Shown: positions 1 to 64,000 of the stretch, one piece after another
How the letters are laid out: every line of letters begins with the position of its first letter
How positions within the stretch are numbered: position 1 is the first letter of the stretch
IMG/VR virus record: IMGVR_UViG_3300014208_000003
Span: 32,001 to 96,000 of that record
Origin: a virus
Direction: 5' to 3' (one strand)
Length of the DNA stretch: 64,000 nucleotides
Made by a program: the position numbers and the translations under genes
The notes under the pieces: model-generated
The model's input: the letters and a program-made list of their open reading frames with translations, nothing else
The model's database searches: none
Told to the model about the DNA's origin: nothing

Positions 1-13
1 TCTTTTCGAAAGT

Positions 14-676
14 GTGAGCGATAGAGATGCAAGAAAAGGTTATACTCATATTTCTATTCTGGAAAAAATAAAACGATTAGGAGATTTACACGATCCAGAT
101 TTAATAGATGCAGAATATATAAATTATTTCGCTTCTTACTTGGGATTCTCTTTAGATTTTACCAGCGATACTTTAGTAGGTATTTTGAATGCCGATCCTA
201 ATTATGCATCACTAACAGAAGAAGGTAAAGAATCAGCAAGACAAGATTATCTGAGATTCATACTTAATAATATTCCGGCATGGTATCGAATAAAATCTAC
301 AGACAATGCTTTGAATATTTTAATGTACTCTTTCGGAATAGCTGCACAAGTAAAACAATATTACACAAGCAATTACAAGGATTTTACAGATTTTAGATAC
401 CAATCAACGGGTGTAGTTGTTCCTAGCAATTATTACGAAACACCTCATTTTACAGTATTAACAAATTTAGACGAGAACACAGAAAACATTACAGTTGATA
501 TTACGAAATTGGATGCTATAGTAAATGCTGTTAATTCAATGAAACCTATTAACACTGTATTTGATGGAATAACTGGCTTTGTAACTAGAATATGTCAACC
601 GTATTATATTAGTATGAAATCCACTATGACCGCACATTATCTGATTTCTGGAATGTTAAAAGCTGATGTCCTGTAA
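14..676 (+). CDS. Baseplate/tail protein (P2 gpI-like wedge); may start upstream of window
   Basis: DPDLID..YINYFASYLGF and PAWYRIKST..ALNIL resemble tail protein I-type wedge proteins; directly precedes the tail fibre gene. Confidence 0.5.
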   Translation: MSDRDARKGYTHISILEKIKRLGDLHDPDLIDAEYINYFASYLGFSLDFTSDTLVGILNADPNYASLTEEGKESARQDYLRFILNNIPAWYRIKSTDNALNILMYSFGIAAQVKQYYTSNYKDFTDFRYQSTGVVVPSNYYETPHFTVLTNLDENTENITVDITKLDAIVNAVNSMKPINTVFDGITGFVTRICQPYYISMKSTMTAHYLISGMLKADVL

Positions 677-678
677 AA

Positions 679-686
679 TCTAAATA
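679..686 (+). promoter_or_regulatory. T4-like late promoter TCTAAATA
   Basis: Recurrent motif upstream of structural/late genes; one mismatch to T4 TATAAATA. Confidence 0.65.
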
Positions 687-710
687 CTAATGAACTAAAC
701 TGGAGAAAAT

Positions 711-3047
711 ATGACAAACGTAGTGATAGTTAGTGCAGGAACAAACGAAATTATATCAGGCGCACCACATCTAAACGGGCCTTACTTTCCTGTTAAATAT
801 TTTCTTCTAGCATATGATCCATCTTTCGATAATACTATACATTCAAACGCTAATTTAACAACAGATTCACTACCATTTTCAGCAACATCTTTAACTGGTG
901 ATACTAACGGTGTTCAACATTCCGGACATCTTATTTTTAATATTCCGGGAGCATACACAATCTCTTCGGAACAGTTTCTATTATCCGGTGGTGGAATAGG
1001 TGTTGGACAGGGTTATAATGGTACAGATACAATTTCGGGTAATGCTTATACTTCTTTAACAGATATAAATTTACTATTCGGAAATTCTCTTGTTAATTGT
1101 TTTAGTGCCGATGCTTTACCCGTAGCTACCGGAACTGTTGGGGAATGGTTTTTGGAAGATGCTAGTACATTCGCTGTTACCGAAAATATATCAGGTTCAA
1201 AAACTTCTCCGTTCCTTGCCACAAAATCAAATTATTTTCAAATTTCTAGTTACAGTCCTATTGGTGTTGCTGGAACGGATCAATTAAGAGGTCTATTTAA
1301 ATGCCGTGTTGATAATAGTATTGGTAATTTTAAATTCAATAAGGTAGCACTATATACAACAACTTATGATGAATCGGGTGTTGAAACTACTAATCCTCCT
1401 ATACTGGTTGCTATGGCTGCATTAAACGAACCAGTAAGAAAAACAACAGGAAGCGGAAATATAGCAAACGTAGAAATAGATGTAGAGTGTGAATTTAATA
1501 TAGCAAACACCACAAATACAATTTCATATCTATCACAGGATTATTGGATAAGAGCTAATAATGCTACTTATGCTGGTGGTACTGATACTGTTGGACTTTA
1601 TTATAATGGTGATGTTGTTGTAGGTACTTCTGGAGATTCTGACTGGCTACCTTCTGCAAAATTTAATGTAACAGATGGTCTTAAACAACAGATGAGATTG
1701 AATAATATTTTTGGTCATCAGTATGTAGATTTCAATGTTCAAAACGATGCTTCAATGAAAATATCTACAAGTGGTTCTGATGAAATGCTTTTGACATTAT
1801 TCAAAAAGTCCGGAACATCTGTATTTGGAAATGATATACAAATATTAGATTATGAAAATGGTGATTTGTATAATGAAGGAAAAACATCATTAATAGGTCA
1901 ACAAATAATAATAAGCGGAGGATTTTACACCGATGCCTCTGAAGCACCTACATCATCTAAAAATCAATATATTAAATTATTCGATAAAGTAAATGGTGAT
2001 TCTATAGGTCAAGAAATTTTCGGAATGAGAACTTCTAATTTTGGTGATGTGTATGGTTGTAAGATTTCTATTTCAGCCGATACAACAATAAATAATACTA
2101 CAAAAAATACTTATGGTTTATATGTTTCGTTAGCATCCGGATTAACAACAACTACAGCGGGATATAACGAAAAATTATTTGCGGCATATTTCGGAACAGG
2201 AGCAGTACAGTTTAACGATACAGTATACTTAAAAGGAACCACAACAGTTTCTGGCCCTACTGTGTTTGAAACGGGTGGATATATATTGTTTAACACGGGT
2301 TCTTTTGTCGATACGGTATTGCCGATAATAGGAACAGATGGTGCTAGTCCCGAAATTAGATTTAATGATTCAAATTGTTATATAAAAAGAGATAGTAATA
2401 ATATAATTATTAAAAACGGTATCAGTAATATATATTTAAATTCTAATAATGTTCGTTTTCAATCAGGAACGATTATATCTGCGGGTTGTTATTTAGATAC
2501 AGATAATTTAAGCGGTGCGGATAATGAAGTTGATGTTTATAGTTTGATTAATGAGCCATCGATAATATTTCAAAAATCACAATATTTAACAACAGGCACG
2601 TATATATATTTATCCACAACATATACAGCGTTAGAATCTATAATGTTTAACATTTCCGGTTCCCCATTATATTCGGATGATATTGTATGTCAGTATGATC
2701 AAGAATTACCTTTTTCACCCAAAGTCTTTAAAACGGGTTATTACGAAATTGAATTGTCTTTACAAAATTTTGATGTTGGTTTTAGTGAAGTTGCAGTAGA
2801 TGTTTCTGGCACAGCGGAAAATTTTTCTGATAGTTCGGAAATATCGAATATGGTTGGATTTGTTAATTTCAATCAAGAAAAGGATATGAATTTTAAATTT
2901 ATAATTAAAATTGTTACATTGGGTTTGGTTAGTGATGGGAGAAACTGTACTTATATTCAAACAAAGTTGAAAATTGGTAGTGATATTGATAACGAAAAAA
3001 TAGATGGTTTTTATATGAAATGTAAATATTTAGGAACTTTACGATGA
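711..3047 (+). CDS. Tail fibre / baseplate-attached structural protein
   Basis: 778 aa, rich in G/T/S/N; GNFKFNKVALY...LVAMAAL resembles tail-fibre N-terminal attachment domains; late promoter upstream. Confidence 0.55.
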   Translation: MTNVVIVSAGTNEIISGAPHLNGPYFPVKYFLLAYDPSFDNTIHSNANLTTDSLPFSATSLTGDTNGVQHSGHLIFNIPGAYTISSEQFLLSGGGIGVGQGYNGTDTISGNAYTSLTDINLLFGNSLVNCFSADALPVATGTVGEWFLEDASTFAVTENISGSKTSPFLATKSNYFQISSYSPIGVAGTDQLRGLFKCRVDNSIGNFKFNKVALYTTTYDESGVETTNPPILVAMAALNEPVRKTTGSGNIANVEIDVECEFNIANTTNTISYLSQDYWIRANNATYAGGTDTVGLYYNGDVVVGTSGDSDWLPSAKFNVTDGLKQQMRLNNIFGHQYVDFNVQNDASMKISTSGSDEMLLTLFKKSGTSVFGNDIQILDYENGDLYNEGKTSLIGQQIIISGGFYTDASEAPTSSKNQYIKLFDKVNGDSIGQEIFGMRTSNFGDVYGCKISISADTTINNTTKNTYGLYVSLASGLTTTTAGYNEKLFAAYFGTGAVQFNDTVYLKGTTTVSGPTVFETGGYILFNTGSFVDTVLPIIGTDGASPEIRFNDSNCYIKRDSNNIIIKNGISNIYLNSNNVRFQSGTIISAGCYLDTDNLSGADNEVDVYSLINEPSIIFQKSQYLTTGTYIYLSTTYTALESIMFNISGSPLYSDDIVCQYDQELPFSPKVFKTGYYEIELSLQNFDVGFSEVAVDVSGTAENFSDSSEISNMVGFVNFNQEKDMNFKFIIKIVTLGLVSDGRNCTYIQTKLKIGSDIDNEKIDGFYMKCKYLGTLR

Positions 3048-3415
3048 TTAAAATAAAATTATTAACAGATAAAAAGATAGTTATTGAGTCATTGAAGCGT
3101 ATGGGTATTGCTAATGTGTCTTGTAAAATGTTGTATCCTTCTTGTTACTTATACGAAAAAGATAATGAGTTTTACGTAGTTCATTTCAAAGAAGCATTCA
3201 AATTATTTTCCGAAGATGCTTTTGATGATATGACGGATATTGATTTCGAAAGAAGGAATGCTATTATATTCTTATTGAAAAAATGGGGTATGGTAGATGT
3301 TCCGGAAGCTGATTTGGAACCTCATAAGATATCGGTTTTTGTATTACCTCATAGTCAAAAACAAGGTTGGTATATTAAACATAAAATAAATTATAACTCA
3401 CTATGTCCCAGATAA
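3044..3415 (+). CDS. regA: Translational repressor RegA
   Basis: ESLKRMGIAN...LYPSCYL...YVVHFKE...D.ERRNAI..LL..WG matches T4 RegA. Confidence 0.9.
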   Translation: MIKIKLLTDKKIVIESLKRMGIANVSCKMLYPSCYLYEKDNEFYVVHFKEAFKLFSEDAFDDMTDIDFERRNAIIFLLKKWGMVDVPEADLEPHKISVFVLPHSQKQGWYIKHKINYNSLCPR

Positions 3416-4062
3416 ACTTTTTAGAATTTTATAATGTTCATAAGTTATTAGAAGGTGGTCTTTTAACAGAAGATAACCGTAAAGAATTATTGTCAAAAGT
3501 GGATCCGAACTTTATTCACCATGCAGAAAATACAAAGAAACTTCCTGAATTAAGTCCAACGGGTGCAGTATATAAAAGGTTAAATCTATTCAAAGACAAA
3601 GGGAAAGATGAGTTAGAGATATGGTTTGAGACTAGAGGTGCAACAACCGATAATCATCCTTGGTGGTTACAGAGAATTATTGTTAAAAACCTTCTTGAAC
3701 AATTAAAGACAGCAGAAAATTTAGATAGAACAATAAGAGATGCCTTGGAAAGAAACGATTTACTTTTAGGTTGTACTTGTGGATCGGCGCAATTTTATTA
3801 CAACTATACAATGACTAAGAAAAATGTTATTCATCCAAGATTCCGAGAAACAAGATCCGCTCCTGTTAATAATCCAAATAATAAAGGAATTTGCTGTAAA
3901 CACCTCGCACTTGTCCTTTCCGTCATTTCTGCGAATACATACAAGATGGTTTCAGATGCCAAGAAAATTATTCCGGAATTATCTCGACCAAAAACACAAC
4001 CAATTCAGAAACCATTCGAGAAGAAGATTCAGAATGTTGATGTTAAAGATAAAAAAATCTAA
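3403..4062 (+). CDS. SWIM-type zinc-finger protein
   Basis: GCTC...GICCKHL (CxC-xn-CxH); N-terminal LLE/LTE possible prohead-protease sites. Confidence 0.6.
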   Translation: MSQINFLEFYNVHKLLEGGLLTEDNRKELLSKVDPNFIHHAENTKKLPELSPTGAVYKRLNLFKDKGKDELEIWFETRGATTDNHPWWLQRIIVKNLLEQLKTAENLDRTIRDALERNDLLLGCTCGSAQFYYNYTMTKKNVIHPRFRETRSAPVNNPNNKGICCKHLALVLSVISANTYKMVSDAKKIIPELSRPKTQPIQKPFEKKIQNVDVKDKKI

Positions 4063-4065
4063 ATA
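4058..4065 (+). promoter_or_regulatory. Late promoter TCTAAATA
   Basis: TCTAAATActattgaac, identical to the copy at 31543. Confidence 0.65.
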
Positions 4066-4093
4066 CTATTGAACTATACCACAAGGAAATAAA

Positions 4094-5164
4094 ATGAATC
4101 CAATCGCCCAAAAATTACAGTCCAGATTAAACGAAGTCAAGGATCTAAATAAAAGTCCACTCAAGGACGGTTTTTTAGAGATTGGTCCTTCAAAGCAATT
4201 CACGTCAGTTACTTTGGATAATTTTAAGAAAGAGGGTTTGGTTCCTAGATATTTCAAAAAGCTAGAACAGAATCGTTTCGTAATCCTTTTTGACGATAGC
4301 TTCATAACATTAGAAGGTCGTACAAAGAAAATAGTAGATACATTACAGAAAGTTAATCGTGGTGTTGAATCTGCAAAAATAGCACAATATGACGAATCAC
4401 CTTTTCTGGAAATTGTTTTTAATAGACCAGCAACAACAGTAAAAGAAGATTCTGATATTAATACTGTTGCCGATATTCCGGATAATTGGGCGTTCGTTTC
4501 TGATAGTGCTGAAGTAGATGATGTTAAAGAAAAATATTCAAATGTTAAAAAGACTATTGAATGCGATTCCTTTTTTGTTGAAACTGGCAAAGGAGAATAT
4601 CTAAACATTTATGGTATGATTGGTGTTGTACCTGACTTGAATAAACTTGTCTATCCTATTGTAATAAATGGCGTGGAATATATGAGCGAAGCAGTAGTTA
4701 AAAAATCATTTCAAGAATCCTATATGGTAGAAGATTCTGATTTTGTAAAAGAATTAAATGAAGAGTCTGAAGAAATTGTAGAAGAAAAACCAGAAGAAAA
4801 TATTGAAGAAGCTAAAACAGAATGGGATTCCGATTATTGGATGAAAGTTCTTATTGATGAAGTTGGTAAAGAAAAAGCTATCGAAGCAATTAATAAAAGA
4901 AATGCCTCCGATGAAGTTAAACAAAAACAATTAGAAAAGATTAAAAAACTTACCGAAGAAGTGGTTTCGGAAGCAGTTCTTGAAAAATCTAAGTACGATG
5001 CCTTAGTAGGAATAATCAAATCACTATCCAAAGATGAAGTTGAATCTGCTATGGATATTATCGGAAAACATTTAGCAACCGTTACTGGTGTAGATGGTTT
5101 GAAAGCTTCCGGAGCATTTGAGAAATCCTTTAATGATATACGAAATGCTTTGAATAATCGATAA
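4094..5164 (+). CDS. Acidic late protein, possible head-core/internal protein
   Basis: Late promoter; Glu-rich with many hydrophobic-x-E sites (LNE, VKE, MSE, LTE, VLE). Confidence 0.4.
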   Translation: MNPIAQKLQSRLNEVKDLNKSPLKDGFLEIGPSKQFTSVTLDNFKKEGLVPRYFKKLEQNRFVILFDDSFITLEGRTKKIVDTLQKVNRGVESAKIAQYDESPFLEIVFNRPATTVKEDSDINTVADIPDNWAFVSDSAEVDDVKEKYSNVKKTIECDSFFVETGKGEYLNIYGMIGVVPDLNKLVYPIVINGVEYMSEAVVKKSFQESYMVEDSDFVKELNEESEEIVEEKPEENIEEAKTEWDSDYWMKVLIDEVGKEKAIEAINKRNASDEVKQKQLEKIKKLTEEVVSEAVLEKSKYDALVGIIKSLSKDEVESAMDIIGKHLATVTGVDGLKASGAFEKSFNDIRNALNNR

Positions 5165-5178
5165 AATAGCTTCTGTGA

Positions 5179-5217
5179 TCTAAATAGTCTTGACACCACA
5201 TTCAAAGTGGCTATATT
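5179..5217 (+). promoter_or_regulatory. Tandem late (TCTAAATA) and sigma70-type (TTGACA-N16-TATATT) promoters for tRNA-Asn and the glycosylation operon
   Basis: TCTAAATA 5179-5186; TTGACA 5190-5195; TATATT 5212-5217. Confidence 0.55.
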
Positions 5218-5228
5218 AAATATATCAA

Positions 5229-5301
5229 TGCCAAGTAGTTCAGGGGTATGAATAATTGCCTGTTAAGCATTTGGTCGGTGGTTCGAATCCATCCTTGGCA
5301 G
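5229..5301 (+). tRNA. tRNA-Asn (GTT)
   Basis: Acceptor stem TGCCAAG/CTTGGCA, anticodon loop CTGTTAA, T arm GGTGG-TTCGAAT-CCATC; no encoded CCA. Confidence 0.9.
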
Positions 5302-5324
5302 TTTTTTAAGTTTATAGGAGGTTT

Positions 5325-6899
5325 TTGATGATAGGTATTGTTGTAATTTCGCATAATCGTGAATCTCAAATTAAAGAAGTATTAGAATCGTTGAAAGATA
5401 GTGCGGATGTTCTGGCAGTTGTAAATGATGGCACTCCCTATTCACCAGAAGTCTATCCCGAATATTTTCATTTAATACAACACGAAAAACCTCTCTCTGT
5501 AGGTATTGCAAAAAATTCCGGAATGAAATATTTAATGGAAAAAGGTTGTGAGCATATTTTTACTTGGGAAGACGACCATATACTAACCGATAAATCCCTC
5601 ATACAAAAATACATTGATTTATCAAAAGTTTCAGGAATAAGATTTTTTAATTATGGTTTTCATGGTGGTGCAAATCTTCTTAATAATAAACCGAATTCAA
5701 AATTAGTAGTAGAATATGATAACGATTTGAGATTAGCAATTTGCGAACACTGCGTGGGAGCCATAACATATTATCATAAATCCGTTATAGATAAATGTGG
5801 CTATCACGACGAACGTTTAAATCATAATTGCTGGGAACATGTTCTATATGCGTACAATGTTATCAAGCAAGGATTTCATCCACCTTTTTGGAACTTTGTA
5901 GATCTAGCAGATTCTTGGAAACATGTCAAAGAAATAGGTACGGTCGATACTACTTCGGTTATTAGAAAATCGCAAGAGTGGACAGATAATATGAAAAGAG
6001 ATAGAGAATACATCATTTCTAAAATAGGGATGGATATATTACAGGTTCCGAAAGTTTCCAATCAATTCGTATATAAGTGGCTTGAAAATAAACAAAAAGA
6101 AGTTAATGGTTCTAAGTGTGAAAATGTACTATATCTCAAAACAAAAGAAAAGCTAGACGATGTAACAATAATGATTCCTTACAACATCGATACCAAAGAT
6201 AGAACAACTAATTTAAAACTGTTATTGGAATACTTAAATAAAAATTACGAAACAAACATATTAGTAGCGGAACAAAATACAGAATGTGAGATGTTAAAAA
6301 CCTTTGTTGAAAATGGGTTTTGTAAAAGGTTATCGGTTAATACTGGTGATGAAAAATTAAACTATAAAACTAAGTTAATGAATGAATTGGTTAAGGCTTC
6401 CGGAACATCAATAGTAATACAGTGGGATGTTGATTGTTATATATCTCCAGAGAAGGTTTTAAAGGGTGTAGAATTGATTAGAAAAAATAAGGAACAGTTC
6501 ATCCTTCCTTTTGATGGTAAGTGCTATAACGTGCGTAAAAACAACTTCGAAGCATTCTTTAATAGTGAATTAGATCATAACAAGATGGATTTATATTCTA
6601 CTACTTCTTGTGGAGGTGTTTTCATATTCAATAAGAAATCCTTAATTGAAATAGGTATGTATAATGAAAAACTTAAAGGTTGGAGTTATGATGACGATTT
6701 TTTACGGATTTTAATATTGAAATTGGGTTATAAAATTGAAAGGCTAACAGGAAGCATCTATCACCTCGAACATGACAGAAACGAAAATAGTAGTTCCAGA
6801 AATCCTTACTATAATGTTAATCAAGAACTTGTCGTAAAACTTTCTAAACAGACTAAAGAAGAACTACTATCCGAAATCAAAACTTGGGATTGGTTATGA
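5325..6899 (+). CDS. Two-domain glycosyltransferase (GT2-like + GT7-like C-terminal domain)
   Basis: VVNDGT, AKN.G, WEDDH; second domain WDVDC and GMYNEKLKGWSYDDD..YHLEH. Confidence 0.8.
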   Translation: MMIGIVVISHNRESQIKEVLESLKDSADVLAVVNDGTPYSPEVYPEYFHLIQHEKPLSVGIAKNSGMKYLMEKGCEHIFTWEDDHILTDKSLIQKYIDLSKVSGIRFFNYGFHGGANLLNNKPNSKLVVEYDNDLRLAICEHCVGAITYYHKSVIDKCGYHDERLNHNCWEHVLYAYNVIKQGFHPPFWNFVDLADSWKHVKEIGTVDTTSVIRKSQEWTDNMKRDREYIISKIGMDILQVPKVSNQFVYKWLENKQKEVNGSKCENVLYLKTKEKLDDVTIMIPYNIDTKDRTTNLKLLLEYLNKNYETNILVAEQNTECEMLKTFVENGFCKRLSVNTGDEKLNYKTKLMNELVKASGTSIVIQWDVDCYISPEKVLKGVELIRKNKEQFILPFDGKCYNVRKNNFEAFFNSELDHNKMDLYSTTSCGGVFIFNKKSLIEIGMYNEKLKGWSYDDDFLRILILKLGYKIERLTGSIYHLEHDRNENSSSRNPYYNVNQELVVKLSKQTKEELLSEIKTWDWL

Positions 6900-7726
6900 G
6901 GGTTCGTTTAGTAGATAATCAGTTTCAGCCTAATAATCGTGCAGGAAATGGTTTGATAGAAGGCATTCAGACAAAAATAGAATGGACAAGAGATTTAAGC
7001 CAACCAACAGATATAATATTTTTCACCGATACTTCTTTTAATAGGGTTACGGAATTTAATGCAAAGTATAAGATAGCATGGGTTTTAGAATCACCAGACA
7101 TAACGCCATATCAAAGAAATTGGTTAAGACAGAATATTGATTTGTATGATAGAGTAATAACGTTTGATGAGGCACTATTAAGAGAATTCCCGAAGAAGTG
7201 TTTGTTCTATTTATTAGGAGGCACTTGGATAAAAAAAGAAGATCAGAAAATATGGGATAAAACAAAAAACACTTCTATAATTGCTTCTGTGAAAAATTGG
7301 ACTTCCGGACATAAATTCCGTCATGAGATTGTAAATAAGTTCCGGAATAATATTGATATGGTTTGTGGGAATGGTTATCAAAAAATGGATTATAAGTTAG
7401 ATGGTTTAAAAGATTTCCGATATTCCTTTATTATAGAAAACACAAATAAACCATTCTATTTTTCGGAAAAGCTTATTGATTCTTTTTTAACAGGAACTAT
7501 ACCAATATTTTTCGGAACAAGTGGTATTGAACAGTTCTTTGATGTGAGAGGAATTGAAGTTATAAATACTATTGCCGATATAGATTTTTCAAAGTATACA
7601 GAAAAGAACTATATATCAAAAATGGAATATGTTAAAACTAATTTTGAACTTGCTAAAAAATATGCTATTACCGAAGACTATATTTATGATAATGTGATTG
7701 TTAAACATTTTTGGGATTGTCTATGA
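6884..7726 (+). CDS. GT10-like (fucosyltransferase-type) glycosyltransferase
   Basis: YSFIIEN...YFSEKLIDSFLTGTIPIFFG signature. Confidence 0.75.
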   Translation: MGLVMRVRLVDNQFQPNNRAGNGLIEGIQTKIEWTRDLSQPTDIIFFTDTSFNRVTEFNAKYKIAWVLESPDITPYQRNWLRQNIDLYDRVITFDEALLREFPKKCLFYLLGGTWIKKEDQKIWDKTKNTSIIASVKNWTSGHKFRHEIVNKFRNNIDMVCGNGYQKMDYKLDGLKDFRYSFIIENTNKPFYFSEKLIDSFLTGTIPIFFGTSGIEQFFDVRGIEVINTIADIDFSKYTEKNYISKMEYVKTNFELAKKYAITEDYIYDNVIVKHFWDCL

Positions 7727-8997
7727 AAAAAATAATTATCCTGTTTCCGACTATTAGAATTCAAAAGGCTATTGAAGTACATAAAGACTGGCTGAAGAAT
7801 GCTAAGAATCCAGATTGTGTAAGAACTGTTTGGGCTTGTAATACTGAAGAACAAAAGAAAGAAATATTAGAATACGGTGATTTTGAAGTTACTGTTACCG
7901 GAAATAATATCAAAGGTGTTCCGTACAGTCTTTGGAGGTTAACAAATTCATTAGAAGCATTTCCGGATGATATTGTGATTTGTTCTGCGGATGACTTCTA
8001 TTTTCCGAAAGATTGGGATGAAATAATTCTGAAACAATATGAAAATGGTTTTGATGGATGTGTTGTTTTTAAGGATGGTATTTCTGATCTTACTAATGCC
8101 GGAATTGTTACATTACCTATTCTTTCATTCAACTGCTTACAAAAATTAAAAAGAATAATCTATCCATGTAATTATAAACATCTCTGGGCTGATAATGAAT
8201 TGTTCCTGAATCTTTCTGAAATGAACTTATTGAAAGATGTTCGGAAAGATTTGGATATAACTTTTGCACATAAACATTGGGTTGGTGGTAGTAGAAAGAA
8301 AGATGATGCGGATCTTTATGCCGAATATTGGTCTGGCCCTGATTGTGATACTTGGCAACGAAGAAGAAGATTAACACTAGAACAAAGATTCACAAGTAAT
8401 AATCTCCCCAGTGAAAAGAAATTCTCAATATTAATTCCATCGGTAACAAGAAGAAAACATCTACTGGGAAGATTGATGGATAATATTCAACAGCAGAAAT
8501 TTGATAGGAATGCCGTAGAAATAATAGTTAATACGGATGATGGTACAAAAACAATAGGACAAAAAAGAAACGAACTATTACTACAGGCTAAAGGTGAATA
8601 TGTTTGTTTTGTGGATGATGACGATGTATTACCTATTGATTCTATATCCCTTCAACTACAAGCAATGTCTATGAATAATCCGGACGTTATAGGAATGCAT
8701 CTTCTAATGATAACAGATGGAAATAAAAATTCGGAATGCAGAACTTTTCATTCACTAAAATATAGAAGCTGGTATGATGAAGCAGACCCAACTAGACCCG
8801 GTAAAAGAATGTATTTCCGCAATCCTAATCATCTTAATCCTGTAAAAAGATTATATGCTATGAGTACAATGTTTCCGGAAATTAACTCAGGAGAAGATCG
8901 AGTATATTCCGAAAACATTCTGAAATATCTTGATTCAGAAATTATGATAAACAAACCAACTTATTATTATCTTGTACGGAGCCATAAAGAATGCTAA
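7711..8997 (+). CDS. Two-domain GT2-like glycosyltransferase
   Basis: SADDF..P..WD; FSILIPS, IGQKRN, A.GEYVCFVDDDD, GED. Confidence 0.8.
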   Translation: MGLSMKKIIILFPTIRIQKAIEVHKDWLKNAKNPDCVRTVWACNTEEQKKEILEYGDFEVTVTGNNIKGVPYSLWRLTNSLEAFPDDIVICSADDFYFPKDWDEIILKQYENGFDGCVVFKDGISDLTNAGIVTLPILSFNCLQKLKRIIYPCNYKHLWADNELFLNLSEMNLLKDVRKDLDITFAHKHWVGGSRKKDDADLYAEYWSGPDCDTWQRRRRLTLEQRFTSNNLPSEKKFSILIPSVTRRKHLLGRLMDNIQQQKFDRNAVEIIVNTDDGTKTIGQKRNELLLQAKGEYVCFVDDDDVLPIDSISLQLQAMSMNNPDVIGMHLLMITDGNKNSECRTFHSLKYRSWYDEADPTRPGKRMYFRNPNHLNPVKRLYAMSTMFPEINSGEDRVYSENILKYLDSEIMINKPTYYYLVRSHKEC

Positions 8998-9695
8998 AGA
9001 TAGTTTTAATCAATCAACCTTGTGGACTTGGTGATATATTATTTTGCCAGAAGATCGGAAAACATTATCTGGAAAAAGGTCATCGAGTAGTTTGGCCAGT
9101 CATTCCGGAATACTCTTATGTAGGTGAATATTTAAAAGATATCTATTATCCGAATGTAAGAGATAATTTTGTAGGACAGACTTTCTATTATCAGTGTAGA
9201 GCATCACAAACGAAAACAATACAAGAGAACAATAACTTTATATACGTTCCTCTTGATGGTCAGTATCGCGGTGGTTCTGTTATGACTTCCAAATACAAAG
9301 CGCATAATATGGAATGGAATGATTGGAAAGATTATCTGAATATCTTCCGGAACGAACAAAGGGAAAATAAACTATACAACGAATTAGGTTTGGAAGGAAA
9401 AGAATATATATTGGTTAATGATAAATATGGTTCTCCTCCAAACGAAAAGACAAAAATATTCGATATAAATACTGATAAACATATTGTAAGAATGTTTAAA
9501 ACGGAACATATATTTGATTGGTTTAAAGTTATTGAAAATGCTTCTGAAATATGGTCGGTGGAAACGGTTTTTAATTATTTGATAGAGATGATAAAATTCA
9601 AAGCAATACGATTAGAATTGTTTTCGAAATGGACACCATCGGATTATTCACATGTTAGAGAATTGTTTAATGTAAATTGGAATTATAACACATAA
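8991..9695 (+). CDS. Putative glycosyltransferase
   Basis: N-terminal QPCGLGDILF GT-B-type motif; cluster context. Confidence 0.5.
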   Translation: MLKIVLINQPCGLGDILFCQKIGKHYLEKGHRVVWPVIPEYSYVGEYLKDIYYPNVRDNFVGQTFYYQCRASQTKTIQENNNFIYVPLDGQYRGGSVMTSKYKAHNMEWNDWKDYLNIFRNEQRENKLYNELGLEGKEYILVNDKYGSPPNEKTKIFDINTDKHIVRMFKTEHIFDWFKVIENASEIWSVETVFNYLIEMIKFKAIRLELFSKWTPSDYSHVRELFNVNWNYNT

Positions 9696-9705
9696 GGAGT
9701 TTTTA

Positions 9706-10362
9706 ATGAAACATAATTTTACACACATCCATCAGAGTTCTTGGATCGGTAATCTTTTGAATGAATATATGCCCGATAAGGGTTTTTTTGTTGAAATAGG
9801 AATGGGTCATGTTACTACTCCCGAATCAAGACGCAACGAATTAAAAACTGTTGAAATGTATGGAACTAATACGGGAGAATTAGTAGAGTTGGGGTGGTCG
9901 GGAATTTATATAGAACCTATTCAAGAATTATGTTATGAAGCAAGCCTGTTATATAAAAATTACCTTGATAAAATAAAAATAATAAATTGTGGAGCTGGTG
10001 ATATCCACGAAGAAGCTACTATATATGGATTGGAAACACTGATACCCAATGGATGTCTAAATTATAACGATTTTGCAACAAATAAACCATATAAATATCC
10101 CGGTACAAAAGTAAAAGTAGCACCAACAAATTTTATATTAGAAGAAAATAATTGTCCTTCTCATATAGATTTTATGTCTATCGATGTCGAGGGGTATGAG
10201 GAAAAAGTTCTTAAAGGATTAGATTTTCAAAAATTTTCACCTACATTGTTAGTTGTCGAAACAAATGGAATAACACAACAAAAAGTAAGTTCTTTAATTC
10301 CTAATAATTATATGATAAAACAATCTGATAATTTAAATACAGTATGGGTTAAACAAAAATAA
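9706..10362 (+). CDS. FkbM-family methyltransferase
   Basis: FFVEIG, GWSGIYIEP, IDFMSIDVEGYE. Confidence 0.8.
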   Translation: MKHNFTHIHQSSWIGNLLNEYMPDKGFFVEIGMGHVTTPESRRNELKTVEMYGTNTGELVELGWSGIYIEPIQELCYEASLLYKNYLDKIKIINCGAGDIHEEATIYGLETLIPNGCLNYNDFATNKPYKYPGTKVKVAPTNFILEENNCPSHIDFMSIDVEGYEEKVLKGLDFQKFSPTLLVVETNGITQQKVSSLIPNNYMIKQSDNLNTVWVKQK

Positions 10363-10371
10363 GGAAACACA

Positions 10372-10983
10372 ATGAATAGAAAAGAATATTTTGCAAATGA
10401 GGAAATTAATATTCCCGATGTTAAAGATTTATCTCCTGTTAGTGCATATACATCACGCCCTATAGAGTGGTTTAAGGATACTATATTAGGTGATTTTGTT
10501 TCTCATTTATCCGAAACAAAAGATGTATTGGATGTTGGTTGTGCGTATGGTTACTATACCGTTCTTTTTACTCCATTTTGCAAAACCGTGACGGGAATTG
10601 ATTTCACTAAAAAAAGAATCGAAGCAGCACAAAATCATTGGAAAGAAGATAATATAAAATTTGTAGAGCAGGATCTTACTATACCATTTACATTAGATAA
10701 ACAATATGATGTTCTTTTTACAAGTATGGTTATACAACATATTCCGATTGTTGGTAAAATAGCAGCTTTTAAGAACCTTGCCACCGTTACTAAAAAAGAT
10801 GGTTTATTCATTATGTACGATTTTAAATTTAATAATGTTACAGATGATTTTGTCGGGCCTATAAATCCAGATTGGATTCATAATAATGTTGGTAATCTTT
10901 GGGAGTGTGAGTCTTGTGTTTCTTTTTGTAGAGAAGCTAATAATCAAGGCGAAATTTTTAAGTATGTTTTGAGAAGATTGTAA
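10372..10983 (+). CDS. Class I SAM-dependent methyltransferase
   Basis: VLDVGCAYG, VTGIDF, YDVLF...VIQHI. Confidence 0.85.
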   Translation: MNRKEYFANEEINIPDVKDLSPVSAYTSRPIEWFKDTILGDFVSHLSETKDVLDVGCAYGYYTVLFTPFCKTVTGIDFTKKRIEAAQNHWKEDNIKFVEQDLTIPFTLDKQYDVLFTSMVIQHIPIVGKIAAFKNLATVTKKDGLFIMYDFKFNNVTDDFVGPINPDWIHNNVGNLWECESCVSFCREANNQGEIFKYVLRRL

Positions 10984-10985
10984 TT

Positions 10986-11582
10986 ATGGTAGAGGAAAAA
11001 ATCAACATTGTGCAGATTGGAGCTAATACGGGCGATGATGATGTTTTTTCTTTTATCATCGAACATAAAAATAACATATCAAAAATTGTATTAGTAGAAC
11101 CTATACCTTTTATTATTGAAAATTTGAAAAATAAATATAGTGATATTTCAAATGTCATTATAGAAAAATGTGCTATAACTAATACAACGGAAGAAACATT
11201 ACCATTTTTTTATGAAGATAATAGTGATAATTATCAAGTTAGTTCTTTTAATCACCAGCATGTAATTAAAAGTGTAAGATCTAATAATAAAATAGTTTCT
11301 ATGAATGTACCTGTGATGACAATAAATAAATTATTTGAAAAACATAAGATGCAACATATACATCATTTATTTATTGATACAGAAGGAAAGGATGCTGATA
11401 TAATAGAAAGTATTGATTTTGATAAATACGATATTGATAATATAACATTTGAATCCGCACATACAGATGGTAATTGGAATAAATCTGAAAGGTATAATAA
11501 TCTCGTTACGTTTTTAAAAGATAAACATTATGATGTTCAAGATATTGATCAATTAAACTCAAAGGCAATTAAAAGACTATGA
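10986..11582 (+). CDS. FkbM-family methyltransferase
   Basis: VQIGANTG, VLVEP, LFIDTEGKD. Confidence 0.8.
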   Translation: MVEEKINIVQIGANTGDDDVFSFIIEHKNNISKIVLVEPIPFIIENLKNKYSDISNVIIEKCAITNTTEETLPFFYEDNSDNYQVSSFNHQHVIKSVRSNNKIVSMNVPVMTINKLFEKHKMQHIHHLFIDTEGKDADIIESIDFDKYDIDNITFESAHTDGNWNKSERYNNLVTFLKDKHYDVQDIDQLNSKAIKRL

Positions 11583-12565
11583 AAATTTTAATAACGGGTG
11601 TAGCTGGTTTACTGGGTTCAAACTATGCAAAATATTTATGTGATAAGGGTTATGATGTTATTGGTATAGATAATTTATTTGGTGGTTATATAGATTTTGT
11701 TGATGATAGAGTTAATTTATATCAACAGGATATAACCAATTTTAATATGATAGATGAAATTTTTAGAGTTCAAAAGCCCGATTGTGTTTATCATTTTGCT
11801 GCTTATGCTGCTGAAGGTTTATCGCATTATATTAGAAATTTTAATTATACAAACAATGTAGTAGGATCAATGAATATTATTAATGCTTGTATAAATCACA
11901 ATGTTAAGAAACTTATATTTACATCTTCAATGGCAGTATATGGAGAAAACGAAACACCGTTTAATGAAATGATGCAACCAAAACCAGAAGATCCTTATGG
12001 TATAGCAAAATATACTGTAGAGCAAGATTTACAGGTAGCATCAAAACATTTTGGTTTAAACTATTCTATTGTCAGACCGCATAATGTAGTTGGTATAAAT
12101 CAAAATATTTGGGACAGGTATAGAAATGTGATTGGTATATGGATCTATAGAGTGATAACAAATCAACCAATATTAGTTTATGGTGACGGATTACAGACAA
12201 GAGCATTCTCCGATATTGAATTTTACATGAAACCTCTTGAACAATTATTAACAGAAGGCGATAAAGAAATATTTAATCTTGGTTCGGATCAGTTTTATAA
12301 GTTAATAGATGTTGCTGAAATGATTAAGAAGATTGGTTCAAGAAAAGGTTATAATCCAGAAATATTATTTAAAGAACAGAGAAATGAAGTAAAGAATGCG
12401 TATTGTAATCATGATAAGGCTAAGAACATATTGAACTTTGTTGATAATACAAATCTTGAACACACCATAGAAAAGTTATTCGGTTGGGCTAAAGAACAAC
12501 CAATACGAGAAAATAAAACAATGAAATACGAAGTTACCAAAAACATTTATACGTATTGGAAATAA
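11579..12565 (+). CDS. NAD-dependent nucleotide-sugar epimerase/dehydratase
   Basis: ITGVAGLLGS, TSSMAVYG, YGIAK, GDGLQTRAF. Confidence 0.9.
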   Translation: MKILITGVAGLLGSNYAKYLCDKGYDVIGIDNLFGGYIDFVDDRVNLYQQDITNFNMIDEIFRVQKPDCVYHFAAYAAEGLSHYIRNFNYTNNVVGSMNIINACINHNVKKLIFTSSMAVYGENETPFNEMMQPKPEDPYGIAKYTVEQDLQVASKHFGLNYSIVRPHNVVGINQNIWDRYRNVIGIWIYRVITNQPILVYGDGLQTRAFSDIEFYMKPLEQLLTEGDKEIFNLGSDQFYKLIDVAEMIKKIGSRKGYNPEILFKEQRNEVKNAYCNHDKAKNILNFVDNTNLEHTIEKLFGWAKEQPIRENKTMKYEVTKNIYTYWK

Positions 12566-12566
12566 C

Positions 12567-13217
12567 GTGGATTTATCGAACATTGATTTGATAATTATAG
12601 AAGGTTCAGATAATCAGAGTAATGTAGAATTAGCACAAAAAACATTATTAGTATCTAGTAAACATATAAATTTTGCATCTATAAAACTGATAGCACCTAT
12701 ATCACCGATTATTCTTCATCCTTCTGTGCAGTATCAAAATATAAAAAGATTATCGTGGCAAGAATACAATTGGTTTGTTACGTTCGGTCTAAAGAATTTT
12801 GTTAGTTCTGATTTTTGTATACTAACACAAACAGATGGTTTTATTACTAATCCTAGCGCGTGGAATATTGATTTTTTGAATTATGATTATATAGGCGCTT
12901 GCTGGAGGTGGAACGATTCAAATCATTTTCCACAATCAGAAAAAAATCAAACACCATATGAAGAAAGTAATTTTGTTGGCAATGGAGGTTTTACATTACG
13001 TTCCAAAAAATTCTTAGAAGAGACAGCTAAATTACCGATGTATGAATCAGGCCCTGAAGATGGATGGCACTGTAAAATAAATTATAAACGAATGAAAGCA
13101 TCCGGAATAAAATTCGCACCACCTAATATTGCAGAACAATTTTCAACAGATCCACCAAATAATAAAAGTTTTGGTTTTCATGGCGACAAAGGAAAGATTC
13201 ATGCATATAATTTATAG
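12567..13217 (+). CDS. DUF5672-like putative glycosyltransferase
   Basis: QTDGFI, YDYIGA.W, VGNGGFTLRS, PED, FGFHG. Confidence 0.75.
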   Translation: MDLSNIDLIIIEGSDNQSNVELAQKTLLVSSKHINFASIKLIAPISPIILHPSVQYQNIKRLSWQEYNWFVTFGLKNFVSSDFCILTQTDGFITNPSAWNIDFLNYDYIGACWRWNDSNHFPQSEKNQTPYEESNFVGNGGFTLRSKKFLEETAKLPMYESGPEDGWHCKINYKRMKASGIKFAPPNIAEQFSTDPPNNKSFGFHGDKGKIHAYNL

Positions 13218-13884
13218 AGCTACCAACATAGAAACCACACCAGAAACATATAGAAGTTTTCGTCCAAAATGGTTTGATAAAAGAAAATGTTTCAAATCAC
13301 TTGTGGATAATGTTTCCGAGAATGATAATGTAATAGTTTTATTTGACGGAGAACAAGGAATATTATCGGATTATATAAAAACATTTAAAAACATATCGTT
13401 TATAAATATAGATGTTCGTTCTAATGTTAAAAGTCTTTTGGCTTGTTACGATTTAATAAATACTCTTCCGGAAGATTCTGTATACTTTTTAGAGGATGAT
13501 TATTTACATACATCTAATAGTTTAAATGTTTTAAAAGAAGGTATCGAAAAATTTAAGTTGGTTACTCTTTATGATCACAATGATAGATATACTGGAAATG
13601 ATGATATTACTTCTGGAAAAGATTTTATTCAAATAACAAAATCGTGTCATTGGAGAACAGCAGAATCGACTACTTGTACATGGGCTTGTTCCAAAGACAT
13701 ATTAAAAAAAATTGTGGAAATAGCTAAACAATATAAGTTAGAAGATCGCGCATTATTCAGATATTTATATACAATGAACATTAGACTCTGGACACCTATT
13801 ATCGGAAAATCTACTCATGTTTGTGATGGATATATGTCACCTTTTACTGATTGGAAAACTATTAATGAAAGCGTTGTACTATGA
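13201..13884 (+). CDS. GT-A fold glycosyltransferase
   Basis: VYFLEDDYLH, TLYDH.DRY, HWRT..STT; ATG at 13201 preferred. Confidence 0.65.
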   Translation: MHIIYRATNIETTPETYRSFRPKWFDKRKCFKSLVDNVSENDNVIVLFDGEQGILSDYIKTFKNISFINIDVRSNVKSLLACYDLINTLPEDSVYFLEDDYLHTSNSLNVLKEGIEKFKLVTLYDHNDRYTGNDDITSGKDFIQITKSCHWRTAESTTCTWACSKDILKKIVEIAKQYKLEDRALFRYLYTMNIRLWTPIIGKSTHVCDGYMSPFTDWKTINESVVL

Positions 13885-14492
13885 CTTTATTAGAACTTGC
13901 TGATAAATATTTAACGGATAAAGGTTCTTATTTTTTCGATCATAAAAATCAAGTTGGTCATAATTACGCAACTTTATATGATACGTTTTTTAGTTCATTA
14001 AGAAGCGAACCTATATCTTTATTTGAAATAGGTATAGCAAAGGGTTCATCTCTTTTAATGTGGTCTGAATATTTTCCTTATGCTAAAATAATTGGATTAG
14101 ATATTGATACAACACTAATCGATAAATCCCGTCCACTTGGTGTTGAAGGTGGTGGATGGGAAGGAAGAAACAATATAACAATTAAACAAGGTAGCCAAGC
14201 AGATCCGGAATGCCTTAATAAAATAGTTTCTGAAAATGGTTTGTTTGATATTATTATTGACGACGGAAGCCACAAAACAGAACACCAATTATTTTCTTTC
14301 AAACATCTTTATAATGCAGTTAAAGAAAATGGTTACTATATAATTGAAGATATACATTGTGATAAATCCGAAGGTTCTTTTTATAATACAATTTCTAAAA
14401 ATATGCTTCAAGATACTTTCAATATAAAATTTTCGTGGTGTGGTTTGTTCTATACGAATCCTAATAGTTTAACTTGTATAATAAAGAGGTAA
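13881..14492 (+). CDS. Sugar O-methyltransferase (class I SAM)
   Basis: TDKG...HNY..LY, LFEIGIAKGSSL.MW, FDIIIDDGSH, YIIEDI. Confidence 0.8.
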   Translation: MTLLELADKYLTDKGSYFFDHKNQVGHNYATLYDTFFSSLRSEPISLFEIGIAKGSSLLMWSEYFPYAKIIGLDIDTTLIDKSRPLGVEGGGWEGRNNITIKQGSQADPECLNKIVSENGLFDIIIDDGSHKTEHQLFSFKHLYNAVKENGYYIIEDIHCDKSEGSFYNTISKNMLQDTFNIKFSWCGLFYTNPNSLTCIIKR

Positions 14493-14494
14493 TA

Positions 14495-15082
14495 ATGTAC
14501 AGCCAAAATAACGAAGAAGAAATATTATTAGCAAATCTTCCGGAGAATGGTTTCCTATTAGACTTTGGAGCATATGACGGTAAAACATTCTCAAACTCTT
14601 TACGATTAATAGAACTAGGATGGTCAGGAGTGTTAATAGAAGCTTCTCCAATCAACTTTAAATCAGTAATGGAGCTACACAAAGGAAAAACCAATCTAAC
14701 CCTTATAAATGCTCCTGTAACTGTTTCCGGAGGTCTTGTTAAATTTTATGATTCTATTGGTGATGGAATTTCTACTACGAATAAAGATCATAAAGAAAAA
14801 TGGGAAACTAATAATTCCGTACACTATCAGGAAATATATTTATCGTCAATCACTCTGGAACAAGTTTTCGGAATCCATAATAAGAATTTTGACTTTGTGA
14901 ATATTGATGTGGAAGGGGAAAATTTAGAATTATTAAAAACCTTTCCTTTCGATAAGTGTATGCCAAAAGTGATTTGTATTGAACATGATAATAATGAAAA
15001 TAAAATAATGGAAATAGTTTCTGAATATGGCTTCGGAATAATCCATAAAAATAATGAGAATATAATTTTGAAAAGGAGTTGA
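14495..15082 (+). CDS. FkbM-family methyltransferase
   Basis: MYSQNNEE, LDFGAYDG..FSNS, GWSGVLIEA, NIDVEG. Confidence 0.8.
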   Translation: MYSQNNEEEILLANLPENGFLLDFGAYDGKTFSNSLRLIELGWSGVLIEASPINFKSVMELHKGKTNLTLINAPVTVSGGLVKFYDSIGDGISTTNKDHKEKWETNNSVHYQEIYLSSITLEQVFGIHNKNFDFVNIDVEGENLELLKTFPFDKCMPKVICIEHDNNENKIMEIVSEYGFGIIHKNNENIILKRS

Positions 15083-15086
15083 TTTC

Positions 15087-15192
15087 TATAGATCCTAAAT
15101 AATTGTGTAGATAGGGACAGGAATTGCAATTCTTTCTTAGTAGCCTTGAATACTGAGATTACCTTCTACACAACTTTATTCAAGGATCTATA
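15087..15192 (+). promoter_or_regulatory. Late promoter with RBS-sequestering RNA structure upstream of homing endonuclease
   Basis: CTAAATA 15095-15101; TATAGATCCT/AGGATCTATA, TTGTGTAGA/TCTACACAA and CCTTGAATA/TATTCAAGG complementary pairs. Confidence 0.6.
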
Positions 15193-16014
15193 ATGGAAAA
15201 TCGAGAAAATTTAGAACAGAACGAATTTTATGTTTATGTATACCTTGACCCTAGAAAACCCGGATTATATAAATATATGAATACAGAAATATCCGGAACA
15301 TATAATTCAGAAACAATTCCGGAATTTTGCTTTGAATATTTGCCGTTTTATATCGGTAAGGGCCACGGAGATAGATTAAGATCACACTTACATCAAAATA
15401 AAACCAGTGTAAGAAAAGAAAATATTTTCAAATCTAATAAAATAAAATCAATAATGGAAGAAACTAATTCTGAACCTATTATAATAAAATATAAAGAAGG
15501 ATTGTCGGAAGTTGAAGCATATGATTTGGAAACTACTATGATTTTATCTATAGGAAGGAAATATACAAATCCAAGCGGCCCGTTAACAAATATAGCGGAT
15601 GGTGGTGCTAATCCTCCTAAGTGGAATAAAGGTAAAACGGGTGTGTATTCTCCGGAACTTATCAAACAAATTTCGGATAAACTTAAAGGTCGTAAATTTT
15701 CGGAGGAAACATTACAGAGGATGAACGAAGCAGCAAAAAGAAGACAAGAAAAATATACACACGAAGATTATAAAAGATGGAATTTAAAAAAATTAAAAAA
15801 ATATAAATTTGAAAAAGATGGAAAAATAATAATAATTGAAAATTTAAAACAATATTGTAAAGATAATAATTTATCACATACTGTTATGGTGAAAATATTT
15901 AATCGTGGTGTTTATAGAATTTCTAAAACTATAAACGGAATTATTGAAATACACGAATGCGAATCGTATAAAGGTTACATACAAATTAAAAATGAGGAAC
16001 AATATGACAGTTAA
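15193..16014 (+). mobile_element. Free-standing GIY-YIG homing endonuclease with NUMOD3-like repeats
   Basis: YVYVYLDPRK...FYIGKG..R..SH, LTNIADGG, WNKGKTG..S.E, KGRKFSEET. Confidence 0.75.
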
Positions 16015-17008
16015 AACAAAAACAGCACTCGTAACCGGAGCGGGTGGATTTATCGGGAGTAACACGGTTAAAAGACTTAAGAAAATGGGATATTGGGTAC
16101 GAGGAGTTGATTTAAAATATCCAGAATTCGAACAAACAGAGGCAGATGATTTTATTATAATGGATTTACGAGATGATAAAAATGTTATAAGAGCATTGAC
16201 GCTTGATAATCTTAACGAGAAGTTTGAATTGACTTTCTGCTATGCCGCAGATATGGGCGGGGCGAAATATATTTTTTCTGGGGAACACGATGCTGATGTT
16301 ATGGAAAATTCTGCTCAGATAAATCTTAACTTTGCGAGACACCATGATAAAATAAATAAAATGTTGTGGAGTAGTTCGGCTTGTATATATCCTCTCGTTA
16401 ACCAAATGGATCCCAATAATCCAAGCTGTGCTGAAGATACTTGGGATAAGGGCGCTTGCGATTCCCCGTATGGTCACGAGAAGGTTTTTAGCGAACAGTT
16501 GTATCAATCATACAGAAGAAATTACGGTCTTAATGTAAAGATAGTTAGATTCCATAATGTATTCGGAACAAACGGTACTTATGAACCACTGAAATCCAAA
16601 GCACCAGCAGCGACTTGCGTAAAGGTAATAGAAGCTCCGGAAAATGGTGAGATAGAAGTGTGGGGAACTGGGGAACAAACTCGTTCATTCATAAATATTT
16701 CCGATGCGCTCGATGGTGTTTTTAAATTGTTAGACTCAGAAGATTTTCACGGCCCTGTCAATATAGGTTCCGAAGAGATGATTTCGATAAATGATTTAAC
16801 AAAGATGGTGATAGATATTTCCGGAAGAACCGATTTGACTATTAAGAATGTAGAATCAAATTGTATTGGTGTTAACGGAAGAAATTCAGAAAATACCCTT
16901 TGTAGAGAAAAACTAAAATGGGAACCTAAAATGTCTTTAAGAGAAGGTATGGAAAAATTATATGCTTGGATCTACAAAGAAATTAAAGGTGTAGAGTTTA
17001 AAAAGTAA
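16004..17008 (+). CDS. GDP-mannose 3,5-epimerase-like NAD-dependent epimerase
   Basis: LVTGAGGFIGS, AADMGGA.YI, SSSACIYP, YGHEK, RFHNVFG, KAPAA.C.KV; GAGG before ATG 16004. Confidence 0.85.
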   Translation: MTVKTKTALVTGAGGFIGSNTVKRLKKMGYWVRGVDLKYPEFEQTEADDFIIMDLRDDKNVIRALTLDNLNEKFELTFCYAADMGGAKYIFSGEHDADVMENSAQINLNFARHHDKINKMLWSSSACIYPLVNQMDPNNPSCAEDTWDKGACDSPYGHEKVFSEQLYQSYRRNYGLNVKIVRFHNVFGTNGTYEPLKSKAPAATCVKVIEAPENGEIEVWGTGEQTRSFINISDALDGVFKLLDSEDFHGPVNIGSEEMISINDLTKMVIDISGRTDLTIKNVESNCIGVNGRNSENTLCREKLKWEPKMSLREGMEKLYAWIYKEIKGVEFKK

Positions 17009-17532
17009 TGCAAGATCACAAATGGTTTGATTATCGTCGGCAGAAGTTCCAGATATATTGTTCCGGAATTTCTGTCGATGATTTTATTAGAGTATATTCT
17101 GTATGGCGTGAGAGATATTATAATCCAGAAAAAATAACCCGATATGCCGACATGGTTTGGAATATATCTGTCAAAACTAATGAAGAAGCAAATAAGATAA
17201 GTTCTATAGATAAAGATATTAAAGTTCTTGTTACCGATAATGAATTTCCTATGGTAGAGTTATTCAAGACCTTTCCGATATTATTTCACCAGTATATTCA
17301 TGTGTTAATGTTCAAGCCAATAGAGCCTCCTAAATACTGGAATAAAATTTTGATGGAGTTGTACCTTACTAAACAAATAAACAAATTCCTACGCTATATT
17401 AGACCTCTTCCTGTTGATTTTGTAGTGTGTACCGGAAAGCAGATTAAACAGCATCCTAGAATATTGAAAAGAGTATGGGACGGAAAGATCAAGGATATGT
17501 TTTCCGCAAATGCTTTTAAGAAGATGATTTAA
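17008..17532 (+). CDS. Hypothetical protein
   Basis: 174-aa ORF translationally coupled to the epimerase. Confidence 0.6.
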   Translation: MQDHKWFDYRRQKFQIYCSGISVDDFIRVYSVWRERYYNPEKITRYADMVWNISVKTNEEANKISSIDKDIKVLVTDNEFPMVELFKTFPILFHQYIHVLMFKPIEPPKYWNKILMELYLTKQINKFLRYIRPLPVDFVVCTGKQIKQHPRILKRVWDGKIKDMFSANAFKKMI

Positions 17533-17572
17533 TTCTCTTGTTCCGGAAAATGTTTTGATTATATTCTATTAA

Positions 17573-17644
17573 AGAGGTAAGGAAAGTAAAAGGAGCATGG
17601 GAAAGAATGGTTCGAAACATTCATAAGATACCGCACCTGCCTCT
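17573..17644 (+). ncRNA. Possible small structured RNA / tRNA leader with T-loop hairpin
   Basis: AGAGGTAAGG pairs with CCTGCCTCT; inner GAATG-GTTCGAAA-CATTC; follows TTGTTC-N16-TATATT. Confidence 0.3.
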
Positions 17645-17650
17645 CTTTCC

Positions 17651-17724
17651 GCTCCTGTAGCACAATTGGCAGATGCAGAAAACTTAAAATTTTCAAAGTA
17701 GTGGTTCGAATCCACTCAGGAGCA
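17651..17724 (+). tRNA. tRNA-Leu (TAA), short variable loop
   Basis: GCTCCTG/CAGGAGC acceptor, GAAAA-CTTAAAA-TTTTC anticodon arm, AGTGG-TTCGAAT-CCACT. Confidence 0.88.
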
Positions 17725-17746
17725 TATTTCAAATAAAGGAACGATA

Positions 17747-18172
17747 ATGGAACTGACACTAATTCGTGGTTGTCCAGGCGCGGGAAAATCAACGTTAGCC
17801 AAAAAATTAATGAATAATAACTCTGCACATTATGAAGCTGATATGTTCTGGAAATTATTTGATGGTACTTATAGATTTGATTTTAAAAAGTTAACCTATG
17901 CCCATCAATGGTGTTTATCTAATGTAGCAGCAGAGTTTGAAAGTCAGGATGTTGCTAAAGTAATTGTTTCGAACACTTTCACGACCACTTCTGAAATAAT
18001 GCCATATATAACATTAGCGGAAGTATATAAGGTTCCTGTTAAAATCATTAATGTTAGAACTCAATTCAAATCTGTTCATGATGTTCCGGAAGCTACAATA
18101 GAAAAGATGAAGAATAGGTGGCAAGAGATTCCGGATAATTGGAACTGTGTTGTAGAAAATATTTTAAACTAA
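17747..18172 (+). CDS. P-loop kinase (AAA_33 / polynucleotide kinase-like)
   Basis: LIRGCPGAGKSTLA, EADMF, AHQWC, VSNTF, SVHDVP. Confidence 0.8.
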   Translation: MELTLIRGCPGAGKSTLAKKLMNNNSAHYEADMFWKLFDGTYRFDFKKLTYAHQWCLSNVAAEFESQDVAKVIVSNTFTTTSEIMPYITLAEVYKVPVKIINVRTQFKSVHDVPEATIEKMKNRWQEIPDNWNCVVENILN

Positions 18173-18222
18173 ATTCATTTTTCTTTTGGATCCTGAACTT
18201 TCGTGTGTTATATTTTAAAAGA
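18171..18222 (+). promoter_or_regulatory. Repeated early promoter TTGGAT-N17-TATATT
   Basis: Near-identical copies at ~22608 and ~24314, related copies on minus strand. Confidence 0.7.
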
Positions 18223-18469
18223 AGGTTCGAAACATAACAAGAAAAGGAACACTGCTATGAAAGACTTACAACTTACTCCAATCATTGCAAAAATATTTAT
18301 AGCCTTTCCTCTATACCTTTATTTTCTATCGTCTTGGTTAGGAATTAATTGGTTAAATCTTAAATTTGTATTGTTAACAGTTTTCATTTCGTTTGGTGTT
18401 AAATTCAAATACTCAGGAATTCTTTTCGGAACTGTTTTCGTATATCTCTTTTTAACAGGGAAGCTATGA
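18203..18469 (+). CDS. Small membrane protein (start probably ~18257)
   Basis: Hydrophobic segments; AAGGA before MKDLQ. Confidence 0.5.
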   Translation: MCYILKEGSKHNKKRNTAMKDLQLTPIIAKIFIAFPLYLYFLSSWLGINWLNLKFVLLTVFISFGVKFKYSGILFGTVFVYLFLTGKL

Positions 18470-18750
18470 AATTATTTTTGGATGATGTGAGAGAATGTCC
18501 CGACGATTATATTCATGTTAAAACCGTTTTCGAGTTAATTGGCTATCTTAAATACTACCAAGAGATCATAACGGATATATCTCTTGACCATGATTTAGGA
18601 ATAGGGCAATTAACAGGATATGATTTTTGTAAATGGTTTGAAAGAGAATTCTGGAAACAAAAACTACCAATCAATTTCACGATACATTCTCAAAATCCGG
18701 TTGGTGCAGGAAATATGAAGAGAGTACTAAAAATAATGGGATATGTGTGA
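18466..18750 (+). CDS. Cyclic-phosphate-processing receiver-domain protein
   Basis: KLFLDDVR.CP, ISLDHDLG, TGYDF..W, IHSQNPVG. Confidence 0.75.
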   Translation: MKLFLDDVRECPDDYIHVKTVFELIGYLKYYQEIITDISLDHDLGIGQLTGYDFCKWFEREFWKQKLPINFTIHSQNPVGAGNMKRVLKIMGYV

Positions 18751-19274
18751 AAAAGAAAATTGATATCAAAAAAATAATCGAAAACAACATCTTCAAAGAC
18801 ATGATTGAAAAAAGTTATGCGGAATCTGTTATGTGGCGAGTGAAATATAAAATGAATCCACAAACAGGCTTTCCAGTAAAAAACAGACAACACATGGAAG
18901 AGCTATTGAAAGAACAGAACCTTAATTATTCCAAAGAATTTCTGGATAAGGTATTTGAAGAACCCGTAGATAATATTCAAGAAGTTCCTGAAGAGAAATC
19001 ACCAAGAGGCAGAAAGAGTAAAGGACAGGCAACTAGATTTGAATTAACAGGAAATTACAAACAAGATATAAAAGCAATTAAAGAAATAATTATAAAAGAA
19101 ACTAATCGTGAATGGAACTCCGGAAGATTGAAAATAGAATTTGTTCCGACCAAAATTAGAACAGGTGGACAGGGAGTTAAGGCAATATGTTCTAATGGTC
19201 AGACACTAGTAAATATAGGAAACATTTTCAATACCGGTTCTCTTATAAAATGGATTAAGGAAAATGGACGATGA
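18747..19274 (+). CDS. Hypothetical protein
   Basis: 175-aa coupled ORF. Confidence 0.55.
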   Translation: MKKKIDIKKIIENNIFKDMIEKSYAESVMWRVKYKMNPQTGFPVKNRQHMEELLKEQNLNYSKEFLDKVFEEPVDNIQEVPEEKSPRGRKSKGQATRFELTGNYKQDIKAIKEIIIKETNREWNSGRLKIEFVPTKIRTGGQGVKAICSNGQTLVNIGNIFNTGSLIKWIKENGR

Positions 19275-19429
19275 AAAGATTTGAAGATGAAAGGGATTAT
19301 GCTGTTCCGAAAATGACTATGAGATCAGGTAAAGGCGCACATGTTCCAAAACTTCACAGAGAAAAGTTTAAGAAGTTTATAAAAGAAGCGGATTTAGAAG
19401 AGGATGATTTTGAAGATTGGGAGGAGTAA
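19271..19429 (+). CDS. Small protein with acidic tail (52 aa, not in ORF track)
   Basis: ATGA overlap with previous gene; MKRFEDERD...EEDDFEDWEE. Confidence 0.5.
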   Translation: MKRFEDERDYAVPKMTMRSGKGAHVPKLHREKFKKFIKEADLEEDDFEDWEE

Positions 19430-19806
19430 TTGGTTTCTACTTTCATTCCTTCAAACATCATTACAATAAAATTTTCTAAACAAGCCAGATATAATTTTTG
19501 GTTCATGAATTTTAGCAATAATAGATTTTCCGGAAGAGAGATCCCACAAGAGCAATAGATTTCAGACATAACCTATTAAAAAAGACTGCGAAGAAAACAG
19601 ACTGGAATAATTATAATAAGGCATGGAAACAATTAAAAGATGATTGGTTTTATGCTTATCCTTTTCATAGGTATCATATTAACAAAGAAAAATTAAGAAT
19701 CAACTTTACACTAGAAATTGATAAAAGCTTCTATACTATCGAACAACCATTAGAAAAATTCATAACCATAAACCACTTAGATATAGCAAGGAATATTCTA
19801 CAATGA
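19430..19806 (+). pseudogene. Frameshifted hypothetical gene
   Basis: TTG-start frame stops at ~19558; the -1 frame is open from ~19524 to 19806; junction at AGATTTTCCGGAA. Confidence 0.35.
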
Positions 19807-20036
19807 ACTGGCACACACCTAAAGAAAAAATGCCTCAAACCAGAATAGAAGTTTTAGTTGTTTCAGAACTTGACGTTTATTATATTGCAAAACGTTATAA
19901 TAATAGTTATTTTAAAACTCGTGAAGACAGTATAGTTCCGATCAAATATTGGTGCTATCTTCCGAAAATATCTTCAAAGAAAAATAATTGTAGAAAGAGG
20001 AAAAAATGTTTAGACCCGAAGAAGAAAGAATCATAA
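19803..20036 (+). CDS. DUF551-like small phage protein
   Basis: MNW...EKMP...EVLV...IKYWCYLP. Confidence 0.55.
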   Translation: MNWHTPKEKMPQTRIEVLVVSELDVYYIAKRYNNSYFKTREDSIVPIKYWCYLPKISSKKNNCRKRKKCLDPKKKES

Positions 20037-20368
20037 ACAAATACAAATTCTTCCATCCAGAAAAACCATTATCAGAATCTTTAATGGCATTTGGTTTTGC
20101 TTGTGATGAAGGATGGTTCGGAATTATTGAAAACATGTGCGAGAAATTATCCAAGATAGTTCCGGAAGATTTTGAGATATTACAGGTGAAACAAAAATTT
20201 GCTACTTTGCGCGTATATCCAAATATTTTCAGAGATGACATTGAAGCTATTATAAACGAAGCAGAAACAGAATCCGAGACTACTTGTGAAATATGCGGTT
20301 CCAAAGAAGGCAAGCTAGATAATACTGGTGGTTGGTGGAAAACTGTTTGTACTAACTGTGAGAAATAA
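20006..20368 (+). CDS. Conserved phage protein with C-terminal zinc ribbon
   Basis: CDEGWFGII, QVKQKFATLRVY, TCEICG...TVC..C. Confidence 0.6.
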   Translation: MFRPEEERIINKYKFFHPEKPLSESLMAFGFACDEGWFGIIENMCEKLSKIVPEDFEILQVKQKFATLRVYPNIFRDDIEAIINEAETESETTCEICGSKEGKLDNTGGWWKTVCTNCEK

Positions 20369-20370
20369 TT

Positions 20371-20655
20371 ATGAAATACCGTTTACGAGAAACAGTTGTT
20401 ATAAAAAAATATAAAAAGGGTAAGGAAGATGGTTTCTCTTGCATGCCCTTTAGAAATTTATGTGAATACAAAAATAAATATGGATATTTTAAAGACTGTA
20501 TGAATTGTCCGATACATACAGACAAAAAACCGTTCATATATCTTCTTAATAAGCAATATATTAATAATGGCGATTACATAATTTATTACGAAAATGGCGA
20601 TAGAGAAATTATTGATAAACACACCTTCCGAAAAAAATATATAAAGGTTAAATAA
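20371..20655 (+). CDS. Hypothetical protein
   Basis: 94-aa ORF in operon. Confidence 0.5.
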   Translation: MKYRLRETVVIKKYKKGKEDGFSCMPFRNLCEYKNKYGYFKDCMNCPIHTDKKPFIYLLNKQYINNGDYIIYYENGDREIIDKHTFRKKYIKVK

Positions 20656-20657
20656 TT

Positions 20658-21017
20658 ATGCGGATGTGGATGGTAGAACCTAATTTACTTTGTAGGAAAC
20701 ATTTACTTGGCGAACATTCCGAAATACATAAACACAAACACAATTTTGAAAAGGGTCATTCATTCAAAGGCAGAGTTCAACCAGTAGTGCAAATCGAACC
20801 TCTATCAATGCAACAAAGACACGACGAACTAGTAAAAGAAATGATTAAACGAGGATATAACCACAAATCACCTTATACACAACCAAGTTTACACAAATAT
20901 ACTCCGGAACAAATCTCGGTAAAAGTAGATAAACAAAATTCTATCAAAGACTTATTAACAAGATGTCAGGAATGTAAAATTTTAATTGAAGGAAAAACCA
21001 ATGGAACAATTCAATAA
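20658..21017 (+). CDS. Pyrimidine-dimer DNA glycosylase (endonuclease V-like)
   Basis: MRMW...LCRKHLLGEH.EIH, RHDELVKEM..RGYNHKSP. Confidence 0.75.
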   Translation: MRMWMVEPNLLCRKHLLGEHSEIHKHKHNFEKGHSFKGRVQPVVQIEPLSMQQRHDELVKEMIKRGYNHKSPYTQPSLHKYTPEQISVKVDKQNSIKDLLTRCQECKILIEGKTNGTIQ

Positions 21018-21163
21018 ACGTGATCTTATAAATTTCATAAAGGACAATTTAACTATATACATCAATCAAAAACCATCGGGCTATATAAAAATCTCTTTAT
21101 GTATAGATGGTACTAGTTTCTCATCTGATATAATTTCTCTACCCGAAAATAAGGAAATTTAAT

Positions 21164-22291
21164 ATGACCCTCTATTCTCAATCAACTACCGGAAAAATTC
21201 TTGTCTGGGAAATCGAAGTTCTTAAAAACCAATATAGAACAATTACAGGTCAAGAAGATGGTCAAAAAGTTATTTCGGAATGGACTACTTGTAACGGAAA
21301 GAATATTGGAAGAGCTAACGAAACAACTCCCGAAGAACAAGCTATACAAGAAGCAGAAGCACATATCAAAAAGAAATTAAAATCAGGTTATCATAAAGAT
21401 CGTGATAATGCATCTTCCGGAACATCTTATATGAAACCCATGCTTGCTAATAAATTTCCTGACCATAAACACAAAATTCAATATCCCGTAATGGTTGATA
21501 GAAAATATAATGGTGTAAGATGCATAACCACTATCAAAGGAATGTTTACAAGAAAAGGTGAAGAGATAATTACCGCACCACATATCCGAGAATGCCTTGA
21601 ACCAATTTTTGAAAAGTTTCCGGATATGGTTATCGATGGAGAATTATATAACCAGGAATATGCAGATCAACTAAACGAACTTGTGAAACTCGTCCGGAAA
21701 ACAAAACATTATACAGAACAAGATTTAATTAGAAGTAAAGAAATTGTTAAGTACTATGTTTACGATGGATATAACTTTCTTTCCGGAATAGTACCAGTAG
21801 CAGAACAAACAAATAATTTTAATAGAAGATGGTATTTGCAAGATCTTTTCAAAAACTATTCCGAAATGATTGTTCCTGTAGATAATCAAACCGCACAATC
21901 CGAAGAACATCTAATGGAAATATATGAGAGCTATTTGAAAGAAGGTATGGAAGGTGCTATCATAAGAAATCCTAATGCACCATATCATCACAAACGTTCT
22001 AATGATCTTCTTAAACTAAAACCTTTAAACGATAATGAATTTGAAATATTAGATATCAAAGAAGGTATAGGTAATTGGTCAGGAGCTGCTAAAATAGTTA
22101 CTCTGAAAATGGATTCCGGAAAAATATTTGATGGTTCTATTAAAGGATGTTTTGAGGATAATGTTCAAATCCTTATTAACAAAAATGATTGGATAGGTTC
22201 TAAAGTCACTGTTCGATATAATGGTTTAACAGGACTCGGAACACCTAATTTCGCACAATGGTCACCGAATAATTCTTTAAGAGCTGATTGA
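21164..22291 (+). CDS. ATP-dependent DNA ligase
   Basis: PMLA, KYNGVRC, DGELY, YVYD, EGAIIR, RSNDLLKLKP. Confidence 0.9.
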   Translation: MTLYSQSTTGKILVWEIEVLKNQYRTITGQEDGQKVISEWTTCNGKNIGRANETTPEEQAIQEAEAHIKKKLKSGYHKDRDNASSGTSYMKPMLANKFPDHKHKIQYPVMVDRKYNGVRCITTIKGMFTRKGEEIITAPHIRECLEPIFEKFPDMVIDGELYNQEYADQLNELVKLVRKTKHYTEQDLIRSKEIVKYYVYDGYNFLSGIVPVAEQTNNFNRRWYLQDLFKNYSEMIVPVDNQTAQSEEHLMEIYESYLKEGMEGAIIRNPNAPYHHKRSNDLLKLKPLNDNEFEILDIKEGIGNWSGAAKIVTLKMDSGKIFDGSIKGCFEDNVQILINKNDWIGSKVTVRYNGLTGLGTPNFAQWSPNNSLRAD

Positions 22292-22608
22292 TGTTGAAAC
22301 CTTCGAGGATTTATACTTCCAAAAATAGAATTTGTTATGATTTTATTTTCAAACAGGCTCCGAAAGTTTGTTTGAGATGTATTGTTATTGAAGGAAAACT
22401 GGTTAGTATCTTATGGGAGCGTCAAAATAGAATATCACGAAAAGGATGGTCAAAAAAGAATATTGAATAACTTCCGGAATGTGTCTTGGAAGTTCTAAAC
22501 CATCCTTTTCTTGATATAGATATTGCTAAAAGTGATTTCTCTAAAATTGAATATCGGAAAATGGTTTGGAATACGAAAGATACACAAATGTCGTTCTTAG
22601 TAAAATAA
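22288..22608 (+). pseudogene. PE...PF-family member with premature TAA
   Basis: In-frame TAA 22468-22470, followed by LPECVLEVLNHPFLDIDIAK. Confidence 0.65.
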
Positions 22609-22660
22609 ATTCATTTTTCTTTTGGATCCGGAACTTTCGTGTATTATATTTTAAAAGAAT
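22608..22660 (+). promoter_or_regulatory. Repeated early promoter
   Basis: TTGGAT 22622-22627, TATATT 22645-22650. Confidence 0.7.
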
Positions 22661-22684
22661 CCACAAACAAGAAAAGGAGTCTAT

Positions 22685-22954
22685 ATGTTAAAAGTAGGTG
22701 ATGTCGTAAAATTAACAACTTTATTATTAGGAAACTCACCAGAAACAATTGGATTTGTTTTTAATGATGAATTGAATATCCAGCAGATTATTTTTGAGAA
22801 TGGTAAGTATGATGGATTCGATCTTCGGGATCAAACGAACTTTCTTGAAAAAATTGGTCACGAGGATTCTTTAACAAACTACCAATTCATAAATGTTTTC
22901 AGAACAGGCATTGATTACGATTACAACCTCTTCCCGTTCAAAAGGTGGAAATAA
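22685..22954 (+). CDS. Hypothetical early protein
   Basis: AAGGAG SD; KVGD start. Confidence 0.6.
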   Translation: MLKVGDVVKLTTLLLGNSPETIGFVFNDELNIQQIIFENGKYDGFDLRDQTNFLEKIGHEDSLTNYQFINVFRTGIDYDYNLFPFKRWK

Positions 22955-23295
22955 TGTTCAAAGACACTCTTCAGGAAGATATTGTTTATTGTGTTTCAGA
23001 ACAAATTCCGTGTAAGCTTTTCAGAATAACCGATAAATTTATATATGTTCAAAGGCATTCTTTATCACTCAATTCCGGAACATACGAATGCAAAGTAAAT
23101 AAGGAAACTGGTTATGATAGATTAAGGAACCAGTATTACGAACCATATAACGAGAAGAACAAAATACTATATGCCACAAAATTAAAAAGAATAGAGATCA
23201 ATACAAGACTTAATAATATCTCTTCTGGATTGGATAAACTAAATCTTAATGAGCTAATTAAACTAGAGGAGGTTTTGAACACATGCGGTATTTGA
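22945..23295 (+). CDS. Hypothetical protein
   Basis: Coupled ORF. Confidence 0.5.
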   Translation: MEIMFKDTLQEDIVYCVSEQIPCKLFRITDKFIYVQRHSLSLNSGTYECKVNKETGYDRLRNQYYEPYNEKNKILYATKLKRIEINTRLNNISSGLDKLNLNELIKLEEVLNTCGI

Positions 23296-23495
23296 TTCTC
23301 CTGTTATTTCTCTATGTTTCAGAAATCAATCTAGCAACTCTTCGGAATCATATTTTCGATATTGTTTTGCTGATATCTTGTTGTGGATTATATAGTTACG
23401 TAAAATCAGAAAAGAAATGGTACACGGATTTTCTCTATCAATGTAAACAAAGAAGATTAAAAAGATTTGAGATAGAAAAAATACTTTGGAGATAA
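23283..23495 (+). CDS. Small membrane protein
   Basis: GGAGG SD; hydrophobic N-terminus. Confidence 0.45.
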   Translation: MRYLILLLFLYVSEINLATLRNHIFDIVLLISCCGLYSYVKSEKKWYTDFLYQCKQRRLKRFEIEKILWR

Positions 23496-23516
23496 ATTTA
23501 AAAAGGAAAATTTAAA

Positions 23517-23726
23517 ATGAATATTTGGCAAGTGCATTCTCAGTCAAAACCTTCCGGAGAACATCTATTAGTGATTTGGATGAACGAGGTGGGAATTAAA
23601 AAAGAACAGGTTTGCAAAGTTCTGTTTGAAAATTCTTCGACATACAGACTAATAGCACCAGATTTAAAAATGGATATTCAGAAAGGTAATTGTTCAGACC
23701 TAATTGTTAGAAAGATTCCAGAATGA
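23517..23726 (+). CDS. Hypothetical protein
   Basis: AAGGA SD. Confidence 0.45.
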   Translation: MNIWQVHSQSKPSGEHLLVIWMNEVGIKKEQVCKVLFENSSTYRLIAPDLKMDIQKGNCSDLIVRKIPE

Positions 23727-23741
23727 TTTCTAAATATTTGC

Positions 23742-24263
23742 ATGAATGGCGTAATTCCGAAACTAACAATTAAAACATATCCAAAAGAAATACACCCGTT
23801 CATAATCTTCATCCGGAAACTCTACAGAATAAATAAATGGGTAGATCTTAAAAAACTAGAAATCTCATTCGATTATCAGGCCAAAGATGTAGCTGGTTTC
23901 TATGATCCAAAATGCAAACACAAAATCTATATCAATCCTTCTAACTGCATAAACCGAGTAGCTAATACAGAATTCTCACAACCAATAATCCTAATACATG
24001 AATTCTGCCATTTAATAGACTCACATTTAAATATATTCGAAACATGGGCTAACACCTTCCAACCCATTTATCTTAATCCAAACAGCAAAAGAGACCGTAT
24101 AGAAGAGCTTGCGGAACTATTAACAGTATATCTTCTTGATGCCAGAATATTCCGGAACAATATTTCAAAACCTATGCACAAATTCTTCAAACAATATCTC
24201 AAAGCACCAAATAAATCAAATATAGTTTTACCAGAAGCATTTAAAAAACATATAAGCGATTGA
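23742..24263 (+). CDS. Zincin-like metallopeptidase
   Basis: LIHEFCHLID HExxH plus downstream EELAE; TCTAAATA 5 nt upstream of ATG. Confidence 0.6.
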   Translation: MNGVIPKLTIKTYPKEIHPFIIFIRKLYRINKWVDLKKLEISFDYQAKDVAGFYDPKCKHKIYINPSNCINRVANTEFSQPIILIHEFCHLIDSHLNIFETWANTFQPIYLNPNSKRDRIEELAELLTVYLLDARIFRNNISKPMHKFFKQYLKAPNKSNIVLPEAFKKHISD

Positions 24264-24313
24264 TTCTAACAACATTCCTGAACATTAACGGTTATTGTGT
24301 TAGTGTTAAAATA

Positions 24314-24362
24314 GATTCATTATTTTCTTGGATCCGGAACTTTCATCTATTATATTTTAAGA
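24314..24362 (+). promoter_or_regulatory. Repeated early promoter
   Basis: TTGGAT 24328-24333, TATATT 24351-24356. Confidence 0.7.
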
Positions 24363-24380
24363 AAGAAAAGGAGATATTAT

Positions 24381-24575
24381 ATGTTCGGAATTTCAATAGG
24401 CTATAACAACGATAAAAAACTTGCGATTTATGATGATATTAAATTCAAACATTATAATGACATATTAAATAAATTACCAACAGCAGATAAAAACAAAAAA
24501 GTTTCATCGGGTTCTTATGATATGCATCTGGCGGAAACATCAATATACGAATTAAATTTTAAAACAGTAATTTAA
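24381..24575 (+). CDS. Hypothetical protein
   Basis: AAGGAG SD. Confidence 0.5.
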   Translation: MFGISIGYNNDKKLAIYDDIKFKHYNDILNKLPTADKNKKVSSGSYDMHLAETSIYELNFKTVI

Positions 24576-24586
24576 AAAGGGAAATT

Positions 24587-24850
24587 ATGCTATACACTAA
24601 CAAACAACTTATCAACGAACTTCTGAAATATCCTCCTGAACAAATCGTTTTGGTAGATGGTTATGAAATGGGTTTTGACAATATTAAAACCACAGAAGCG
24701 GACGTTCTATTAAATTCGTGTGATAGTAATTTTTGCGGCGTTCATGAAGTAGATGAATATGTAGACAAACCTATTCCCGATTTTGAACCTATTAAAATGA
24801 AAAAAGCAAAAAGAGTAAAAGCCATAATTTTAAAAAGGACTCATGAATGA
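24587..24850 (+). CDS. Hypothetical phage protein
   Basis: QLINELLKYPPE..VLVDGYE.G. Confidence 0.55.
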   Translation: MLYTNKQLINELLKYPPEQIVLVDGYEMGFDNIKTTEADVLLNSCDSNFCGVHEVDEYVDKPIPDFEPIKMKKAKRVKAIILKRTHE

Positions 24851-25203
24851 ATTTCTCAGACTATAAACCAGAAGAACTAATCGGTAAGAAAGTGATACTG
24901 GAATGTTTTGGCAAATTTCTAGAAACAATTGAACGAGTAACTAAAACACAAATTATTCTCAAAGATTCCGCAAAAAAATACAAAATATCAAATGGTCACG
25001 AAATAACTTCTGAACAATGGTTTAAAGGAACAATTCATCTAGCTACTCCGAAACAAGAACAAGAAATAATAAATACAAGAGATTTCAAACATCTCCGGAA
25101 TAATTTAATAAACATACTCCCAAACCTTTCCTATAAAAAACACAAACATCTTCTAAATGATATTAAAGAACTCACCGAAAAAATTAAAAAGGAATTATTA
25201 TGA
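24847..25203 (+). CDS. Hypothetical protein
   Basis: IERVTKTQI beta-barrel-type motif; coupled ORF. Confidence 0.5.
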   Translation: MNFSDYKPEELIGKKVILECFGKFLETIERVTKTQIILKDSAKKYKISNGHEITSEQWFKGTIHLATPKQEQEIINTRDFKHLRNNLINILPNLSYKKHKHLLNDIKELTEKIKKELL

Positions 25204-25351
25204 TTAAAATGCTAACCAAACTTCTGAAAAAGTATAATGAACGTTTAAAAATTCTTCAGATAAATAAGCGAAATAATCCGAATGACTATTATCCCTATGA
25301 CCTCGATATTAAAAATACAAAAGAAGTTATCCGCGATCTGGAGAAACTAAT

Positions 25352-25588
25352 ATGAACCGAAAACAATACCAACTCTATTTTTCAGAAAAGCCTTACAAAC
25401 TAGAAATCAAACCTTTAGCAAATATGTTCCAAAAGTACGTGAAGGAAAATAACCAACTAATAAAATATAACCAATGCTACTATTTCGGAACTCTTAATAA
25501 TCTCAGAGAAAAAGCAAACCAATTAAAAAAACAATGGCTAGACGAACTTCAGAAACATATTACAGAAATTGACCTTATAAAAATCTAA
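25352..25588 (+). CDS. Hypothetical protein
   Basis: GGAG SD. Confidence 0.5.
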   Translation: MNRKQYQLYFSEKPYKLEIKPLANMFQKYVKENNQLIKYNQCYYFGTLNNLREKANQLKKQWLDELQKHITEIDLIKI

Positions 25589-25592
25589 AACC

Positions 25593-25630
25593 CTCTTCCG
25601 GAATCATTATCAAAATATGTTCCGGAAGAG
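25593..25630. repeat. Intergenic paired TTCCGGAA element / hairpin
   Basis: CTCTTCCGGAA...TTCCGGAAGAG; similar pairs at 32327-32357 and 39313-39342. Confidence 0.55.
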
Positions 25631-25746
25631 TTTCCCTATATTCATCCCTAACCCTTCTAACAGCATCTACAATCAACCACAATATAAAAACAATATCATG
25701 ACACTCTTTAAAACTATCTGCCTTTAAATCGTGTCTAAATACTTGC

Positions 25747-26529
25747 ATGATAAAAGAATCAATTTTCGATCCTATTCAAAAAGAACTTTCAAAAGATGTC
25801 TGGAATAATAACCAACTAATTCCTGCTATCAAAACCCAAATCATAAACACTTTCTCAAACTTCCTGAATAAACACAATCTAAAACAAGTTATCAAATCAA
25901 TGAATGTTCTAGGATCAATAACAGGATATCAATACACACCAACTTCCGATATTGATGTGAATGTTGTCCTAGACCTTCCGGAAGAATCCCTGAAAGAACT
26001 ATATAAAGACTTGCCAAATAACATCTTAGCAACAAATACCAAACATCCTATCAACTATTATATTTCAACTATCTGGAAACCCGAATGGTCAAAAGAATCT
26101 AATGGCGTTTATAATATTCTAAAAAATGATTGGCAAAAACTTCCTGAACAACCAAAAACAAACCCAGACAATAATCTTAAACTAGTTTCAGAAATATCCA
26201 GATTCTTCACAACAGGTCTAGATTCAACAATATCCGAATTTTTCCGAGATCTAGACTTCTATCAAACAACTAATAACACAGAATATAAAAAACAAAAATT
26301 CCAAGAACTAAAAGAAGACTATATCTCAATCCAACTAGCACAACACATCCTCCACCAATTCAGAGGAGAAGCATTTCAAAATAATCCATTCCCAATAACT
26401 ATCAATATAACTTCTGCAAATGAATCTATTAACAACATGATTTATAAGTACATAGAGAAATTAGGATACCAAGACACTATCAACAGAATCTCCGGAATAG
26501 CAAAAGAACTCAATCTATCTGCCTCTTAA
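25747..26529 (+). CDS. Pol-beta-superfamily nucleotidyltransferase, late gene
   Basis: LGSITGYQYTPTSDIDVNV (GS...DxD); TCTAAATA 5 nt before ATG. Confidence 0.75.
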   Translation: MIKESIFDPIQKELSKDVWNNNQLIPAIKTQIINTFSNFLNKHNLKQVIKSMNVLGSITGYQYTPTSDIDVNVVLDLPEESLKELYKDLPNNILATNTKHPINYYISTIWKPEWSKESNGVYNILKNDWQKLPEQPKTNPDNNLKLVSEISRFFTTGLDSTISEFFRDLDFYQTTNNTEYKKQKFQELKEDYISIQLAQHILHQFRGEAFQNNPFPITINITSANESINNMIYKYIEKLGYQDTINRISGIAKELNLSAS

Positions 26530-26794
26530 ACCTTGCTAAATCAATTTCAAAAAATGGATTAGAAATATATTCCTGAACACTTTTTAAAATATCTTCCGGA
26601 ACATTCTCTATATATGTCCTATTTCGTTCATAACTATCCGCCAATAATGAATCACACTCTATAGTACAACTTTTAGCACTCATTAAATAACCCACATAAA
26701 TATACTCGATCACCACGGACTTTTCTGAATGTATTCTTTTCTCTATCACAAACTCAAAAATAAAATCCCAATTTAAAATATCAATTATTTTCAT
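26510..26794 (-). CDS. PE...PF-family paralogue (long spacer)
   Basis: VPEDILKSVQEYISNPFFEIDLAR. Confidence 0.75.
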   Translation of the reverse strand: MKIIDILNWDFIFEFVIEKRIHSEKSVVIEYIYVGYLMSAKSCTIECDSLLADSYERNRTYIENVPEDILKSVQEYISNPFFEIDLARFKRQID

Positions 26795-27081
26795 TTTGAC
26801 TGACTATATCTTTCCAAATCAATATCGAAAAATGGTGACTTAATATATTCTAAAAGCTTCTCCGGAACAGAAGACAGATTAATCTCATAAAAAGTCTGAT
26901 CCGCATAAAAATACCTTTCGCCATTATCATAACTAAATTTTATCTCATCTTCATAATTCCAATACTCTACATCAATCTTTTCCGAATAAGTGTACCAAAT
27001 ACAATAAGCACTTCTGCCATTTTCATAATTAGAATAAAATTTTCCCAATTCGCGTGTATTACTTTCCATACTTCCTCGCAA
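26791..27081 (-). CDS. PE...PF-family paralogue (short spacer)
   Basis: VPEKLLEYIKSPFFDIDLER. Confidence 0.75.
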   Translation of the reverse strand: MRGSMESNTRELGKFYSNYENGRSAYCIWYTYSEKIDVEYWNYEDEIKFSYDNGERYFYADQTFYEINLSSVPEKLLEYIKSPFFDIDLERYSQSK

Positions 27082-27310
27082 TATCTATCTCTAAGAAAGG
27101 TGACTCAACATATTTTCTAAGAACCTCCGGAACATCATCAACAGGAACTTCTTGAACAATATTGCCATTATAACAATGAGCTATATAAAAACCGTTAATA
27201 CTTATTAAATCCATTCCTCGCAACTCTATATCCAAACTATGATCATACGTATACCAGTAAACATTTATATCGTTCTTGTAATATCTCCCAATCTTTCGGT
27301 TCAAATCCAT
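27059..27310 (-). CDS. PE...PF-family paralogue (short)
   Basis: VPEVLRKYVESPFLEIDIAR. Confidence 0.75.
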   Translation of the reverse strand: MDLNRKIGRYYKNDINVYWYTYDHSLDIELRGMDLISINGFYIAHCYNGNIVQEVPVDDVPEVLRKYVESPFLEIDIARKYGK

Positions 27311-27597
27311 TATATTTCATTCTTTCTTAGCCACCGATCTTTCCAACCTATCTTCTGCTTATATCTTTCAAAATCTATCTCAAAGAAAGGATCATCAAGC
27401 TTCTTTTGAAACATTTTTCGAATCTCTTCCGGAACATCATCAATATCTACAGTCTTCTCAACAATAATAGTTTCTAACGATTCTGACAATACTCTAAATT
27501 CTAAACTATGACTAAGGAATATATAATTATAATTCTCTATCATATCTTCCTCTAAAACACATTCCCAACAATTGCCCCACTTTAAAAATCTCACCAT
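27310..27597 (-). CDS. PE...PF-family paralogue (long)
   Basis: VPEEIRKMFQKKLDDPFFEIDFER. Confidence 0.75.
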   Translation of the reverse strand: MVRFLKWGNCWECVLEEDMIENYNYIFLSHSLEFRVLSESLETIIVEKTVDIDDVPEEIRKMFQKKLDDPFFEIDFERYKQKIGWKDRWLRKNEI

Positions 27598-27615
27598 AAT
27601 TATTCTCCCAACACG

Positions 27616-27903
27616 TCAATACATTCCGATCTTTAATCTCTCCAATTCAATATCTAAAAATGGATCTAACAACTTATCAGAAAACACTTTAACAACATCT
27701 TCCTGAACAACATCAACCAAACATCTTTCTAACACCAATGACCTACAATTACACCTATCAAGAGTAACATCATTCAGATTATCTTTAAAACATCCCATAC
27801 TAATATAATCAACACGATCTTCAATACAAGACATCCATAATACTTTCTCATATATATTTTCCCACCTCAACACATCTCCAACTTTAATCATATGTTCTAT
27901 CAA
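27616..27903 (-). CDS. PE...PF-family paralogue (long)
   Basis: VQEDVVKVFSDKLLDPFLDIELER. Confidence 0.75.
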   Translation of the reverse strand: MIEHMIKVGDVLRWENIYEKVLWMSCIEDRVDYISMGCFKDNLNDVTLDRCNCRSLVLERCLVDVVQEDVVKVFSDKLLDPFLDIELERLKIGMY

Positions 27904-28195
27904 TCTCCCTTTTCAAATCAATCTCCAAAAAAGGATCAGAAAAGATATTCCTGAAATCTTCCGGAACTTCTGACTCATCAACCCGTACACAACATTTTTC
28001 AAATCCCTCATCTATTAAAAAGAATCCATACCTTCCAACATAATGAAAACATATATAGAATCCCGAAATCCCAACCCATAAATGTATATGAATATCCTTT
28101 AACCACCTGTAATATAAATCATCCTTCTTATACCAATTCATTTCCCACCCACAAACTAGCACCCTCACATTCCAACCTATTCCCAACAGTATCAA
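27884..28195 (-). CDS. PE...PF-family paralogue (short); start probably at MNWYKK (~28141)
   Basis: VPEDFRNIFSDPFLEIDLKR. Confidence 0.75.
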   Translation of the reverse strand: MILLGIGWNVRVLVCGWEMNWYKKDDLYYRWLKDIHIHLWVGISGFYICFHYVGRYGFFLIDEGFEKCCVRVDESEVPEDFRNIFSDPFLEIDLKREIDRTYD

Positions 28196-28508
28196 ATAAA
28201 ATCACACGACTATCGCAAACACCTATAGCACAATGCCAAACACTTCCAAAAGCATCATTACTAAAACACTCATCAACTATAACCTTCTTATCTCTAAAAC
28301 CATCCTCAAATCCAATATATTCAAAACTGCTTATAACATCCCTAACTCCATACTTATCCCTAATATAATCCCTCTCAACATCATTCCTAACAACCATTAA
28401 ATATCCCAACCCACTCTTCAATAACTCAATAATAGAACTTGTCTTACCAATATTACAAGGAGCTATCACCAAACCACCTTTTATAATCTCTTCCGTTATC
28501 CCATTCAT
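28128..28508 (-). CDS. Minimal P-loop/helicase-like protein inside the array
   Basis: IAPCNIGKTS Walker A-like, VIVDEC Walker B-like; no family motif. Confidence 0.5.
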   Translation of the reverse strand: MNGITEEIIKGGLVIAPCNIGKTSSIIELLKSGLGYLMVVRNDVERDYIRDKYGVRDVISSFEYIGFEDGFRDKKVIVDECFSNDAFGSVWHCAIGVCDSRVILFDTVGNRLECEGASLWVGNELV

Positions 28509-28759
28509 CCTAACCTCCTTTTAATATCTATCTCTAAGAAAGGTGATCTAAGATATTCCAAAAGCTCTTCCGGAACATCTTCAATATCCACACCCTCAAA
28601 ATAATCTGAAGGCTCCGGACAATTCCCCCTTCGATGATATATGTTAATTCTACCACCCTTCCAAAACTCTATATCAATATCTTCCGAATAGACTAACCAA
28701 ATACATTCCCAAACTGATAATAAATTGCTCCGGTAATATTTCCCAACTTCCCTCTTCAT
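28505..28759 (-). CDS. PE...PF-family paralogue (short)
   Basis: VPEELLEYLRSPFLEIDIKR. Confidence 0.75.
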   Translation of the reverse strand: MKREVGKYYRSNLLSVWECIWLVYSEDIDIEFWKGGRINIYHRRGNCPEPSDYFEGVDIEDVPEELLEYLRSPFLEIDIKRRLG

Positions 28760-29001
28760 TTATTCAAACACCTTCCTAAATCTATCTCAAAAAACGGTGA
28801 TTGCATATATTCCCAAACACGCTTCCAAATATCTTCCGGAATCTCTTTTGATTGAATCGACCAACCAAACGATGATAATTTATATATCCTCATCAAATCT
28901 TCTCTTTTTTCAACAATCAACACGTATTCCTCAAAATAAATATCATACCTATCATCATAAATTATTACACCTATAGCATTAACCAGCTTCTTATAATTCA
29001 T
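28756..29001 (-). CDS. PE...PF-family paralogue (long)
   Basis: IPEDIWKRVWEYMQSPFFEIDLGR. Confidence 0.75.
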   Translation of the reverse strand: MNYKKLVNAIGVIIYDDRYDIYFEEYVLIVEKREDLMRIYKLSSFGWSIQSKEIPEDIWKRVWEYMQSPFFEIDLGRCLNK

Positions 29002-29300
29002 GACAACTTCCTTTTCATTCTCTCCAACTCTATCTCAAAAAATGGATTAGACATATATTTCTGGAATGCTTTAACAACTTCTTCCGGAATAACAATAATT
29101 CTACGACTTTCTAATGTATTCAAAAACCGCATACCCATATCATCTAAACCATATAATTCAACAGACTTATCTTCGTAATGTCTTAAAACAATATAAGAAA
29201 CACATCTCCTACCATTATATTCCGCAACATCAGAAAGCCAAATCAACTTCTCTATACAAAATCCCCACTGTATCATATCTCCAACTTTAACTTTATGCAT
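28998..29300 (-). CDS. PE...PF-family paralogue (long)
   Basis: IPEEVVKAFQKYMSNPFFEIELER. Confidence 0.75.
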   Translation of the reverse strand: MHKVKVGDMIQWGFCIEKLIWLSDVAEYNGRRCVSYIVLRHYEDKSVELYGLDDMGMRFLNTLESRRIIVIPEEVVKAFQKYMSNPFFEIELERMKRKLS

Positions 29301-29578
29301 TACTTATCATCCCATCCTATCTTCCGCTTAAACCTCTCCAATTCAATATCAAAGAAAGGATCCAATAACCTATTCCGAACATTATTCAAAATAGATTCCG
29401 GAACAAAACTTATATTAATTAACTTCGTATCATAATGTTCACAAGCTATAATACTACTGTTTAAATCCATATCCCGATCCAAATAAATATATTCACTTTC
29501 TTCTACCCTAATTTCTCTTATTAACACAAACTCATAAAATACTCTACCCCATGACAATATCCCAATTATCCTTTCCAT
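29300..29578 (-). CDS. PE...PF-family paralogue (long)
   Basis: VPESILNNVRNRLLDPFFDIELER. Confidence 0.75.
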   Translation of the reverse strand: MERIIGILSWGRVFYEFVLIREIRVEESEYIYLDRDMDLNSSIIACEHYDTKLINISFVPESILNNVRNRLLDPFFDIELERFKRKIGWDDK

Positions 29579-29823
29579 CCCTGCCTATACCTTTCTACAT
29601 CAATATCCAAAAATGGCGACTCAACATATTCCCGAAGAACTACAGGAACATCATCACCAAATATCTCCTGAACAACAACATCATAATACGACGTAACATT
29701 ACCAAACACACAATTTATAATTATCTTATCAACACATTCCCACTTCTCTATATCTACATTCTTATCATACACATACCAATCACACACATTACCCCTATAA
29801 TACTTCCCGATCTCCCTTTTCAT
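29566..29823 (-). CDS. PE...PF-family paralogue (short), first gene of leftward array
   Basis: VPVVLREYVESPFLDIDVER; TATATT 7 nt upstream of ATG. Confidence 0.75.
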   Translation of the reverse strand: MKREIGKYYRGNVCDWYVYDKNVDIEKWECVDKIIINCVFGNVTSYYDVVVQEIFGDDVPVVLREYVESPFLDIDVERYRQGWKG

Positions 29824-30023
29824 AAATCATAATATAAAACAACAATATAATATCTACAAGCAAAATCGGCAAATATATAAAGAAATATTATCCGGAAGAA
29901 CTCATCGCTAATCATTATGTCCAAATCTTAACACATCGTTCACTTATTAACACTTTGTTCATTTCCCTTCTATAACTGTATTGTACACTTATTTACAGTT
30001 ATTTACACTTTCTTACAAAATAA

Positions 30024-30099
30024 TTCCGGAATACTTCAAGAATATCTCCGGAACATTATCTTGAACATTCCGGAATACTTCTAGAATATCTCCTGAACA
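30024..30099. repeat. 11-bp-phased TTCNNGAA array (two 32-bp direct repeats)
   Basis: Octamers at 30024, 30035, 30046, 30058, 30068, 30079, 30090. Confidence 0.8.
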
Positions 30100-30205
30100 A
30101 CAAAATTATATAAAGCAGATCCACATATTTCTTTCCGATCAAATCAAGTATAATCATTCAGGAAATATTTTTAATAATGTTCCGGAATAATTTCTAAATA
30201 CTTTC

Positions 30206-30694
30206 ATGAACAATATAAAATTAAATTCTACAACCTATATGCATCCGGAATTATTCAAGAAGTATTCCAAATTACTTATCCAATCAAATCGTTTAGGAAT
30301 TTACTTTATAGTCACACAGGTAGCAAGAACTCCTGAATATCAAAAGGCATTATATTATCAGGGTAGACTTCCGGCTGATACTGTTAATGAGATGAGGTTA
30401 AAAGTAAATCTTGCACCTATTACTTTGAAACAGAATCGAATAGTAACATCAACATTAAAGTCAAAACATTTATTCAAAACATTTCCGGAATATGGTTCAA
30501 AACAATTTTCGGAAGCATTTGATGTTGCGATTATAAAACCAAATTCTAAAATAATTCTTTGGGATAAACCTGATATCAACAATAATAACAAGAATGATTA
30601 TGAGGAGCTTGGAGTTATAGGAGAGTCATTAGGATTATATTGGGGTGGCCGTTTTAAAAATATTGATATGCCACATTATGAAATTAGATTGTAG
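30206..30694 (+). CDS. M15-family peptidoglycan endopeptidase (endolysin)
   Basis: RT...QKALY.QGR, SKH, AFDV, WGG.F...DMPHYE; late promoter. Confidence 0.85.
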   Translation: MNNIKLNSTTYMHPELFKKYSKLLIQSNRLGIYFIVTQVARTPEYQKALYYQGRLPADTVNEMRLKVNLAPITLKQNRIVTSTLKSKHLFKTFPEYGSKQFSEAFDVAIIKPNSKIILWDKPDINNNNKNDYEELGVIGESLGLYWGGRFKNIDMPHYEIRL

Positions 30695-30980
30695 TCTTCT
30701 TAGGAATAAATAATTTTTCAATGTTAGCGATATATCTTTCAACATCAATATCAAAAAACGGATCATCAAGTTTCTTCCGGAAGATGTTTTGAATATCTTC
30801 TGGTGGACGGTTCGTTGTGCTTCTACCTTCTATATATGTTAACGAATGCCAGACTAGTTCCGGTTCAATCTTTTCCCAAGCCAATGTCAATAATATTACT
30901 AGTGATGAATGATTTATATTACTTGGTACGGTTTTAATAACAATATAAGATTCACGGGCAGATCTATATATTTTAAGCAT
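30684..30980 (-). CDS. PE...PF-family paralogue (long)
   Basis: PPEDIQNIFRKKLDDPFFDIDVER. Confidence 0.75.
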   Translation of the reverse strand: MLKIYRSARESYIVIKTVPSNINHSSLVILLTLAWEKIEPELVWHSLTYIEGRSTTNRPPEDIQNIFRKKLDDPFFDIDVERYIANIEKLFIPKKTTI

Positions 30981-30984
30981 TCTT

Positions 30985-31236
30985 TTAAAACCTTTGTCTA
31001 ATATATCTTTCTAATTCTATTTCCGAAAAAGGATCTTGAATCTTTTTCCGAACCATCTCTTGAACATTCTCCGGAACATCTTTAACATCAACATCAATAT
31101 CTAAACATCTTAACGAATCCTTATACCACCAATCTAATCGAAATTGTTTATATTGAATCAGGTATCCGAAACAAACATCTTTATAATAATCGCCAACCTT
31201 ATAAAAATAATCATTCCAATAAACATTAAACCACAT
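30985..31236 (-). CDS. PE...PF-family paralogue (long)
   Basis: VPENVQEMVRKKIQDPFSEIELER. Confidence 0.75.
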   Translation of the reverse strand: MWFNVYWNDYFYKVGDYYKDVCFGYLIQYKQFRLDWWYKDSLRCLDIDVDVKDVPENVQEMVRKKIQDPFSEIELERYIRQRF

Positions 31237-31513
31237 TCTTTAACCACCTTATATATTCAATCTCTGTAAAAGGATCATCAAACTTATTCCGGAATGCTTT
31301 TACAATATCTTCCGGAACATCTGCTTCTGAAATTGGTTTGTAATGTTTATCTATATCACGAATAAAACAAATACCTTCATCAAATATCGAATTATATAAA
31401 CAAATTCTTCCGGAAGATGCCACGTAAAAATCTACTGGTAATAAAATATCATCCGACCAATTTTCATGGTAAATCTGCATACTGGAATATAATAGATAGA
31501 AGGTCTGGAACAA
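31226..31513 (-). CDS. PE...PF-family paralogue (long)
   Basis: VPEDIVKAFRNKFDDPFTEIEYIR. Confidence 0.7.
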   Translation of the reverse strand: MFQTFYLLYSSMQIYHENWSDDILLPVDFYVASSGRICLYNSIFDEGICFIRDIDKHYKPISEADVPEDIVKAFRNKFDDPFTEIEYIRWLKNVV

Positions 31514-31578
31514 AAGGAATTATTGCGCGTACTTTCATGTTATCTAAATACTATTGAACATTAATAACAGGAGGTAGT

Positions 31579-32295
31579 ATGAGAGAAATTGAATTGAGTA
31601 ATGGTATGGTAACTAAAGTAGACGATGAAGATTTTATTTATCTATCACAGTTTAACTTCCATTTTAAGAAACAAACCGATCCAAGATACAAATATGGTTA
31701 TGCTTATAGAGTGATTTGGAATAAGGAAACTAAAACTAAAAAAGCATTGGATATACACAGAGAAATTATGAATGCTAAAAAAGGAGAATGTGTTGATCAT
31801 ATTAATCATGACACATTAGATAACAGAAAAGAAAATTTAAGAATATGTACTCATCAACAAAATATGTGCAATAAAGCTAAACTATCAAACACAAGTAATT
31901 TATATAAAGGTGTTTCAATAATGAGTAGAAATAAATTAAGACCCTATGTTGCAATGTGTGGCGGAGATTTTGTTGGTTGCTTTAAAACAGAATTAGAAGC
32001 AGCAATGGCATATAACGGAAGAGCAAAAGAACTATATGGGGAATTTGCTGTAGTGAATGATTGTGGTTTTATATTTAATTATGTTCCGGATAAAATTAAA
32101 AATAAGACTTCGAAATATATTGGTGTAAGAAGATTCCGAAATAAAGATAAAAAAGAAATGGGATGGACTGCTTATTATAACTCAAAATATATCGGATACT
32201 TTAAAACAGAAGATGATGCAAAACAAGCTAGAGATAAATATGTAGAAAATTATAACAAACCATCGCCTGAATATTATATTGGAAACGGTGTTTAA
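31579..32295 (+). mobile_element. HNH homing endonuclease with AP2-like domains
   Basis: VDHINHDTLDNRKENLR; YKGV...GCFKTELEAAMAYN; YIGV...GYFKTEDDA; late promoter at 31543. Confidence 0.85.
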
Positions 32296-32912
32296 TAACT
32301 ATTCCGAATCATCTTTAAAATAAATCTTCCGGATCATTATTAGAAATATTTCCGGAAGATGCTTTTCAAATAATCAATCTCTAATCATTCTATCAACACA
32401 CTAATAGTAAACATATATTATGCGCAATGTAAATTCCTTATTCCGGAATATGGTATGGAAGGATTATCGGAAATGGGTTCGGAATACTTCTAGAATGATT
32501 CCGGAAAATGGTATCTGAATACTTTCCGGAAGAACTTATCGGAAGAGGGATCCGGAATATTGCTTTATAGGGTATAGCGGTTTTTTATACAGGAGGCGGT
32601 TTTGGGGTGTCTAAAGGGGGTGCTCAGATTCGGAATTCTTTCAAAACATTCTTGCGGAAATATTGGAGGAATGATTAGATGAATGTTCCGGAAATCTCAC
32701 ATAAAATAATTCTAGAAGTATTCCGGAAGATATTTGTGTTTTTTATTCCGGAAGATTATATTGGTATGAATTTTTGGATTTAATTTTTCGGGAAGTTTTT
32801 TGGCTATAGAACTTTTTGTGATTGGTATGAAAATTGCTATGATATTTAATTCCGGAAGAATGTTCAAGAAATAATTTTGATTTAGTATTGTGATATGTTA
32901 TTTTAGCGTGGT
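32296..32912. other. Non-coding GC-skew switch region; candidate replication origin or genome end/packaging site
   Basis: + strand flips from C-rich to G-rich near 32.45 kb; 8 perfect TTCCGGAA; G-run island 32570-32624. Confidence 0.5.
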
Positions 32913-33179
32913 ATGTATAAAATATTTATTACGAGTGAAGAGAATAGATATCCTGTTATAGTATTATTGCGTGATGGTTGTTTGATGACATGTTATGGTA
33001 CTAAGGTTGAAATATGGATAATACAATGGTCGGATAATTTGAGAAATGAATTACAACGAGTTTATAAAGAAGTTGATATAGAAGATGTTCCGGAGATTTA
33101 CAGGGAATTGGTTCGGAACAGATTATCAGATCCGTTTTTGGATATAGAGACTAGAAGGTTAAAAGTTAAAGATGAATAA
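32913..33179 (+). CDS. PE...PF-family paralogue (long), first gene of rightward array
   Basis: VPEIYRELVRNRLSDPFLDIETRR. Confidence 0.75.
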   Translation: MYKIFITSEENRYPVIVLLRDGCLMTCYGTKVEIWIIQWSDNLRNELQRVYKEVDIEDVPEIYRELVRNRLSDPFLDIETRRLKVKDE

Positions 33180-33450
33180 ATTTAATATTGAGAATGTTAT
33201 ATGTTTCAGGGCGGGTAATGTATATGCGTGTTTTGTTGGGAAGATAATGTGTAAATATAATCTGAAAAAATATATAGCGGTTGAAATGTACAGAAAAATG
33301 ATTGGGATAGATTGGTTTTATAGGATGCAAAAAAATTCGGATGAGAGTATTACCATTCAAGAAGTTCCAGAGAATCTTCAGGAATATATTTTATCACCAT
33401 TTTTTGAGATAGATGTTCTGAGGCAATATCCGGAAATTATTTGGTTATGA
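33172..33450 (+). CDS. PE...PF-family paralogue (short)
   Basis: VPENLQEYILSPFFEIDVLR. Confidence 0.75.
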   Translation: MNKFNIENVICFRAGNVYACFVGKIMCKYNLKKYIAVEMYRKMIGIDWFYRMQKNSDESITIQEVPENLQEYILSPFFEIDVLRQYPEIIWL

Positions 33451-33713
33451 GATATTTTACATGGTATAATCATAAAGATCTTGTAGGATATTTGTGTTAT
33501 GCTTATGATGATAGGAAAATCTATTTACGTGCTAGTGATGAGACAGAGGATATTGAATTTACTAGTTATTATATTCCGGAGTGGGTGAAACAAGGTAAAT
33601 TAATAGAAGTTTCTGGTGATATTGTTCCGGAAGTTCTTAAGGAGAGATTTCGGAATAGGTTTGCTGATCCTTTTTTAGAGATTGATTATGAAAGGTTCCT
33701 GAATAGTTTATGA
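33441..33713 (+). CDS. PE...PF-family paralogue (long)
   Basis: VPEVLKERFRNRFADPFLEIDYER. Confidence 0.75.
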   Translation: MVMRYFTWYNHKDLVGYLCYAYDDRKIYLRASDETEDIEFTSYYIPEWVKQGKLIEVSGDIVPEVLKERFRNRFADPFLEIDYERFLNSL

Positions 33714-33997
33714 GGATATATTTAACAGAACATCCGAATTATTTTACTGTGTTTATTATTTTATTGGAGAAGGGTGATTATTTTGTTTATGTTGGATTTA
33801 AGGAAGATGAATCTGAATCCGGAAAGATTAAATGTGAAGAACTGTTTAAATCAACGACAGAAAGTTTGAAGAGAAAATATCGAGAAATTGGTGTAGATGA
33901 GATTCCGGGAGATTGGAGGGAAATTGTTCAAGGCTTTCTTTCGGATCCTTTTTTAGAGATAGATGTTCGGAGGCTATTGGAAAAGAAATTTGGATGA
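33710..33997 (+). CDS. PE...PF-family paralogue (long)
   Basis: IPGDWREIVQGFLSDPFLEIDVRR. Confidence 0.75.
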   Translation: MRIYLTEHPNYFTVFIILLEKGDYFVYVGFKEDESESGKIKCEELFKSTTESLKRKYREIGVDEIPGDWREIVQGFLSDPFLEIDVRRLLEKKFG

Positions 33998-34099
33998 CTT
34001 CGGGAATTGATTGGGATAGGGTTAATAGGCATGTGGGTTGAAGGAATATGTTCAGGAGTGTTTCGGGATAGGTTATCAAATATAAGAAATTTGGGATAG

Positions 34100-34390
34100 G
34101 TGTTTATGGATATTGAAAAGTTTAAGTGTTATCAGCAATCGGTTGGTTTTTATAATATTGTTTTGGGAGAGCAATCGAAATATAGGGTTAAGAAAATTGC
34201 TATTACATTTATTAAAAAATCGGAGAGGTGTAATTCTGATATTTTAATAGATAGTTGGCATTTCGAAGATTCTATTTCTGGCACCGTTATTAAGTTTGAG
34301 GAATTGCCCGATGAGTTATTGAGATATATTCGCGATCCGTTCTTTGAGATAGAAGTAGCGAGAAAGTTTCCGGAGATTGTTTGGTTATGA
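34100..34390 (+). CDS. PE...PF-family paralogue (short)
   Basis: LPDELLRYIRDPFFEIEVAR. Confidence 0.75.
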   Translation: MFMDIEKFKCYQQSVGFYNIVLGEQSKYRVKKIAITFIKKSERCNSDILIDSWHFEDSISGTVIKFEELPDELLRYIRDPFFEIEVARKFPEIVWL

Positions 34391-34680
34391 AAATAGTAAA
34401 AGATAATATTGGTGTTGGTGATGTGTATAAAATGTGGTTGTTCCGGAGTGGTTCAAAAATTATTTATTATAGGTTTAATTTGAATTGGACAGGAATATCA
34501 TATTATTTATGGACAGGTGGTATTATTTATGAACACGATGTAACTTATAATTGTAATGTTGTTCCGGAGAATTTGAGGAAATTGTGTTTGAATATTCTTT
34601 CGGATCCTTTTTTAGAAATTGATTTGAGAAGGAAATATCATAAGTTGTTATCTGGTAATGATGTAGAGTGGTTTATATGA
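34381..34680 (+). CDS. PE...PF-family paralogue (long)
   Basis: VPENLRKLCLNILSDPFLEIDLRR. Confidence 0.75.
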   Translation: MVMKIVKDNIGVGDVYKMWLFRSGSKIIYYRFNLNWTGISYYLWTGGIIYEHDVTYNCNVVPENLRKLCLNILSDPFLEIDLRRKYHKLLSGNDVEWFI

Positions 34681-34934
34681 AATATTTAAAATCTATTAAA
34701 GACTGTAACATGGATTATATTGTTGCTATATCTTTGAGTGAAAAACGTTATTCTAAAAGATATTATTTTGTTTTCTTTTGGGACGATAATGAATTTGGTG
34801 ATTTTCATGAAGGTATAAATTTAGATGATTACAAAGAGATTGATTATAATGCGCTTCCGGAAGATTGCAGAAAGTTTATAGAGTCACCGTTTTTTGATAT
34901 TGATGTTGAAAAGGCACGTGGGAAATTATTATGA
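34668..34934 (+). CDS. PE...PF-family paralogue (short)
   Basis: LPEDCRKFIESPFFDIDVEK. Confidence 0.75.
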   Translation: MVYMKYLKSIKDCNMDYIVAISLSEKRYSKRYYFVFFWDDNEFGDFHEGINLDDYKEIDYNALPEDCRKFIESPFFDIDVEKARGKLL

Positions 34935-35245
34935 GGATCTTCCGGAATGAGGAGATATATTCATTGGTTTTAATTTGGAACGATAGAATTCCCGGTGTGG
35001 ATATAAAAACATTGGAAATTATAAGATGGGGTTCTGGGCATTTTGAATTAATGGACGATAGATGGGACTTGGATAGAGAAATTGGTTTAAAAGATATTCC
35101 GGAAGATGTTCGAAAAGAGTTTAGAGAATTTCTTTCGGATCCTTTTTTGGAGATAGATATTCTTAGAAATGATGAATATATAATTAATGGTGTTGATAAG
35201 GCATTGTTTTTTAAGAATTTGCAGGAATATAGAGAAAAGTTATGA
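34931..35245 (+). CDS. PE...PF-family paralogue (long)
   Basis: IPEDVRKEFREFLSDPFLEIDILR. Confidence 0.75.
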   Translation: MRIFRNEEIYSLVLIWNDRIPGVDIKTLEIIRWGSGHFELMDDRWDLDREIGLKDIPEDVRKEFREFLSDPFLEIDILRNDEYIINGVDKALFFKNLQEYREKL

Positions 35246-35525
35246 TTGGGAAATATTATAATTTGGGTAATGATTGTTGTTATTTAGCACGACTTGTTGA
35301 AATAGGTAGTTCTTCTAAAGTTGGATTGTATGTAAGTATTTCTGGAAATTGGATATCTATTTACAAAGAAGATAGTATTCGTTGGTTTATGGTAGAAATG
35401 TTTTCGATGGATGGTATGCTACTAAAGATGTTCCAAAAGATATTCAAGAAGCATTCCGGAAGAAGCTTGATGATCCGTTCTTTGAGATAGATTTTGAAAG
35501 ATGGAAGAGATCAAAAGGACTGTAG
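35242..35525 (+). pseudogene. Frameshifted PE...PF-family paralogue (long)
   Basis: -1 frame open from 35376 encodes DVPKDIQEAFRKKLDDPFFEIDFERW; probable missing T at ~35386-35388. Confidence 0.7.
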
Positions 35526-35762
35526 AAATTTTTGATAATCTAATTCCAGAAAAGGATCACGGAATTTTTCTTCAAAGGCTTTTCTGAAATGTTCCGGAAC
35601 ATCTTTTGCTAATACTTTTTTAACAATGTGAGGTGTGTTAGAAATTACGGGCATAGATAATGTAACATGTATTTTCTCACGACCAAAAATATCACGACGA
35701 CCTTTAACCAATATTCCTTTTTTCTGAACGTAATAATAAAGATCAGATTTAAAATATTTCAT
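35511..35762 (-). CDS. PE...PF-family paralogue (long)
   Basis: VPEHFRKAFEEKFRDPFLELDYQK. Confidence 0.75.
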   Translation of the reverse strand: MKYFKSDLYYYVQKKGILVKGRRDIFGREKIHVTLSMPVISNTPHIVKKVLAKDVPEHFRKAFEEKFRDPFLELDYQKFLQSF

Positions 35763-36058
35763 TGTTGGTAATTTTTGGTAAGACTGTAATTGATATTAAT
35801 ATTTGTTGCTACCGGTTTTTGGATATAAGAAAAATACAGTCTCAAAGTAGTAGATTTATTGTTCTCTTTCCATCTTTCATAATCCAACATAGCAAACGTT
35901 TTCATATAATCGGTTAAAGGTATTTTTTGAACATTATATTTTTTATGAATGTTTGCACAATAGTTACCATTAAAACCTTCCCAATAGTCTTCGGATTCAT
36001 CAACTATCAACCATTCTTTATTATCGCTGGTTTTAATAGCGCATCCAATACATATCAT
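35759..36058 (-). CDS. Hypothetical protein
   Basis: Coupled ORF; at most a distant family relative (FAMLDYERWK). Confidence 0.5.
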   Translation of the reverse strand: MICIGCAIKTSDNKEWLIVDESEDYWEGFNGNYCANIHKKYNVQKIPLTDYMKTFAMLDYERWKENNKSTTLRLYFSYIQKPVATNININYSLTKNYQQ

Positions 36059-36992
36059 CGTAGCACTCCATTATAAAATTATCAAACCATTTTGTATCAA
36101 TATTTTCCGGAAGATTGCTTTTAGAAACTAGGTCACTTATTCCGGAAATTATTTCTTCTAATTTTTCGGCAATACCATCGTTCAAATAATGGTATTGTCC
36201 AAGTTTTATTTTGAGTAATTCCGGAGCCTGTTTAAGAGGGTATTTTAAATCACCCGTCTCTAGTATTTCTTTTATTTGATACCCGGCTCTGAATGCATGT
36301 GACACGGCTTTCCAATCGATCCCGGAATTATCTCTTGCTTGTTTTGCTCTGGTTCCATATCCTTCATAAATTCTGTGTAAAATGTTCAGGGCATATTCTA
36401 CGGTAACTGTTTCGGTAATCATTTTTCCGCAACACTCATAATGACGAAGTTCTGGTTGTTTTGGGTTAATAATATTTTTAGTTGGATAAGAGAATTCGTC
36501 TACCGGTAATTTTTCGAATATGTCTGAAATCTTCCGGAATGATTCGAATTGTTCAAGTGTCTTTATAACATTTTCTATGGAAGCTACTCTGGAACCTTTA
36601 ACACCATACTTAGCTGTTTGTGTTTTAATATAACCAAGATAACCTCTCATATTTTTGGAATAGAATTTTGAACGGTTCCTGTGAATTTCTTTCCATATAT
36701 CCGAAGAAGTTATCCAAAGATTTTCCGGAGAATGCACCATATCAATTACGCCCATTTCTCCTTGTATAGCCAATTGAAAGAAATATTGTAGTGAATATAT
36801 TTCTTCATCAACATCATCTTTAGTATTCTTTTCGTTTTGTTTTCCGGTAGTGCTATGAATAGATTTTGGGATTTTATTCAGGAAGCATTGTTCTTTTGTC
36901 GGGAGCATTACGCCTTTAAAATCGTTATCTGAATCTGGCGAATTTGTGCCATACAAGTGACTACCGAAAATTGTTTTAAATATTGTTTTCAT
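36033..36992 (-). CDS. Nucleotidyltransferase (RlaP/YcgL-like, Pol-beta superfamily)
   Basis: FGSHLYGTNSPDSDNDFKGV, DWKAVSHAFR; start MKTIFK preferred. Confidence 0.8.
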   Translation of the reverse strand: MKTIFKTIFGSHLYGTNSPDSDNDFKGVMLPTKEQCFLNKIPKSIHSTTGKQNEKNTKDDVDEEIYSLQYFFQLAIQGEMGVIDMVHSPENLWITSSDIWKEIHRNRSKFYSKNMRGYLGYIKTQTAKYGVKGSRVASIENVIKTLEQFESFRKISDIFEKLPVDEFSYPTKNIINPKQPELRHYECCGKMITETVTVEYALNILHRIYEGYGTRAKQARDNSGIDWKAVSHAFRAGYQIKEILETGDLKYPLKQAPELLKIKLGQYHYLNDGIAEKLEEIISGISDLVSKSNLPENIDTKWFDNFIMECYDDMYWMRY

Positions 36993-37278
36993 GACTATTA
37001 TCCCTAAATTCTCTGTGTGTTGTTCCGAAATCTTTTTTAACATCTATTTCAAAAAACGGATCATTAAATTTTTCTAGTATATCTTTTGGTGGAATTACTT
37101 CGGGAAATATTTCTAATGATTCTGTTTTCAATGTACAGTACCACCAAAGAATATAAATCAAGTCTATGAAAAGCATTTTAATACCTTCCCATCCAATTTC
37201 TGTTTTTACAATAGGATAGAAATAAGTATCTGGTGGCGTCATAAAAGAAGTATGTTTGAAGGCGTGGTAAAATTTCAT
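36976..37278 (-). CDS. PE...PF-family paralogue (short)
   Basis: PPKDILEKFNDPFFEIDVKK. Confidence 0.7.
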   Translation of the reverse strand: MKFYHAFKHTSFMTPPDTYFYPIVKTEIGWEGIKMLFIDLIYILWWYCTLKTESLEIFPEVIPPKDILEKFNDPFFEIDVKKDFGTTHREFRDNSHENNI

Positions 37279-37287
37279 AAAAAAAGA

Positions 37288-37318
37288 AAAACCCTCCTAC
37301 TATACTTCAGAGGGTTTT
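37288..37318 (-). terminator. Intrinsic terminator after AAA gene
   Basis: AAAACCCTC...GAGGGTTTT hairpin followed by T tract on minus strand. Confidence 0.5.
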
Positions 37319-37332
37319 AACAAGAAAAGGTT

Positions 37333-38439
37333 TTATGATTTACGTTTGTTTCCGGATTGTACTTCCATAATTCTCCGTTTAATTTCTGGATTACATAGAA
37401 GTAGTTTTTCCGGCCATGTCTTTTTATTTTCTCTGTGTCTCATGAATTGTTCAATCAGTTCTGCCATAATTTCTCCGGGAACGTCTTCAACATAATTCAA
37501 AAGGTTATTGGATATTTTACACGCAACTTCCGAGAACTGTCCACCAAGCTTATCAAAATGTGATTCGTTCTCTTCAAACCAATTACACATTTCACGATTA
37601 ACAACAGCAAGATCCTGAATATTCATTTCCTTAATATCTTTTTTAACTTTCTGATAATTAAGTAAAAGAGTACCTACATGTATTTGTTTATTCTCTCTCC
37701 AAAATTGCATGAAGGTAGCTGTTGCGGCGGCTCCTACGATACTGAACACAACATTTGATATAGTGTGCTCATTCAAATCGGAATTGTTATTAAGAACATC
37801 AGAAACTCTTTTCCACGATCTTCTTGAAGGATATACGGAACCATTAATAGCTTCTTTTCTGGAAGGTGGGTCGAGCAATGAAGTATTTTTGGAAAGGAAT
37901 CCAATTACTTTATTATGAACCTTTCTCGATAACGCCCAATCTACCCACTCATCAAAAGTAGGACGGAAATCAACTTTGTTAAATCTATCCAATAAAGCAG
38001 GATCCAAATCTTCAACCTGATAAGAACCATTATTACTAGGATTAACAGCAGCAACTATCCGAGTATTTTTTGGTAGATCTTTTCCTGCTAATCTTCTGTT
38101 CAAGCATAGATCCATAATGACTTGATGTATTTCTGGTCTGGCACGATTTAACTCATCAAGGAACAGTAGAATCTTTTCATCTGTATCTTTTGGCCACCAG
38201 AGCGGAGGAGCATAATCAGTATATACAATTCCGTTCTTCTCGACTTTATTTGGCAAACCTATTATATCACCAGCATCAGCCATTTGTCCTAGAAAAAGAA
38301 CTATGATCCGATAACCCTTTTTTGAAAAATATTCCGAAACAACTTCTGATTTTCCTATCCCGTGAATGCCTTCTAACATGATTGGTTGGTTTATCGGGGT
38401 GGCATCAATAATTTCACATGTTTCTTTTGCACTAGCCAT
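37333..38439 (-). CDS. MoxR-like AAA+ ATPase
   Basis: GIHGIGKS, GDIIGLP, LFLDELNRA, AAVNP, LDPALLDRF, PSRRSW. Confidence 0.85.
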   Translation of the reverse strand: MASAKETCEIIDATPINQPIMLEGIHGIGKSEVVSEYFSKKGYRIIVLFLGQMADAGDIIGLPNKVEKNGIVYTDYAPPLWWPKDTDEKILLFLDELNRARPEIHQVIMDLCLNRRLAGKDLPKNTRIVAAVNPSNNGSYQVEDLDPALLDRFNKVDFRPTFDEWVDWALSRKVHNKVIGFLSKNTSLLDPPSRKEAINGSVYPSRRSWKRVSDVLNNNSDLNEHTISNVVFSIVGAAATATFMQFWRENKQIHVGTLLLNYQKVKKDIKEMNIQDLAVVNREMCNWFEENESHFDKLGGQFSEVACKISNNLLNYVEDVPGEIMAELIEQFMRHRENKKTWPEKLLLCNPEIKRRIMEVQSGNKRKS

Positions 38440-38777
38440 TATTTAACTCCTACTGGTAAATTTGTAAATATGTCAATAAAATCATTACTGAAACAAGAAG
38501 GACATTGAGTAACATCTTTGTGAACACTTCTTCCGCAATCCTGACACCGAATAAAATCTTCACGGACATCATCAACAATAGATTCAATATACCTTTCCGG
38601 AATCATTGTACCATCAACTAATACATAATCTTTCGGAAGGAGTTTAGTAGTATCACATTCGATAGTACATCCTTCAAGCTGTTTTAACTTCGCAACAAAT
38701 TTTTGGTTCGGAAATCTCGCGCAAAGTTGATTCTGAAAATGAACGGTTAAAGCATTGTCCTTGATTTTGACTCTCAT
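38439..38777 (-). CDS. Zinc-ribbon protein
   Basis: CQDCG...CPSC. Confidence 0.55.
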   Translation of the reverse strand: MRVKIKDNALTVHFQNQLCARFPNQKFVAKLKQLEGCTIECDTTKLLPKDYVLVDGTMIPERYIESIVDDVREDFIRCQDCGRSVHKDVTQCPSCFSNDFIDIFTNLPVGVK

Positions 38778-38813
38778 TACAAATCCTTTTCTGTTAAATT
38801 TTTATGATACTAC

Positions 38814-38843
38814 AAGATAACTTTTAAAACTAATCAATGTCAA
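38814..38843 (-). promoter_or_regulatory. Sigma70-type promoter TTGACA-N18-TATCTT
   Basis: Upstream of the zinc-ribbon/AAA operon. Confidence 0.5.
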
Positions 38844-38902
38844 GTCATTTAGAATATTCTCCGGAAACATAATCAAACTATGCCTTTGAATATTATTTTG
38901 AA

Positions 38903-39274
38903 TTACTTTGTTGCCGAGTATGCTTCAATTACTTTTTCTATTGTAAAAAATTCTGGGTTGATGAATGCTAGAATTGTTGGTTCTACGTTGAAAATAATAC
39001 ACAACAAAGATATCAATACAATCAAACCACTCACCAATAATCCAACTATATAAAAAACATTATCTTCTTTTTCTTTTTCAAGGAAATTATAAAATATTCC
39101 GAATATAACTCCGAATATAGCAAAAAGACATGTACTATAAACCATTGCCAGATATTGTTTAGCTACAGAATATTTTATAAACTGTTCACTAATATTTTGC
39201 ATATGAGGAACCATTCTAGAAACAATACCTTCCATTTTTGAGAAAGCCAGATTTACAGAATTCGTGTCTAACAT
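38903..39274 (-). CDS. Membrane protein
   Basis: Two hydrophobic helices; AAGGAG SD. Confidence 0.6.
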   Translation of the reverse strand: MLDTNSVNLAFSKMEGIVSRMVPHMQNISEQFIKYSVAKQYLAMVYSTCLFAIFGVIFGIFYNFLEKEKEDNVFYIVGLLVSGLIVLISLLCIIFNVEPTILAFINPEFFTIEKVIEAYSATK

Positions 39275-39354
39275 TTTTGAAACTCCTTTTTGAATAATTA
39301 TTTTGAATCTTGTTCCGGAACATCATTAAGAAATCTTCCGGAACTATTTTTTTT

Positions 39355-40335
39355 TTACATCATAGTTACTAAATCAAATGCTTTCTGTTTCATCGTTGCA
39401 CCTGTTCCGAACATTATTGAATTCATTCTCATATCAGCATTCTTTTTAACTGCTACAGCTTCATGATCCGCAAATTGAGTAACTGCATTTAATAGACTCC
39501 ATGCTGTTCCGGAAATACCTTTAAGATTATTTTTAGGATCATTTTCAAAATTGTTTTTAACACGAGTCATTATATTCTTTGCTCTTGTACTTGCTTCATC
39601 ACCTTCTTCTTTTTTAGGAGCGAAACAATCAAGAAGGAACTGTTCAACCATTTTAGAATCAACCTGTTTTAATGCAAGATGATTAGCTATTTCTGAAAAT
39701 TTATGTGTGTATTCTGCATTGATATTTAATATTGTCTGTGCTTCCTGTATCCTTGATGAAATATCTCCTGTATGACGAATTGATACTGCATTCTTAGCAC
39801 CACGAATAGCAGCATTAAGAGTATTGTTACAAACCACTCTTATATTTGTAAAGAATGATTTTAATGCAAGTGATCCGTCATGAGAATTAAAAACACATAT
39901 ATAAGTATCAGAAACATCATCAGTACCATTTATTCTTACCTGATTTTTTGTCTTGGCTGTTGCAAATACTCTTCTACCACCAAATAAAGATCCAGCGGTT
40001 TCGTATTTTAATTCACCACAACCAACCAACGATTCAAAAAATGCAAACATTTCTGTATTCTGTATTGGTGCATAATCTTCTCCGACAACCGATAATATAG
40101 CTTTAGTATCATTGCGAACTATTGCCACTTTTTCCGGAACAGCGATATCCAAAAAAGGATCACAATTAGGAACAACCATATCCATTTTAGATACAGACCA
40201 ATCCAAATGAGCAGCTTTAATCATTTCAAAAGAACCTACATCCTGTTCCAACTTCTGTCCTAAATTGTGCCACGGTAGATTTCCCGAAAAAGCCATCTCG
40301 CTGATTCCGTTTGTATTTGTAATTTCATGTGCCAT
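39355..40335 (-). CDS. DUF932-family protein
   Basis: MAHEI, PWHNLG, ETAGSL.GG, NSHDGS, RVVCNNTL, GTAW..LNAVT.F.DH. Confidence 0.85.
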   Translation of the reverse strand: MAHEITNTNGISEMAFSGNLPWHNLGQKLEQDVGSFEMIKAAHLDWSVSKMDMVVPNCDPFLDIAVPEKVAIVRNDTKAILSVVGEDYAPIQNTEMFAFFESLVGCGELKYETAGSLFGGRRVFATAKTKNQVRINGTDDVSDTYICVFNSHDGSLALKSFFTNIRVVCNNTLNAAIRGAKNAVSIRHTGDISSRIQEAQTILNINAEYTHKFSEIANHLALKQVDSKMVEQFLLDCFAPKKEEGDEASTRAKNIMTRVKNNFENDPKNNLKGISGTAWSLLNAVTQFADHEAVAVKKNADMRMNSIMFGTGATMKQKAFDLVTMM

Positions 40336-40377
40336 ATTAAAACCTCTTTTCTTGTTTGTTGATTTGTATCTGTAGTA

Positions 40378-40420
40378 AATATAAATGATGAAAACTCCAA
40401 AACCAAGAAAAAAATGAATT
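40378..40420 (-). promoter_or_regulatory. Repeated early promoter TTGGTT-N17-TATATT
   Basis: Same upstream AAATTCATTTTTT context as the 18171 copy. Confidence 0.65.
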
Positions 40421-40731
40421 TAAGACAACTTTATTTTACGTTTAGTTTGGATAATCACTTAAATCTTTTATTAACAATCACTTATGAGAATGGTTCGGAA
40501 CTTACTGTTATACCTATTCAAAACATTTCTTACAAAACAAAATATATTCAAGAACACTTATTAGATTTTTACAACAGACTTAAATCATATTCGGAATCTA
40601 TTGGAATATTACTACTAGACAGAAATATCAAAGATCCTACCACAGAACTAATTTATAGGTGGTTTATCGAAGGAAGTTTAGAAAGCATTGTTTTGAATAC
40701 TAATGAAGAAGAATTCCGGAAGATGCTTTAA
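40414..40731 (+). CDS. Hypothetical protein
   Basis: 105-aa ORF; start overlaps divergent promoter. Confidence 0.4.
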   Translation: MNLRQLYFTFSLDNHLNLLLTITYENGSELTVIPIQNISYKTKYIQEHLLDFYNRLKSYSESIGILLLDRNIKDPTTELIYRWFIEGSLESIVLNTNEEEFRKML

Positions 40732-40997
40732 CATTTTCTGCTGCCTTTACGATTTATTTCCGTCAACGCATTATTGGCAGCAATTAGAGACACGGCTTCA
40801 TCCGAAAGTTTATTACATACATCAATAAAAAAACCTACATTCATATCGCACACTGGGTTGCACTCTTCGGAGTAGTCAAAACACAGTAATGTATGACCAT
40901 CAACATCACCAAGAGCCACTGGATATGATAACCCTAAATCAATCGACCGTTTCTGTATCAATGCTTTTATTACTATTTCAACATTGGATTTTCTCAT
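40728..40997 (-). CDS. Cassette 1 hypothetical protein
   Basis: ORF fills cassette; start MRKSNV preferred. Confidence 0.5.
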   Translation of the reverse strand: MRKSNVEIVIKALIQKRSIDLGLSYPVALGDVDGHTLLCFDYSEECNPVCDMNVGFFIDVCNKLSDEAVSLIAANNALTEINRKGSRKC

Positions 40998-41052
40998 CTT
41001 CAGCCTTTCCCGAAAGTTTACTTGTGTTCTGTCTTGCACAAAATGTTATTGC

Positions 41053-41161
41053 ATCTAACGTTTAGGTTTGGTGAAGTGCCAAACCACTATAATCAATTAT
41101 TCGTTTGGCATTTGGGTCGCAGCTGGCTTGTCCAGCGGAGCCACCAAACCGTTTGTTGTGC
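41053..41161 (+). repeat. attC-like site 1
   Basis: ATCTAAC-N5-GGTTTGGTG...CACCAAACC-N4-GTTGTGC. Confidence 0.7.
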
Positions 41162-41183
41162 GATGTAAACCATGCCACTGCCT

Positions 41184-41435
41184 TTATTTGAATCTGATTG
41201 TTGCATCTTTGAAAACTAATCCCTCTGTAACGGTTCCCTCAATTCGAGTTCCATTAGGAGATGTTGCTATAAAACCTGTTTTGTAAACATCATCTTTCCC
41301 GCCCGCAAGAAAATCATAGCCAGTGAATTGAATGTCCTTATATCCATTTGCTTCAAGAATCCTTCTTGCACTATCCTCATTAGTGCAATTAGCAAAAAGT
41401 AACATTCCGATAACAACGATAATTGTCTTTAACAT
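41184..41435 (-). CDS. Cassette 2 small lipoprotein-like phage protein
   Basis: LLFANC lipobox-like; GY.DIQFTGY...GF.AT..G; AAGGAG SD. Confidence 0.6.
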   Translation of the reverse strand: MLKTIIVVIGMLLFANCTNEDSARRILEANGYKDIQFTGYDFLAGGKDDVYKTGFIATSPNGTRIEGTVTEGLVFKDATIRFK

Positions 41436-41495
41436 CTTTACTCCTTTTCAGCGGGTTTACCCGCGTTAATTATGCCTTGTGGCATGGTTTATTTC

Positions 41496-41585
41496 GCACA
41501 ACGTTCTGCTATGGTGAAGTTGCGTACTCGCAATTTGGGTCGGAGCTTGCGGAAGCAAGCGGAGCCACCATAGCCTTTGTTGTAC
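41496..41585 (+). repeat. attC-like site 2
   Basis: GCACAAC-N5-GCTATGGTG...CACCATAGC-N4-GTTGTAC; shares GGTGAAGT, TTTGGGTCG and AGCGGAGCCACCA with site 1. Confidence 0.7.
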
Positions 41586-41805
41586 GAAGTGCCTTTTGGC
41601 GCTTCTTATTTCTTTCTACACTGAAGCCCATAACATGCTTTGCTCCGCACTCCGGGCACATTTTACCGCTACCTGCTAAACTCCACAAATATGCAGTTAC
41701 TCTGTGTTTACAGAATGGACATTCAATAACACACTGAGAGCGTCCATGTTCTGATGAAAGTAAGAAGGCGTAATGTTTCTTCGATTTTTTATTTTCTTCT
41801 GTCAT
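41509..41805 (-). CDS. Cassette 3 zinc-ribbon protein (start ~MTEENK)
   Basis: CPFC...YLWSLAGSGK.CPECG; reads into attC. Confidence 0.5.
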   Translation of the reverse strand: MTEENKKSKKHYAFLLSSEHGRSQCVIECPFCKHRVTAYLWSLAGSGKMCPECGAKHVMGFSVERNKKRQKALRTTKAMVAPLASASSDPNCEYATSP

Positions 41806-41969
41806 TTTCTCCTCGAACACTTGTGTGCGTTTCGCCTTGCGCCAAAAGGCATTTTGTACAACGTATATATTCTGTAATAAGTTCACATTTACATTTAAAA
41901 TTTTGTATTATGTCGCACCGTTCAATGATTAAAATATAACAGATAAAAACCAAAAATCCTAATAAATAA

Positions 41970-42434
41970 TTAAAAAATAATTTGTAGGTCGAAATTAACC
42001 GGTAAAATTTTAACAACGGGAAGAATGTTCAAAACCTTCTTGGCACACATTTCCAGATTACCAGCTAAAAGATAATGTATTCCGTTAGTACCTTTTACGA
42101 ATGTTGGTATGAATAATTCGTCGGACATTGCTTCTGTTAAAATCCTTATTGGTTTATCTTCTCCGTATAGATTACAAAGATGGTAAAATCGTTCATAATC
42201 ACCGGAATCAAGATCGAGATAATTGCAGTTGAATAGATTTGTTTTATTGAATTGTTTTGTTTCAATTTCTTCTATGTGTGATTTTTTTAATGCTTCGGAA
42301 AAATTGGTGGGAGATAAATTTAGTAATATGTGTTTCAGAATATTTTCATGATTTGTTTTTAGGACATCAATGAAACTATCAAATGTTTTCTGATATTTTC
42401 TGTCGGTCATTAATAAATCGAAATTGGGTTTCAT
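41970..42434 (-). CDS. Hypothetical protein in late operon
   Basis: Coupled to patatin gene. Confidence 0.55.
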   Translation of the reverse strand: MKPNFDLLMTDRKYQKTFDSFIDVLKTNHENILKHILLNLSPTNFSEALKKSHIEEIETKQFNKTNLFNCNYLDLDSGDYERFYHLCNLYGEDKPIRILTEAMSDELFIPTFVKGTNGIHYLLAGNLEMCAKKVLNILPVVKILPVNFDLQIIF

Positions 42435-43384
42435 AGGAATAGAAAGTTTAAAATTGTTGCTTCTTGTTTCTTATATTCTTCCTGAGCTAACTCTTGATAT
42501 GTTTTGACCCATTTTAATCCATCCAGAGCGTCCATATCGGCATTAGGATACATACTATCAATATTTAGAAAGGAGAAATTATGATCTCTTTTTTCGATAC
42601 GTTCTGCTGCATAGATAGCTGTAGTTGTAGCCTGTGATCGTGCCATACCAATAACTTTAACAGCATCTTTTATATTTCCTGATTTGACTGCTTTTTTATA
42701 ACCAACGTCTTTATTATAGAATCCGGTTCCTATGTTTAGCATTTTTATTTTATCATCCGGATAGTTATTACAAATAGATGCATAAGCTTCGATTACGGGA
42801 TTATTTGAATCTCCTTCACCACCATCACCATAAACTATTTGGTATTTATTATCGTTTATATTTCCGAAGTAGTAAGATGCCGCGAATGTTTTGGCTATTG
42901 CGTTTGTTACATATTCGTCTTTATAATTATCGTTCCATGATTTTATGAATTCGTTTTTACATTTGATCCAGTTTTTATTCACAGTAGATAGCATTAAATG
43001 TTTTCCGGTCGTTTCGTATATTTCGGACATTTTCATATTAGGGTGTTTAGAATATTTCAGAATAACATTTAGAATCGGATCTCTTTTATATTTTGGCATG
43101 TGTAGGAAAGAAGGCTTCCACCAAGGGCAATCAGGAATAAAATACTTATCACCCTCAAGATATAAGTTTCTGATTTGTTCAAGAGGCATTCCGATTAAAA
43201 GGCTTGCACCAATAATTCCTCCGGTTGATGTTCCAAAAAATATATCAACAAAGTCATATATAGTTTTTCCGTTACCAAATCTTTTCATTATTGATTGTGA
43301 TAGTTGATACAAAATTTCGATAGTATAAGTTCCTGCCAATCCTCCACCGGGTAACACTAAAGCTAATTTCGAATCGTTTATCAT
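42431..43384 (-). CDS. Patatin-like phospholipase
   Basis: LVLPGGGLAG, GTSTGGI, DGG, LNIGTG. Confidence 0.85.
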   Translation of the reverse strand: MINDSKLALVLPGGGLAGTYTIEILYQLSQSIMKRFGNGKTIYDFVDIFFGTSTGGIIGASLLIGMPLEQIRNLYLEGDKYFIPDCPWWKPSFLHMPKYKRDPILNVILKYSKHPNMKMSEIYETTGKHLMLSTVNKNWIKCKNEFIKSWNDNYKDEYVTNAIAKTFAASYYFGNINDNKYQIVYGDGGEGDSNNPVIEAYASICNNYPDDKIKMLNIGTGFYNKDVGYKKAVKSGNIKDAVKVIGMARSQATTTAIYAAERIEKRDHNFSFLNIDSMYPNADMDALDGLKWVKTYQELAQEEYKKQEATILNFLFL

Positions 43385-43386
43385 AA

Positions 43387-43896
43387 TTACTGAACTCCGG
43401 AAGGATTAGTGGATGTAACGTTAAATTGTTTCTGAACATCTGACCAATATTTTTTAGCTTTATCGTAATCTATTTGATGTGTCTCTATAAGTTTAATTAT
43501 ATCGTTATTGTTTTCTGGAATGATTTCGATAACTTTAACATAACCGTTTTGAAAAGCATTTCCATCTTTACCTGTAATTATATTCAAGTCTACAAATTCT
43601 TTAAATTTTTTATTAGCTAAAGAACCATTAGAGGCACATGCAAAAGTTAATTCACTATAAAGAACCCATTTACCTTCTTTATTGATAGGTGATATACTCC
43701 ATCTAACAGACAACCATCCGAAAACATCTTTATATAATTTTGCTTCTTTTCTCAATAACCACGTTTTATCATTACCTCTTGAAATATTATATTTTTTTAA
43801 TTTGATATTTATTTTATCACTATATTCCGGAGAAGTCCAATCAAATTCTATAATATCTTCCCCTAGTATTTGTCTTGTTCTTGCTATTAAATTCAT
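43387..43896 (-). CDS. Hypothetical late protein
   Basis: In operon after gp3-like gene; N-terminal ILGE. Confidence 0.55.
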   Translation of the reverse strand: MNLIARTRQILGEDIIEFDWTSPEYSDKINIKLKKYNISRGNDKTWLLRKEAKLYKDVFGWLSVRWSISPINKEGKWVLYSELTFACASNGSLANKKFKEFVDLNIITGKDGNAFQNGYVKVIEIIPENNNDIIKLIETHQIDYDKAKKYWSDVQKQFNVTSTNPSGVQ

Positions 43897-44399
43897 ATAG
43901 CTACCTTTTCGTATATTAGATGTTCATAAAGCCAGTTTGTTGTGAATTGGTTTTCTTCAGCAGTACCGTATTCCAAACTAAAAGATGAAATGGAATGTAT
44001 GAGACAATTTTTGAAAGAGAGGATTCCGCGTTTTCTTTTGTTGTTATCGAGACTAGTTAAAGAAATATTGTTGATAATATTTTCTTTTAATGTTTCTGTA
44101 CTAACTTTTCCGGACTTTAATTGCAATAGGTATTCAAGAAGATTGTAATAATTCAACATATCTTCGGTGATTTTGAACGTTATTTGGAAGTCGGAAAGAT
44201 TAGTGTTTGGTTTTGCGTTTATAGAGAATCTTTTAATATTGTGATCATAAACTTCATCGATATCTAAATTCTGATCTGGTATTGAGATTGATTTACAAAA
44301 GTTCTCGTATAGTTTCAAATCAGTAACATTCGAAACACTTGGTATATTCGAAAAGTTTATACGCCATTTACCTGCATGAGAAACATTTAAAGTGTTCAT
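43893..44399 (-). CDS. Tail tube terminator / tail completion protein (T4 gp3-like)
   Basis: FCKSISIP, FQITFKITEDMLNY, LDNN, FKNC..SIS; late promoter 44405-44412. Confidence 0.65.
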   Translation of the reverse strand: MNTLNVSHAGKWRINFSNIPSVSNVTDLKLYENFCKSISIPDQNLDIDEVYDHNIKRFSINAKPNTNLSDFQITFKITEDMLNYYNLLEYLLQLKSGKVSTETLKENIINNISLTSLDNNKRKRGILSFKNCLIHSISSFSLEYGTAEENQFTTNWLYEHLIYEKVAI

Positions 44400-44429
44400 G
44401 CAAGTATTTAGAAACTTATTTTTGTTATA

Positions 44430-44921
44430 TCAGAAAATCCAAGAAAGCATAGCAAAATCTACAGAACATCCACCTAATTTTCTTTGTAGTTTTGATAGAG
44501 AAGAATAGTGTTTTTGATTATGTTTAAGTTGTCTCAGGAATTTTTGTTTAAGCTCATAGAATCTTTTATAAGAAATTGATTGTTCCGGAATGATGCTTAA
44601 ACATTTTTCGATAACAAAAGAATCATCACCAGCGTTTACAAGAAATTTTCCGGAAAAGAATCTACCATTTAAAGAAGGATGTTTGAATTGAATATAAGAT
44701 AGCATGTTTCCGGAAGATGTACAAATATTAGAATGGCAAGAACCGCTATAATTTATTTCTAAAGAACCGGTTACGTGTATTTTTCTATTATATTTTTCGC
44801 CAACTTTATACTCATCTAAATTATTTTCTATATTCTTTGTTTGTAGATTGATATTTAAATTAGAATTACAATAAGGACAGTGCAAGGAATCGTCTATAAT
44901 AGTGTCGAACATTCCCATCAA
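44430..44921 (-). CDS. Hypothetical protein
   Basis: MGMFDTI...CPYC...QTK. Confidence 0.55.
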   Translation of the reverse strand: MMGMFDTIIDDSLHCPYCNSNLNINLQTKNIENNLDEYKVGEKYNRKIHVTGSLEINYSGSCHSNICTSSGNMLSYIQFKHPSLNGRFFSGKFLVNAGDDSFVIEKCLSIIPEQSISYKRFYELKQKFLRQLKHNQKHYSSLSKLQRKLGGCSVDFAMLSWIF

Positions 44922-45271
44922 ACAATTTCCTCTTTAAAGAATTCGTCCGTTTTAAAACCTTCCATCCAGAAATAAACTATAGCATTATCACCAAGTTCTT
45001 CTTTAATCTTCTTGGCAATATTCAAACCTTTTTCATATGATTTTTTCCAAGCATTTTCCGAAATAAACACATAATTTACTTTATCATGATTCCGGTCATA
45101 TTCATCTACCCATTCCAGACATTCTTTATATAGCTCTTCGGGAAATAAAAGACCTTCTTCACAAATTTCTTCATAATCAACATTTTCGTGATCTCTTAAA
45201 TCTTCGGTGTTACAAATCCATAAACCAGTTGAACAGAAGTCAGGCATTACCAATAGTTTTTTTACGTCCAC
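44918..45271 (-). CDS. Hypothetical protein
   Basis: VMPDF.STGLW, GL.IAK. Confidence 0.55.
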   Translation of the reverse strand: MDVKKLLVMPDFCSTGLWICNTEDLRDHENVDYEEICEEGLLFPEELYKECLEWVDEYDRNHDKVNYVFISENAWKKSYEKGLNIAKKIKEELGDNAIVYFWMEGFKTDEFFKEEIV

Positions 45272-45954
45272 AATCTACCTCTTATTTTAATTAGTGCTAT
45301 CATGTTGTTTTCGGTTTCATCTGCTATCATCTTTTGGTATTTAGCGGAGTCATCAAACATCATTCTATTTTTGATTTTTTCTTCCGGAGTATCTTTATTA
45401 ATCATTCTGTATAGTTTAGGATCCCCATCTTCATCTACTTCCGCAACTTCAAAAACATTATCCAGATCAAACGCTTTAGGATTTTCGTTATAATATTTTT
45501 CCCAAGGATCATTTTCTTCATATTTTGGATAGATGAATTTCCACCAATGATACAACCTTAATGCTTCTTGGTGACTTTGTATATCATAATCGTAATCATA
45601 TCTTTGTTCTTCCGGAATATTCTCGTCATCTTTTTTGGATTTTTTCAGGAACATTATATAATCCTGTAAATCGTTCACTCCTTTATGTTCTTCTTCTACA
45701 AATCTTACCAATAGAGAAAACAATCCATGAACCATTAAAGTTTCAATTTCATAATAACTAGGTTTCAAATCAGTTTTTATAACATGATATTTATTTATAG
45801 TTCTGTGTCTTATTGCCCAGATAAATCCACTAACACGAAATCTAATTCTACAAGGCAACTGTTCCCAAAGTCCTCCTATAAAACCATAACATTTAATATC
45901 ACTTTTTAAATCTTTTTTGAATATACGAATTTTTTTCTTGATGGTTTTGAACAC
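45262..45954 (-). CDS. Conserved phage hypothetical protein
   Basis: LFSLLVRFVEEE, LYHWWK, LIKIRGRLWT. Confidence 0.6.
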   Translation of the reverse strand: MFKTIKKKIRIFKKDLKSDIKCYGFIGGLWEQLPCRIRFRVSGFIWAIRHRTINKYHVIKTDLKPSYYEIETLMVHGLFSLLVRFVEEEHKGVNDLQDYIMFLKKSKKDDENIPEEQRYDYDYDIQSHQEALRLYHWWKFIYPKYEENDPWEKYYNENPKAFDLDNVFEVAEVDEDGDPKLYRMINKDTPEEKIKNRMMFDDSAKYQKMIADETENNMIALIKIRGRLWT

Positions 45955-45955
45955 G

Positions 45956-46405
45956 TTATTCCTTATTCATTAAAATATCAAAGTGGTCAAACGCAAATTT
46001 CTTTTTCTTGATATATAAATCCGAATCATCTCTCCAAAATATTTCCTTCGCGTCGTCCCTTGCTATAATATTTAGAGTATCTTCCATAGTTAGAATAGGA
46101 ATGCATTTGAACACTACCGATATAGTCCAGCCTCTCGGATCTCTGTTTGGAGTATCTGCTATGAAAACTTGTTGTAATAATGATGGTAGCAAACTTAAAT
46201 TCGTTTCTTCTTTAAGTTCTCTAATAGCAGCTTGAATAATTGTTTCACCTTCATTAACAAAACCACCGGGAAGAGCATAACAATCTTTAAAAGGTTCTGA
46301 GGCTCTTTTTATAAGTAGTGTTTGATGAGTATTTTTAATATCGTTGTATCTTTTCACAATCACATCCACCGTCAAAGCAGGTCTGGCATAATCATATTCA
46401 AACAT
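45956..46405 (-). CDS. Nudix hydrolase, ADP-ribose pyrophosphatase / NrtR-type
   Basis: ALPGGFVNEGET..AAIRELKEETNL, RDPRGW, AFDH. Confidence 0.9.
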   Translation of the reverse strand: MFEYDYARPALTVDVIVKRYNDIKNTHQTLLIKRASEPFKDCYALPGGFVNEGETIIQAAIRELKEETNLSLLPSLLQQVFIADTPNRDPRGWTISVVFKCIPILTMEDTLNIIARDDAKEIFWRDDSDLYIKKKKFAFDHFDILMNKE

Positions 46406-46898
46406 ATAGATTATTCTCCTTAATATAGTTCAAAACATTTTCCGGAACTAAACCGTTAATAGGTCTTTTATTTTTAATCTTTTCACGAATTATTGTTGAA
46501 GAAATTGGTAGATAATCTTTTCTCCTGTACTGTTTAACGATACAATTTTCTTTAATATATTCCGGATTCTTCCAAGTAGAAATATCCCAATCATCACCAA
46601 CAAAAAGATATAACGGTAAATCGGTTTCTTCTTTTTTATAATGTTTAATAAGCTGGTAAGTGTATTGTTTCCGAATGTCTCTTGGAAGAACGTTTGATAA
46701 TCCTTGATCAAATATACCTAAACAACACATTTGTAATCTTTGTTCATACGGAAGACATTTTTTATATGTTGGTTTATAAGTAGTTATCAGATCAAGCCTA
46801 GCAATATAATCAAAAGAAGCTATCTCGGAAATGATTGAAAGATGGCCATTATGGAACGGATTTGCGGAAAGTCCAAATATACCAATACCTTTTTCCAT
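46398..46898 (-). CDS. nadD: Nicotinate-nucleotide adenylyltransferase
   Basis: GIFGLSANPFHNGH, VGDD...WK, ISSTIIR, VPENV..YI....LY. Confidence 0.85.
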   Translation of the reverse strand: MEKGIGIFGLSANPFHNGHLSIISEIASFDYIARLDLITTYKPTYKKCLPYEQRLQMCCLGIFDQGLSNVLPRDIRKQYTYQLIKHYKKEETDLPLYLFVGDDWDISTWKNPEYIKENCIVKQYRRKDYLPISSTIIREKIKNKRPINGLVPENVLNYIKENNLYV

Positions 46899-47200
46899 TA
46901 CTTCCCCTTTAACAAAAATTGCTTTTTAATATACTCGTTTGTGGCTGTTGTGTCTATAATTACTTTGTAGATTTTGTTCTCGTAAAGATAATGTTTGTCG
47001 AGAATTTTCTGATTATATTCATAGAAGCTGTTTGACGTTAACTCTTCCGGAGATGATTTGAACAGTATAATAAAGAAAAATACCAACGAAACTAAACAAG
47101 TCATTACAGCAACATTTTTATCATCTTCGTCAATAGAAAAAATTATTACCGCAACACTAACCAAAATTATCACAATTGAAACCAAAAAAATAATTAACAT
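46898..47200 (-). CDS. Membrane protein
   Basis: Two TM segments. Confidence 0.55.
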   Translation of the reverse strand: MLIIFLVSIVIILVSVAVIIFSIDEDDKNVAVMTCLVSLVFFFIILFKSSPEELTSNSFYEYNQKILDKHYLYENKIYKVIIDTTATNEYIKKQFLLKGK

Positions 47201-47730
47201 AGAATCTCCCTCGTTTTTCTTACATTTACACCAATATCATAAAAATGTTTAATTGTTTCTTCTGTTTTATCAAGTCCAGCGGTAGCATCATTAACCAGAT
47301 ATATTTGTTTATTCTCTACCCATTCTTTTTCAATCAACCCGTCTATAAATGCTTTCACACAGATATCGGTAGCAATCCCACTTACAATAATTCTTTCTTC
47401 TGCTTCAAAGGCATATTTCAGTTTGTGTATAAAAACATCTCCGTCTTTTTTATCCCATACATTATAAGTTTGTTTGTGTAGATTAATATTCCCATCAACT
47501 TCAAAATAATTATTAGCACCAGAAGAATATTTCAAGCAATGTTCCGGAAAGATTTTGAATTCTGGATCATTAACACTATGCCTATCAGAAGTTGTTAATA
47601 TTGTTTCTCCATTCAATATAGCATAACCATAGAGAGCATGAAGATTAACCATTATTTTAGATGCTTCCGGAACATATAGTTTACCATTAGGATTCAAAAA
47701 ATCATATTGGGTATCTACAAAAACTATCAT
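47194..47730 (-). CDS. pncA: Nicotinamidase
   Basis: VDTQYDF, G.LYVP, D.H, FPEHC, GIATDICV. Confidence 0.85.
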   Translation of the reverse strand: MIVFVDTQYDFLNPNGKLYVPEASKIMVNLHALYGYAILNGETILTTSDRHSVNDPEFKIFPEHCLKYSSGANNYFEVDGNINLHKQTYNVWDKKDGDVFIHKLKYAFEAEERIIVSGIATDICVKAFIDGLIEKEWVENKQIYLVNDATAGLDKTEETIKHFYDIGVNVRKTREILC

Positions 47731-47732
47731 GA

Positions 47733-48230
47733 TTAATTCCTTTCCTTTAATCCATTTAGTTTTTCAATTACTTCTGCTGCTGTTGTAAAAAATATTCCTA
47801 TACCTCCAGCTTGATTCCATTGTCTGATATTTGGTTCATAATCATCTATCAAAACATCATTCTTATTATTAACCCAAAATTGTTTATTAGCTGCTTTCTG
47901 AGAAAAATTTAAAGGCACATCTATATTGCGATTTTTTAACCATATCTCTTTACCATATCTAGCACCTTCTTTATCTGGATTTGAACCACCAAGAGAAGTT
48001 AATATTTCTACATTTACCAAGTCCTGTAAATAATTCCACAATTTCTTACCTTCTGGATGCCATTCGAGATCAGTATAAAATTTTGCTATATTACCTTGTT
48101 TTTGAATATGTTTCCAGAGATCTAATTCCGGATCACCTTCTCTTAAATCTTCTATTCTAGTCTTACCATCGATTTCAAATATGGCTCGATCGAAATCACA
48201 CAGAACACCATCCATATCACAATAGATCAT
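47733..48230 (-). CDS. HAD-family 5'(3')-nucleotidase-like protein
   Basis: IYCDMDGVLCDF, ILTS, LIDDY..NI..W..AGG.GI. Confidence 0.75.
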   Translation of the reverse strand: MIYCDMDGVLCDFDRAIFEIDGKTRIEDLREGDPELDLWKHIQKQGNIAKFYTDLEWHPEGKKLWNYLQDLVNVEILTSLGGSNPDKEGARYGKEIWLKNRNIDVPLNFSQKAANKQFWVNNKNDVLIDDYEPNIRQWNQAGGIGIFFTTAAEVIEKLNGLKERN

Positions 48231-48231
48231 T

Positions 48232-49083
48232 TCAATTCCTTTCAACATAACAAACAGGAGGCATATTATTTTTGAATTCGTATTTAACATGTCTTGTGAT
48301 AAAAATGTTAAAAACCTTCTTTTGTTCAGGAGTCATTTCATCATATACTTTTACTGAACAACCATCTATCGAACCATTATCCCGAATTTGCTTTTTAACA
48401 TAACACCTCTGACCACCAAGCATTGATTCAAAAGTTTTCATAGCCCATTCCAAATCATCGTAGGAAGCTCCCAGTTGGCTTTCATCACTTCTACTATCAC
48501 TCCATAGCTCATCTGTTGGAACTGCCTTTGTAATAGCTTCTGATACGCCTAGAAATGAAGCTAGTTCTCTCACTTCGGACTTCATGAGATCACCGATGGG
48601 ACTAATATCTACGCCTCCATCTCCATACCGCGAAAAAAATGAAATTCCCGTATCTTCAATTTTATTTCCTGTTCCGACAACTAATCCACTAATTGTATTT
48701 GAAAACATATATAAAGAACACATGCGGATTCTTGAACTTAAATTTGCATAAGTAAGTTCCGGAACATCGTTGGGATATGTTTTAAGCATCTCATTAAAAG
48801 GAATACTCAAATCAATTTTATACACTTCAACGTTTGGATATTTCTCTTTCAACCAGTTACAGTGTTCCGAGGCTCTTGTTGTAATTTCTGATTCTTTACG
48901 ATTGATAGGAAGTTCTACTAAAATTGTTTTAATACCAGTAATAGCACATAATGTAGAAACTAATCCCGAATCAACTCCACCAGAAACACCAACAACGAAT
49001 CCTTTTGTCTTTGCTGTGTTGTTATTATAATCCGTTAACCATTCTGTAATCTGATTCTTAACATTCTCACAATCCATTTTCAA
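48232..49083 (-). CDS. nadE: NH3-dependent NAD+ synthetase
   Basis: GVSGGVDS, NLSSRIRM, GTGNKIE, YGDGGVD.SPIGDL.KSEV, DESQLGASY. Confidence 0.92.
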   Translation of the reverse strand: MKMDCENVKNQITEWLTDYNNNTAKTKGFVVGVSGGVDSGLVSTLCAITGIKTILVELPINRKESEITTRASEHCNWLKEKYPNVEVYKIDLSIPFNEMLKTYPNDVPELTYANLSSRIRMCSLYMFSNTISGLVVGTGNKIEDTGISFFSRYGDGGVDISPIGDLMKSEVRELASFLGVSEAITKAVPTDELWSDSRSDESQLGASYDDLEWAMKTFESMLGGQRCYVKKQIRDNGSIDGCSVKVYDEMTPEQKKVFNIFITRHVKYEFKNNMPPVCYVERN

Positions 49084-49113
49084 AATCTCCTTTTAAAGTA
49101 ATATAACCACTTT

Positions 49114-50274
49114 TTATTTTAATCCGAACGTTATTTTCAATCGTTTTTCAAAAGCACTATCTTCACACATTCCTTTTCCTTTTGAATCGGATATTTTAGC
49201 AACAGGAGAACCATTTACTTTTGTTAGCTTCATGACTATTTGTAACGGTTCTATTCCTGTATTGTTTGTGAAATATGTTCCGATCCCAAATTTAACATCA
49301 ATGAACGGATGATTGGTTGTTAGCATATATCTAAAAATATCATCACATGTTTTTGGTGTAAGTCCGTCTGAAAATAATAATTCTAAGTTCGGTTCTTCTG
49401 CTTCTGATTCACCGTAATGAGAAAGAACCTTATCGATAAATTCAAAAGGACTTCCGGAATCATGCCGAATAGTATTGAAATTATTTTTAAAGAAATCATC
49501 CCAATCATTCAGGAAAGCATCTATACCAATACAATCCGAAAGTGCTGTTGAAAGTTTGCCTCGGAATGTTAAAAGCCAATTGTTCAAAGCATCTATCTGA
49601 AAGTTTCTTAGATTATGTGAAAGGACTTGGAATGCCTGTAAATATTCATGTGCCATACTTCCGAAACATTTCAAATTATGTTTCATTGCAAAAAATACAT
49701 TAGATGTTCCGGAAAGATTCTTACATGATTTTATACAGGTTTCGTGCCACTTCTTTGATAGCCTTCTTCGAGTTCCCATATCAACAAAACTAACACCTAA
49801 ATTTTCACAATCAATATTAAAAATGTCTAGTCTTAATCTGGCTTCTTTCATGTCTACTTTTTGATGTTTAAAATATATCTCGTTAACAATAGCCAGTATA
49901 GGAACTTCTGCAAAAACAGCTATATCCAATCTGCCTTCAACATCAATATTCAACTCATTATTCCGATCATAAATTGCAATATGGATGTCATTAAGATCTA
50001 TACGAAGAAGAAATTCATTAATAAAATCATCATCAAATAAATTTAACGAATGAAGATATCCAAGTTCTTCCGGAATATTGCATTTAATGTTTTGCCATAG
50101 TTTGATCTCTTTCTCTATTTCTTTTTTATATGGTAGGAGATCTTTTGCATTACGACACTTGAATTTATATTGTACAACAGGGGTTTCAATATTCATTCTC
50201 TGACAATATTTTCTATAACTATAAGACATAGAAAACTTATAAAGATCTGTGTCTAGAAATGACGTGATTATCAT
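49114..50274 (-). CDS. pncB: Nicotinate phosphoribosyltransferase
   Basis: DTDLYKF, DMGTRRR, GTSNV, GSMAHE, RHDSG, FSDGL, FGIGT, VAKISD. Confidence 0.92.
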   Translation of the reverse strand: MIITSFLDTDLYKFSMSYSYRKYCQRMNIETPVVQYKFKCRNAKDLLPYKKEIEKEIKLWQNIKCNIPEELGYLHSLNLFDDDFINEFLLRIDLNDIHIAIYDRNNELNIDVEGRLDIAVFAEVPILAIVNEIYFKHQKVDMKEARLRLDIFNIDCENLGVSFVDMGTRRRLSKKWHETCIKSCKNLSGTSNVFFAMKHNLKCFGSMAHEYLQAFQVLSHNLRNFQIDALNNWLLTFRGKLSTALSDCIGIDAFLNDWDDFFKNNFNTIRHDSGSPFEFIDKVLSHYGESEAEEPNLELLFSDGLTPKTCDDIFRYMLTTNHPFIDVKFGIGTYFTNNTGIEPLQIVMKLTKVNGSPVAKISDSKGKGMCEDSAFEKRLKITFGLK

Positions 50275-50558
50275 TTTTTATTTTTCCCTGTTAAATATTT
50301 GATTTTTGCTTCTTCCCATTTCTCAGATAAAAAACTATGTGCGAAATGACTAGTTACAATTATTAAACACGATGCGGATATACAGATTACACCGAGTTCA
50401 TGAGAAGGGATATTAAAATTCCAGATATAATTCATAAGAGAACCTATACACCAAGTTGAACCCACTAATATTCCTATAAGTATACTGATTTTAAGAGCAA
50501 ATATAACAAGTCCTTTTAACACATCCCATAAAAATAATAACAAGACTTTCAAAAACAT
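50271..50558 (-). CDS. Membrane protein
   Basis: Hydrophobic helices. Confidence 0.5.
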   Translation of the reverse strand: MFLKVLLLFLWDVLKGLVIFALKISILIGILVGSTWCIGSLMNYIWNFNIPSHELGVICISASCLIIVTSHFAHSFLSEKWEEAKIKYLTGKNKK

Positions 50559-50882
50559 TCAAACCTCCAACATTTTAATTAGTTTCACATTATATTTTCC
50601 AATTAGTTTTTTACATTTATTACAAGGCTCTATTGGCAACAAATCACCTCTAGGATTGACTCGGAATAATATCATAGTTGTTATTTTTCCACCATGTTTA
50701 CTAATAGCGTTTTGTTCAGCGTGATTTCCGGCACCTCTTTTATTGAACTTCCCGGGTGTGTTTGTGTGGACTCCTATTAACTCACCTCTTTTATTCAGGC
50801 ATATTACGGAAATCTTAAACTTACAATGAGATTTCTGAGCCTTTGTGATAGCTGTTTTATAATACTTTTTATTGATAGTCAT
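50559..50882 (-). CDS. Zinc-dependent cytidine/dCMP deaminase-like protein
   Basis: HAE...PCNKC. Confidence 0.7.
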   Translation of the reverse strand: MTINKKYYKTAITKAQKSHCKFKISVICLNKRGELIGVHTNTPGKFNKRGAGNHAEQNAISKHGGKITTMILFRVNPRGDLLPIEPCNKCKKLIGKYNVKLIKMLEV

Positions 50883-51091
50883 GAGTTGTAATCATTCAAA
50901 CCATTAAGACCGTTATTCATAATTTGTTTATCACCTTCCAAATTATATACTTCAACATGTTTTTTATTGATGTCTTTTAATATCCAGTATAAACGGAATA
51001 TAGACTTTCGATTACCAAGCCATTCCAGTTTATCATCCGCATCTAATTTATCTTCCGAATTTGTTACATACCATATCAATCTGAATCTCAT
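50879..51091 (-). CDS. Hypothetical protein
   Basis: Coupled ORF. Confidence 0.5.
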   Translation of the reverse strand: MRFRLIWYVTNSEDKLDADDKLEWLGNRKSIFRLYWILKDINKKHVEVYNLEGDKQIMNNGLNGLNDYNS

Positions 51092-51336
51092 ATAGTAACT
51101 TTCAAAATCTTTTTAACAGGGAGTAATTGAAGAGTATTTCCAGTATATGCGATCACTAGTTGAAAATTATCCTTTATATTATCTTGATGTATATAATAAC
51201 ATGTATCGTGACGTAAACTTAATGAGTACAATTTATATATCATATTTTTGATTTCCACCACACTAAAATTTTGATTATAAAAGGTAGAATTGGTACTGTC
51301 TATAAATTTTACAACATCATACACGTTAAATTTCAT
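51088..51336 (-). CDS. Hypothetical protein with LLPVKKxLKV tail
   Basis: C-terminus QLLPVKKILKVTI. Confidence 0.55.
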   Translation of the reverse strand: MKFNVYDVVKFIDSTNSTFYNQNFSVVEIKNMIYKLYSLSLRHDTCYYIHQDNIKDNFQLVIAYTGNTLQLLPVKKILKVTI

Positions 51337-51536
51337 AACATACTCACTTTCAAAACTTTTTTAACAGGAAGTAGATCAATTTTATTCGGATCTTTTTTAA
51401 TTTTTTCTTTAGAGAAGTGTGTTAAATAATAGTTATAATAATCTTCGCGATTGTTTAGCACCCGCCCAAAATCATCGGGGTAAATTTTGCTTGTCATATA
51501 GTCAAATTTACTTAGCGTGGTGAAGTCGAATACCAT
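51333..51536 (-). CDS. Hypothetical protein with LLPVKKxLKV tail
   Basis: C-terminus DLLPVKKVLKVSML. Confidence 0.55.
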   Translation of the reverse strand: MVFDFTTLSKFDYMTSKIYPDDFGRVLNNREDYYNYYLTHFSKEKIKKDPNKIDLLPVKKVLKVSML

Positions 51537-51552
51537 ATTTTTCCTTTTCTAA

Positions 51553-51581
51553 AATATAATAGATGAAAGTTTTAAATCCTA
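51553..51581 (-). promoter_or_regulatory. Early promoter TAGGAT-N17-TATATT upstream of the operon containing the NAD genes
   Basis: AACTTTCATCTATTATATTTT identical to the 24338-24358 copy. Confidence 0.65.
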
Positions 51582-51582
51582 A

Positions 51583-51831
51583 TTATTTCTCAGTAATTAT
51601 TTGAATAGTTCCGATTATTGATATATTTTTATCCAACTCTATCCAATTCTTATAAAAAACAATTTTCTTAACATTCCGGAAAACTCCTACTGTGTCACCT
51701 CCGGAAAATTGAACCACCGTGTATGTTTCTGATTTGTTAGACCGTTGATCTTTTTTATCCGATTCAATTAAAATCAAAGTAACAAAACTGAAAAATAATA
51801 TTGTCCCTATGACTACTAACAAGGCTTTCAT
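51583..51831 (-). CDS. Membrane-anchored hypothetical protein
   Basis: N-terminal TM helix. Confidence 0.5.
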   Translation of the reverse strand: MKALLVVIGTILFFSFVTLILIESDKKDQRSNKSETYTVVQFSGGDTVGVFRNVKKIVFYKNWIELDKNISIIGTIQIITEK

Positions 51832-52499
51832 GATTCGTTCTCGTGAATATAGGTGTCAACTTCATCCAGATCCATTTCAATAAAAGTTCCTCGGGAATAT
51901 AGTTTAAAAAGTTCTCCTTCAAAACCATACAGACCACCAAGAATCATATTACTTTTTAATTCTTTTCTGTCTAAATGCACATTACAAATTTTATTGTTGT
52001 TAATCATTAATCGGATATCACATAAATATTCACGTTTGCCTTCTTCCTTATCAAAACCGACGTGTGTAAAACCATGTGAATCGGATGTAATAAATGTAAT
52101 ATTGTGTCCTTGTTCTTCATCATCTAAATCTTCTTTGAATTTATCTACCAGCTCGGATATTTTAATTTTTTCCGGAACTTGCTCTAGAAGAATTTCGTCC
52201 ATCATTTTCTTTGATTTTTCAATACCATATTCCGTCAATGCTTTTTCAATAGTGTTTTTAACCAGCACAGAAAGATTGTGATTATATTCCGCGAAGTTTG
52301 TTTTAGATAGATCAAGACAAATGTTTTCTTTAATTTGGTTTTCGATCTGTTTTGCAATATCTCCGTAGCTAGAAAATAATCTCTGACATGTGCTTCTAAC
52401 CATTTCGGTAGTTTCTTTTTCAATGATCTTGTTAAAAGAACCATCCTCGATCATTTTCTGAATTTGCTCGGATAATAGTGTTTGTAAATCAATTTGCAT
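51828..52499 (-). CDS. Hypothetical phage protein
   Basis: 223-aa coupled ORF with GGAG SD. Confidence 0.6.
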   Translation of the reverse strand: MQIDLQTLLSEQIQKMIEDGSFNKIIEKETTEMVRSTCQRLFSSYGDIAKQIENQIKENICLDLSKTNFAEYNHNLSVLVKNTIEKALTEYGIEKSKKMMDEILLEQVPEKIKISELVDKFKEDLDDEEQGHNITFITSDSHGFTHVGFDKEEGKREYLCDIRLMINNNKICNVHLDRKELKSNMILGGLYGFEGELFKLYSRGTFIEMDLDEVDTYIHENES

Positions 52500-53841
52500 T
52501 TGTTACTCCTTCTGTTTCTATGTTATCTTCTGGTTCGGCGCTTTCTATATCAACGGTTCCGGTATCTAGTTCTTTTGTTTCAAATTCAAGAAATTTAAAT
52601 GATTTCAATTTGTAAACGTCGATATCATTAACTTCTCTTCTTAATACAATACCCTCGCTTGGAACTTTATTCAAGCAGTATTCGCATTCTTTTTCCAGAT
52701 ATGTTTCTTTTAATTTATTGATGAATGTTTCCTGCCATACTTTCAAACCTTCTTCGGAATCAATATCTGTAATAGGAATATCATACATGTCTTTAGCATA
52801 ACCATAATAGAATTGTTTTACGGCATTCAAACCCTTTTCTCTACACCAATCCTGAACTTGTTTCGCCGACCATTCAAAAACATCGCCCTGAGCATTTACA
52901 GAAGTGATACGATAAATATGTACAGAGAAATTATTTGGTTCGTTCCCATAATCAAAACTTTTCTGTATCATTCCACCAGAAGGAAGATGACCAACAATTT
53001 CCGCATAATAAGTCATACCTTGTTTCAGAGTATCTTTTATTTTATCTGCTGCTAGAGTCCATATATCTTCTTTATAAAAATGTTGGTGTACTTTATTCAG
53101 GTCATCGTTTTTCACCACTTTTCTTGATGAAACGATAGTTGCATATTCGGTATCAACAATGTTTACTTTAAGAAATTTTAAAATCTTTTCCGGAATACTT
53201 AATTTCTTTTTGCAGAGAATGTTTCCAACTATTAATGATGACCCATGCCATTTAGATGTAATGGATATAATATCTTTCGGTTTAATCTTCCACAAATTCT
53301 TCGCTAATTGCATTGTGTCAATATGATAGTGAAATTGATTCTCTAAAAGTCTAGATACCTTTTTCTTAAAACCCTTCTTCAAATTATTTTTTTCGGATCT
53401 GGAATACTGTACTCTTATAACATACTTCTTACAAATCTTTATTCCGGAAACCTCGTCAAAAGAATCCCCTATATTGAAACAGTATTTTGTAAATGATAGG
53501 CTTTCGATAGGTAGAAAAATTCCCATGCTTTTCTGATTACGGAACTTTATGCAACGAATTCTTCCGGACTCATCGAAATAACCCTTCTTTGTTTTATCTA
53601 CATTCAATTCTGCTTTTCTATATAAGTTATTCTGTGATAAAAACTGTTCGGATAATTGGCATTCAACAGGAAAGAAAACTCCTATCTGTCCTATTTGTGT
53701 ATCTTTTCCTACAATAACCTGATTACCATAAATAATAGCACCTACTACATTATCACAATTTTCCAGAGGTATTAATGTTTTTATTTCAACAATCTCTCCG
53801 CAATAATTCTCGTTCTCGGGTTTCTTTAGACTCATTTTCAT
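52489..53841 (-). CDS. RNA ligase (N-terminal OB fold + nucleotidyltransferase; DRB0094/Rnl5-like)
   Basis: PLENCDN, S.GIFLP, TSKWHGS, YAEIVG, SEGIVLR, YKLKS. Confidence 0.7.
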   Translation of the reverse strand: MKMSLKKPENENYCGEIVEIKTLIPLENCDNVVGAIIYGNQVIVGKDTQIGQIGVFFPVECQLSEQFLSQNNLYRKAELNVDKTKKGYFDESGRIRCIKFRNQKSMGIFLPIESLSFTKYCFNIGDSFDEVSGIKICKKYVIRVQYSRSEKNNLKKGFKKKVSRLLENQFHYHIDTMQLAKNLWKIKPKDIISITSKWHGSSLIVGNILCKKKLSIPEKILKFLKVNIVDTEYATIVSSRKVVKNDDLNKVHQHFYKEDIWTLAADKIKDTLKQGMTYYAEIVGHLPSGGMIQKSFDYGNEPNNFSVHIYRITSVNAQGDVFEWSAKQVQDWCREKGLNAVKQFYYGYAKDMYDIPITDIDSEEGLKVWQETFINKLKETYLEKECEYCLNKVPSEGIVLRREVNDIDVYKLKSFKFLEFETKELDTGTVDIESAEPEDNIETEGVTNAN

Positions 53842-54325
53842 ATTCCTTTTTTAACGTGTATATTTTATTTATGCTTACCGGATAAAAATCATTATTATCT
53901 ACACCAACATCATATTGCAAACCTTGACCTTTTAAATTACCGTGAGAATGTCCGAAACACTGAAAGCTACCGTAATGACTTCTTGTCCAAACCCTTCCCG
54001 CATAATGATCGCAAACAACATACAGACCATCAATATTTTTCTCCCACCGTTCATGATATTTTTCTTTATCTAACCATCCATCATGTGAACCTCTTAGAAA
54101 AATATGATTACCAGTTAATTTTGAAACATAATTTTCATAAACAAAATCACAATTGTGTAATAGTGTAAAATCTCCACAATGAATTACTGTATCATTATCC
54201 TTTACTACCGAATTGTGCCTTTTAATTATCTCATTATCCATTTCTAACACTGTCAAAAAAGGTCTGGAACAATATAGGATTATGTTGTTGTGTCCGTAAT
54301 GTTGATCCGCCGTGAAAAAATACAT
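53786..54325 (-). CDS. Calcineurin-like metallophosphoesterase
   Basis: FTADQHYGH, HCGDF, RGSHD, GHSHG, DVGVD. Confidence 0.85.
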   Translation of the reverse strand: MYFFTADQHYGHNNIILYCSRPFLTVLEMDNEIIKRHNSVVKDNDTVIHCGDFTLLHNCDFVYENYVSKLTGNHIFLRGSHDGWLDKEKYHERWEKNIDGLYVVCDHYAGRVWTRSHYGSFQCFGHSHGNLKGQGLQYDVGVDNNDFYPVSINKIYTLKKEYENESKETRERELLRRDC

Positions 54326-54334
54326 TTAATCCCC

Positions 54335-54607
54335 TTAATCTATTATTTTCTTAACTATTACTTTCGCTTTATCTACCCAATTATTAAACGTCAATTCTAC
54401 TTCATCTCCAACCTTTTTATTTTTCAGATATTTCAACCGCGATATTCCATGACCTAAAGAACAGTTTTCTAAATTTTCTTCCGGAATTTTGCTCATATCT
54501 TGTTCGGTGTTATCTTTTATATTAGTTATTTTAATCTTTCTCCATATAGATCCATCACAAGAAACTTTTTCGCAATTAGCACATACAGTTATAGTTTTTG
54601 TTGGCAT
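54335..54607 (-). CDS. Hypothetical protein
   Basis: CxxC-containing ORF, AAGGA SD. Confidence 0.5.
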   Translation of the reverse strand: MPTKTITVCANCEKVSCDGSIWRKIKITNIKDNTEQDMSKIPEENLENCSLGHGISRLKYLKNKKVGDEVELTFNNWVDKAKVIVKKIID

Positions 54608-54619
54608 TTATTGTTCCTT

Positions 54620-54910
54620 TTAAATTTCCATACCGTGTGATTCTTGTTCCCGAAATCTTTTTAAATCTATCTCAAAGAATGGTTCCGCAATTTTATCGTT
54701 AACAATTTTTCTAATATCTTCCGGAACATTCCTACAAATTAAATTATAATCTCTAAATCCTTTTATTAGTTTCATTTCTCCATTATATTTTTCATATCTT
54801 ATAAAACAAGATACAATCGAATGAATTTTACTTTTACATTCGCCAACATATCTATAAAACGTTCCACCTAAATCGGCTTCGTCAATAAATTCCCAATATT
54901 CTTCAACCAT
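54620..54910 (-). CDS. PE...PF-family paralogue (long), orphan copy
   Basis: VPEDIRKIVNDKIAEPFFEIDLKR. Confidence 0.75.
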   Translation of the reverse strand: MVEEYWEFIDEADLGGTFYRYVGECKSKIHSIVSCFIRYEKYNGEMKLIKGFRDYNLICRNVPEDIRKIVNDKIAEPFFEIDLKRFREQESHGMEI

Positions 54911-55244
54911 TTTTAATTTTCAGATATAGGTTTCTTTTATATTCATTTCGGTGTGGATGACAGAATCTTTGGATATGAGTTGTGTCTATAGAAAGTTCTG
55001 TTTTATAGGGAGTACCACAACAATCACAGTTTCGTACATAAAGAGTTTGTTCCGGATATTTCTCTACTTTAATCCACATTTTACTATAATTTTTCAGTTC
55101 TTCGTTATCTCCTCTTTTTCTTCCGGTATTGCAATTAGAACAGAAAACTTTATTGTCTTTAATATTGTACATTTGTTTTCCGCATTCTTTACATGTACGG
55201 TTGTATTTTGTAGCTCTTGTTCTGAAATAGTTTTGAAGTGACAT
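54903..55244 (-). CDS. Zinc-finger protein
   Basis: CKECG, CSNC, CDCCG. Confidence 0.55.
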   Translation of the reverse strand: MSLQNYFRTRATKYNRTCKECGKQMYNIKDNKVFCSNCNTGRKRGDNEELKNYSKMWIKVEKYPEQTLYVRNCDCCGTPYKTELSIDTTHIQRFCHPHRNEYKRNLYLKIKNG

Positions 55245-55264
55245 GTTGTTCCTTTTATAGTTGT

Positions 55265-56430
55265 TTAAGATTCGTGTCTATCTAAATGAGCTACTTCACC
55301 CCAATCAACAGGGGGTTTATTCTGTTTGTTGGTCATAAGCCATAATACTTTTGTTTTAGAAGGTTTAGTTGGAGCATCTGCAAAACCATCTGTGTAAATT
55401 ATAAGTCCGTCAATATTTTCTTTTTCTGCTAGGTTTATAATTGCCTGAAAATCTGTACCACCTCTACCATGAACTTTTACAGAATCTTTTGCCTTTCTCC
55501 ATTTTTTCTCTATATGCTTAATTTCTGTATCAAACTGTACACAAGAAAGTTCGGAATGCTTACAGACAGAATTGATTACCGAAAATGCTTCTGCTAAATC
55601 TTGATCTGAAACACTTCCGGAAACATCAACAGAAAACATAATTTTACTTTTATAATCTCTTCTATGTCCCGGAACTTCAAATTCTCTTCTCCGGTTCATT
55701 TTCATTCTAATTGCGTGTTGCTGTGTAGTTGTTACCGATGTTGTGAACCTTCTTAGAATATCTCTCCAATAAATTTTAGGAGTAACAGAAGCAATAATAT
55801 CACCGACAGCTTTACCAGTATATTTTCCCCATTGCTTTGATGATCCTTTATTTTGATTTATCAGTTCTTTTACTTCTGCATCCATTAACTGATTTTCTTC
55901 CCAGTATTTCGCAGTATCACCAAGTTGTTTCATATACTCTTTTAAATCTTTGGTTGCTTTCGAATCTCCTTTTTGTGGTTCGAGATTCATCATAGTAGAA
56001 GGAATTTTTGGTGTATTTTCTTCCAACCATTTAAAAAAGAATTCGTAATAAGCATTATCCTTGAAATCATCAATACCAAACATTTCAGGAGTTAATGTCT
56101 TTGATTCGGAGCAGTCGTGCAAGCAGTTATTTACGGTCAAATTACTTGCTAGTGCTGCGAGTTCCCTTGGTGACTTTAAACGTGTTGTGGGATGTCTGTA
56201 GAGCATTCTGAAGCCTTCCGATACCAAAACAAATTCCAGAACCTCATCGTTTATTTTATTAATGTATTCCGGATTATATTTCAAAGATGGTCTGGAACCT
56301 CTTGGATCGATAGCTACGGTTTTAATTGTAGTATCTTCTTCTTTTTCTAATAAGCAATATGTCTGAAGTAAAACTGGATCGTTAAAGAAAAATTTTGTAA
56401 TCTGGTTTTCAATACGGTCTTTAGCACTCA
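55265..56430 (-). CDS. vWA-domain protein with degenerate DUF2201-type peptidase domain (MoxR partner)
   Basis: VDVSGS MIDAS, GRGGTDF, YTDG; expected HExxH reads SEGFR..YRH. Confidence 0.8.
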
Positions 56431-56685
56431 TGAAGTCTTTTCTCCTGTAAATCGATTCCACATAGTTCCACAGTCAGGACATTTCCAATAAGAGATACCG
56501 TCATATTTTTGTGCATCTTCTACACCAATCAATCTTGAAAATCTGTATGGTGGGGAATAATATTGTTTGACTGTGATTTCAATTTCTTCTTTTGTTTTCC
56601 ACGGTTCTTGTTCATGAAGTTTTTCGACAATTGATCCACCATCCCACGAAGAACCACATTCCGGACATTTTTTTAATTTTTCCAT
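56428..56685 (-). CDS. Zinc-ribbon protein
   Basis: CPECG...YDGISYWKCPDCG..WNRFTG. Confidence 0.6.
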   Translation of the reverse strand: MEKLKKCPECGSSWDGGSIVEKLHEQEPWKTKEEIEITVKQYYSPPYRFSRLIGVEDAQKYDGISYWKCPDCGTMWNRFTGEKTS

Positions 56686-56906
56686 TTAACACCATTTCTT
56701 CATAAAGTCATTGGATTCTAACACATGGAGATCTGTCAAAAAATTATGGTACACATTCATCTGCATTTTTCCTTCTTCGTTACCATCTAATCTATCTCGT
56801 TTTTCAATTTTTCGATGTTCAATTCTTTGTAATAATTCATCATCGATATTATCAAACATAAAACTCCCTTCGATTCAATTATTTGTGATTTGTTTGCAGA
56901 GATTAT

Positions 56907-56935
56907 AATATAACTGTTAATGATTCATAAACCAA
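56907..56935 (-). promoter_or_regulatory. Early promoter TTGGTT-N17-TATATT
   Basis: Matches consensus; heads the vWA/RNA ligase operon. Confidence 0.55.
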
Positions 56936-56939
56936 ATAA

Positions 56940-56965
56940 AAAAGAGGAACCAAAGCCCCTCTTTT
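56940..56965 (-). terminator. Intrinsic terminator after hsp20
   Basis: AAAAGAGG...CCTCTTTT hairpin plus T tract. Confidence 0.55.
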
Positions 56966-56991
56966 GAAATTAAACTTCATAACTTAATTTT

Positions 56992-57396
56992 TTAACTAAC
57001 CGTAATTACTTTTTCTTTTTCCGGAACAGCTTCTACTATTAACAATCCATCAACCATTTTTGCCGTGACAGATTCCGGAACAAATAACACCTTTAAATTT
57101 GTGGTGAATGAGTAATCTTTAACCACATTGTCGTTCTGTTTTACTGTGATGGATATTGTCTGACCTCTTACCGAGACACTTACAGATTCTTTTTTAATAC
57201 CGGCTAATTTAAATGATGCCTTGAATGAATTAATAGTGTCTGTAATTATTGTACAAACATTATCAGGTACAATATAAAGATCATCACTTGACCATTCTAA
57301 ATTTGTGGTTCGGTGTGTTAGAGGAAACCAACCGCTCAGATCATAGTTTGAATTATACGGAAAGCTAGGGAAACTCGGAAAACTAATTAGACACAT
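56992..57396 (-). CDS. Small heat-shock protein (Hsp20/alpha-crystallin-like)
   Basis: LAGIKKESVSVSV.G..ISI, VTAKMVDGLLIV. Confidence 0.75.
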   Translation of the reverse strand: MCLISFPSFPSFPYNSNYDLSGWFPLTHRTTNLEWSSDDLYIVPDNVCTIITDTINSFKASFKLAGIKKESVSVSVRGQTISITVKQNDNVVKDYSFTTNLKVLFVPESVTAKMVDGLLIVEAVPEKEKVITVS

Positions 57397-57432
57397 ATAA
57401 AACTCCTTTGTTTAAAATTTACAAAATATATC

Positions 57433-57447
57433 GCAAAATCAATGCCA
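57433..57447 (-). promoter_or_regulatory. Sigma54-type promoter TGGCA-N6-TTGC upstream of hsp20
   Basis: TGGCATTGATTTTGC with canonical -24/-12 spacing. Confidence 0.6.
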
Positions 57448-57498
57448 GAAAATATTCCGGAAAATTCCAATAAAAACAAGCATTGACAAAATAATGTT

Positions 57499-58248
57499 TC
57501 ATACTTGTACTAGCTGTGTTTCATTTGGTTGAACAATTTCTCTCGGAATAGATACCAAAGAAGAACAGTCGTCACACAAACCAACCAATGCATTCTTATG
57601 GATTTTATTATTTAAAAAAATATCTTGTGTATATAATGTAGCCGATGAAATTTTATTACACTTCTGACAATACACAATCATCATATCCGATTCTTTTCTT
57701 ATATGTTTTTTATGAACCAATTTTCTTGTCTGTGCTTTCACTGGTTCATTATACATTAATAATTTTCCGTCTATAATATCTCCCATTCCTCTTGTTAAAA
57801 TTGTGTGATGATTTGGACACAATATTATCAAATTTTCGGGACTGTTATTTTTTCTATTAAAATCTATATGATGTACGTCTAAACAACTCGATTCCAAAAA
57901 CCATCCACATATTTCACATTTGTTTTCTCTGGTTCTTAAAGTTATAATTCTATAATCCTCGCCCTCTAACTTCTTTTTGTTTCTAAAAGTATTATAACAA
58001 GCATATGTACAAAAATGTTTTCCTGTGTCAGATCTAGGCATATAACAATTGTGTTTTTCAAACTCTGTCCCACATTCCGTACATTTAACTATAGTTCTAT
58101 AAAATTGTCTCTGTTTGTTATAATAATTGTTACTGCATATTTTATTACAAAAATTTATATTATTTTTTAACGATAGTAATTTTGTACATTCTTTCCCACA
58201 AAACCCACAATTAAAATCAAATCTTTTTGCTGGTTCAAAAATAGACAT
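57499..58248 (-). mobile_element. HNH endonuclease with zinc-finger repeats
   Basis: CEICG, LDVHHIDFNRKNNSPENLIILCPNHH; CxxC...FCxxxC repeats. Confidence 0.8.
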
Positions 58249-58249
58249 A

Positions 58250-58510
58250 TCAATAAGGAGCCTTGTCACCCAATAGAACAGATGCCATATCGTTGTTTGA
58301 CAGATTCTTACGATATGCCTTCTTCCCGTATGTATAATCGTAGGCGCCCGGACAATCAAAACTCTGACCATCGAAACAAGTTTTTATAACCAATTTTCCT
58401 TCTTTACATTTCGGACATATTTCAGGAGGATTCATATCTTTAGGAACGGATGGACTTGTCGAATACTCTTCTTGAAAATCACACTTTGAACATTTGTAAT
58501 CGTATAACAT
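58250..58510 (-). CDS. FmdB-family zinc-ribbon protein
   Basis: YDYKCSKC...CPKC. Confidence 0.75.
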   Translation of the reverse strand: MLYDYKCSKCDFQEEYSTSPSVPKDMNPPEICPKCKEGKLVIKTCFDGQSFDCPGAYDYTYGKKAYRKNLSNNDMASVLLGDKAPY

Positions 58511-58827
58511 TATAACTCCAATAAATTTTTAAGTTTTTGTTTTATTGTTTTTTGTTGTAGCTTTAGAGTAAGTTCATCTATTTTATTTCTTGCCTCGTTT
58601 ACCGCATTATAAAGAAAAGAATTGTCCGGAATATAACAAATTTTATCTCCTCTAATTTTTTCAATAGACGTAGAAACAAATTTTTTAGTGTTGAAGTTTT
58701 GGTTTAAATTTCTCGCATGTACATTTGAACTACATAAAATTTTCACATCTTTTACAGAACTTATTTTTGTTGTATACCCGATTTGTCTTCTGTTGGCAAT
58801 CTCTTCTAACAATTCAAAATTTCTCAT
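58510..58827 (-). CDS. Hypothetical protein
   Basis: Coupled ORF. Confidence 0.5.
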   Translation of the reverse strand: MRNFELLEEIANRRQIGYTTKISSVKDVKILCSSNVHARNLNQNFNTKKFVSTSIEKIRGDKICYIPDNSFLYNAVNEARNKIDELTLKLQQKTIKQKLKNLLEL

Positions 58828-59519
58828 ATCAACTCCTCTATTATAATTTCCGCACCTTGTTTCAAATTTTCCAGTGAACCATTATTATCAACCGTATAAA
58901 CAAATTCAGTAAAGTTATCCAAAGCAGTTTCTGATTCATGTTCATTGACTGTATTTATAGAATCGTTTTTTCTTTCGACCCTTACTGTAATAAGTTCGTA
59001 TTTATCACTTTGCATATTTTCTATTTCATTAGGGAATCTGACATCAGTAATTAAAATAAAATCTGCCTTACTGTTCAAAACTCTTTCTTTAGTTTGATTG
59101 ATCCAGAAATTATCTTCAACACGTTTCCGGAATATTTCTGTACCATATATTTGTAATAGTCTTCTTGTAATTTCTGTTTTATTTTCGTACCAATTTTCAT
59201 CAGCTATTTTCAACGATTCTATTTCACTATATATCTGATTAAATCTATGTCGTAAAGGTAGCATATCAACATCCCACTGAGAGGCATAATTACACATATC
59301 ATCCAGAACATCCCGAACCAAGGATTTTAATTTATCAGAATAATTATTAAGATATTTCTGTACTTCTTGAAAATCATGTTTGGAACCGTCTTTAACACCT
59401 TTTGCGAACAGATCCATTTCAACAGTTCTTCCCTTTGCTTCTAGAGATTGTTTCATAAAATCTGCTAGTTGGTTTTTTCCTGAACGCATTTTTCCGCTTA
59501 ACAAGATGACACTTTTCAT
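58824..59519 (-). CDS. Deoxynucleoside monophosphate kinase (T4 gp1-like)
   Basis: SGKMRSGK, RRLLQIYGTE, ITDVRFPNE, HESE. Confidence 0.85.
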   Translation of the reverse strand: MKSVILLSGKMRSGKNQLADFMKQSLEAKGRTVEMDLFAKGVKDGSKHDFQEVQKYLNNYSDKLKSLVRDVLDDMCNYASQWDVDMLPLRHRFNQIYSEIESLKIADENWYENKTEITRRLLQIYGTEIFRKRVEDNFWINQTKERVLNSKADFILITDVRFPNEIENMQSDKYELITVRVERKNDSINTVNEHESETALDNFTEFVYTVDNNGSLENLKQGAEIIIEELI

Positions 59520-60133
59520 TCATTCTCCTTCTTCAACAGTTCTTTATTTAATTTTTTGAAATATCTGTTTATAAATTTTGTTTCTGTTTCAAATGTTACT
59601 ATAGGATTTTTGTTGTACTCTATAAATTCATCATCAATATAAACGTAATCAATAATCAATCTATCACATAAACCACAGAAAAAGGCATCTTCCGGAATTT
59701 CTTCGGCATCCTTGAACTCATAATAATTACCACAGTTAGGACAAGATATAGAAAACAGTATATCGTTATTTTTCTTTGCTTTGTTGTCAGGATGTTGTTT
59801 TGCGTTTTTTATTTCGGAAAGTTCTTTTTTATATACTTGTTCCGTTTCAAATTCAGTATGTTCACAAAGCCTATAAGATTTTCCTTCAACATCAATCAAA
59901 TCAATAAACCTAAAAGAATCTAGTCCTAATCTTATTTTAATATATCCCGATTCTGTTTCGACTTGGCTCATACAGTTTTCAATACCTTTTAAGTAGCCTA
60001 TTAACCATTCTTTATTTTTACATACAACAGGAACAAAATATTTCGGAACATAAAAGATAATTCCGAAATCATCTATAAATAATATTTTCCGGATTGCTTG
60101 TTCATTTTTATCGAGTAGAATTTCAGGTCGCAT
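59516..60133 (-). CDS. Hypothetical zinc-ribbon protein
   Basis: CPNCG...CGLC. Confidence 0.55.
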   Translation of the reverse strand: MRPEILLDKNEQAIRKILFIDDFGIIFYVPKYFVPVVCKNKEWLIGYLKGIENCMSQVETESGYIKIRLGLDSFRFIDLIDVEGKSYRLCEHTEFETEQVYKKELSEIKNAKQHPDNKAKKNNDILFSISCPNCGNYYEFKDAEEIPEDAFFCGLCDRLIIDYVYIDDEFIEYNKNPIVTFETETKFINRYFKKLNKELLKKENE

Positions 60134-60485
60134 AGTAGGTTTTTATTTTCTTTATTGTTTCTGGTTGTAGTTTTTCGAGTAACATTTCTGCATCAACGGA
60201 ACCTAATTGAAAGAATTCCGAAATCATTTTAATATCTTTTTCGTCTCTCTTTTTTGTTTTAATGTACGGAAGATAGACTTTATAATCTGGTAAAACATTT
60301 TTTAATAACCTTGCGTGAGATTGCTTCGGAATAGTTCTTTTGTTTAATTCTTCGGCAACTGGTAGAAAAATATCCGACATTGAAACACATCTATTAATCA
60401 TATACGGATCATAAGTTGCTAATTCATGTTCCGGAAGATCGGACTTATTCATAAACAAATCATTAACATGTTCAAAAAGTTGCAT
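60123..60485 (-). CDS. Clamp loader small subunit (T4 gp62-like)
   Basis: YDPYMINRCVS; size and proximity to gp44. Confidence 0.7.
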   Translation of the reverse strand: MQLFEHVNDLFMNKSDLPEHELATYDPYMINRCVSMSDIFLPVAEELNKRTIPKQSHARLLKNVLPDYKVYLPYIKTKKRDEKDIKMISEFFQLGSVDAEMLLEKLQPETIKKIKTYYAT

Positions 60486-60493
60486 TTAAACCT

Positions 60494-61366
60494 CTATTCA
60501 ACAATTTCAAGAGTCTTTTTAATCTTTACTAGCGGATCATCTCCTAATAGTTTTACTCTGATATTCTCTGCGTTTGTTTTAATATTCTCTGTCATTAAGT
60601 ATATAGTCCCATCATCTTCGGATTTTATAGACCTTATTTCTTTATACATTTCCTTATACAATATAATCACTTTGTCAGAAACCAGAGTTATTATTTTCCT
60701 CATCTGTTCTCTAGTAATTGTTGATTTAATATTGTACATAAGATCTAAGTATTCTGTAATTATTAAAACCATCATTTCAGTCTTTTGATTACAGAACATT
60801 GTGAATTCTGCTTCGGACATCTCGGTTATATTTGTTGTTTCAATAGATTGTTTTAATGAACTTCTTTTCAAATCATCCAGAACAGTATTAATAAGAACTT
60901 GAAAATACTTATAGTCGCGATGGGTTTTAACATCCTCTTCTTTATCTAATGCCTGACGTAATTCTTGGTAATACTGTTCCGTGAAAATATTCCTGATCTT
61001 TATGTTAACGTCTTCAACCACCATCATTATATGTGTTATTGACTCTTTAAATAGCAGTCTGTCTTTTTCTTCTGCTAGTTTTAAAGTTTCTGTTACAATC
61101 GTTTCCACTAATGACTTTGAACGATCGTCATAATTATAAAAATCAACTGCATTTTTAATCTTCTTACAAACTTCCCCATAAGGACATTCTTTTTGGTTAG
61201 AAGATGTTGTGAATTTGAACGGGCCAACTGATATATTAAGTATCTTTCCTAGAACAGAACTCAGAAGCAAAAGTACAATGAAAACTAAACCGACAGCTAT
61301 CCCCAACACCAATAAAAAGATGTTAGGATTTTTTTGAATTAGATCTACAATTGCATTTAGTTCCAT
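60494..61366 (-). CDS. Late membrane-anchored protein (holin candidate)
   Basis: Single N-terminal TM helix; TCTAAATA 6 nt upstream of ATG. Confidence 0.45.
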   Translation of the reverse strand: MELNAIVDLIQKNPNIFLLVLGIAVGLVFIVLLLLSSVLGKILNISVGPFKFTTSSNQKECPYGEVCKKIKNAVDFYNYDDRSKSLVETIVTETLKLAEEKDRLLFKESITHIMMVVEDVNIKIRNIFTEQYYQELRQALDKEEDVKTHRDYKYFQVLINTVLDDLKRSSLKQSIETTNITEMSEAEFTMFCNQKTEMMVLIITEYLDLMYNIKSTITREQMRKIITLVSDKVIILYKEMYKEIRSIKSEDDGTIYLMTENIKTNAENIRVKLLGDDPLVKIKKTLEIVE

Positions 61367-61697
61367 TATCTGTATTTAGAACTGTTTTCTCTTTCTTTTG
61401 TAGTACTGTCTTTGATGGAGTTGCTTCTAGAATTTTTTCTTCGATGCCAAGATATTCGTAAAGAGCATTGAACTTAGAATCTATCTTATCGTTTAAATCA
61501 GAACGGATGAGCTTTGCTAAATCATATAAATGTGTCATATCATCATCTACTCGTTTAAAATTATCGGCTACATTAATATTCTGATGAAAGGTTGTAAATG
61601 CCCCTACTAATGTTTTTCTTAACCCAAACTCTTTAATAATATTATCGGTCATTTCGTCTTTAATAACATCTAATTCTTTCTTACTGATTCCAAACAT
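61323..61697 (-). CDS. Hypothetical protein
   Basis: AAGGAG SD. Confidence 0.5.
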   Translation of the reverse strand: MFGISKKELDVIKDEMTDNIIKEFGLRKTLVGAFTTFHQNINVADNFKRVDDDMTHLYDLAKLIRSDLNDKIDSKFNALYEYLGIEEKILEATPSKTVLQKKEKTVLNTDNGTKCNCRSNSKKS

Positions 61698-61706
61698 TTT
61701 AACTCC

Positions 61707-61913
61707 TTATTTTGATCCTTTTTCTGTCCACATTTTCTGACATATTAAACAAGTAAAATCCGTATAATATCCATCCTGTACCGGATCGTAGTTACCGAGA
61801 TCTGCCCAGTGTTTCTTTTCAACTTTAAGATGCTCACAATCAGTCTGGACTTTTAATAATTCTGTTTCTAATTTATGAATTTTATCTTTTATTTTCTGGG
61901 CTTTTGTTTTCAT
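61707..61913 (-). CDS. Small hypothetical protein
   Basis: CEH...CLIC. Confidence 0.5.
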   Translation of the reverse strand: MKTKAQKIKDKIHKLETELLKVQTDCEHLKVEKKHWADLGNYDPVQDGYYTDFTCLICQKMWTEKGSK

Positions 61914-62224
61914 ATCTCGCCCCTTAATTTATTTCTTAATGTTACGATCTGGCTTTCATATAATTGACCACCTATACAGAATAATATCTCACCTTTTTTA
62001 TAAATACGAGTTTCCGGAAAGAGCATAGACATTTTATATTTCTTGTATAATTCTTTGTGCTTATCTACATCAAAAATATGAAAGGATAATTTATATTTAT
62101 TCATCATATCATCAACGTGTCTTTTACAGATCGGACAGTATTCCTTAACATATATAACAATGGTCGGAACCTCTTTCTGAATAATACTTTCAAACTCTTC
62201 TTTGGTATCTATAAAATTAACCAT
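61910..62224 (-). CDS. Thioredoxin-like protein
   Basis: YCPICK, DVD, FP. Confidence 0.7.
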   Translation of the reverse strand: MVNFIDTKEEFESIIQKEVPTIVIYVKEYCPICKRHVDDMMNKYKLSFHIFDVDKHKELYKKYKMSMLFPETRIYKKGEILFCIGGQLYESQIVTLRNKLRGEI

Positions 62225-62441
62225 TGTCTTCCTCGAATTTTTTCCATGATTCTTTAAATTTGTGGTATAACGGATTCTCTTTTCTGAAACAGCATTCTTC
62301 CGGAGTTTTTCTAATACAAAGACTAATCATATCACCACACTCATTATGCTTCAAACAAAACCACCGCAAATCTTCTATCAATGGGTTAAGTTCTTTAATA
62401 GTGAACAACACACCTTTATTAAAATCATTTTTCATACGCAC
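62217..62441 (-). CDS. Hypothetical protein
   Basis: Coupled ORF. Confidence 0.45.
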   Translation of the reverse strand: MRMKNDFNKGVLFTIKELNPLIEDLRWFCLKHNECGDMISLCIRKTPEECCFRKENPLYHKFKESWKKFEEDNG

Positions 62442-63388
62442 CCAATCAGTTCAAGAATACACGCTGCTATATGGATTTCTTTATCATTAGCGAAAGAATG
62501 CCATTTCATATAATCCGCAATAATTAATATAGCTTTTCCTTGATTTTCTTTAGGAAGCATTGGAATAAGGTTGTCGAATAATTCTCTGTACAAATCATCT
62601 ATATTAACGTTATTTTCGATTATATATTTTCTTGCATTAGTCAGATCCCTATCCATAATAAATTTAAAGAACTGTTCCTGTAAATTTATTGTTGTGAAAA
62701 TATTCGAATCAATTTTCCCATACATTTCGGAATATAGAGAAAGAGTATTAATCATCCGTCTAATATCAGGATAAAATTTCTCGACAACTTTTACCAATAC
62801 GTCTTCATCATAAATTACTTTTTCAAAATCCAATATCCCTTTAAGTCTCTTTAATATTTTTGGTTTTAACTCTTCAACAACTTCTTTCAAATCAAACGCA
62901 AAAGGAATATTCTGGCAACGCGATTCTCTGAGAGGTTTAATAATTTTATGAATATTATTTGAAGTAAGTATGAAACGACAATATTTATGATACTCTTCTA
63001 TAAATGCTTTCAATGCGTCTTGGAACGTATCAGATGCACGATCACACTCATCTAATATCACAACCTTCATTTTTGTTTTAGACCCTATTCCGACACTCAT
63101 TACAAACCGTTCTATTTCGTTCCTGAGTGTATCAATAGAACCGGACTTTGAAGCATTGATGTAAAGATGTTGTGCACCTATTTCTGTACAAAGAGCTTTA
63201 GCAGTAGATGTTTTACCAGTTCCGGGACTTGTACTATAAAAAAGCATGTTCGGAATATCTTTTTTATTAACCTGTTTCGTGAAGAAGGTTTTTAATGTAG
63301 CGGGTAAAACAAGATCCTTAATAGATTTTGGTCGGAACTTTTCTACCCATAATATATTTGCCATTTCTTGTTTACTCATTACATACAC
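62432..63388 (-). CDS. Clamp loader large subunit (T4 gp44 / RFC-like)
   Basis: LWVEKFRP, PGTGKTS, INAS, ILDECD, SRC, YPDIRR. Confidence 0.92.
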   Translation of the reverse strand: MYVMSKQEMANILWVEKFRPKSIKDLVLPATLKTFFTKQVNKKDIPNMLFYSTSPGTGKTSTAKALCTEIGAQHLYINASKSGSIDTLRNEIERFVMSVGIGSKTKMKVVILDECDRASDTFQDALKAFIEEYHKYCRFILTSNNIHKIIKPLRESRCQNIPFAFDLKEVVEELKPKILKRLKGILDFEKVIYDEDVLVKVVEKFYPDIRRMINTLSLYSEMYGKIDSNIFTTINLQEQFFKFIMDRDLTNARKYIIENNVNIDDLYRELFDNLIPMLPKENQGKAILIIADYMKWHSFANDKEIHIAACILELIGCV

Positions 63389-63689
63389 TCTTTCTCAAAT
63401 CTTTCGATGATACATATCCTATAAAAATCTTTTCTGTTTTATAATATTGGGAACATCTTACTAAAAATGATGCGTAGTAATTTCTAAGTTTTTCCGGAAT
63501 TTCTACCCAACAAACAGGAGCTTTTTCTTTGGCTTCTTTAATACCTATTTCTAAATCAAATTTATCACCTTTTTTATAATTCACTAGAGAATATCCAATC
63601 TGAACTCCATTATTAACTTTTTCACCATAGAAGATTCCGAGTCGTTTTCCGTTATCATCTCGAATATAAGAATAAATAAAATTTTGCAT
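63372..63689 (-). CDS. Hypothetical protein
   Basis: IGYSL....DKFD..IG. Confidence 0.5.
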   Translation of the reverse strand: MQNFIYSYIRDDNGKRLGIFYGEKVNNGVQIGYSLVNYKKGDKFDLEIGIKEAKEKAPVCWVEIPEKLRNYYASFLVRCSQYYKTEKIFIGYVSSKDLRKSVCNE

Positions 63690-63696
63690 ACACGTC

Positions 63697-63999
63697 CTAT
63701 TTTAAATTAAATGGCGAAGTTGTACTGTTATACGCATTTTCGCCCATAAATTTTTTAGCAAACCGCAAATCCTCTATATTTGGTTTGAGTCTATTTTCTA
63801 TCAACCCACACTTTGTACATTTAACTGTATACGCCTCTACGTACTTAAAAAGCCTTGTACCATCATCTTTGAAGTGTCCAAACCAAAAGACTTCTCCCAC
63901 ACCATTATTATCGAAATACTTTAATTTGTGATGTTTAACTTTACACCCAATATTAATAAAAGGAAACGGTAAATATAGAATCCACCAACAAGTACACAA
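63697..63999 (-). CDS. Hypothetical protein, possibly truncated by window edge
   Basis: CTKCG; open to window end. Confidence 0.35.
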   Translation of the reverse strand: MCTCWWILYLPFPFINIGCKVKHHKLKYFDNNGVGEVFWFGHFKDDGTRLFKYVEAYTVKCTKCGLIENRLKPNIEDLRFAKKFMGENAYNSTTSPFNLK

Positions 64000-64000
64000 A

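Follow-up and report, generated by a model that had tools for sequence, protein, structure and literature searches.

The palindrome TCCGGA in an uncultured T4-like phage: a possible recognition mark for a protein, with a probable link to a recently gained DNA methylase

Highly iterated palindromes have remained unexplained for ~30 years, and in the literature that we searched they are described for cyanobacterial chromosomes only. The window analyzed here, a stretch of 64,000 nucleotides from the genome of an uncultured T4-like phage (158,262 bp in total), contains a comparable word. TCCGGA is the commonest hexamer of the window, where 4.6 copies would be expected from the base composition (31.5% GC) and 152 were found. 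The initial annotation of this DNA had described the word as hyperabundant throughout the window, with ~50 copies in the first 26.5 kb; our count for that part is 51, and the sites indeed extend over nearly the whole window, as follows.

921..63498: 152 TCCGGA copies, 89 of them as TTCCGGAA, in coding DNA in three frames and in noncoding DNA.

In the whole genome, TCCGGA occurs 301 times versus 11.7 expected (26-fold), a mean density of ~1 per 500 bases, and TTCCGGAA occurs 160 times versus 1.4 expected (118-fold). No enrichment was seen for TTCNNGAA with centers other than CG, indicating that the CG center is specific. As the initial annotation had noted, the trend is opposite to the palindrome avoidance of phages. 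Of the 24 palindromic hexamers that contain four G/C, 17 show an observed/expected ratio of <0.3, and eight are absent; the phage thus otherwise strongly avoids palindromes, and TCCGGA goes the other way. With such a purge, one would not expect ~300 TCCGGA sites to stand unprotected. The loss of nearly all other GC-containing 6-bp palindromes corresponds to classical restriction-site avoidance by phages (PMC6286503), whereas TCCGGA is 26-fold up. An alternative genetic code was also considered for this phage and received no support.

The excess is a DNA-level signal, and neither codon usage nor protein usage accounts for it. When synonymous codons were shuffled within genes, a procedure that preserves each protein, each dipeptide, and the per-gene codon counts, 72±6.6 copies were obtained versus 279 observed in genes, and the excess thereby outlasts the null model that was to decide against it. 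Pooled codon shuffling gave 53±6.6 copies and shuffling of codon order 31±5. The sites were annotated as lying in genes in different frames and between genes, and this is true genome-wide: 86 are read as Ser-Gly, 35 as NTC-Arg-Ann, and 157 as x-Pro-Glu/Asp, and 23 are intergenic. Densities are 1.85 per kb in coding DNA and 2.8 per kb in intergenic DNA (1.7 per kb when noncoding array B, described below, is excluded), and this similarity also indicates that the excess is independent of coding.

The word has left a clear imprint on codons and proteins. It occupies 36 to 52% of the permissive Ser-Gly and x-Pro-Glu/Asp positions, and 157 of the 386 CCG codons sit within it. Pro-Glu is the most overrepresented dipeptide of the phage proteome, with an excess of 2.0 to 2.4 versus 1.14 in outgroup phages; the absence of this excess from the outgroups means that the DNA drives the peptide and not the reverse. 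TCCGGA has therefore doubled the Pro-Glu dipeptide and reshaped the phage proteins, so that a DNA word can outweigh codon choice and alter proteins despite strong pressure for palindrome loss. A preference of the sites for conserved dipeptides was rejected (identity to outgroups, 21% versus 19% for control dipeptides).

Judging from the genomes compared, the excess is confined to a small clade within the T4-like phages. A close relative contains 88 TCCGGA copies in 27.5 kb versus 1.6 expected (54-fold). Both TCCGGA-rich phages have a methyltransferase gene, named P0001 in the phage analyzed here, inserted between the primase gene and a RuvC-like gene. Its product carries the motif IV sequence SPPY (N4-cytosine-like, beta-class).

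Genome positions 112261-113238 (outside the window), minus strand: P0001 methyltransferase gene.

The relative, which is the sole other TCCGGA-rich phage that we found, has a P0001 orthologue with 69% identity. The same gene neighborhood, without the methylase there, is kept in contig P0233 (available as a gene list only) and in L417; L417 has no TCCGGA in 21 kb, and L418 has one copy in 13 kb. Five further T4-like relatives have neither a P0001 orthologue nor a strong TCCGGA excess, four of them being at background and one (G005) at ~3-fold. More distant P0001 homologues (54 to 56% identity), located in unrelated elements, are not accompanied by a TCCGGA excess, and scans of IMG/VR and JGI metagenomes for P0001 gave no match above 46% identity. 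The phage genome is thus a small test case, having relatives with and without the excess that provide a before-and-after contrast, and a single gene, with a defined insertion point, as the candidate cause. The link between P0001 and TCCGGA rests on one evolutionary event, represented by two related phages, and TCCGGA is a candidate specificity of the enzyme.

No restriction endonuclease gene was found beside P0001, and a complete restriction-modification system is therefore not seen at this locus. The adjoining 219-amino-acid product, which had been considered as a restriction enzyme, is instead a RuvC-like resolvase (phrog_159; E = 1.5e-21). With primase and RuvC-like resolvase as its neighbors, the methylase is an orphan.

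In one relative, most of an excess of CTGCAG stems from a 15-bp tandem repeat, and the case is not comparable. Viral contigs scanned for pairs and triples of TTCCGGAA yielded no further member of the clade, and the followed-up matches with triples were local tandem repeats within single genes and did not reflect an excess over the genome. Literature searches brought up no relevant work on TCCGGA or TTCCGGAA, be it in phages or as a motif for m4C.

The clusters and close pairs of sites in the window, with the adjoining genes, are the following.

26510..29578, minus strand: tandem array of small (80 to 100 amino acids) paralogues ending in [VI]PE...DPF[FL]EI[DE].
30012..30100: noncoding array A, in which seven yTCnnGAA units follow one another every 11 bp (repeat families D1, D5, and D7).
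31579..32295, plus strand: HNH endonuclease gene (PF13392; E = 2e-8), adjoining array B.
32300..32860: noncoding array B, ten full TCCGGA copies and at least six one-off copies.
32913..35490, plus strand: second tandem array of this small-protein family, its genes likewise having one TCCGGA in the VPE codons.
15292..15323: site pair, 26 bp apart, within a gene; one of 16 pairs at 22 to 26 bp in the genome.
25597..25626: site pair, 24 bp apart.
31288..31316: site pair, 23 bp apart, within a VPE-family gene.
39314..39342: site pair, 23 bp apart, ~40 bp upstream of the minus-strand gene at 38903-39274.
51675..51705: site pair, 25 bp apart.

Array A lies upstream of the minus-strand small-gene array and contains no long ORF; its three full TCCGGA copies (at 30025, 30047, and 30069) alternate with units of the TTC(A/T)AGAA type. 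Array B is situated between the end of the HNH endonuclease gene at 32295 and the beginning of the plus-strand family array at 32913. Its one-off copies are TTCGGAA, ATCGGAA, TGCGGAA, and TTCCGAA, and many of its spacings are 23 to 26 bp. A scan for sigma-70 promoters near the arrays gave no more matches than were obtained in shuffled sequences.

A spacing rule applies to the entire genome. No two TCCGGA sites are closer than 22 bp, and 16 next-neighbor pairs are 22 to 26 bp apart versus ~2.9 expected. Compared with random subsets of the coding opportunities, pairs closer than 22 bp are depleted (0 to 1 versus 6.6±2.3; P = 0.004) and those at 22 to 26 bp are in excess (10 versus 4.4±1.9; P = 0.004). 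Regular spacing of the sites was ruled out, as they are clumped at short scales (coefficient of variation [CV], 1.27 versus 1.04).

Occupied sites also have a common context of ~60 bp with a 12-bp A/T phasing: T is favored at positions -25/-24, -13/-12, and -3, and A is favored at -19/-18 and -7/-6. This pattern is present in frames 0 and 2, in intergenic DNA, and at 185 isolated sites, and the relative shows it too. The periodic A/T preference is weak; it is absent from 295 unoccupied Ser-Gly and x-Pro-Asp/Glu positions, where the flank score is 5.19 versus 7.05 at occupied sites (P = 1e-20). The context of occupied sites is thus wider than any 6- to 8-bp enzyme site. Part of the phased signal could derive from ectopic gene conversion between sites. 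The arrays, the phasing of the flanks, and the spacing rule point to a reader protein. Among the mechanisms proposed in the initial annotation, a binding site gains support from the phased arrays, the spacing rule, and the context restricted to occupied sites, and a methylase gains support from the SPPY enzyme, carried by no compared phage other than the two rich in TCCGGA. The analysis yielded evidence neither for nor against the recombination-hotspot and packaging roles that had also been offered.

The likeness to cyanobacterial HIP1 that had been suggested is supported by several of the following properties. HIP1 (GCGATCGC) and the alternate cyanobacterial HIPs are (i) GC-rich palindromic octamers overrepresented 15- to 300-fold at ~1 per kb, (ii) present in every reading frame and in intergenic DNA, with no explanation in codon usage, (iii) conserved at orthologous positions, with one-off variants also enriched, and (iv) associated with a DNA methyltransferase of the same genome (Elhai 2015, PMC4390886; Xu, Lawrence & Durand 2018, PMC5861425). 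The phage word, at 26-fold for the hexamer and 118-fold for the octamer, exceeds the 15-fold overrepresentation of a HIP1-like palindrome of 6 to 8 bp and shares its independence from codon and amino acid usage, its occurrence in all frames and in intergenic DNA, and the enrichment of one-off variants; P0001 is a candidate for the associated methylase. However, the carrier here is a 158-kb lytic-type phage instead of the chromosome of a cell, the putative methylase is of the beta-class N4-cytosine type, and the 12-bp-phased context, the lack of pairs closer than 22 bp, the favored 24-bp pairs, and the phased noncoding arrays are undescribed for HIP1.

In Haemophilus and Neisseria, the DNA uptake sequences (USS and DUS) occur at ~1 per kb in all frames of coding DNA and bias peptide content, and the USS is flanked by AT-rich DNA in phase with the helix. 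TCCGGA resembles them in density, in its use of all coding frames, in the peptide bias, and, for the USS, in the phased AT-rich flanks, but uptake sequences are nonpalindromic and serve natural transformation, which has no phage counterpart. SeqA at paired hemimethylated GATC, Noc-NBS, SlmA-SBS, MatP-matS, and ParB-parS are systems in which dimeric readers bind short palindromic sites cooperatively or with spreading; SeqA binding depends on a methylase and needs site pairs on the same helix face. These bacterial organizers differ from the phage case in having tens of sites or a 4-bp word, and to our knowledge none of their sites fills half of the coding opportunities or reshapes a proteome. 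Protein p6 of phage phi29 is a genome-organizing protein that covers the whole genome and has preferred nucleation regions; its contacts with DNA are spaced by 12 bp for the monomer and by 24 bp for the dimer, the period being 11 bp in phage GA-1 (PMC10899789). These periods match the 11- to 12-bp units and the 22- to 26-bp pairs seen here and give a binding-site reading a precedent. However, p6 reads a bendability pattern and not a specific word, and the resemblance would be a functional analogy only.

We consider the best explanation, to which we assign a probability of about 45%, to be that TTCCGGAA, with its core TCCGGA, is a site read by an oligomerizing phage protein and shielded by the P0001 methylase. 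A putative two-fold-symmetric, phage-encoded DNA-binding factor would read TTCCGGAA, cover ~22 to 24 bp, and bind side by side in an 11- to 12-bp register. It would nucleate at the dense arrays in the noncoding control regions of early small-gene clusters and also at the ~300 single sites genome-wide. The orphan P0001 would methylate the TCCGGA core and so shield the sites from restriction at TCCGGA, and the factor may recognize the methyl mark itself. With a small advantage per site, copies would accumulate at all positions compatible with the encoded protein and, in part, at positions that were not. TCCGGA is rare in the late genes of highest expression, and codon choice would prevail there. 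Arguing against this explanation are the clumping of the sites, the agreement of site sharing between the two phages with the product of their occupancies (below), and the bacteria in which the octamer is hyperabundant, as these have no close P0001 homologue. A bolder version, which we put forward as a tentative and rather doubtful proposal, takes methylated TTCCGGAA as a bar code on which the phage reader polymerizes in a 12-bp register, much as SeqA might, or as p6 might if it had a specific nucleation word. The bar code would mark self DNA versus that of the host or organize transcription, replication, or packaging, and a single gain of the methylase would have started a build-up that rewrote synonymous sites and ~100 amino acid positions.

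The strongest competitor, on balance unlikely, is a ratchet of methylation-linked repair or gene conversion as in Elhai's model for HIP1. In that model, which is published for the cyanobacterial HIPs (PMC4390886), a methylase is gained, near-cognate words are converted, and the cognate word is protected, and the motif would have neither a function nor a dedicated binder. The coincidence of the excess with the inserted SPPY methylase gene suits it well. So does the near saturation of synonymous opportunities: at conserved Ser-Gly and x-Pro-Asp/Glu contexts, occupancy is ~80% in each of the two phages. Between the two, which share 65% protein identity and agree at 49% of four-fold degenerate third positions, 14 of 21 alignable sites are common, and at conserved x-Pro-Asp/Glu positions 13 of 19 sites are shared versus 12.6 predicted from the product of the two occupancies. 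Since sharing about equals this product, selection for individual sites, over and above an overall pressure to fill every opportunity, is not apparent, and a drive from mutation or repair would produce such a pressure as well. In addition, TTCGGA/TCCGAA (outer C to T) are up 2.9- to 4.1-fold versus the outgroup baseline, while TCTGGA/TCCAGA (inner C to T) are at only 0.9- to 0.5-fold, an asymmetry that fits one protected or corrected cytosine, and the escape of highly expressed genes from the motif suggests a weak force. However, a 6-bp enzyme or repair bias leaves the 12-bp-phased context of occupied sites unexplained, and it accounts neither for the lack of pairs closer than 22 bp and the excess at 22 to 26 bp nor for the 11-bp-phased noncoding arrays. 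The phage genome encodes no Vsr-type endonuclease and no C5 methylase, and we know of no mismatch-repair system in T4-like phages. For HIP1 itself, comparative work favored selection over biased repair (PMC5861425).

It is improbable that the signature is imposed by, or mimics, a TCCGGA-rich host, the word serving as a Chi-like or uptake-sequence-like mark of self. Bacteria rich in the octamer do exist: TTCCGGAA occurs 3692 times in a 2.9-Mb Bacteroidota metagenome-assembled genome (MAG), 3349 times in a 2.7-Mb one, and 1027 times in a 2.1-Mb Ruminococcus MAG. However, the verified TTCCGGAA-rich bacteria have 42 to 54% GC versus 31.7% in the phage, their wider motif is different (TTTCCGGAAA) and lacks the 12-bp flank phasing, and two Bacteroidota MAGs tolerate pairs closer than 22 bp. 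Moreover, the trait tracks phage phylogeny and a phage gene, and the purge of other palindromes by the phage is not host mimicry.

An origin of the excess in protein or codon usage, in the expanded VPE family, or in remnants of a small mobile palindromic element inserted many times is already refuted, even though most family genes carry one site in the conserved VPE and Pro-Glu tops the overrepresented dipeptides: the synonymous shuffle, the spread over all three frames and intergenic DNA, and the lack of the Pro-Glu excess in outgroups argue against the first, and the sites lie within gap-free aligned codons of orthologues, showing that they are not insertions, and lack the long shared flanks of REP, MITE, or RPE-like elements. 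The initial annotation had tied the motif to the expansion of the VPE family, and this connection was not supported. In the minus-strand array, most paralogues, which have no Pfam or PHROG match, contain one TCCGGA, located in the VPE codons. The ~31 genes of the family hold 36 of the 301 sites, the other 265 lying elsewhere, and leaving these genes out changes nothing in the TCCGGA result. VPE is one among ~300 x-Pro-Glu/Asp contexts genome-wide, half of which bear the motif. The HNH endonuclease gene next to array B likewise has one TCCGGA site inside.

TCCGGA was the top-ranking hexamer of the window, occurring 152 times versus 4.6 expected, together with 89 copies of its longer palindromic form TTCCGGAA. 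In the whole genome the counts were 301 versus 11.7 expected for the hexamer and 160 versus 1.4 for TTCCGGAA. The sites were read as Ser-Gly (86 sites), NTC-Arg-Ann (35 sites), and x-Pro-Glu/Asp (157 sites) or were intergenic (23 sites), so the initial annotation was right about both the excess and its presence in different frames and between genes. The excess also survived a null model preserving codons and dipeptides: within-gene shuffling of synonymous codons gave 72±6.6 copies, versus 279 observed in genes, and even this null is too high because 157 of 386 CCG codons occur solely within the motif. Markov models of orders 0 to 2 predicted 12 to 75 sites; orders 3 and 4 predicted 168 and 282, respectively, because they absorb the sub-words of the motif. 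The shuffle result and the intergenic sites rule out a coding artefact, and a mobile-element artefact is likewise excluded.

TCCGGA is the sole exception to a purge of palindromes in this phage. Among the 24 palindromes of six bases that contain four G/C, 17 had observed/expected ratios below 0.3 in the whole genome, versus a median of 0.77 for nonpalindromic hexamers of the same composition, and eight (AGCGCT, CCATGG, CCTAGG, CGTACG, CTGCAG, GAGCTC, GCTAGC, and GTCGAC) were absent from the 158 kb, where ~12 of each were expected. AGTACT and CTTAAG were also nearly absent from the whole genome. Other TTCNNGAA words showed no genome-wide enrichment.

The motif has left an imprint on codons and proteins. 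Genome-wide, the share of contexts carrying it is 36% for Ser-Gly dipeptides, 52% for x-Pro-Glu/Asp, and 14% for NTC-Arg-Ann, and Pro-Glu is the most overrepresented dipeptide of the proteome (observed/expected, 2.0 to 2.2; 2.4 in the only other TCCGGA-rich phage found, here called the relative, and 1.14 in T4-like outgroups). Where a site falls in a core protein, the dipeptide matched the outgroups in only 21% of comparisons (19% for control dipeptides), with, for example, Asn-Glu, Pro-Thr, or Ser-Ala where the phage has Pro-Glu or Ser-Gly; many sites therefore arose via amino acid changes. Late genes of highest expression were nearly motif free (capsid, 0 of 5 opportunities; sheath, 1 of 7; another GC-richer gene, 1 of 9). 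Capsid, sheath, and two other GC-richer genes (36 to 46% GC) used 2 of 26 Ser-Gly and x-Pro-Asp/Glu opportunities, versus a genome average of ~45%, which points to a per-site force on a par with codon selection.

Motif-poor genes used for the opportunity counts (whole-record coordinates, all outside the window):
5732-6943
16021-17742
156460-157746
37-735

Between the two rich phages, 14 of 21 alignable sites were at identical positions, versus 49% agreement at fourfold degenerate third positions, and several shared sites were kept despite differing flanking residues (Thr-Pro-Glu versus Ser-Pro-Glu; Leu-Pro-Asp versus Ile-Pro-Glu). Where the amino acid context was permissive in both, occupancy was ~80% in each, and the joint occupancy (13 of 19) equalled the product of the single occupancies (12.6). 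This shows a general drive to fill opportunities and is not proof of selection on single sites.

The sequence context extends beyond the hexamer. The 8-mer was favored, with T preceding the hexamer (-1) in 75% of sites and A following it (+1) in 73%, and the flanks of occupied sites were symmetric with a 12-bp period (T at -25/-24, -13/-12, and -3; A at -19/-18 and -7/-6). This pattern was present in frames 0 and 2, at intergenic sites, in the relative, and around 185 isolated sites with no site or single-mismatch (one-off) variant within 40 bp, and it was essentially missing where a Ser-Gly or x-Pro-Asp/Glu opportunity was unoccupied (n = 295; P = 1e-20). No two sites were closer than 22 bp, and 16 next-neighbor pairs fell at 22 to 26 bp versus ~2.9 expected; both features remained significant when compared with randomly drawn sets of coding opportunities (P = 0.004 each). 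Two noncoding arrays, each upstream of small-gene arrays, were also identified.

Noncoding site arrays (window coordinates):
30012-30100, array A: seven yTCnnGAA units repeating every 11 bp, full sites alternating with TTC(A/T)AGAA
32300-32860, array B: ten full sites plus six or more one-off copies

A 33-nt composite repeat (TTC(T/A)AGAA enclosed by two sites at 22-bp spacing; 30023-30099 and 32476-32731) occurs in direct and inverted orientations across both regions. Adjacent sites there could form hairpin stems of 10 to 12 bp, one of which was flagged as terminator-like.

The phased context, spacing, and arrays are evidence for recognition of a sequence longer than the hexamer. We tentatively regard TCCGGA, with a probability of about 0.45, as an element similar to the highly iterated palindromes of cyanobacteria, with additional architecture pointing to a reader protein and, probably, a shielding or marking methylase. 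A symmetric protein binding cooperatively side by side would produce the phased flanks, the spacing rule, and the phased arrays. The binding periods of phi29 p6 (12 bp for the monomer and 24 bp for the dimer; PMC10899789) may serve as a phage precedent by analogy. The main rival, a methylation-linked repair ratchet without a reader protein, does not account for this wider architecture and is less likely. Relative to the outgroup, TTCGGA/TCCGAA was increased 2.9- to 4.1-fold and TCTGGA/TCCAGA was at 0.9- to 0.5-fold, an asymmetry that would fit one protected cytosine. TTCGGA copies had the same phased flanks as full sites and are thus weaker or decayed members of the TCCGGA class.

The phage genome contains neither a C5 methylase nor Vsr. 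It encodes three amino-methyltransferases: P0001 (genome 112261-113238, minus strand; 325 amino acids), whose motif IV, SPPY, is as in N4-cytosine enzymes; P0002, with DLPY; and a small phage Dam-type enzyme. Among 5.8 billion proteins, the nearest P0001 homologue (69% identity) was P0003, located on a 30.5-kb contig of the relative, a syntenic T4-like phage that shares 25 orthologues (mean identity, 65%), lacks P0002, and has 88 evenly spread TCCGGA copies in 27.5 kb (1.6 expected). In both rich phages the methylase gene is flanked by a primase gene and a RuvC-like gene. Two relatives at a greater distance retain this neighborhood (one judged from a gene list alone), and there the flanking genes directly adjoin, no methylase gene separating them. 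TCCGGA occurred 0 times in 21 kb and once in 13 kb of the T4-like relatives L417 and L418, respectively. Five further T4-like relatives had neither a P0001 orthologue nor a strong excess (four at background, one ~3-fold), and unrelated elements with P0001 homologues (54 to 56% identity) were not enriched in the motif. The methylase-motif association is clear from these genome comparisons, is based on one evolutionary event, and does not prove the target of P0001. L417, an intermediate relative without TCCGGA, has an unrelated 393-amino-acid SPPY methylase (16322-17503), and its top palindrome, CGGCCG, has just 4 copies (7-fold). In another T4-like relative (record G001; 170 kb), much of the CTGCAG excess comes from a terminal 15-bp tandem repeat that contains this hexamer (L035, 214-564).

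A host-related signature appears improbable. TTCCGGAA is iterated genome-wide in some bacterial metagenome-assembled genomes (MAGs), at 0.5 to 1.3 copies per kb (reversed control word, 0 to 108 copies).

Bacterial MAGs with genome-wide TTCCGGAA:
G015 and G016 (L229, L251, L225, L267, L397-L410), Bacteroidota: 3692 copies in 2.9 Mb and 3349 in 2.7 Mb
G019 (L209, L230, L411-L416), Ruminococcus sp. UBA7014: 1027 copies in 2.1 Mb

However, the wider bacterial motif differs from that of the phage, being extended to TTTCCGGAAA in the Bacteroidota version; the bacteria lack the 12-bp phasing, and no close P0001 homologue was found in these MAGs. Unlike the phage, the two Bacteroidota MAGs permit close site pairs; the Ruminococcus MAG has surplus pairs at 23 to 24 bp. 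In Robertmurraya siralis (G017; L178, L188, L260) and viral records G010, G011, and G012 (L319, L332, L354), TTCCGGAA is local rather than genome-wide, lying in tandem repeats (periods of ~21, 24, and 36 bp) at few loci or within single genes.

The proposed tie between the motif and expansion of the small-protein family received no support. About 31 small genes ending VPE...DPF(F/L)EI(D/E) contain 36 sites, and their removal left the excess and the flank pattern unchanged; the family VPE is one among many saturated contexts, so the link is unsupported.

Small-protein family (window coordinates):
26510-36058 and scattered copies: ~31 paralogues of 80 to 105 amino acids with variable N termini and a constant C-terminal [VI]PE...DPF[FL]EI[DE]..R; no match in Pfam or PHROG

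In the relative, two genes of this family are located where P0002 would be.

The window corresponds to positions 32001-96000 of an IMG/VR virus record. The record (158,262 bp; 123-bp terminal repeats; GC, 31.7%) is, judging from its portal, gp23-like capsid, sheath, terminase, family B polymerase, and gp46-like genes, a T4-like myovirus. It has no close cultured relative (capsid protein, ≤35% identity to known phages). Window positions 45956-50274 contain nicotinate phosphoribosyltransferase and adjoining NAD salvage genes, as well as genes for an RNA ligase, an RlaP-type nucleotidyltransferase, a DUF2201 metallopeptidase/VWA protein, and two family 2 glycosyltransferases.

Follow-up and report, generated by a model that had tools for sequence, protein, structure and literature searches.

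What purpose is served by dense arrays of small phage genes whose products share little besides their C-terminal ends? An earlier note on the window (the 64,000-nucleotide stretch of viral DNA analysed here, from IMG/VR record IMGVR_UViG_3300014208_000003) listed 27 such genes, and all of them were recovered by a six-frame motif scan combined with an HMM of the C-terminal module (below, the tag; the part preceding it is the head), which was run against 742 ORFs. The count of 27 stands for the window, but the family as a whole is larger: the complete phage genome (158,262 bp, 31% GC) has 38 family ORFs (E-values 3e-9 to 3e-20), with further clusters at 130.2–132.6, 138.7–139.2, 143.5 and 110.4 kb of the genome. 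The family makes up ~14% of the ORFs (about one gene in seven) and 6–7% of the DNA, and 36 of the 38 copies are open frames of 80–105 codons. Within the window, 25 of the 27 copies are intact as described; the other two are broken. One (22291..22608, + strand; tag HMM E 3.4e-9), whose own ATG overlaps the stop codon of the DNA ligase gene, carries an in-frame TAA at 22468–22470 directly before LPE. The other (35242..35525, + strand) is frameshifted, its head lying in the frame of 35242 and its tag in a frame that opens at 35376 after a TAG. A 291-aa ORF (genome positions 109500–110366) with a weak tag match (E 5e-4) was not counted as a member; to the eye it resembled an RNase H/FEN-like protein in which the PE-helix match would be fortuitous.

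Twenty-five of the window copies lie within 26.5–37.3 kb, on either side of a non-coding region at 32.3–32.9 kb, and the intact ones were all identified by the tag HMM. The left arm, on the minus strand, comprises 26510..26794 (94 aa, long tag), 26791..27081 (GKYY-type head, short tag), 27059..27310 (83 aa, GKYY-type head, short tag), 27310..27597 (95 aa), 27616..27903 (VQE in place of VPE), 27884..28195 (short tag), 28505..28759 (84 aa, GKYY-type head, short tag), 28756..29001 (81 aa), 28998..29300 (100 aa), 29300..29578 (92 aa), 29566..29823 (85 aa, the first gene of an 11-member sub-array), 30684..30980 (98 aa), 30985..31236 (83 aa) and 31226..31513 (84–95 aa, depending on the choice of start). 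It is interrupted by a late-promoter M15 peptidase gene (30206–30694, + strand) and an HNH endonuclease gene (31579–32295, + strand). The plus-strand array opens with 32913..33179 (88 aa) and continues with 33172..33450 (92 aa, short tag), 33441..33713 (88–90 aa), 33710..33997 (95 aa), 34100..34390 (94–96 aa, short tag), 34381..34680 (97–99 aa), 34668..34934 (85–88 aa, short tag), 34931..35245 (104 aa, with a C-terminal extension) and the frameshifted copy. A dispersed minus-strand member (54620..54910, 96 aa) was found by both the motif scan and the tag HMM. The genes had been described as tightly coupled operons that point away from the non-coding region. The coupling is borne out, most array junctions being overlaps of 1–23 nt, but two minus-strand copies are oriented towards that region: 35511..35762 (83 aa, basic with a pI of 9.7, downstream of the RlaP operon) and 36976..37278 (between the AAA_5 ATPase and RlaP genes).

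Such blocks recall the hyperplastic regions of T4-type phages, where small early ORFs, mostly unrelated to one another and each bounded by PeSL elements, are shuffled as PeSL cassettes (PMC2839356, PMC4122927). As in those regions, the genes here form small, variable, non-essential-looking blocks between conserved core genes, and their content differs between close relatives; unlike there, the ORFs are paralogues of one family and overlap in arrays. PeSL cassettes would provide an early promoter and a stem-loop for each ORF, whereas neither element was found between the array genes, which overlap, and terminator-like sites number 3 in 13 kb versus 6.3 expected.

The motif had been thought to lie outside named families, and we likewise found no family in Pfam, PHROG or NCBIfam, and no PDB sequence, that matched it. 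When 61 members were scanned individually against Pfam-A, PHROG and NCBIfam, no family matched more than five of them and none did so above its cut-off, with the same outcome for ten window members. By sequence, then, the family is hitherto undescribed. Several weak leads were rejected. The CD1375 family (NF040910, tiny proteins of Firmicutes phages) gave weak matches in 5 of 61 members, judged to be chance, the best score in the genome being 21.2 bits versus the required 22.5 and covering positions 15–32 of a 34-position model. An AbrB/MazE/SpoVT antitoxin-like domain (PF04014) was suggested by an Atlas-feature lead (0.83) in one member, was not reproduced in a second, and had no match among the 61 members at E up to 10. 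POTRA_1 matched two members weakly (E 0.013 and 0.057), which we also attribute to chance. GenBank phages gave neither a DNA nor a protein match; a back-translated DPFFEIDL pattern had six matches in IMG/VR, all of them chance hits to the heptapeptide only; and a literature search turned up neither the motif nor a link between TCCGGA and such phages.

Among 1.84 billion representative proteins the tag was matched 66 times, 34 times by this genome and 32 times by external clusters; a word-based homologue search added a single cluster. All 66 are unnamed metagenomic proteins of 42–122 aa, and in none of them does the tag sit on another type of protein. The external members are encoded on contigs of related T4-like phages of ~30% GC that also bear arrays, and the phage studied here is an uncultured, deep-branching T4-like myovirus (its NAPRTase gene, taken as a host indicator, had one match, an uninformative one at 39%). 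On contigs L021/L022 and L026–L029 (30–32% GC) the arrays lie in syntenic positions, namely downstream of an HD gene and in the AAA_5–RlaP interval. The latter slot, here 36976..37278, is filled in two other phage lineages, three in all. Core genes of these relatives are 65–84% identical to those of our phage, whereas the family members align over the tag only.

A typical member has ~90 residues, with an aromatic-rich N-terminal half (~58 residues, predicted to be beta) and the conserved C-terminal module (~40 residues). The latter consists of a short strand, [VIL]PE-helix 1, a DPF[FL]E[IL][DE] turn and helix 2, and its conservation begins ~6 residues ahead of VPE, where hydrophobic residues alternate. 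It occurs in a long form and a short form with 4–5 residues fewer. One P and one F are invariant in the alignment, and the P...DPF and acidic E-I-D positions are nearly so; among the N-termini no position is conserved beyond the Met. Heads measure 58 ± 7 aa in this genome and 59 ± 9 aa in external members, and the majority of the proteins are mildly acidic and lack TM segments. Structure prediction had been proposed as a way to see whether the heads share a fold. AlphaFold2 models of two unrelated members (27310..27597 and 28998..29300) contain a confident helix-turn-helix (pLDDT 82–92) preceded by strands, while their heads were modelled at a pLDDT of ~50. In these predictions the two helices of the tag form an amphipathic hairpin, for which a packing surface would be required. 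A homodimer prediction for one member with a 61-row alignment scored 0.01, a value that speaks neither for nor against a dimer. With heads at that pLDDT of ~50, Foldseek found no match in PDB or BFVD at E ≤ 0.001, and a wide VIA-align search gave a top Z of 4.5, to polo-box domains (beta-sheet plus helix) and within noise; neighbours in the ESM Atlas were generic beta-meanders only (TM ~0.5).

The two parts of the protein evolve very differently. In the tag, pN is 0.33 and pS, at 0.56–0.69, is near saturation, and purifying selection on the protein therefore maintains it. The heads, said to be very divergent, indeed have no detectable similarity between subfamilies: 39 of 82 remained singletons in head-only BLAST and phmmer searches, and hhalign probabilities between head clusters were under 1%. 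They cannot be aligned between phages even where the neighbouring core genes are 65–84% identical; head turnover is far faster than that of those genes. (Near-identical contig pairs, L021 versus L022 and among L026–L028, differ at just 2–9 positions, too few for micro-evolutionary pN/pS.) Heads and tags are nevertheless co-inherited, tag identity being 55% within head clusters versus 46% otherwise, a value reached in 0 of 2000 permutations. That heads and tags are mainly reshuffled freely at the palindrome described below was accordingly rejected, and the family has grown by old whole-gene and block duplications. One head cluster contains both long and short tags, and rare exchange may occur.

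These results lead us to favour, at about an even chance, a lineage-specific family of small cytoplasmic one-fold proteins, made at a non-late stage and diversified as host-directed binders or inhibitors. Each protein would most likely be one compact alpha/beta unit, with the C-terminal ~40 residues as its constant core and the preceding ~58 as a hypervariable face. Specificity would reside in the head, while the hairpin would give all members the same scaffold and perhaps a common contact surface as well. We prefer a single small fold because each head is inherited with its tag and no other kind of protein was seen to bear the tag; with heads modelled at low pLDDT, it is size, composition and co-inheritance that point to it. 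A constant hairpin joined to N-terminal halves diverged beyond recognition suggests fast-evolving binders of host targets, which would probably be defence-related. A counter-defence role is inferred by analogy with other fast-evolving phage families. Orphan small genes abound in large phages, and it is in regions of this sort that most of the counter-defence proteins found so far are encoded. The present case is unusually clean, with one undescribed family supplying so large a share of the genes of one phage, and a sharp 40-residue module with heads wholly changed at 65–84% core identity is the pattern to be expected where proteins and their host targets are engaged in an arms race. In that case at least 38 natural variants on one scaffold are available for testing; if the family is merely a set of structural paralogues, it is still new to the databases.

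The earlier note had instead proposed an adaptor or effector library, in which the hairpin docks on a common partner (a protease, an AAA+ machine or a capsid component) and the heads bring in different host targets; the MoxR-type AAA_5 ATPase encoded nearby would be one such machine. Heads unrelated in sequence would suit this proposal. So would the near-invariance of P...DPF and of the acidic E-I-D positions while synonymous sites are saturated, since a module kept for its structure alone is usually less conserved; the strictly conserved acidic residues of FEID may just as well belong to a binding surface common to all members. The AAA_5–RlaP slot, moreover, keeps one member in three phage lineages. 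A separable docking handle is, however, unsupported by the data: the tag occurs on no other protein type, head size is constrained, and heads and tags are inherited together. Since, in addition, the hairpin would need packing, the reading that had been named as a refutation, with the tag as structural core of a single fold, fits at least as well, and we consider the adaptor library unlikely. A comparable design is known from lineage-specific multigene families of large DNA viruses, such as the poxvirus ankyrin proteins: there a repeat domain is the variable part, and the constant C-terminal PRANC/F-box-like module has been proven to dock a host ubiquitin ligase. The two families are alike in their many paralogues, variable target-binding part, constant C-terminal module and rapid turnover between relatives, but have neither a sequence nor a structural relation, and ubiquitin-ligase docking and the repeat domain are established for the poxvirus proteins. 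Less likely again is the boldest version, in which all 38 heads would be plugged through the hairpin into one phage or host machine as a programmable library for host takeover or counter-defence, with TTCCGGAA, present both where the block begins and in the control regions beside it, linking the regulation or diversification of the family to a DNA signal peculiar to the clade.

We also considered that the constant module might be a C-terminal loading signal, by which the proteins would be packed in the head and injected with the DNA like T4 internal proteins. In T-even phages the capsid targeting sequence (CTS) is removed by the prohead protease, and internal-protein genes are expressed for head assembly. 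The internal proteins form a diverse anti-restriction set with only the CTS in common (PMC3012670), and a short constant module on diverse small T4-type proteins, as in IPI, IPII, IPIII and Alt, is a point of likeness; IPI* is a counter-defence protein, a role that by analogy may apply here too. The T-even CTS, however, is an N-terminal leader of ~10 residues, whereas the constant part here is a C-terminal hairpin of ~40 residues that is predicted to be folded, and no conserved leader was found at the N-termini. The copies are located among replication and repair genes, away from the head module. The predicted timing differs as well, as judged from promoters: CTAAATA, which of all upstream 7-mers is the most enriched in the genome (23-fold, in 18 upstream regions), lies before the M15 and HNH genes that interrupt the left arm, but no sense-strand copy lies upstream of any array. 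We show here that the array genes form translationally coupled operons without this late-promoter motif, the absence of which suggests expression early or in mid-infection; sigma-70-like sites were no more frequent than in shuffles, and no convincing early promoter was seen. Virion cargo is thus improbable.

Useless duplicated ORFs drifting apart, as decaying or selfish filler, would be expected to leave broken copies, unalignable heads and a family restricted to one clade, all of which are seen. We nevertheless regard this as very improbable. Neutral evolution, which had been named as a possible refutation, is contradicted by a tag pN well below pS and by 36 open frames kept at 31% GC, with overlapping start and stop codons, and related phages keep arrays and fill the same slots, though their heads do not align with those of this phage.

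A DNA-level constraint is superimposed on the protein: V-P-E is mostly encoded by TTCCGGAA, a palindrome over-represented 26-fold across the genome, whichever of the three codon phases it falls in; the phage clade as a whole has it in excess everywhere. In most copies the tripeptide is coded GTTCCGGAA, as it is in 16 of 20 copies from relatives, and the Pro codon at VPE is CCG in 24 copies, in contrast to DPF (CCT 18, CCA 9, CCG 8). A genome-wide DNA signal can thus pose as part of a protein motif, which calls for caution in motif-based reading. That the whole block is kept as functional DNA or RNA (the TTCCGGAA site plus flanks) is nonetheless scarcely credible and largely refuted, since beyond those nine bases synonymous sites are near saturation while amino acids are kept, and 36 of 38 frames are open, so that this reading explains at most the VPE tripeptide. 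A MotA-box-like role for TTCCGGAA, placed 12 nt ahead of a -10 hexamer, was considered and dropped: the pairing was no more than weakly in excess at 46 intergenic half-sites, and within genes it was not in excess at all. TTCCGGAA is clustered in non-coding DNA adjoining the arrays. Nowhere in the genome are TCCGGA sites more densely clustered than in the region before the plus-strand array (32296..32912; 7 exact and 17 loose sites), and the region upstream of the sub-array (29824..30205) has five exact sites and, at 30025–30097, 3.3 copies of the 22-bp tandem unit TCCGGAATACTTCTAGAATATC.

The genome encodes a new, narrowly distributed and strongly expanded family of proteins of about 90 residues, in which hypervariable N-terminal halves (heads) are followed by a conserved C-terminal strand-helix-turn-helix, and which is under selection; this much we consider secure. 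All 27 copies that an earlier, sequence-only note had listed in the window are present, with no others, and a six-frame scan of the window for the DPF-type motif gave 26 matches. An HMM of the C-terminal block identified 38 ORFs in the whole genome (E = 3e-9 to 3e-20; best non-member, 5e-4), and the copies beyond the window, 11 in number, lie at 110.4, 130.2-132.6, 138.7-139.2 and 143.5 kb of the genome. Two of the 27 window copies are broken, the one starting at 22291 by an in-frame TAA at 22468-22470, immediately upstream of its LPE, and the one at 35242-35525 by a frame change near 35376.

Within the family arrays (26.5-35.5 kb) neighbouring genes are as tightly coupled as had been noted, with overlaps of 1-23 nt at the junctions and few gaps; their description as pointing away from the 32.3-32.9 kb spacer fits except for two minus-strand copies, at 35511 and 36976. 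The left arm, on the minus-strand side of this spacer, is split by two plus-strand genes, encoding an M15 peptidase (30206-30694) and an HNH_3 endonuclease (31579-32295); the latter, situated between divergent family arrays, looks like an inserted homing-endonuclease gene. The left array also holds a 126-aa non-family ORF (28128-28508, minus strand) that has no match in Pfam and in which Walker A-like (AxxxxGKT) and Walker B-like (VIVDE) motifs can be read by eye. Shine-Dalgarno-like sequences are weak or absent ahead of many family genes of the window, a feature that may bear on the phage's host. At fourfold-degenerate sites, the genome-wide skew of G over C is +0.48 in family genes, against +0.05 in longer genes outside the family (over 100 aa) and +0.19 in small ones, which produces the pronounced strand skew seen at 26-36 kb. 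Outside the window, an HD-domain protein carries an in-frame fusion to a whole family member (264 aa; genome 131542-132336, minus strand; L005:1827-2618), the HD assignment being based on inspection by eye and on a relative's gene, 67% identical, that has a precomputed PF01966 annotation. On L022, a metagenome contig from one of the phage's relatives, a separate HD gene (174 aa) overlaps the family gene by 8 nt.

In the alignment of 25 window members, the P and F of the DPF turn are invariant, and the P of VPE and the I are nearly so. The conserved C-terminal module (the tag) comes in two forms, one long and one shorter by 4-5 residues. When the heads are anchored on VPE, conservation is confined to the ~6 residues directly preceding it, with hydrophobic residues at positions -3 and -5 and acidic ones at -1 and -2; these read as a short strand, and farther upstream there is no common register. 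AlphaFold2 gave the same result for two members with unrelated heads: several low-confidence beta-strands (pLDDT 34-60), followed by helix, DPF turn and helix at pLDDT 82-92. The heads are enriched in Trp and Tyr. Most proteins of the family are mildly acidic, and TM-like segments are all but absent from it.

The heads, previously called very divergent, vary to the point where homology is no longer detectable: compared on their own by BLAST and phmmer, they fall into small clusters of at most seven members, with 39 of 82 remaining singletons, and hhalign between the cluster profiles gave probabilities below 1%. Head length varies little, with 58 ± 7 aa for this phage and 59 ± 9 aa for members from elsewhere. 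When 1.84 billion representative proteins were searched exhaustively with HMMER, everything that the profile matched was 42-122 aa long, and no larger protein carrying the tag was found. Tags from one head cluster resemble each other significantly more than tags from different clusters do (55% versus 46% identity, a difference reached in 0 of 2000 permutations), showing that head and tag are inherited together. Head length, size-limited matches and co-inheritance together speak for each protein being a single unit in evolution and structure, and against a mobile tag placed on unrelated domains.

The source record is a complete virus genome (158,262 bp, ~266 ORFs, ~31% G+C) with direct terminal repeats, of which the window covers bases 32001-96000. 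PHROG scans identified several proteins characteristic of T4-like myoviruses (portal protein, large terminase, tail sheath and baseplate wedge, together with family-B DNA polymerase, gp46-like SbcC protein, DnaB-type helicase and ribonucleotide reductase). Since the polymerase shares only ~31% identity with its best matches in cultured phages, those of cyanomyoviruses, the phage represents a deep, uncultured branch. The family, which the earlier note could not assign to any named one, indeed has no match in Pfam, PHROG, NCBIfam or PDB-sequence families, and it was found neither in GenBank phages nor in IMG/VR outside the source record. The exhaustive search returned 66 matches, comprising 34 proteins of this genome and 32 external clusters, all unnamed and all from metagenome contigs in ENA, JGI or Logan. 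Those contigs that we fetched are pieces of related phages (30-32% G+C) that also bear family arrays, with at least eight family genes in a row on L027, four after a gp46-like gene and two after the HD gene on L022, and two between the genes for an AAA_5 ATPase and an RlaP nucleotidyltransferase on L029. Core genes of the relatives are 65-84% identical to those of this phage (RlaP 69-76%, AAA_5 65-67%, patatin 76%, Mre11-like 76%), whereas similarity of the family genes in matching slots is restricted to the tag; thus turnover of the heads, or of the gene set, far outpaces that of the remaining genome. The order AAA_5, family member(s), RlaP is common to three phage lineages (window 36976-38439, L026 and L029), with wholly different heads in each; in the window the AAA_5 gene spans 37333-38439 and the RlaP gene 36033-37043. 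A DUF2201/VWA protein is encoded at 55265-56461.

We favour, with about an even chance of its being right, a model in which each protein would be one small fold with the hairpin as its constant core and a diversifying beta face, produced ahead of the late genes and acting on host targets. Small, rapidly evolving phage proteins encoded in T4-type plastic regions are usually read in this way (PMC4122927), and the T-even internal proteins, a diverse counter-defence set (PMC3012670), offer a parallel. The earlier note had proposed that the hairpin docks on a common partner; we consider this reading less likely, but the very strict conservation of residues of the exposed type (F, E, D) keeps it in play. 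Lineage-specific expansions of small genes in large phages are already known; undescribed so far are this family and its module, how large the family is for a 158-kb genome, and how it is entangled with a palindrome shared across the clade.

The pre-late timing in the favoured model draws on CTAAATA, the most enriched 7-mer of upstream regions (18 regions, 23-fold), which in cyanomyoviruses is a late promoter and probably is one here. It occurs in the window at 680, 4059, 4145, 5180, 15095, 17330, 23730, 25735, 30194 and 31544 on the plus strand and at 42562, 44405, 45338, 46069 and 61373 on the minus strand. Within 26-38 kb it stands only ahead of the NTase-like gene at 25747 and the M15 peptidase and HNH genes, and upstream of none of the family arrays, from which we infer that these are non-late; that the proteins are virion cargo is unlikely. 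Sigma-70-like sites showed no excess over shuffled sequence.

In pairwise comparisons of the tag, synonymous differences come close to saturation (pS 0.56 among long tags and 0.69 among short ones), against non-synonymous differences of 0.33, indicating that the tag is kept by selection on the protein and not by recent gene conversion, and that the duplications are old. Neutral evolution, which the earlier note had raised as an objection, is thereby contradicted. The order of head types in the left array likewise suggests old block duplications. Conservation purely at the nucleic-acid level is an unlikely explanation of the tag, although it touches one half of the motif. The palindrome TCCGGA occurs 301 times in the genome against 11.7 expected from base composition, 160 of these copies as TTCCGGAA, and 301 of the genome's 435 CCGG sites fall within it. 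All three codon phases are represented (x-Pro-Glu/Asp 154, Ser-Gly 88, x-Arg-Asn/Lys 36), and V-P-E is encoded by GTTCCGGAA in most family copies. The Pro codon at VPE is CCG in 24 copies, that of the DPF proline CCT in 18, CCA in 9 and CCG in 8; relatives encode V-P-E in the same way in 16 of 20 copies, on contigs where TCCGGA is just as abundant (18-33 sites per contig of 4.4-9.5 kb). The 'PE' half is therefore partly under nucleic-acid constraint, and the rest of the tag is constrained at the protein level. That the genes are junk ORFs is likewise unlikely.

The genome's two densest TCCGGA clusters are the non-coding stretches flanking the arrays, at 29824-30205 and 32296-32912, which could be a control region or origin. 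The first contains an iteron-like 22-bp tandem unit, TCCGGAATACTTCTAGAATATC, in 3.3 copies (30025-30097), and similar units recur in the second at 32430-32560. An upstream cluster of this kind is absent from one relative's array, and a simple activator-box-plus-(-10) model of these sites was not supported. The phage has no C5 methyltransferase gene; it has two minus-strand N6/N4 DNA methyltransferase genes (genome 110808-111611 and 112261-113238), and a third, smaller TCCGGA cluster (genome 112.1-112.5 kb) lies partly within the second of these.

Follow-up and report, generated by a model that had tools for sequence, protein, structure and literature searches.

The window analysed here, a 64,000-nt stretch of DNA from a T4-like phage, contains between positions 40721 and 41862 an array of three cassettes, carried on the minus strand in the order C, B, A. 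Each cassette is a one-gene unit and the units are separated by two homologous branched hairpins, a layout put forward in the original prediction and borne out by folds, by alignment and by compensatory changes in the stems. The unit-specific inverted repeats that had been proposed are all present: those of cassette B (41155-41178 and 41479-41502) and of cassette C (41579-41602 and 41839-41862) match at 22 of 24 positions, and those of cassette A (40721-40741 and 41036-41056) at 18 of 21, which makes this last pair slightly longer than the 15/17 first noted.

The array starts at its right end with the 5′ arm of cassette C (41839-41862), delimited by arm pairing, to which the phage DNA is directly joined (...TATATAC followed by GTTGTAC). 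The cargo of this cassette (41509-41838) comprises a leader (41806-41838) with a GAGGAG Shine-Dalgarno sequence and ORF C (41509-41805), which encodes a 98-aa zinc-ribbon protein whose profile matches are weak and limited to the zinc ribbon. The last 32 codons of ORF C traverse the 3′ arm, or arm′ (41579-41602), which ends in GTACAAC, and the inner hairpin H2 (41503-41578), which folds into the three-way junction type. A homologue of ORF C, 52% identical, lies within the same cassette architecture in contig L119.

Cassette B opens with a 5′ arm beginning with GTTGTGCGAAAT (41479-41502) and continues with a cargo region (41179-41478) that contains a leader with an AAAGGAG Shine-Dalgarno sequence, ORF B (41184-41435) and the trailer TAAAGGCAG; it closes with an arm′ (41155-41178) ending in GCACAAC, the R″ box. 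ORF B encodes an 83-aa lipoprotein-like protein that matches phrog_902 (E=1e-20) and has counterparts of about 50% identity in more than 1,000 enterobacterial T4-like phages, in which the corresponding genes sit in ordinary, packed gene rows. The arm′ is identical at 24/24 positions to an arm in L140, and L139 has an arm of this type in which a change is compensated. The inner hairpin H1 (41060-41154), defined by folds and alignment, follows; it has unpaired spacers of 4 and 5 nt, an L stem of 9 bp and a three-way junction with two small hairpins.

The 5′ arm of cassette A (41036-41059), recognised by arm pairing, has GTT first on the coding strand within the R′ box GTTAGAT. Its cargo (40728-41035) consists of a leader (40998-41035) that runs from AAGACAGAAC to a GGAAAGG Shine-Dalgarno sequence, and of ORF A, which begins with the ATG at 40997 and encodes an orphan protein of 89 aa with no family match in family searches. 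Homologues of ORF A, 85% identical, are found in the decayed cassettes of L117 and L118, and the leader is about 95% identical to that of a different ORF in L137. The arm′ of cassette A (40721-40741) is truncated, lacking the AAC, and no inner hairpin comes after it. A convergent plus-strand ORF (40414-40731) has its stop codon inside this arm′. The cassettes of the window carry strong Shine-Dalgarno sites; such sites are generally absent from Bacteroidota.

Exactly two pairs, those of cassettes B and C, emerged from a scan of the 64-kb window in which 24-nt inverted repeats had to match at 22 or more positions and to have 150-900 nt between their arms; 20 first-order shuffles of the window gave none. 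H1 and H2 are homologous inner parts that have identical blocks in common, and where their stems differ the changes are compensatory (GGTTTGGTG/CACCAAACC in one, GCTATGGTG/CACCATAGC in the other); a search of the whole 158-kb genome found no third copy of the hairpin and nothing similar to it in sequence elsewhere. The array is compositionally foreign and, as predicted, richer in GC than its surroundings (0.409 vs 0.317 for the genome, in the top 0.7% of genome windows of the same size), and from its GC content a recent acquisition is plausible. The absence of TCCGGA, which had also been pointed out, is real and alone not significant (2.17 copies expected, P(0)=0.11). At the left end the array adjoins the palindrome TTCCGGAA (40714-40721), its distal junction, of which the genome holds 301 copies; the final arm stops 3 nt short of AAC, and the AAC/GTT triplet expected at this boundary is missing, as originally described. 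No sigma-70-like promoter was found on the coding strand of 40721-41862, and promoter-like sites are fewer in the array region than in its shuffles. An Rfam scan of both strands of 40000-42600 returned only chance-level matches at E<=10 and none at E<=1.

The sites were located with an anchored Python scan; MAFFT alignments misplace their variable tips. In all 17 sites AAC and GTT are invariant, the four bases next to them agree with RYYY/RRRY in 3-5 of the 5 features that were scored, and the textbook form GCCTAAC/GTTAGGC is found at some of the sites. The sites are 57-108 nt long and are laid out as an R box, an unpaired central spacer, an L box and a tip of variable form, from a simple loop up to a three-way junction, with spacers mostly of 4 nt before L″ and 5 nt after L′. 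The L stem of 8-9 bp covaries, and RNAalifold reports changes on both sides that keep the pair at 9 of the 14 R/L pairs. The extrahelical bases for which folding of both strands had been proposed do not occur, as the L stems are uninterrupted in all minimum-energy folds; the asymmetry of the sites is limited to the 5/4 spacer and to a T.T or G.T pair in the extra outer stem. Since the canonical extrahelical bases of the L box are missing, we call these sites attC-like rather than attC proper.

Beyond the core, the stem continues for another 17 bp, giving an arm complementarity of 24 bp in total. Among 13 cassettes from six contig groups, the window included, the distal 12 nt of cognate arms pair across the ORF at 12/12 positions in nine (mean 10.6), whereas arms flanking one inner hairpin pair at 3.3/12, the chance level. 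Seven of the eight intact tabulated cassettes (drawn from the window, L119, L121 and L122) have the 22/24 pattern, their two mismatches falling at positions 14/15 or 14/17; the eighth has one mismatch more, and the pattern was also read by eye in the sequence of L139. Read on the coding strand, the outer stems of these eight cassettes form 175 Watson-Crick pairs, no G.T pair and nine C.A pairs, the last of which turn into G.T when the antisense strand is read. In 8/8 cassettes it is the antisense strand that folds better, by 1.5-7 kcal/mol, an asymmetry that stems mainly from two or three conserved positions and not from a large number of independent events. An invertible segment was ruled out, since orientation is constant in every examined cassette and the arm mismatches are never swapped, and so was a MITE or an insertion into a palindromic target, the arms beside one hairpin not being complementary.

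The same cassette architecture is present in at least six other groups of phage-like contigs with unrelated backbones, among them phages that are not T4-like, and every relative found sits in a phage-like contig. The only protein similarities among the array-bearing records (BLASTP, E<=1e-5) are a handful of weak, partial matches and one ORF that reads through the shared hairpin. Furthermore, natural variants place a breakpoint at the GTT: L137 matches L140/L135 at 100% identity for 2,011 bp, and the identity breaks off exactly at CAAC|GTT, 4 nt ahead of a cassette's GTT; these 4 nt (CAAC) are all that L137 and L140 share upstream of the GTT, and beyond them lie a different hairpin and cassette. 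Homologous ORF C cassettes likewise occur in different contexts, each beginning exactly at GTT. The block from AAC to GTT that contains H2 is identical at 80 of 82 nt to hairpins of L133/L134 and L135-L137/L140, contigs of GC 0.42-0.49 in which such hairpins accompany different ORFs and arms. In L137, L139 and L140 different ORFs are framed by the arm, leader and trailer known from cassettes A and B, and a 34-nt block of trailer and arm′ is identical between the window and L140, the identity stopping at AAC+2. ORFs, arm pairs and inner hairpins assort independently. A bare GTT within unrelated phage DNA opens the arrays, nothing attI-like being conserved upstream, and most arrays end in a truncated arm or ORF; they usually carry no terminal hairpin, the window array stopping 3 nt before AAC and that of L121 4 nt past it. 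BLASTN of the window and L121 arrays gave no match in 50,697 GenBank phages or in PLSDB plasmids, and a search of IMG/VR for close relatives of the flanking phage genes, meant to provide empty sites for comparison, found none. The pattern AAAGGCAG...AACAAAC...CCCAAA was retrieved from L121 and L122 only, together with nine chance matches.

That the array has no integrase of its own was anticipated and holds for the complete genome: the 158-kb record (G000) has no match to TIGR02249 (IntI) and contains neither PF00239 nor PF01797 (Y1 transposase), and the tyrosine recombinase family PF00589 is absent from all five carrier records searched (G000-G004, two complete genomes and three partial records). 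The search for an IntI-type recombinase elsewhere in the genome was thus negative, and neither an attI site nor a Pc promoter was found near the array. The one motif tested had no match in a small sample of 806 bacterial genomes, and these searches, of low power, found no copy beside intI or in any bacterial genome. The exact blocks of H1/H2 (GGTGAAG...TTGGGTCG...GGAGCCACC) gave chance matches only in IMG/VR, metagenome contigs and species genomes, and since this pattern proved too specific the bacterial negative carries little weight. Those chance matches lie in GC-rich coding DNA and in one tRNA-like 3′ end. With no recombinase in five records and no match in the 806 genomes, the idea of an array captured from an integron is unsupported, and the cassette traffic between phages and integrons that had been suggested is not in evidence, all relatives being phage-like contigs. 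What stands of the original prediction is a set of one-gene units that behave as mobile cassettes, with attC-like folded sites that recur in phages; its link to bacterial integrons found no support.

We propose, with a probability of roughly 0.6, that the three cassettes of 40721-41862 form an array within a system of gene cassettes that is borne by phages and functions in the manner of an integron. Read on the coding strand, each cassette consists of G|TT, a 21-nt arm, a conserved leader (AAGRCA...Shine-Dalgarno), one promoterless ORF, the conserved trailer, arm′ and AAC; the inner hairpin that comes next has an unpaired spacer of 4-5 nt, a covarying L stem of 8-9 bp and a tip that is either a simple loop or a three-way junction. 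Were the cassette closed into a circle, arm′, inner hairpin and arm would join into a single long, imperfect hairpin (114-143 nt). The circle would then be opened by strand exchange at the invariant GTT, which lies 24 bp from the stem's foot, and the gene would come to separate the two halves of the outer stem; it is this splitting of the stem that would produce the cassette-specific inverted repeats. The strand predicted to fold best is antisense to the genes, as is the case for the attC bottom strand. Circular intermediates and single-stranded folding in vivo are presumed in this scheme. The recombinase, which the phage does not encode, would be supplied in trans by the host or by another element; a tyrosine recombinase that recognises structure is the likeliest candidate. 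In short, the array looks like part of a phage-borne cassette pool served by an enzyme in trans.

The independent assortment of the inner hairpins from both neighbours means that a crossover at R′ alone is insufficient, and since a fresh attC insertion would leave a terminal hairpin, the usual absence of one counts against the integron-like reading. We also entertain, more tentatively, a cassette commons of phages that is independent of the integron integrase, in which gene units (GTT...AAC) and spacer units (AAC...GTT) would be exchanged at both boundaries by an enzyme acting on folded single-stranded DNA, and in which a standard vector made of arm, leader, trailer and arm′ would be reloaded with different genes. 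A further single-strand mechanism, in which an HUH (Y1) transposase, a GIY-YIG Ssn nuclease or another enzyme cuts both sides at the foot of the hairpin and the two kinds of unit are separate classes of exchangeable module, appears unlikely. It is in keeping with the breakpoints found on either side of the inner hairpin (at AAC+2 between the window and L140, between CAAC and GTT in L137/L140), with arrays that open with a GTT arm and often close with an arm′ without a terminal hairpin, with the single, strand-specific nature of the folded strand and with the existence of Ssn nucleases that cut ssDNA at specific sites (PMC11893778); however, G000 lacks a Y1 transposase, the carrier phages have no common protein, and the AAC/GTT triplets, the 4/5-nt spacer asymmetry and the R/L layout match the attC sites of tyrosine recombinases.

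We regard as similarly improbable that the units are portable homology modules of the PeSL type, whose hairpins, leaders and trailers would offer short homology to the phage's own homologous recombination for the shuffling of unrelated genes, without any dedicated site-specific recombinase. The carrier belongs to the T4-like phages and small accessory genes surround the array, PeSL shuffling and mini-circles are documented in T4-type phages (PMC2839356, PMC4122927), two complete genomes lack a recombinase, and the joining of one inner hairpin or arm/leader to differing neighbours is what crossovers within shared blocks would give. Against this, a PeSL is defined by a strong early promoter and a terminator stem-loop and the coding strand of the array has no promoter-like site; the L137/L140 breakpoint has just 4 nt (CAAC) upstream in common, flanking homology is entirely lacking among the carrier phages, and homologous exchange accounts neither for the complementarity of the arms across each gene nor for the conserved two-base mismatch. 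Least probable of all, and very doubtful in our opinion, is a role at the RNA level, with the 24-bp stem closing each mRNA, the structured spacers acting as signals for processing (RNase III-like), stability or translation control, and mobility being irrelevant. Long-range stems that bracket cistrons are known processing signals, as in rRNA operons and T7 early mRNAs, which speaks for such a role, as do the conserved leader and trailer adjoining the arms of every gene. The wobble-compatible mismatches, however, all favour the antisense strand, which is the more stable in 8/8 cassettes (the mRNA sense has nine C.A and no G.T), neither strand has an Rfam match, and GTT breakpoints between otherwise identical genomes and the spread over unrelated phages would be left unexplained.

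The integron-like reading, which we prefer, can be compared with several known systems. Recombinase-less elements that offer a folded hairpin to a host tyrosine recombinase, such as the attP of CTX phage used by host XerCD, and modules bracketed by inverted sites, such as the pdif modules of Acinetobacter plasmids, provide precedents; unlike these, the arms described here have no conserved dif-like 11-6-11 site, and their distal halves are cassette-specific rather than a protein-binding consensus. A candidate dif-like Xer site, ATGTTAAAT, was seen in one arm type, is absent from the other arm types and was taken as a coincidence. IS200/IS605-type transposons carry their hairpins inside the unit ends, whereas those of the array lie between units, and PF01797 is absent from the genome.

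The likeness to integron cassettes and attC sites (PMC4889954, PMC5371416) is the closest: one promoterless, co-oriented ORF, typically a short accessory gene, is followed by an imperfect palindromic site with the invariant AAC...GTT, R box, spacer, L box and variable terminal structure, the start of the cassette is complementary to its own inverse core, and the antisense bottom strand is predicted to fold best. The total length of 57-108 nt resembles that of attC, for which about 57-141 nt serves as a class criterion. In contrast to integron attC sites, the complementarity is 24 bp long and not 7, a two-base mismatch within it (14/15 or 14/17) is conserved, and the L stem lacks the extrahelical bases that IntI uses on canonical attC. 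Moreover, the conserved leader (AAGRCA...) and the trailer adjoin the arms and recur with different ORFs, each inner hairpin assorts independently of the units on either side of it, neither IntI nor attI nor Pc was found nearby, and all copies are in phage-like contigs. Insertion at attG sites by IntI, which retain only a GWT core, is similar in that the arrays begin at a bare GTT with no attI-like sequence, but attC x attG recombination should leave an intact hairpin at the far end and most arrays here end truncated (Loot et al., bioRxiv 10.1101/2022.09.11.507474). The PeSL cassettes of T4-type phages (Arbiol et al. 2010, PMC2839356; Comeau et al. 2014, PMC4122927), for which mini-circles were proposed, are also small conserved intergenic modules that flank accessory genes and mark differences in gene content; the sites described here differ from them by the lack of an early promoter, by their AAC/GTT boxes, cognate arms and 4-nt breakpoints, and by their presence in phages that are not T4-like.

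CALINs, defined by two or more neighbouring attC sites without an integron integrase close by, have been published for lytic phages that lack an integrase (PMC9892861), where at least two attC-like sites accompany small cassettes. The array has two attC-like sites about 440 bp apart and no integrase in the complete genome, and both sets include a methyltransferase among their small cargo genes. The published sites recombine with IntI1, whereas those reported here are known from sequence; in the one published example inspected (MW202573) the boxes are canonical (GCCTAAC/GTTAGGT) and there are no long cassette-specific inverted repeats, and the present family has no BLASTN match in the 50,697 GenBank phages. 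The split long stem and the constant leader and trailer are new relative to the published phage CALINs.

Integron-type cassettes rank among the main routes by which bacteria capture genes, and how far their principle reaches beyond IntI is an open question; the genesis of integron cassettes has itself been called "largely unknown" (Loot et al. 2017, PMC5371416). Here the recombination hairpin would be much longer than the canonical one and split on integration, and a long palindrome that would exist only in the excised circle suggests a built-in bias towards re-insertion. One frame of arm, leader and trailer carries different genes in phages that have essentially no other genes in common and no recombinase. 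If the integron-like reading is true, unrelated lytic phages would draw RtcB, methyltransferases, nucleases and lipoproteins from a common pool by means of an enzyme in trans, with a bearing on the plasticity of phage genomes and on the arms race with host defences; if instead the commons independent of the integrase is true, accessory and counter-defence genes would be exchanged among unrelated lytic phages, which would offer a concrete model of how cassettes are made. The cargo across the arrays comprises RtcB, an MT-A70 methyltransferase, an MmcB-like nuclease, the lipoprotein and the zinc-ribbon protein.

The source record, of which the window covers bases 32001-96000, is a complete phage genome of 158,262 bp with direct terminal repeats and a GC content of 31.7%. 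The interval 40721-41862 holds three short minus-strand ORFs, each preceded by a strong Shine-Dalgarno site: ORF A (40728-40997, 89 aa), without a family match; ORF B (41184-41435, 83 aa), lipoprotein-like and belonging to phrog_902, whose homologues in over 1,000 T4-like phages are ~50% identical to it; and ORF C (41509-41805, 98 aa), a zinc-ribbon protein. As originally predicted, two homologous structured elements lie between the ORFs, and every one-gene unit is enclosed by an inverted repeat specific to it. The inner parts of the elements, H1 (41060-41154) and H2 (41503-41578), have identical blocks in common and compensatory changes within a 9-bp stem; the repeats match at 22/24, 22/24 and 18/21 positions. 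No other repeat in the 64-kb window equals the two 22/24 pairs in quality, and none arose in 20 shuffles. The higher GC content of the array also holds: its value of 0.409 is in the top 0.7% among same-size windows of the genome, and the composition of the array is foreign to that of its carrier. TCCGGA is indeed missing from the array, although its absence is not significant by itself (P=0.11).

On the coding (minus) strand, a unit starts with an arm, the 5′ half of the inverted repeat, made of GTT-NNNN-GAAAT and ~12 variable bases, followed by AAGRCA, a leader, the Shine-Dalgarno site and the ORF. On the 3′ side of the ORF come a trailer, (T)AAAGGCAG, and the other half of the repeat, arm′, with ~12 variable bases and A(C/A)(A/T)TC-NNNN-AAC; the inner hairpin then comprises an AAAN spacer, an 8-9 bp L stem, a variable tip, the second half of the L stem and an NNNAC spacer, and the next unit begins at GTT directly 3′ of it. 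Two kinds of module, GTT...AAC and AAC...GTT, alternate in this way at the loci analysed. Conserved AAC and GTT triplets were singled out by Cury et al. (2016) in attC, the folded recombination sites of integron gene cassettes. The phage sites, whose lengths of 57-108 nt are within the canonical attC range, contain both triplets and display the same succession of R box, unpaired central spacer, L box and variable terminal structure. Four defining features of attC are present, whereas folds of the L stems contain no extrahelical bases, and complementarity reaches 17 bp beyond the 7-bp core, in contrast to integron attC. The array probably works like an integron cassette array; the layout originally described as attC-like stands, and membership in attC proper is unproven. 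In a circular cassette, arm′ and inner hairpin would be continuous with the cassette's own arm, and the joined sequence is predicted to form a single hairpin of 114-143 nt.

Relatives were located in other phage-like contigs by protein searches and DNA patterns. A Logan contig (L119) carries an ORF C homologue, 52% identical, between 22/24 arms and followed by a homologous hairpin. Of two IMG/VR contigs, L121 (28 kb) has three hairpins and four or more cassettes, one of which carries RtcB, and L122 (15 kb) has two hairpins with an MT-A70 methyltransferase cassette. Further relatives are found in two contigs of 62 kb that encode a P22-type portal and a terminase (L133 and L134, GC 0.47-0.49), in a group of 33-38 kb contigs (L135-L137 and L140, GC 0.42) of which L137 is a 2.7-kb fragment, and in a complete 60.9-kb genome with an MmcB-like nuclease cassette (L139, GC 0.53). 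Remnants of decayed cassettes are present in L117, L118 and part of L119. The carrier genomes have no proteins in common except for a few weak, partial matches and a single read-through of a shared hairpin; this indicates that the cassettes cross between unrelated phages. ORFs that meet no stop ahead of the hairpin continue across it and gain an identical tail (…APLASASSDPN…), as in window 41509-41602 (minus strand), L133:6001-6297, L137:1035-1370 and L121:6769-7110. This tail creates spurious protein 'homology' among unrelated genes, and the protein matches P0008 and P0009 turned up solely because of it.

Homologous ORF C cassettes occur in different contexts, each starting exactly at GTT beside unrelated DNA. 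L137:647-2657 is 100% identical over 2,011 bp to L140 (82-2092, reverse strand) and L135:82-2092; identity ends 4 nt ahead of the cassette GTT ('CAAC|GTT'), and the upstream hairpin and cassette differ. The difference is a cassette rearrangement of very recent date, and its breakpoint coincides with the crossover point expected. The three contigs come from three different samples and two of them end at 'CAAC|GTT', differences and ends that suggest population-level cassette variation that breaks assemblies. H2 recurs (80/82 identical) in L133 and L135-L137, there behind other ORFs and arms; arm′ of cassette B is found 24/24 in L140 beside a different hairpin, and in L137 a different ORF is preceded by the arm and leader of cassette A. 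The arm/leader/trailer frame of cassette B (window 41155-41502) is present in L139 (835-1095, reverse strand), where the arms differ by a single compensated base pair and the enclosed ORF is a different, acidic one of 56 aa, suggesting that genes may be reloaded into a constant frame. Thus ORFs, arm pairs and inner hairpins assort independently, with the arms still paired.

Pairing of the arms was examined in 13 cassettes, two from the window and eleven from relative contigs. Pairing across the gene is complete (12/12) for the distal 12 nt of each arm in 9 of the 13 cassettes (mean 10.6), as against 3.3/12, the chance level, for the two arms on either side of one inner hairpin. The stems have two unpaired positions, conserved at 14/15 or 14/17, and the coding strand invariably shows C.A or A.A there, equivalent to G.T or T.T on the opposite strand. 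Coding-strand stems of the 8 cassettes tabulated comprise 175 Watson-Crick pairs, 9 C.A and no G.T; in all 8, the antisense strand folds more stably. Mismatch pattern and stability together point to the strand antisense to the genes as the folded, functional one, which would match the bottom strand of attC. The same predicted bias argues against mRNA structure and contradicts a role of the stems and hairpins at the RNA level, which we regard as very improbable.

We favour, with a probability of roughly 0.6, a phage-borne integron-like cassette system, in which the folded site would have an extra cassette-specific outer stem and the recombinase would act in trans. A G|TT crossover within the long stem would yield precisely the inverted repeats specific to each cassette. 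In the integrated form, the gene would split the long palindrome and make it harmless; excision as a circle would restore it and so favour extrusion of the hairpin and re-insertion. Cognate arms that pair in single-stranded array DNA could draw two neighbouring sites together. The analysis shows the anatomy of the system, its recurrence, the cognate pairing, the bias between strands and the breakpoint at GTT; we infer a circular intermediate, folding of single strands in vivo and the class of the enzyme. Homologous shuffling resembling that of promoter-early stem-loops (PeSL) is an unlikely explanation: there is no promoter, the breakpoint has just 4 nt in common, and the cognate arms would be left unexplained. 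A different single-strand mechanism, cutting either side of the hairpin, has the AAC-side breakpoints in its favour, and we consider it about as doubtful as shuffling.

Consistent with an integrase-less array, the complete phage genome has no detectable integron integrase, tyrosine or serine recombinase, or Y1 transposase, and PF00589 is absent from the other four carrier records, one of them complete. The proposed traffic with bacterial integrons found no such backing: GenBank phages, PLSDB plasmids and 806 sampled bacterial genomes yielded no copy, and the pattern used in scans of large genome and metagenome collections was too narrow. A bacterial source is unsupported, and its absence is likewise not established. 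Clusters of attC sites lacking integrase (CALINs) have been published in virulent phages (Qi et al. 2023), including cases in which IntI1 was used to validate the sites and cases of methyltransferase cargo; the one example inspected, MW202573, has canonical boxes and, unlike the window array, no long cassette-specific repeats. A first loose pattern gave chance matches in IMG/VR (L004, L005, L008 and ~30 other loci) to a highly conserved tRNA- or tmRNA-like 3′ end (…TTGGGTCGCTGGTTCGAGTCCAGC…GGAGCCACC) of many small viral contigs, which were rejected as unrelated to the cassettes.

The ends of the arrays are eroded. That of the window stops 3 nt before the AAC of cassette A, at the TTCCGGAA palindrome, in agreement with the predicted left boundary, which lacks the expected GTT; the array of L121 ends 4 nt past an AAC, that of L122 within an ORF, and that of L133 keeps its terminal hairpin and 12 nt of the following arm. 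A hairpin of this contig (L133:5853-5937) has non-complementary L-stem halves (GCGGCACG versus CACCATGC) and appears to be chimeric, with parts from two different inner hairpins, in which case recombination would have taken place within the variable tip. The window array is flanked by genes for a patatin-like phospholipase (42431-43384, minus strand; PF01734, E=6e-13) and a DUF932 protein (39355-40335, minus strand; E=1e-60), ordinary accessory phage genes with no link to the cassettes seen. An orphan ORF of 105 aa (40414-40731, plus strand) is convergent with the array. The truncated arm of cassette A contains the final three codons and stop (…RKML*) of this ORF; the event that formed the left junction therefore also supplied its new 3′ end.
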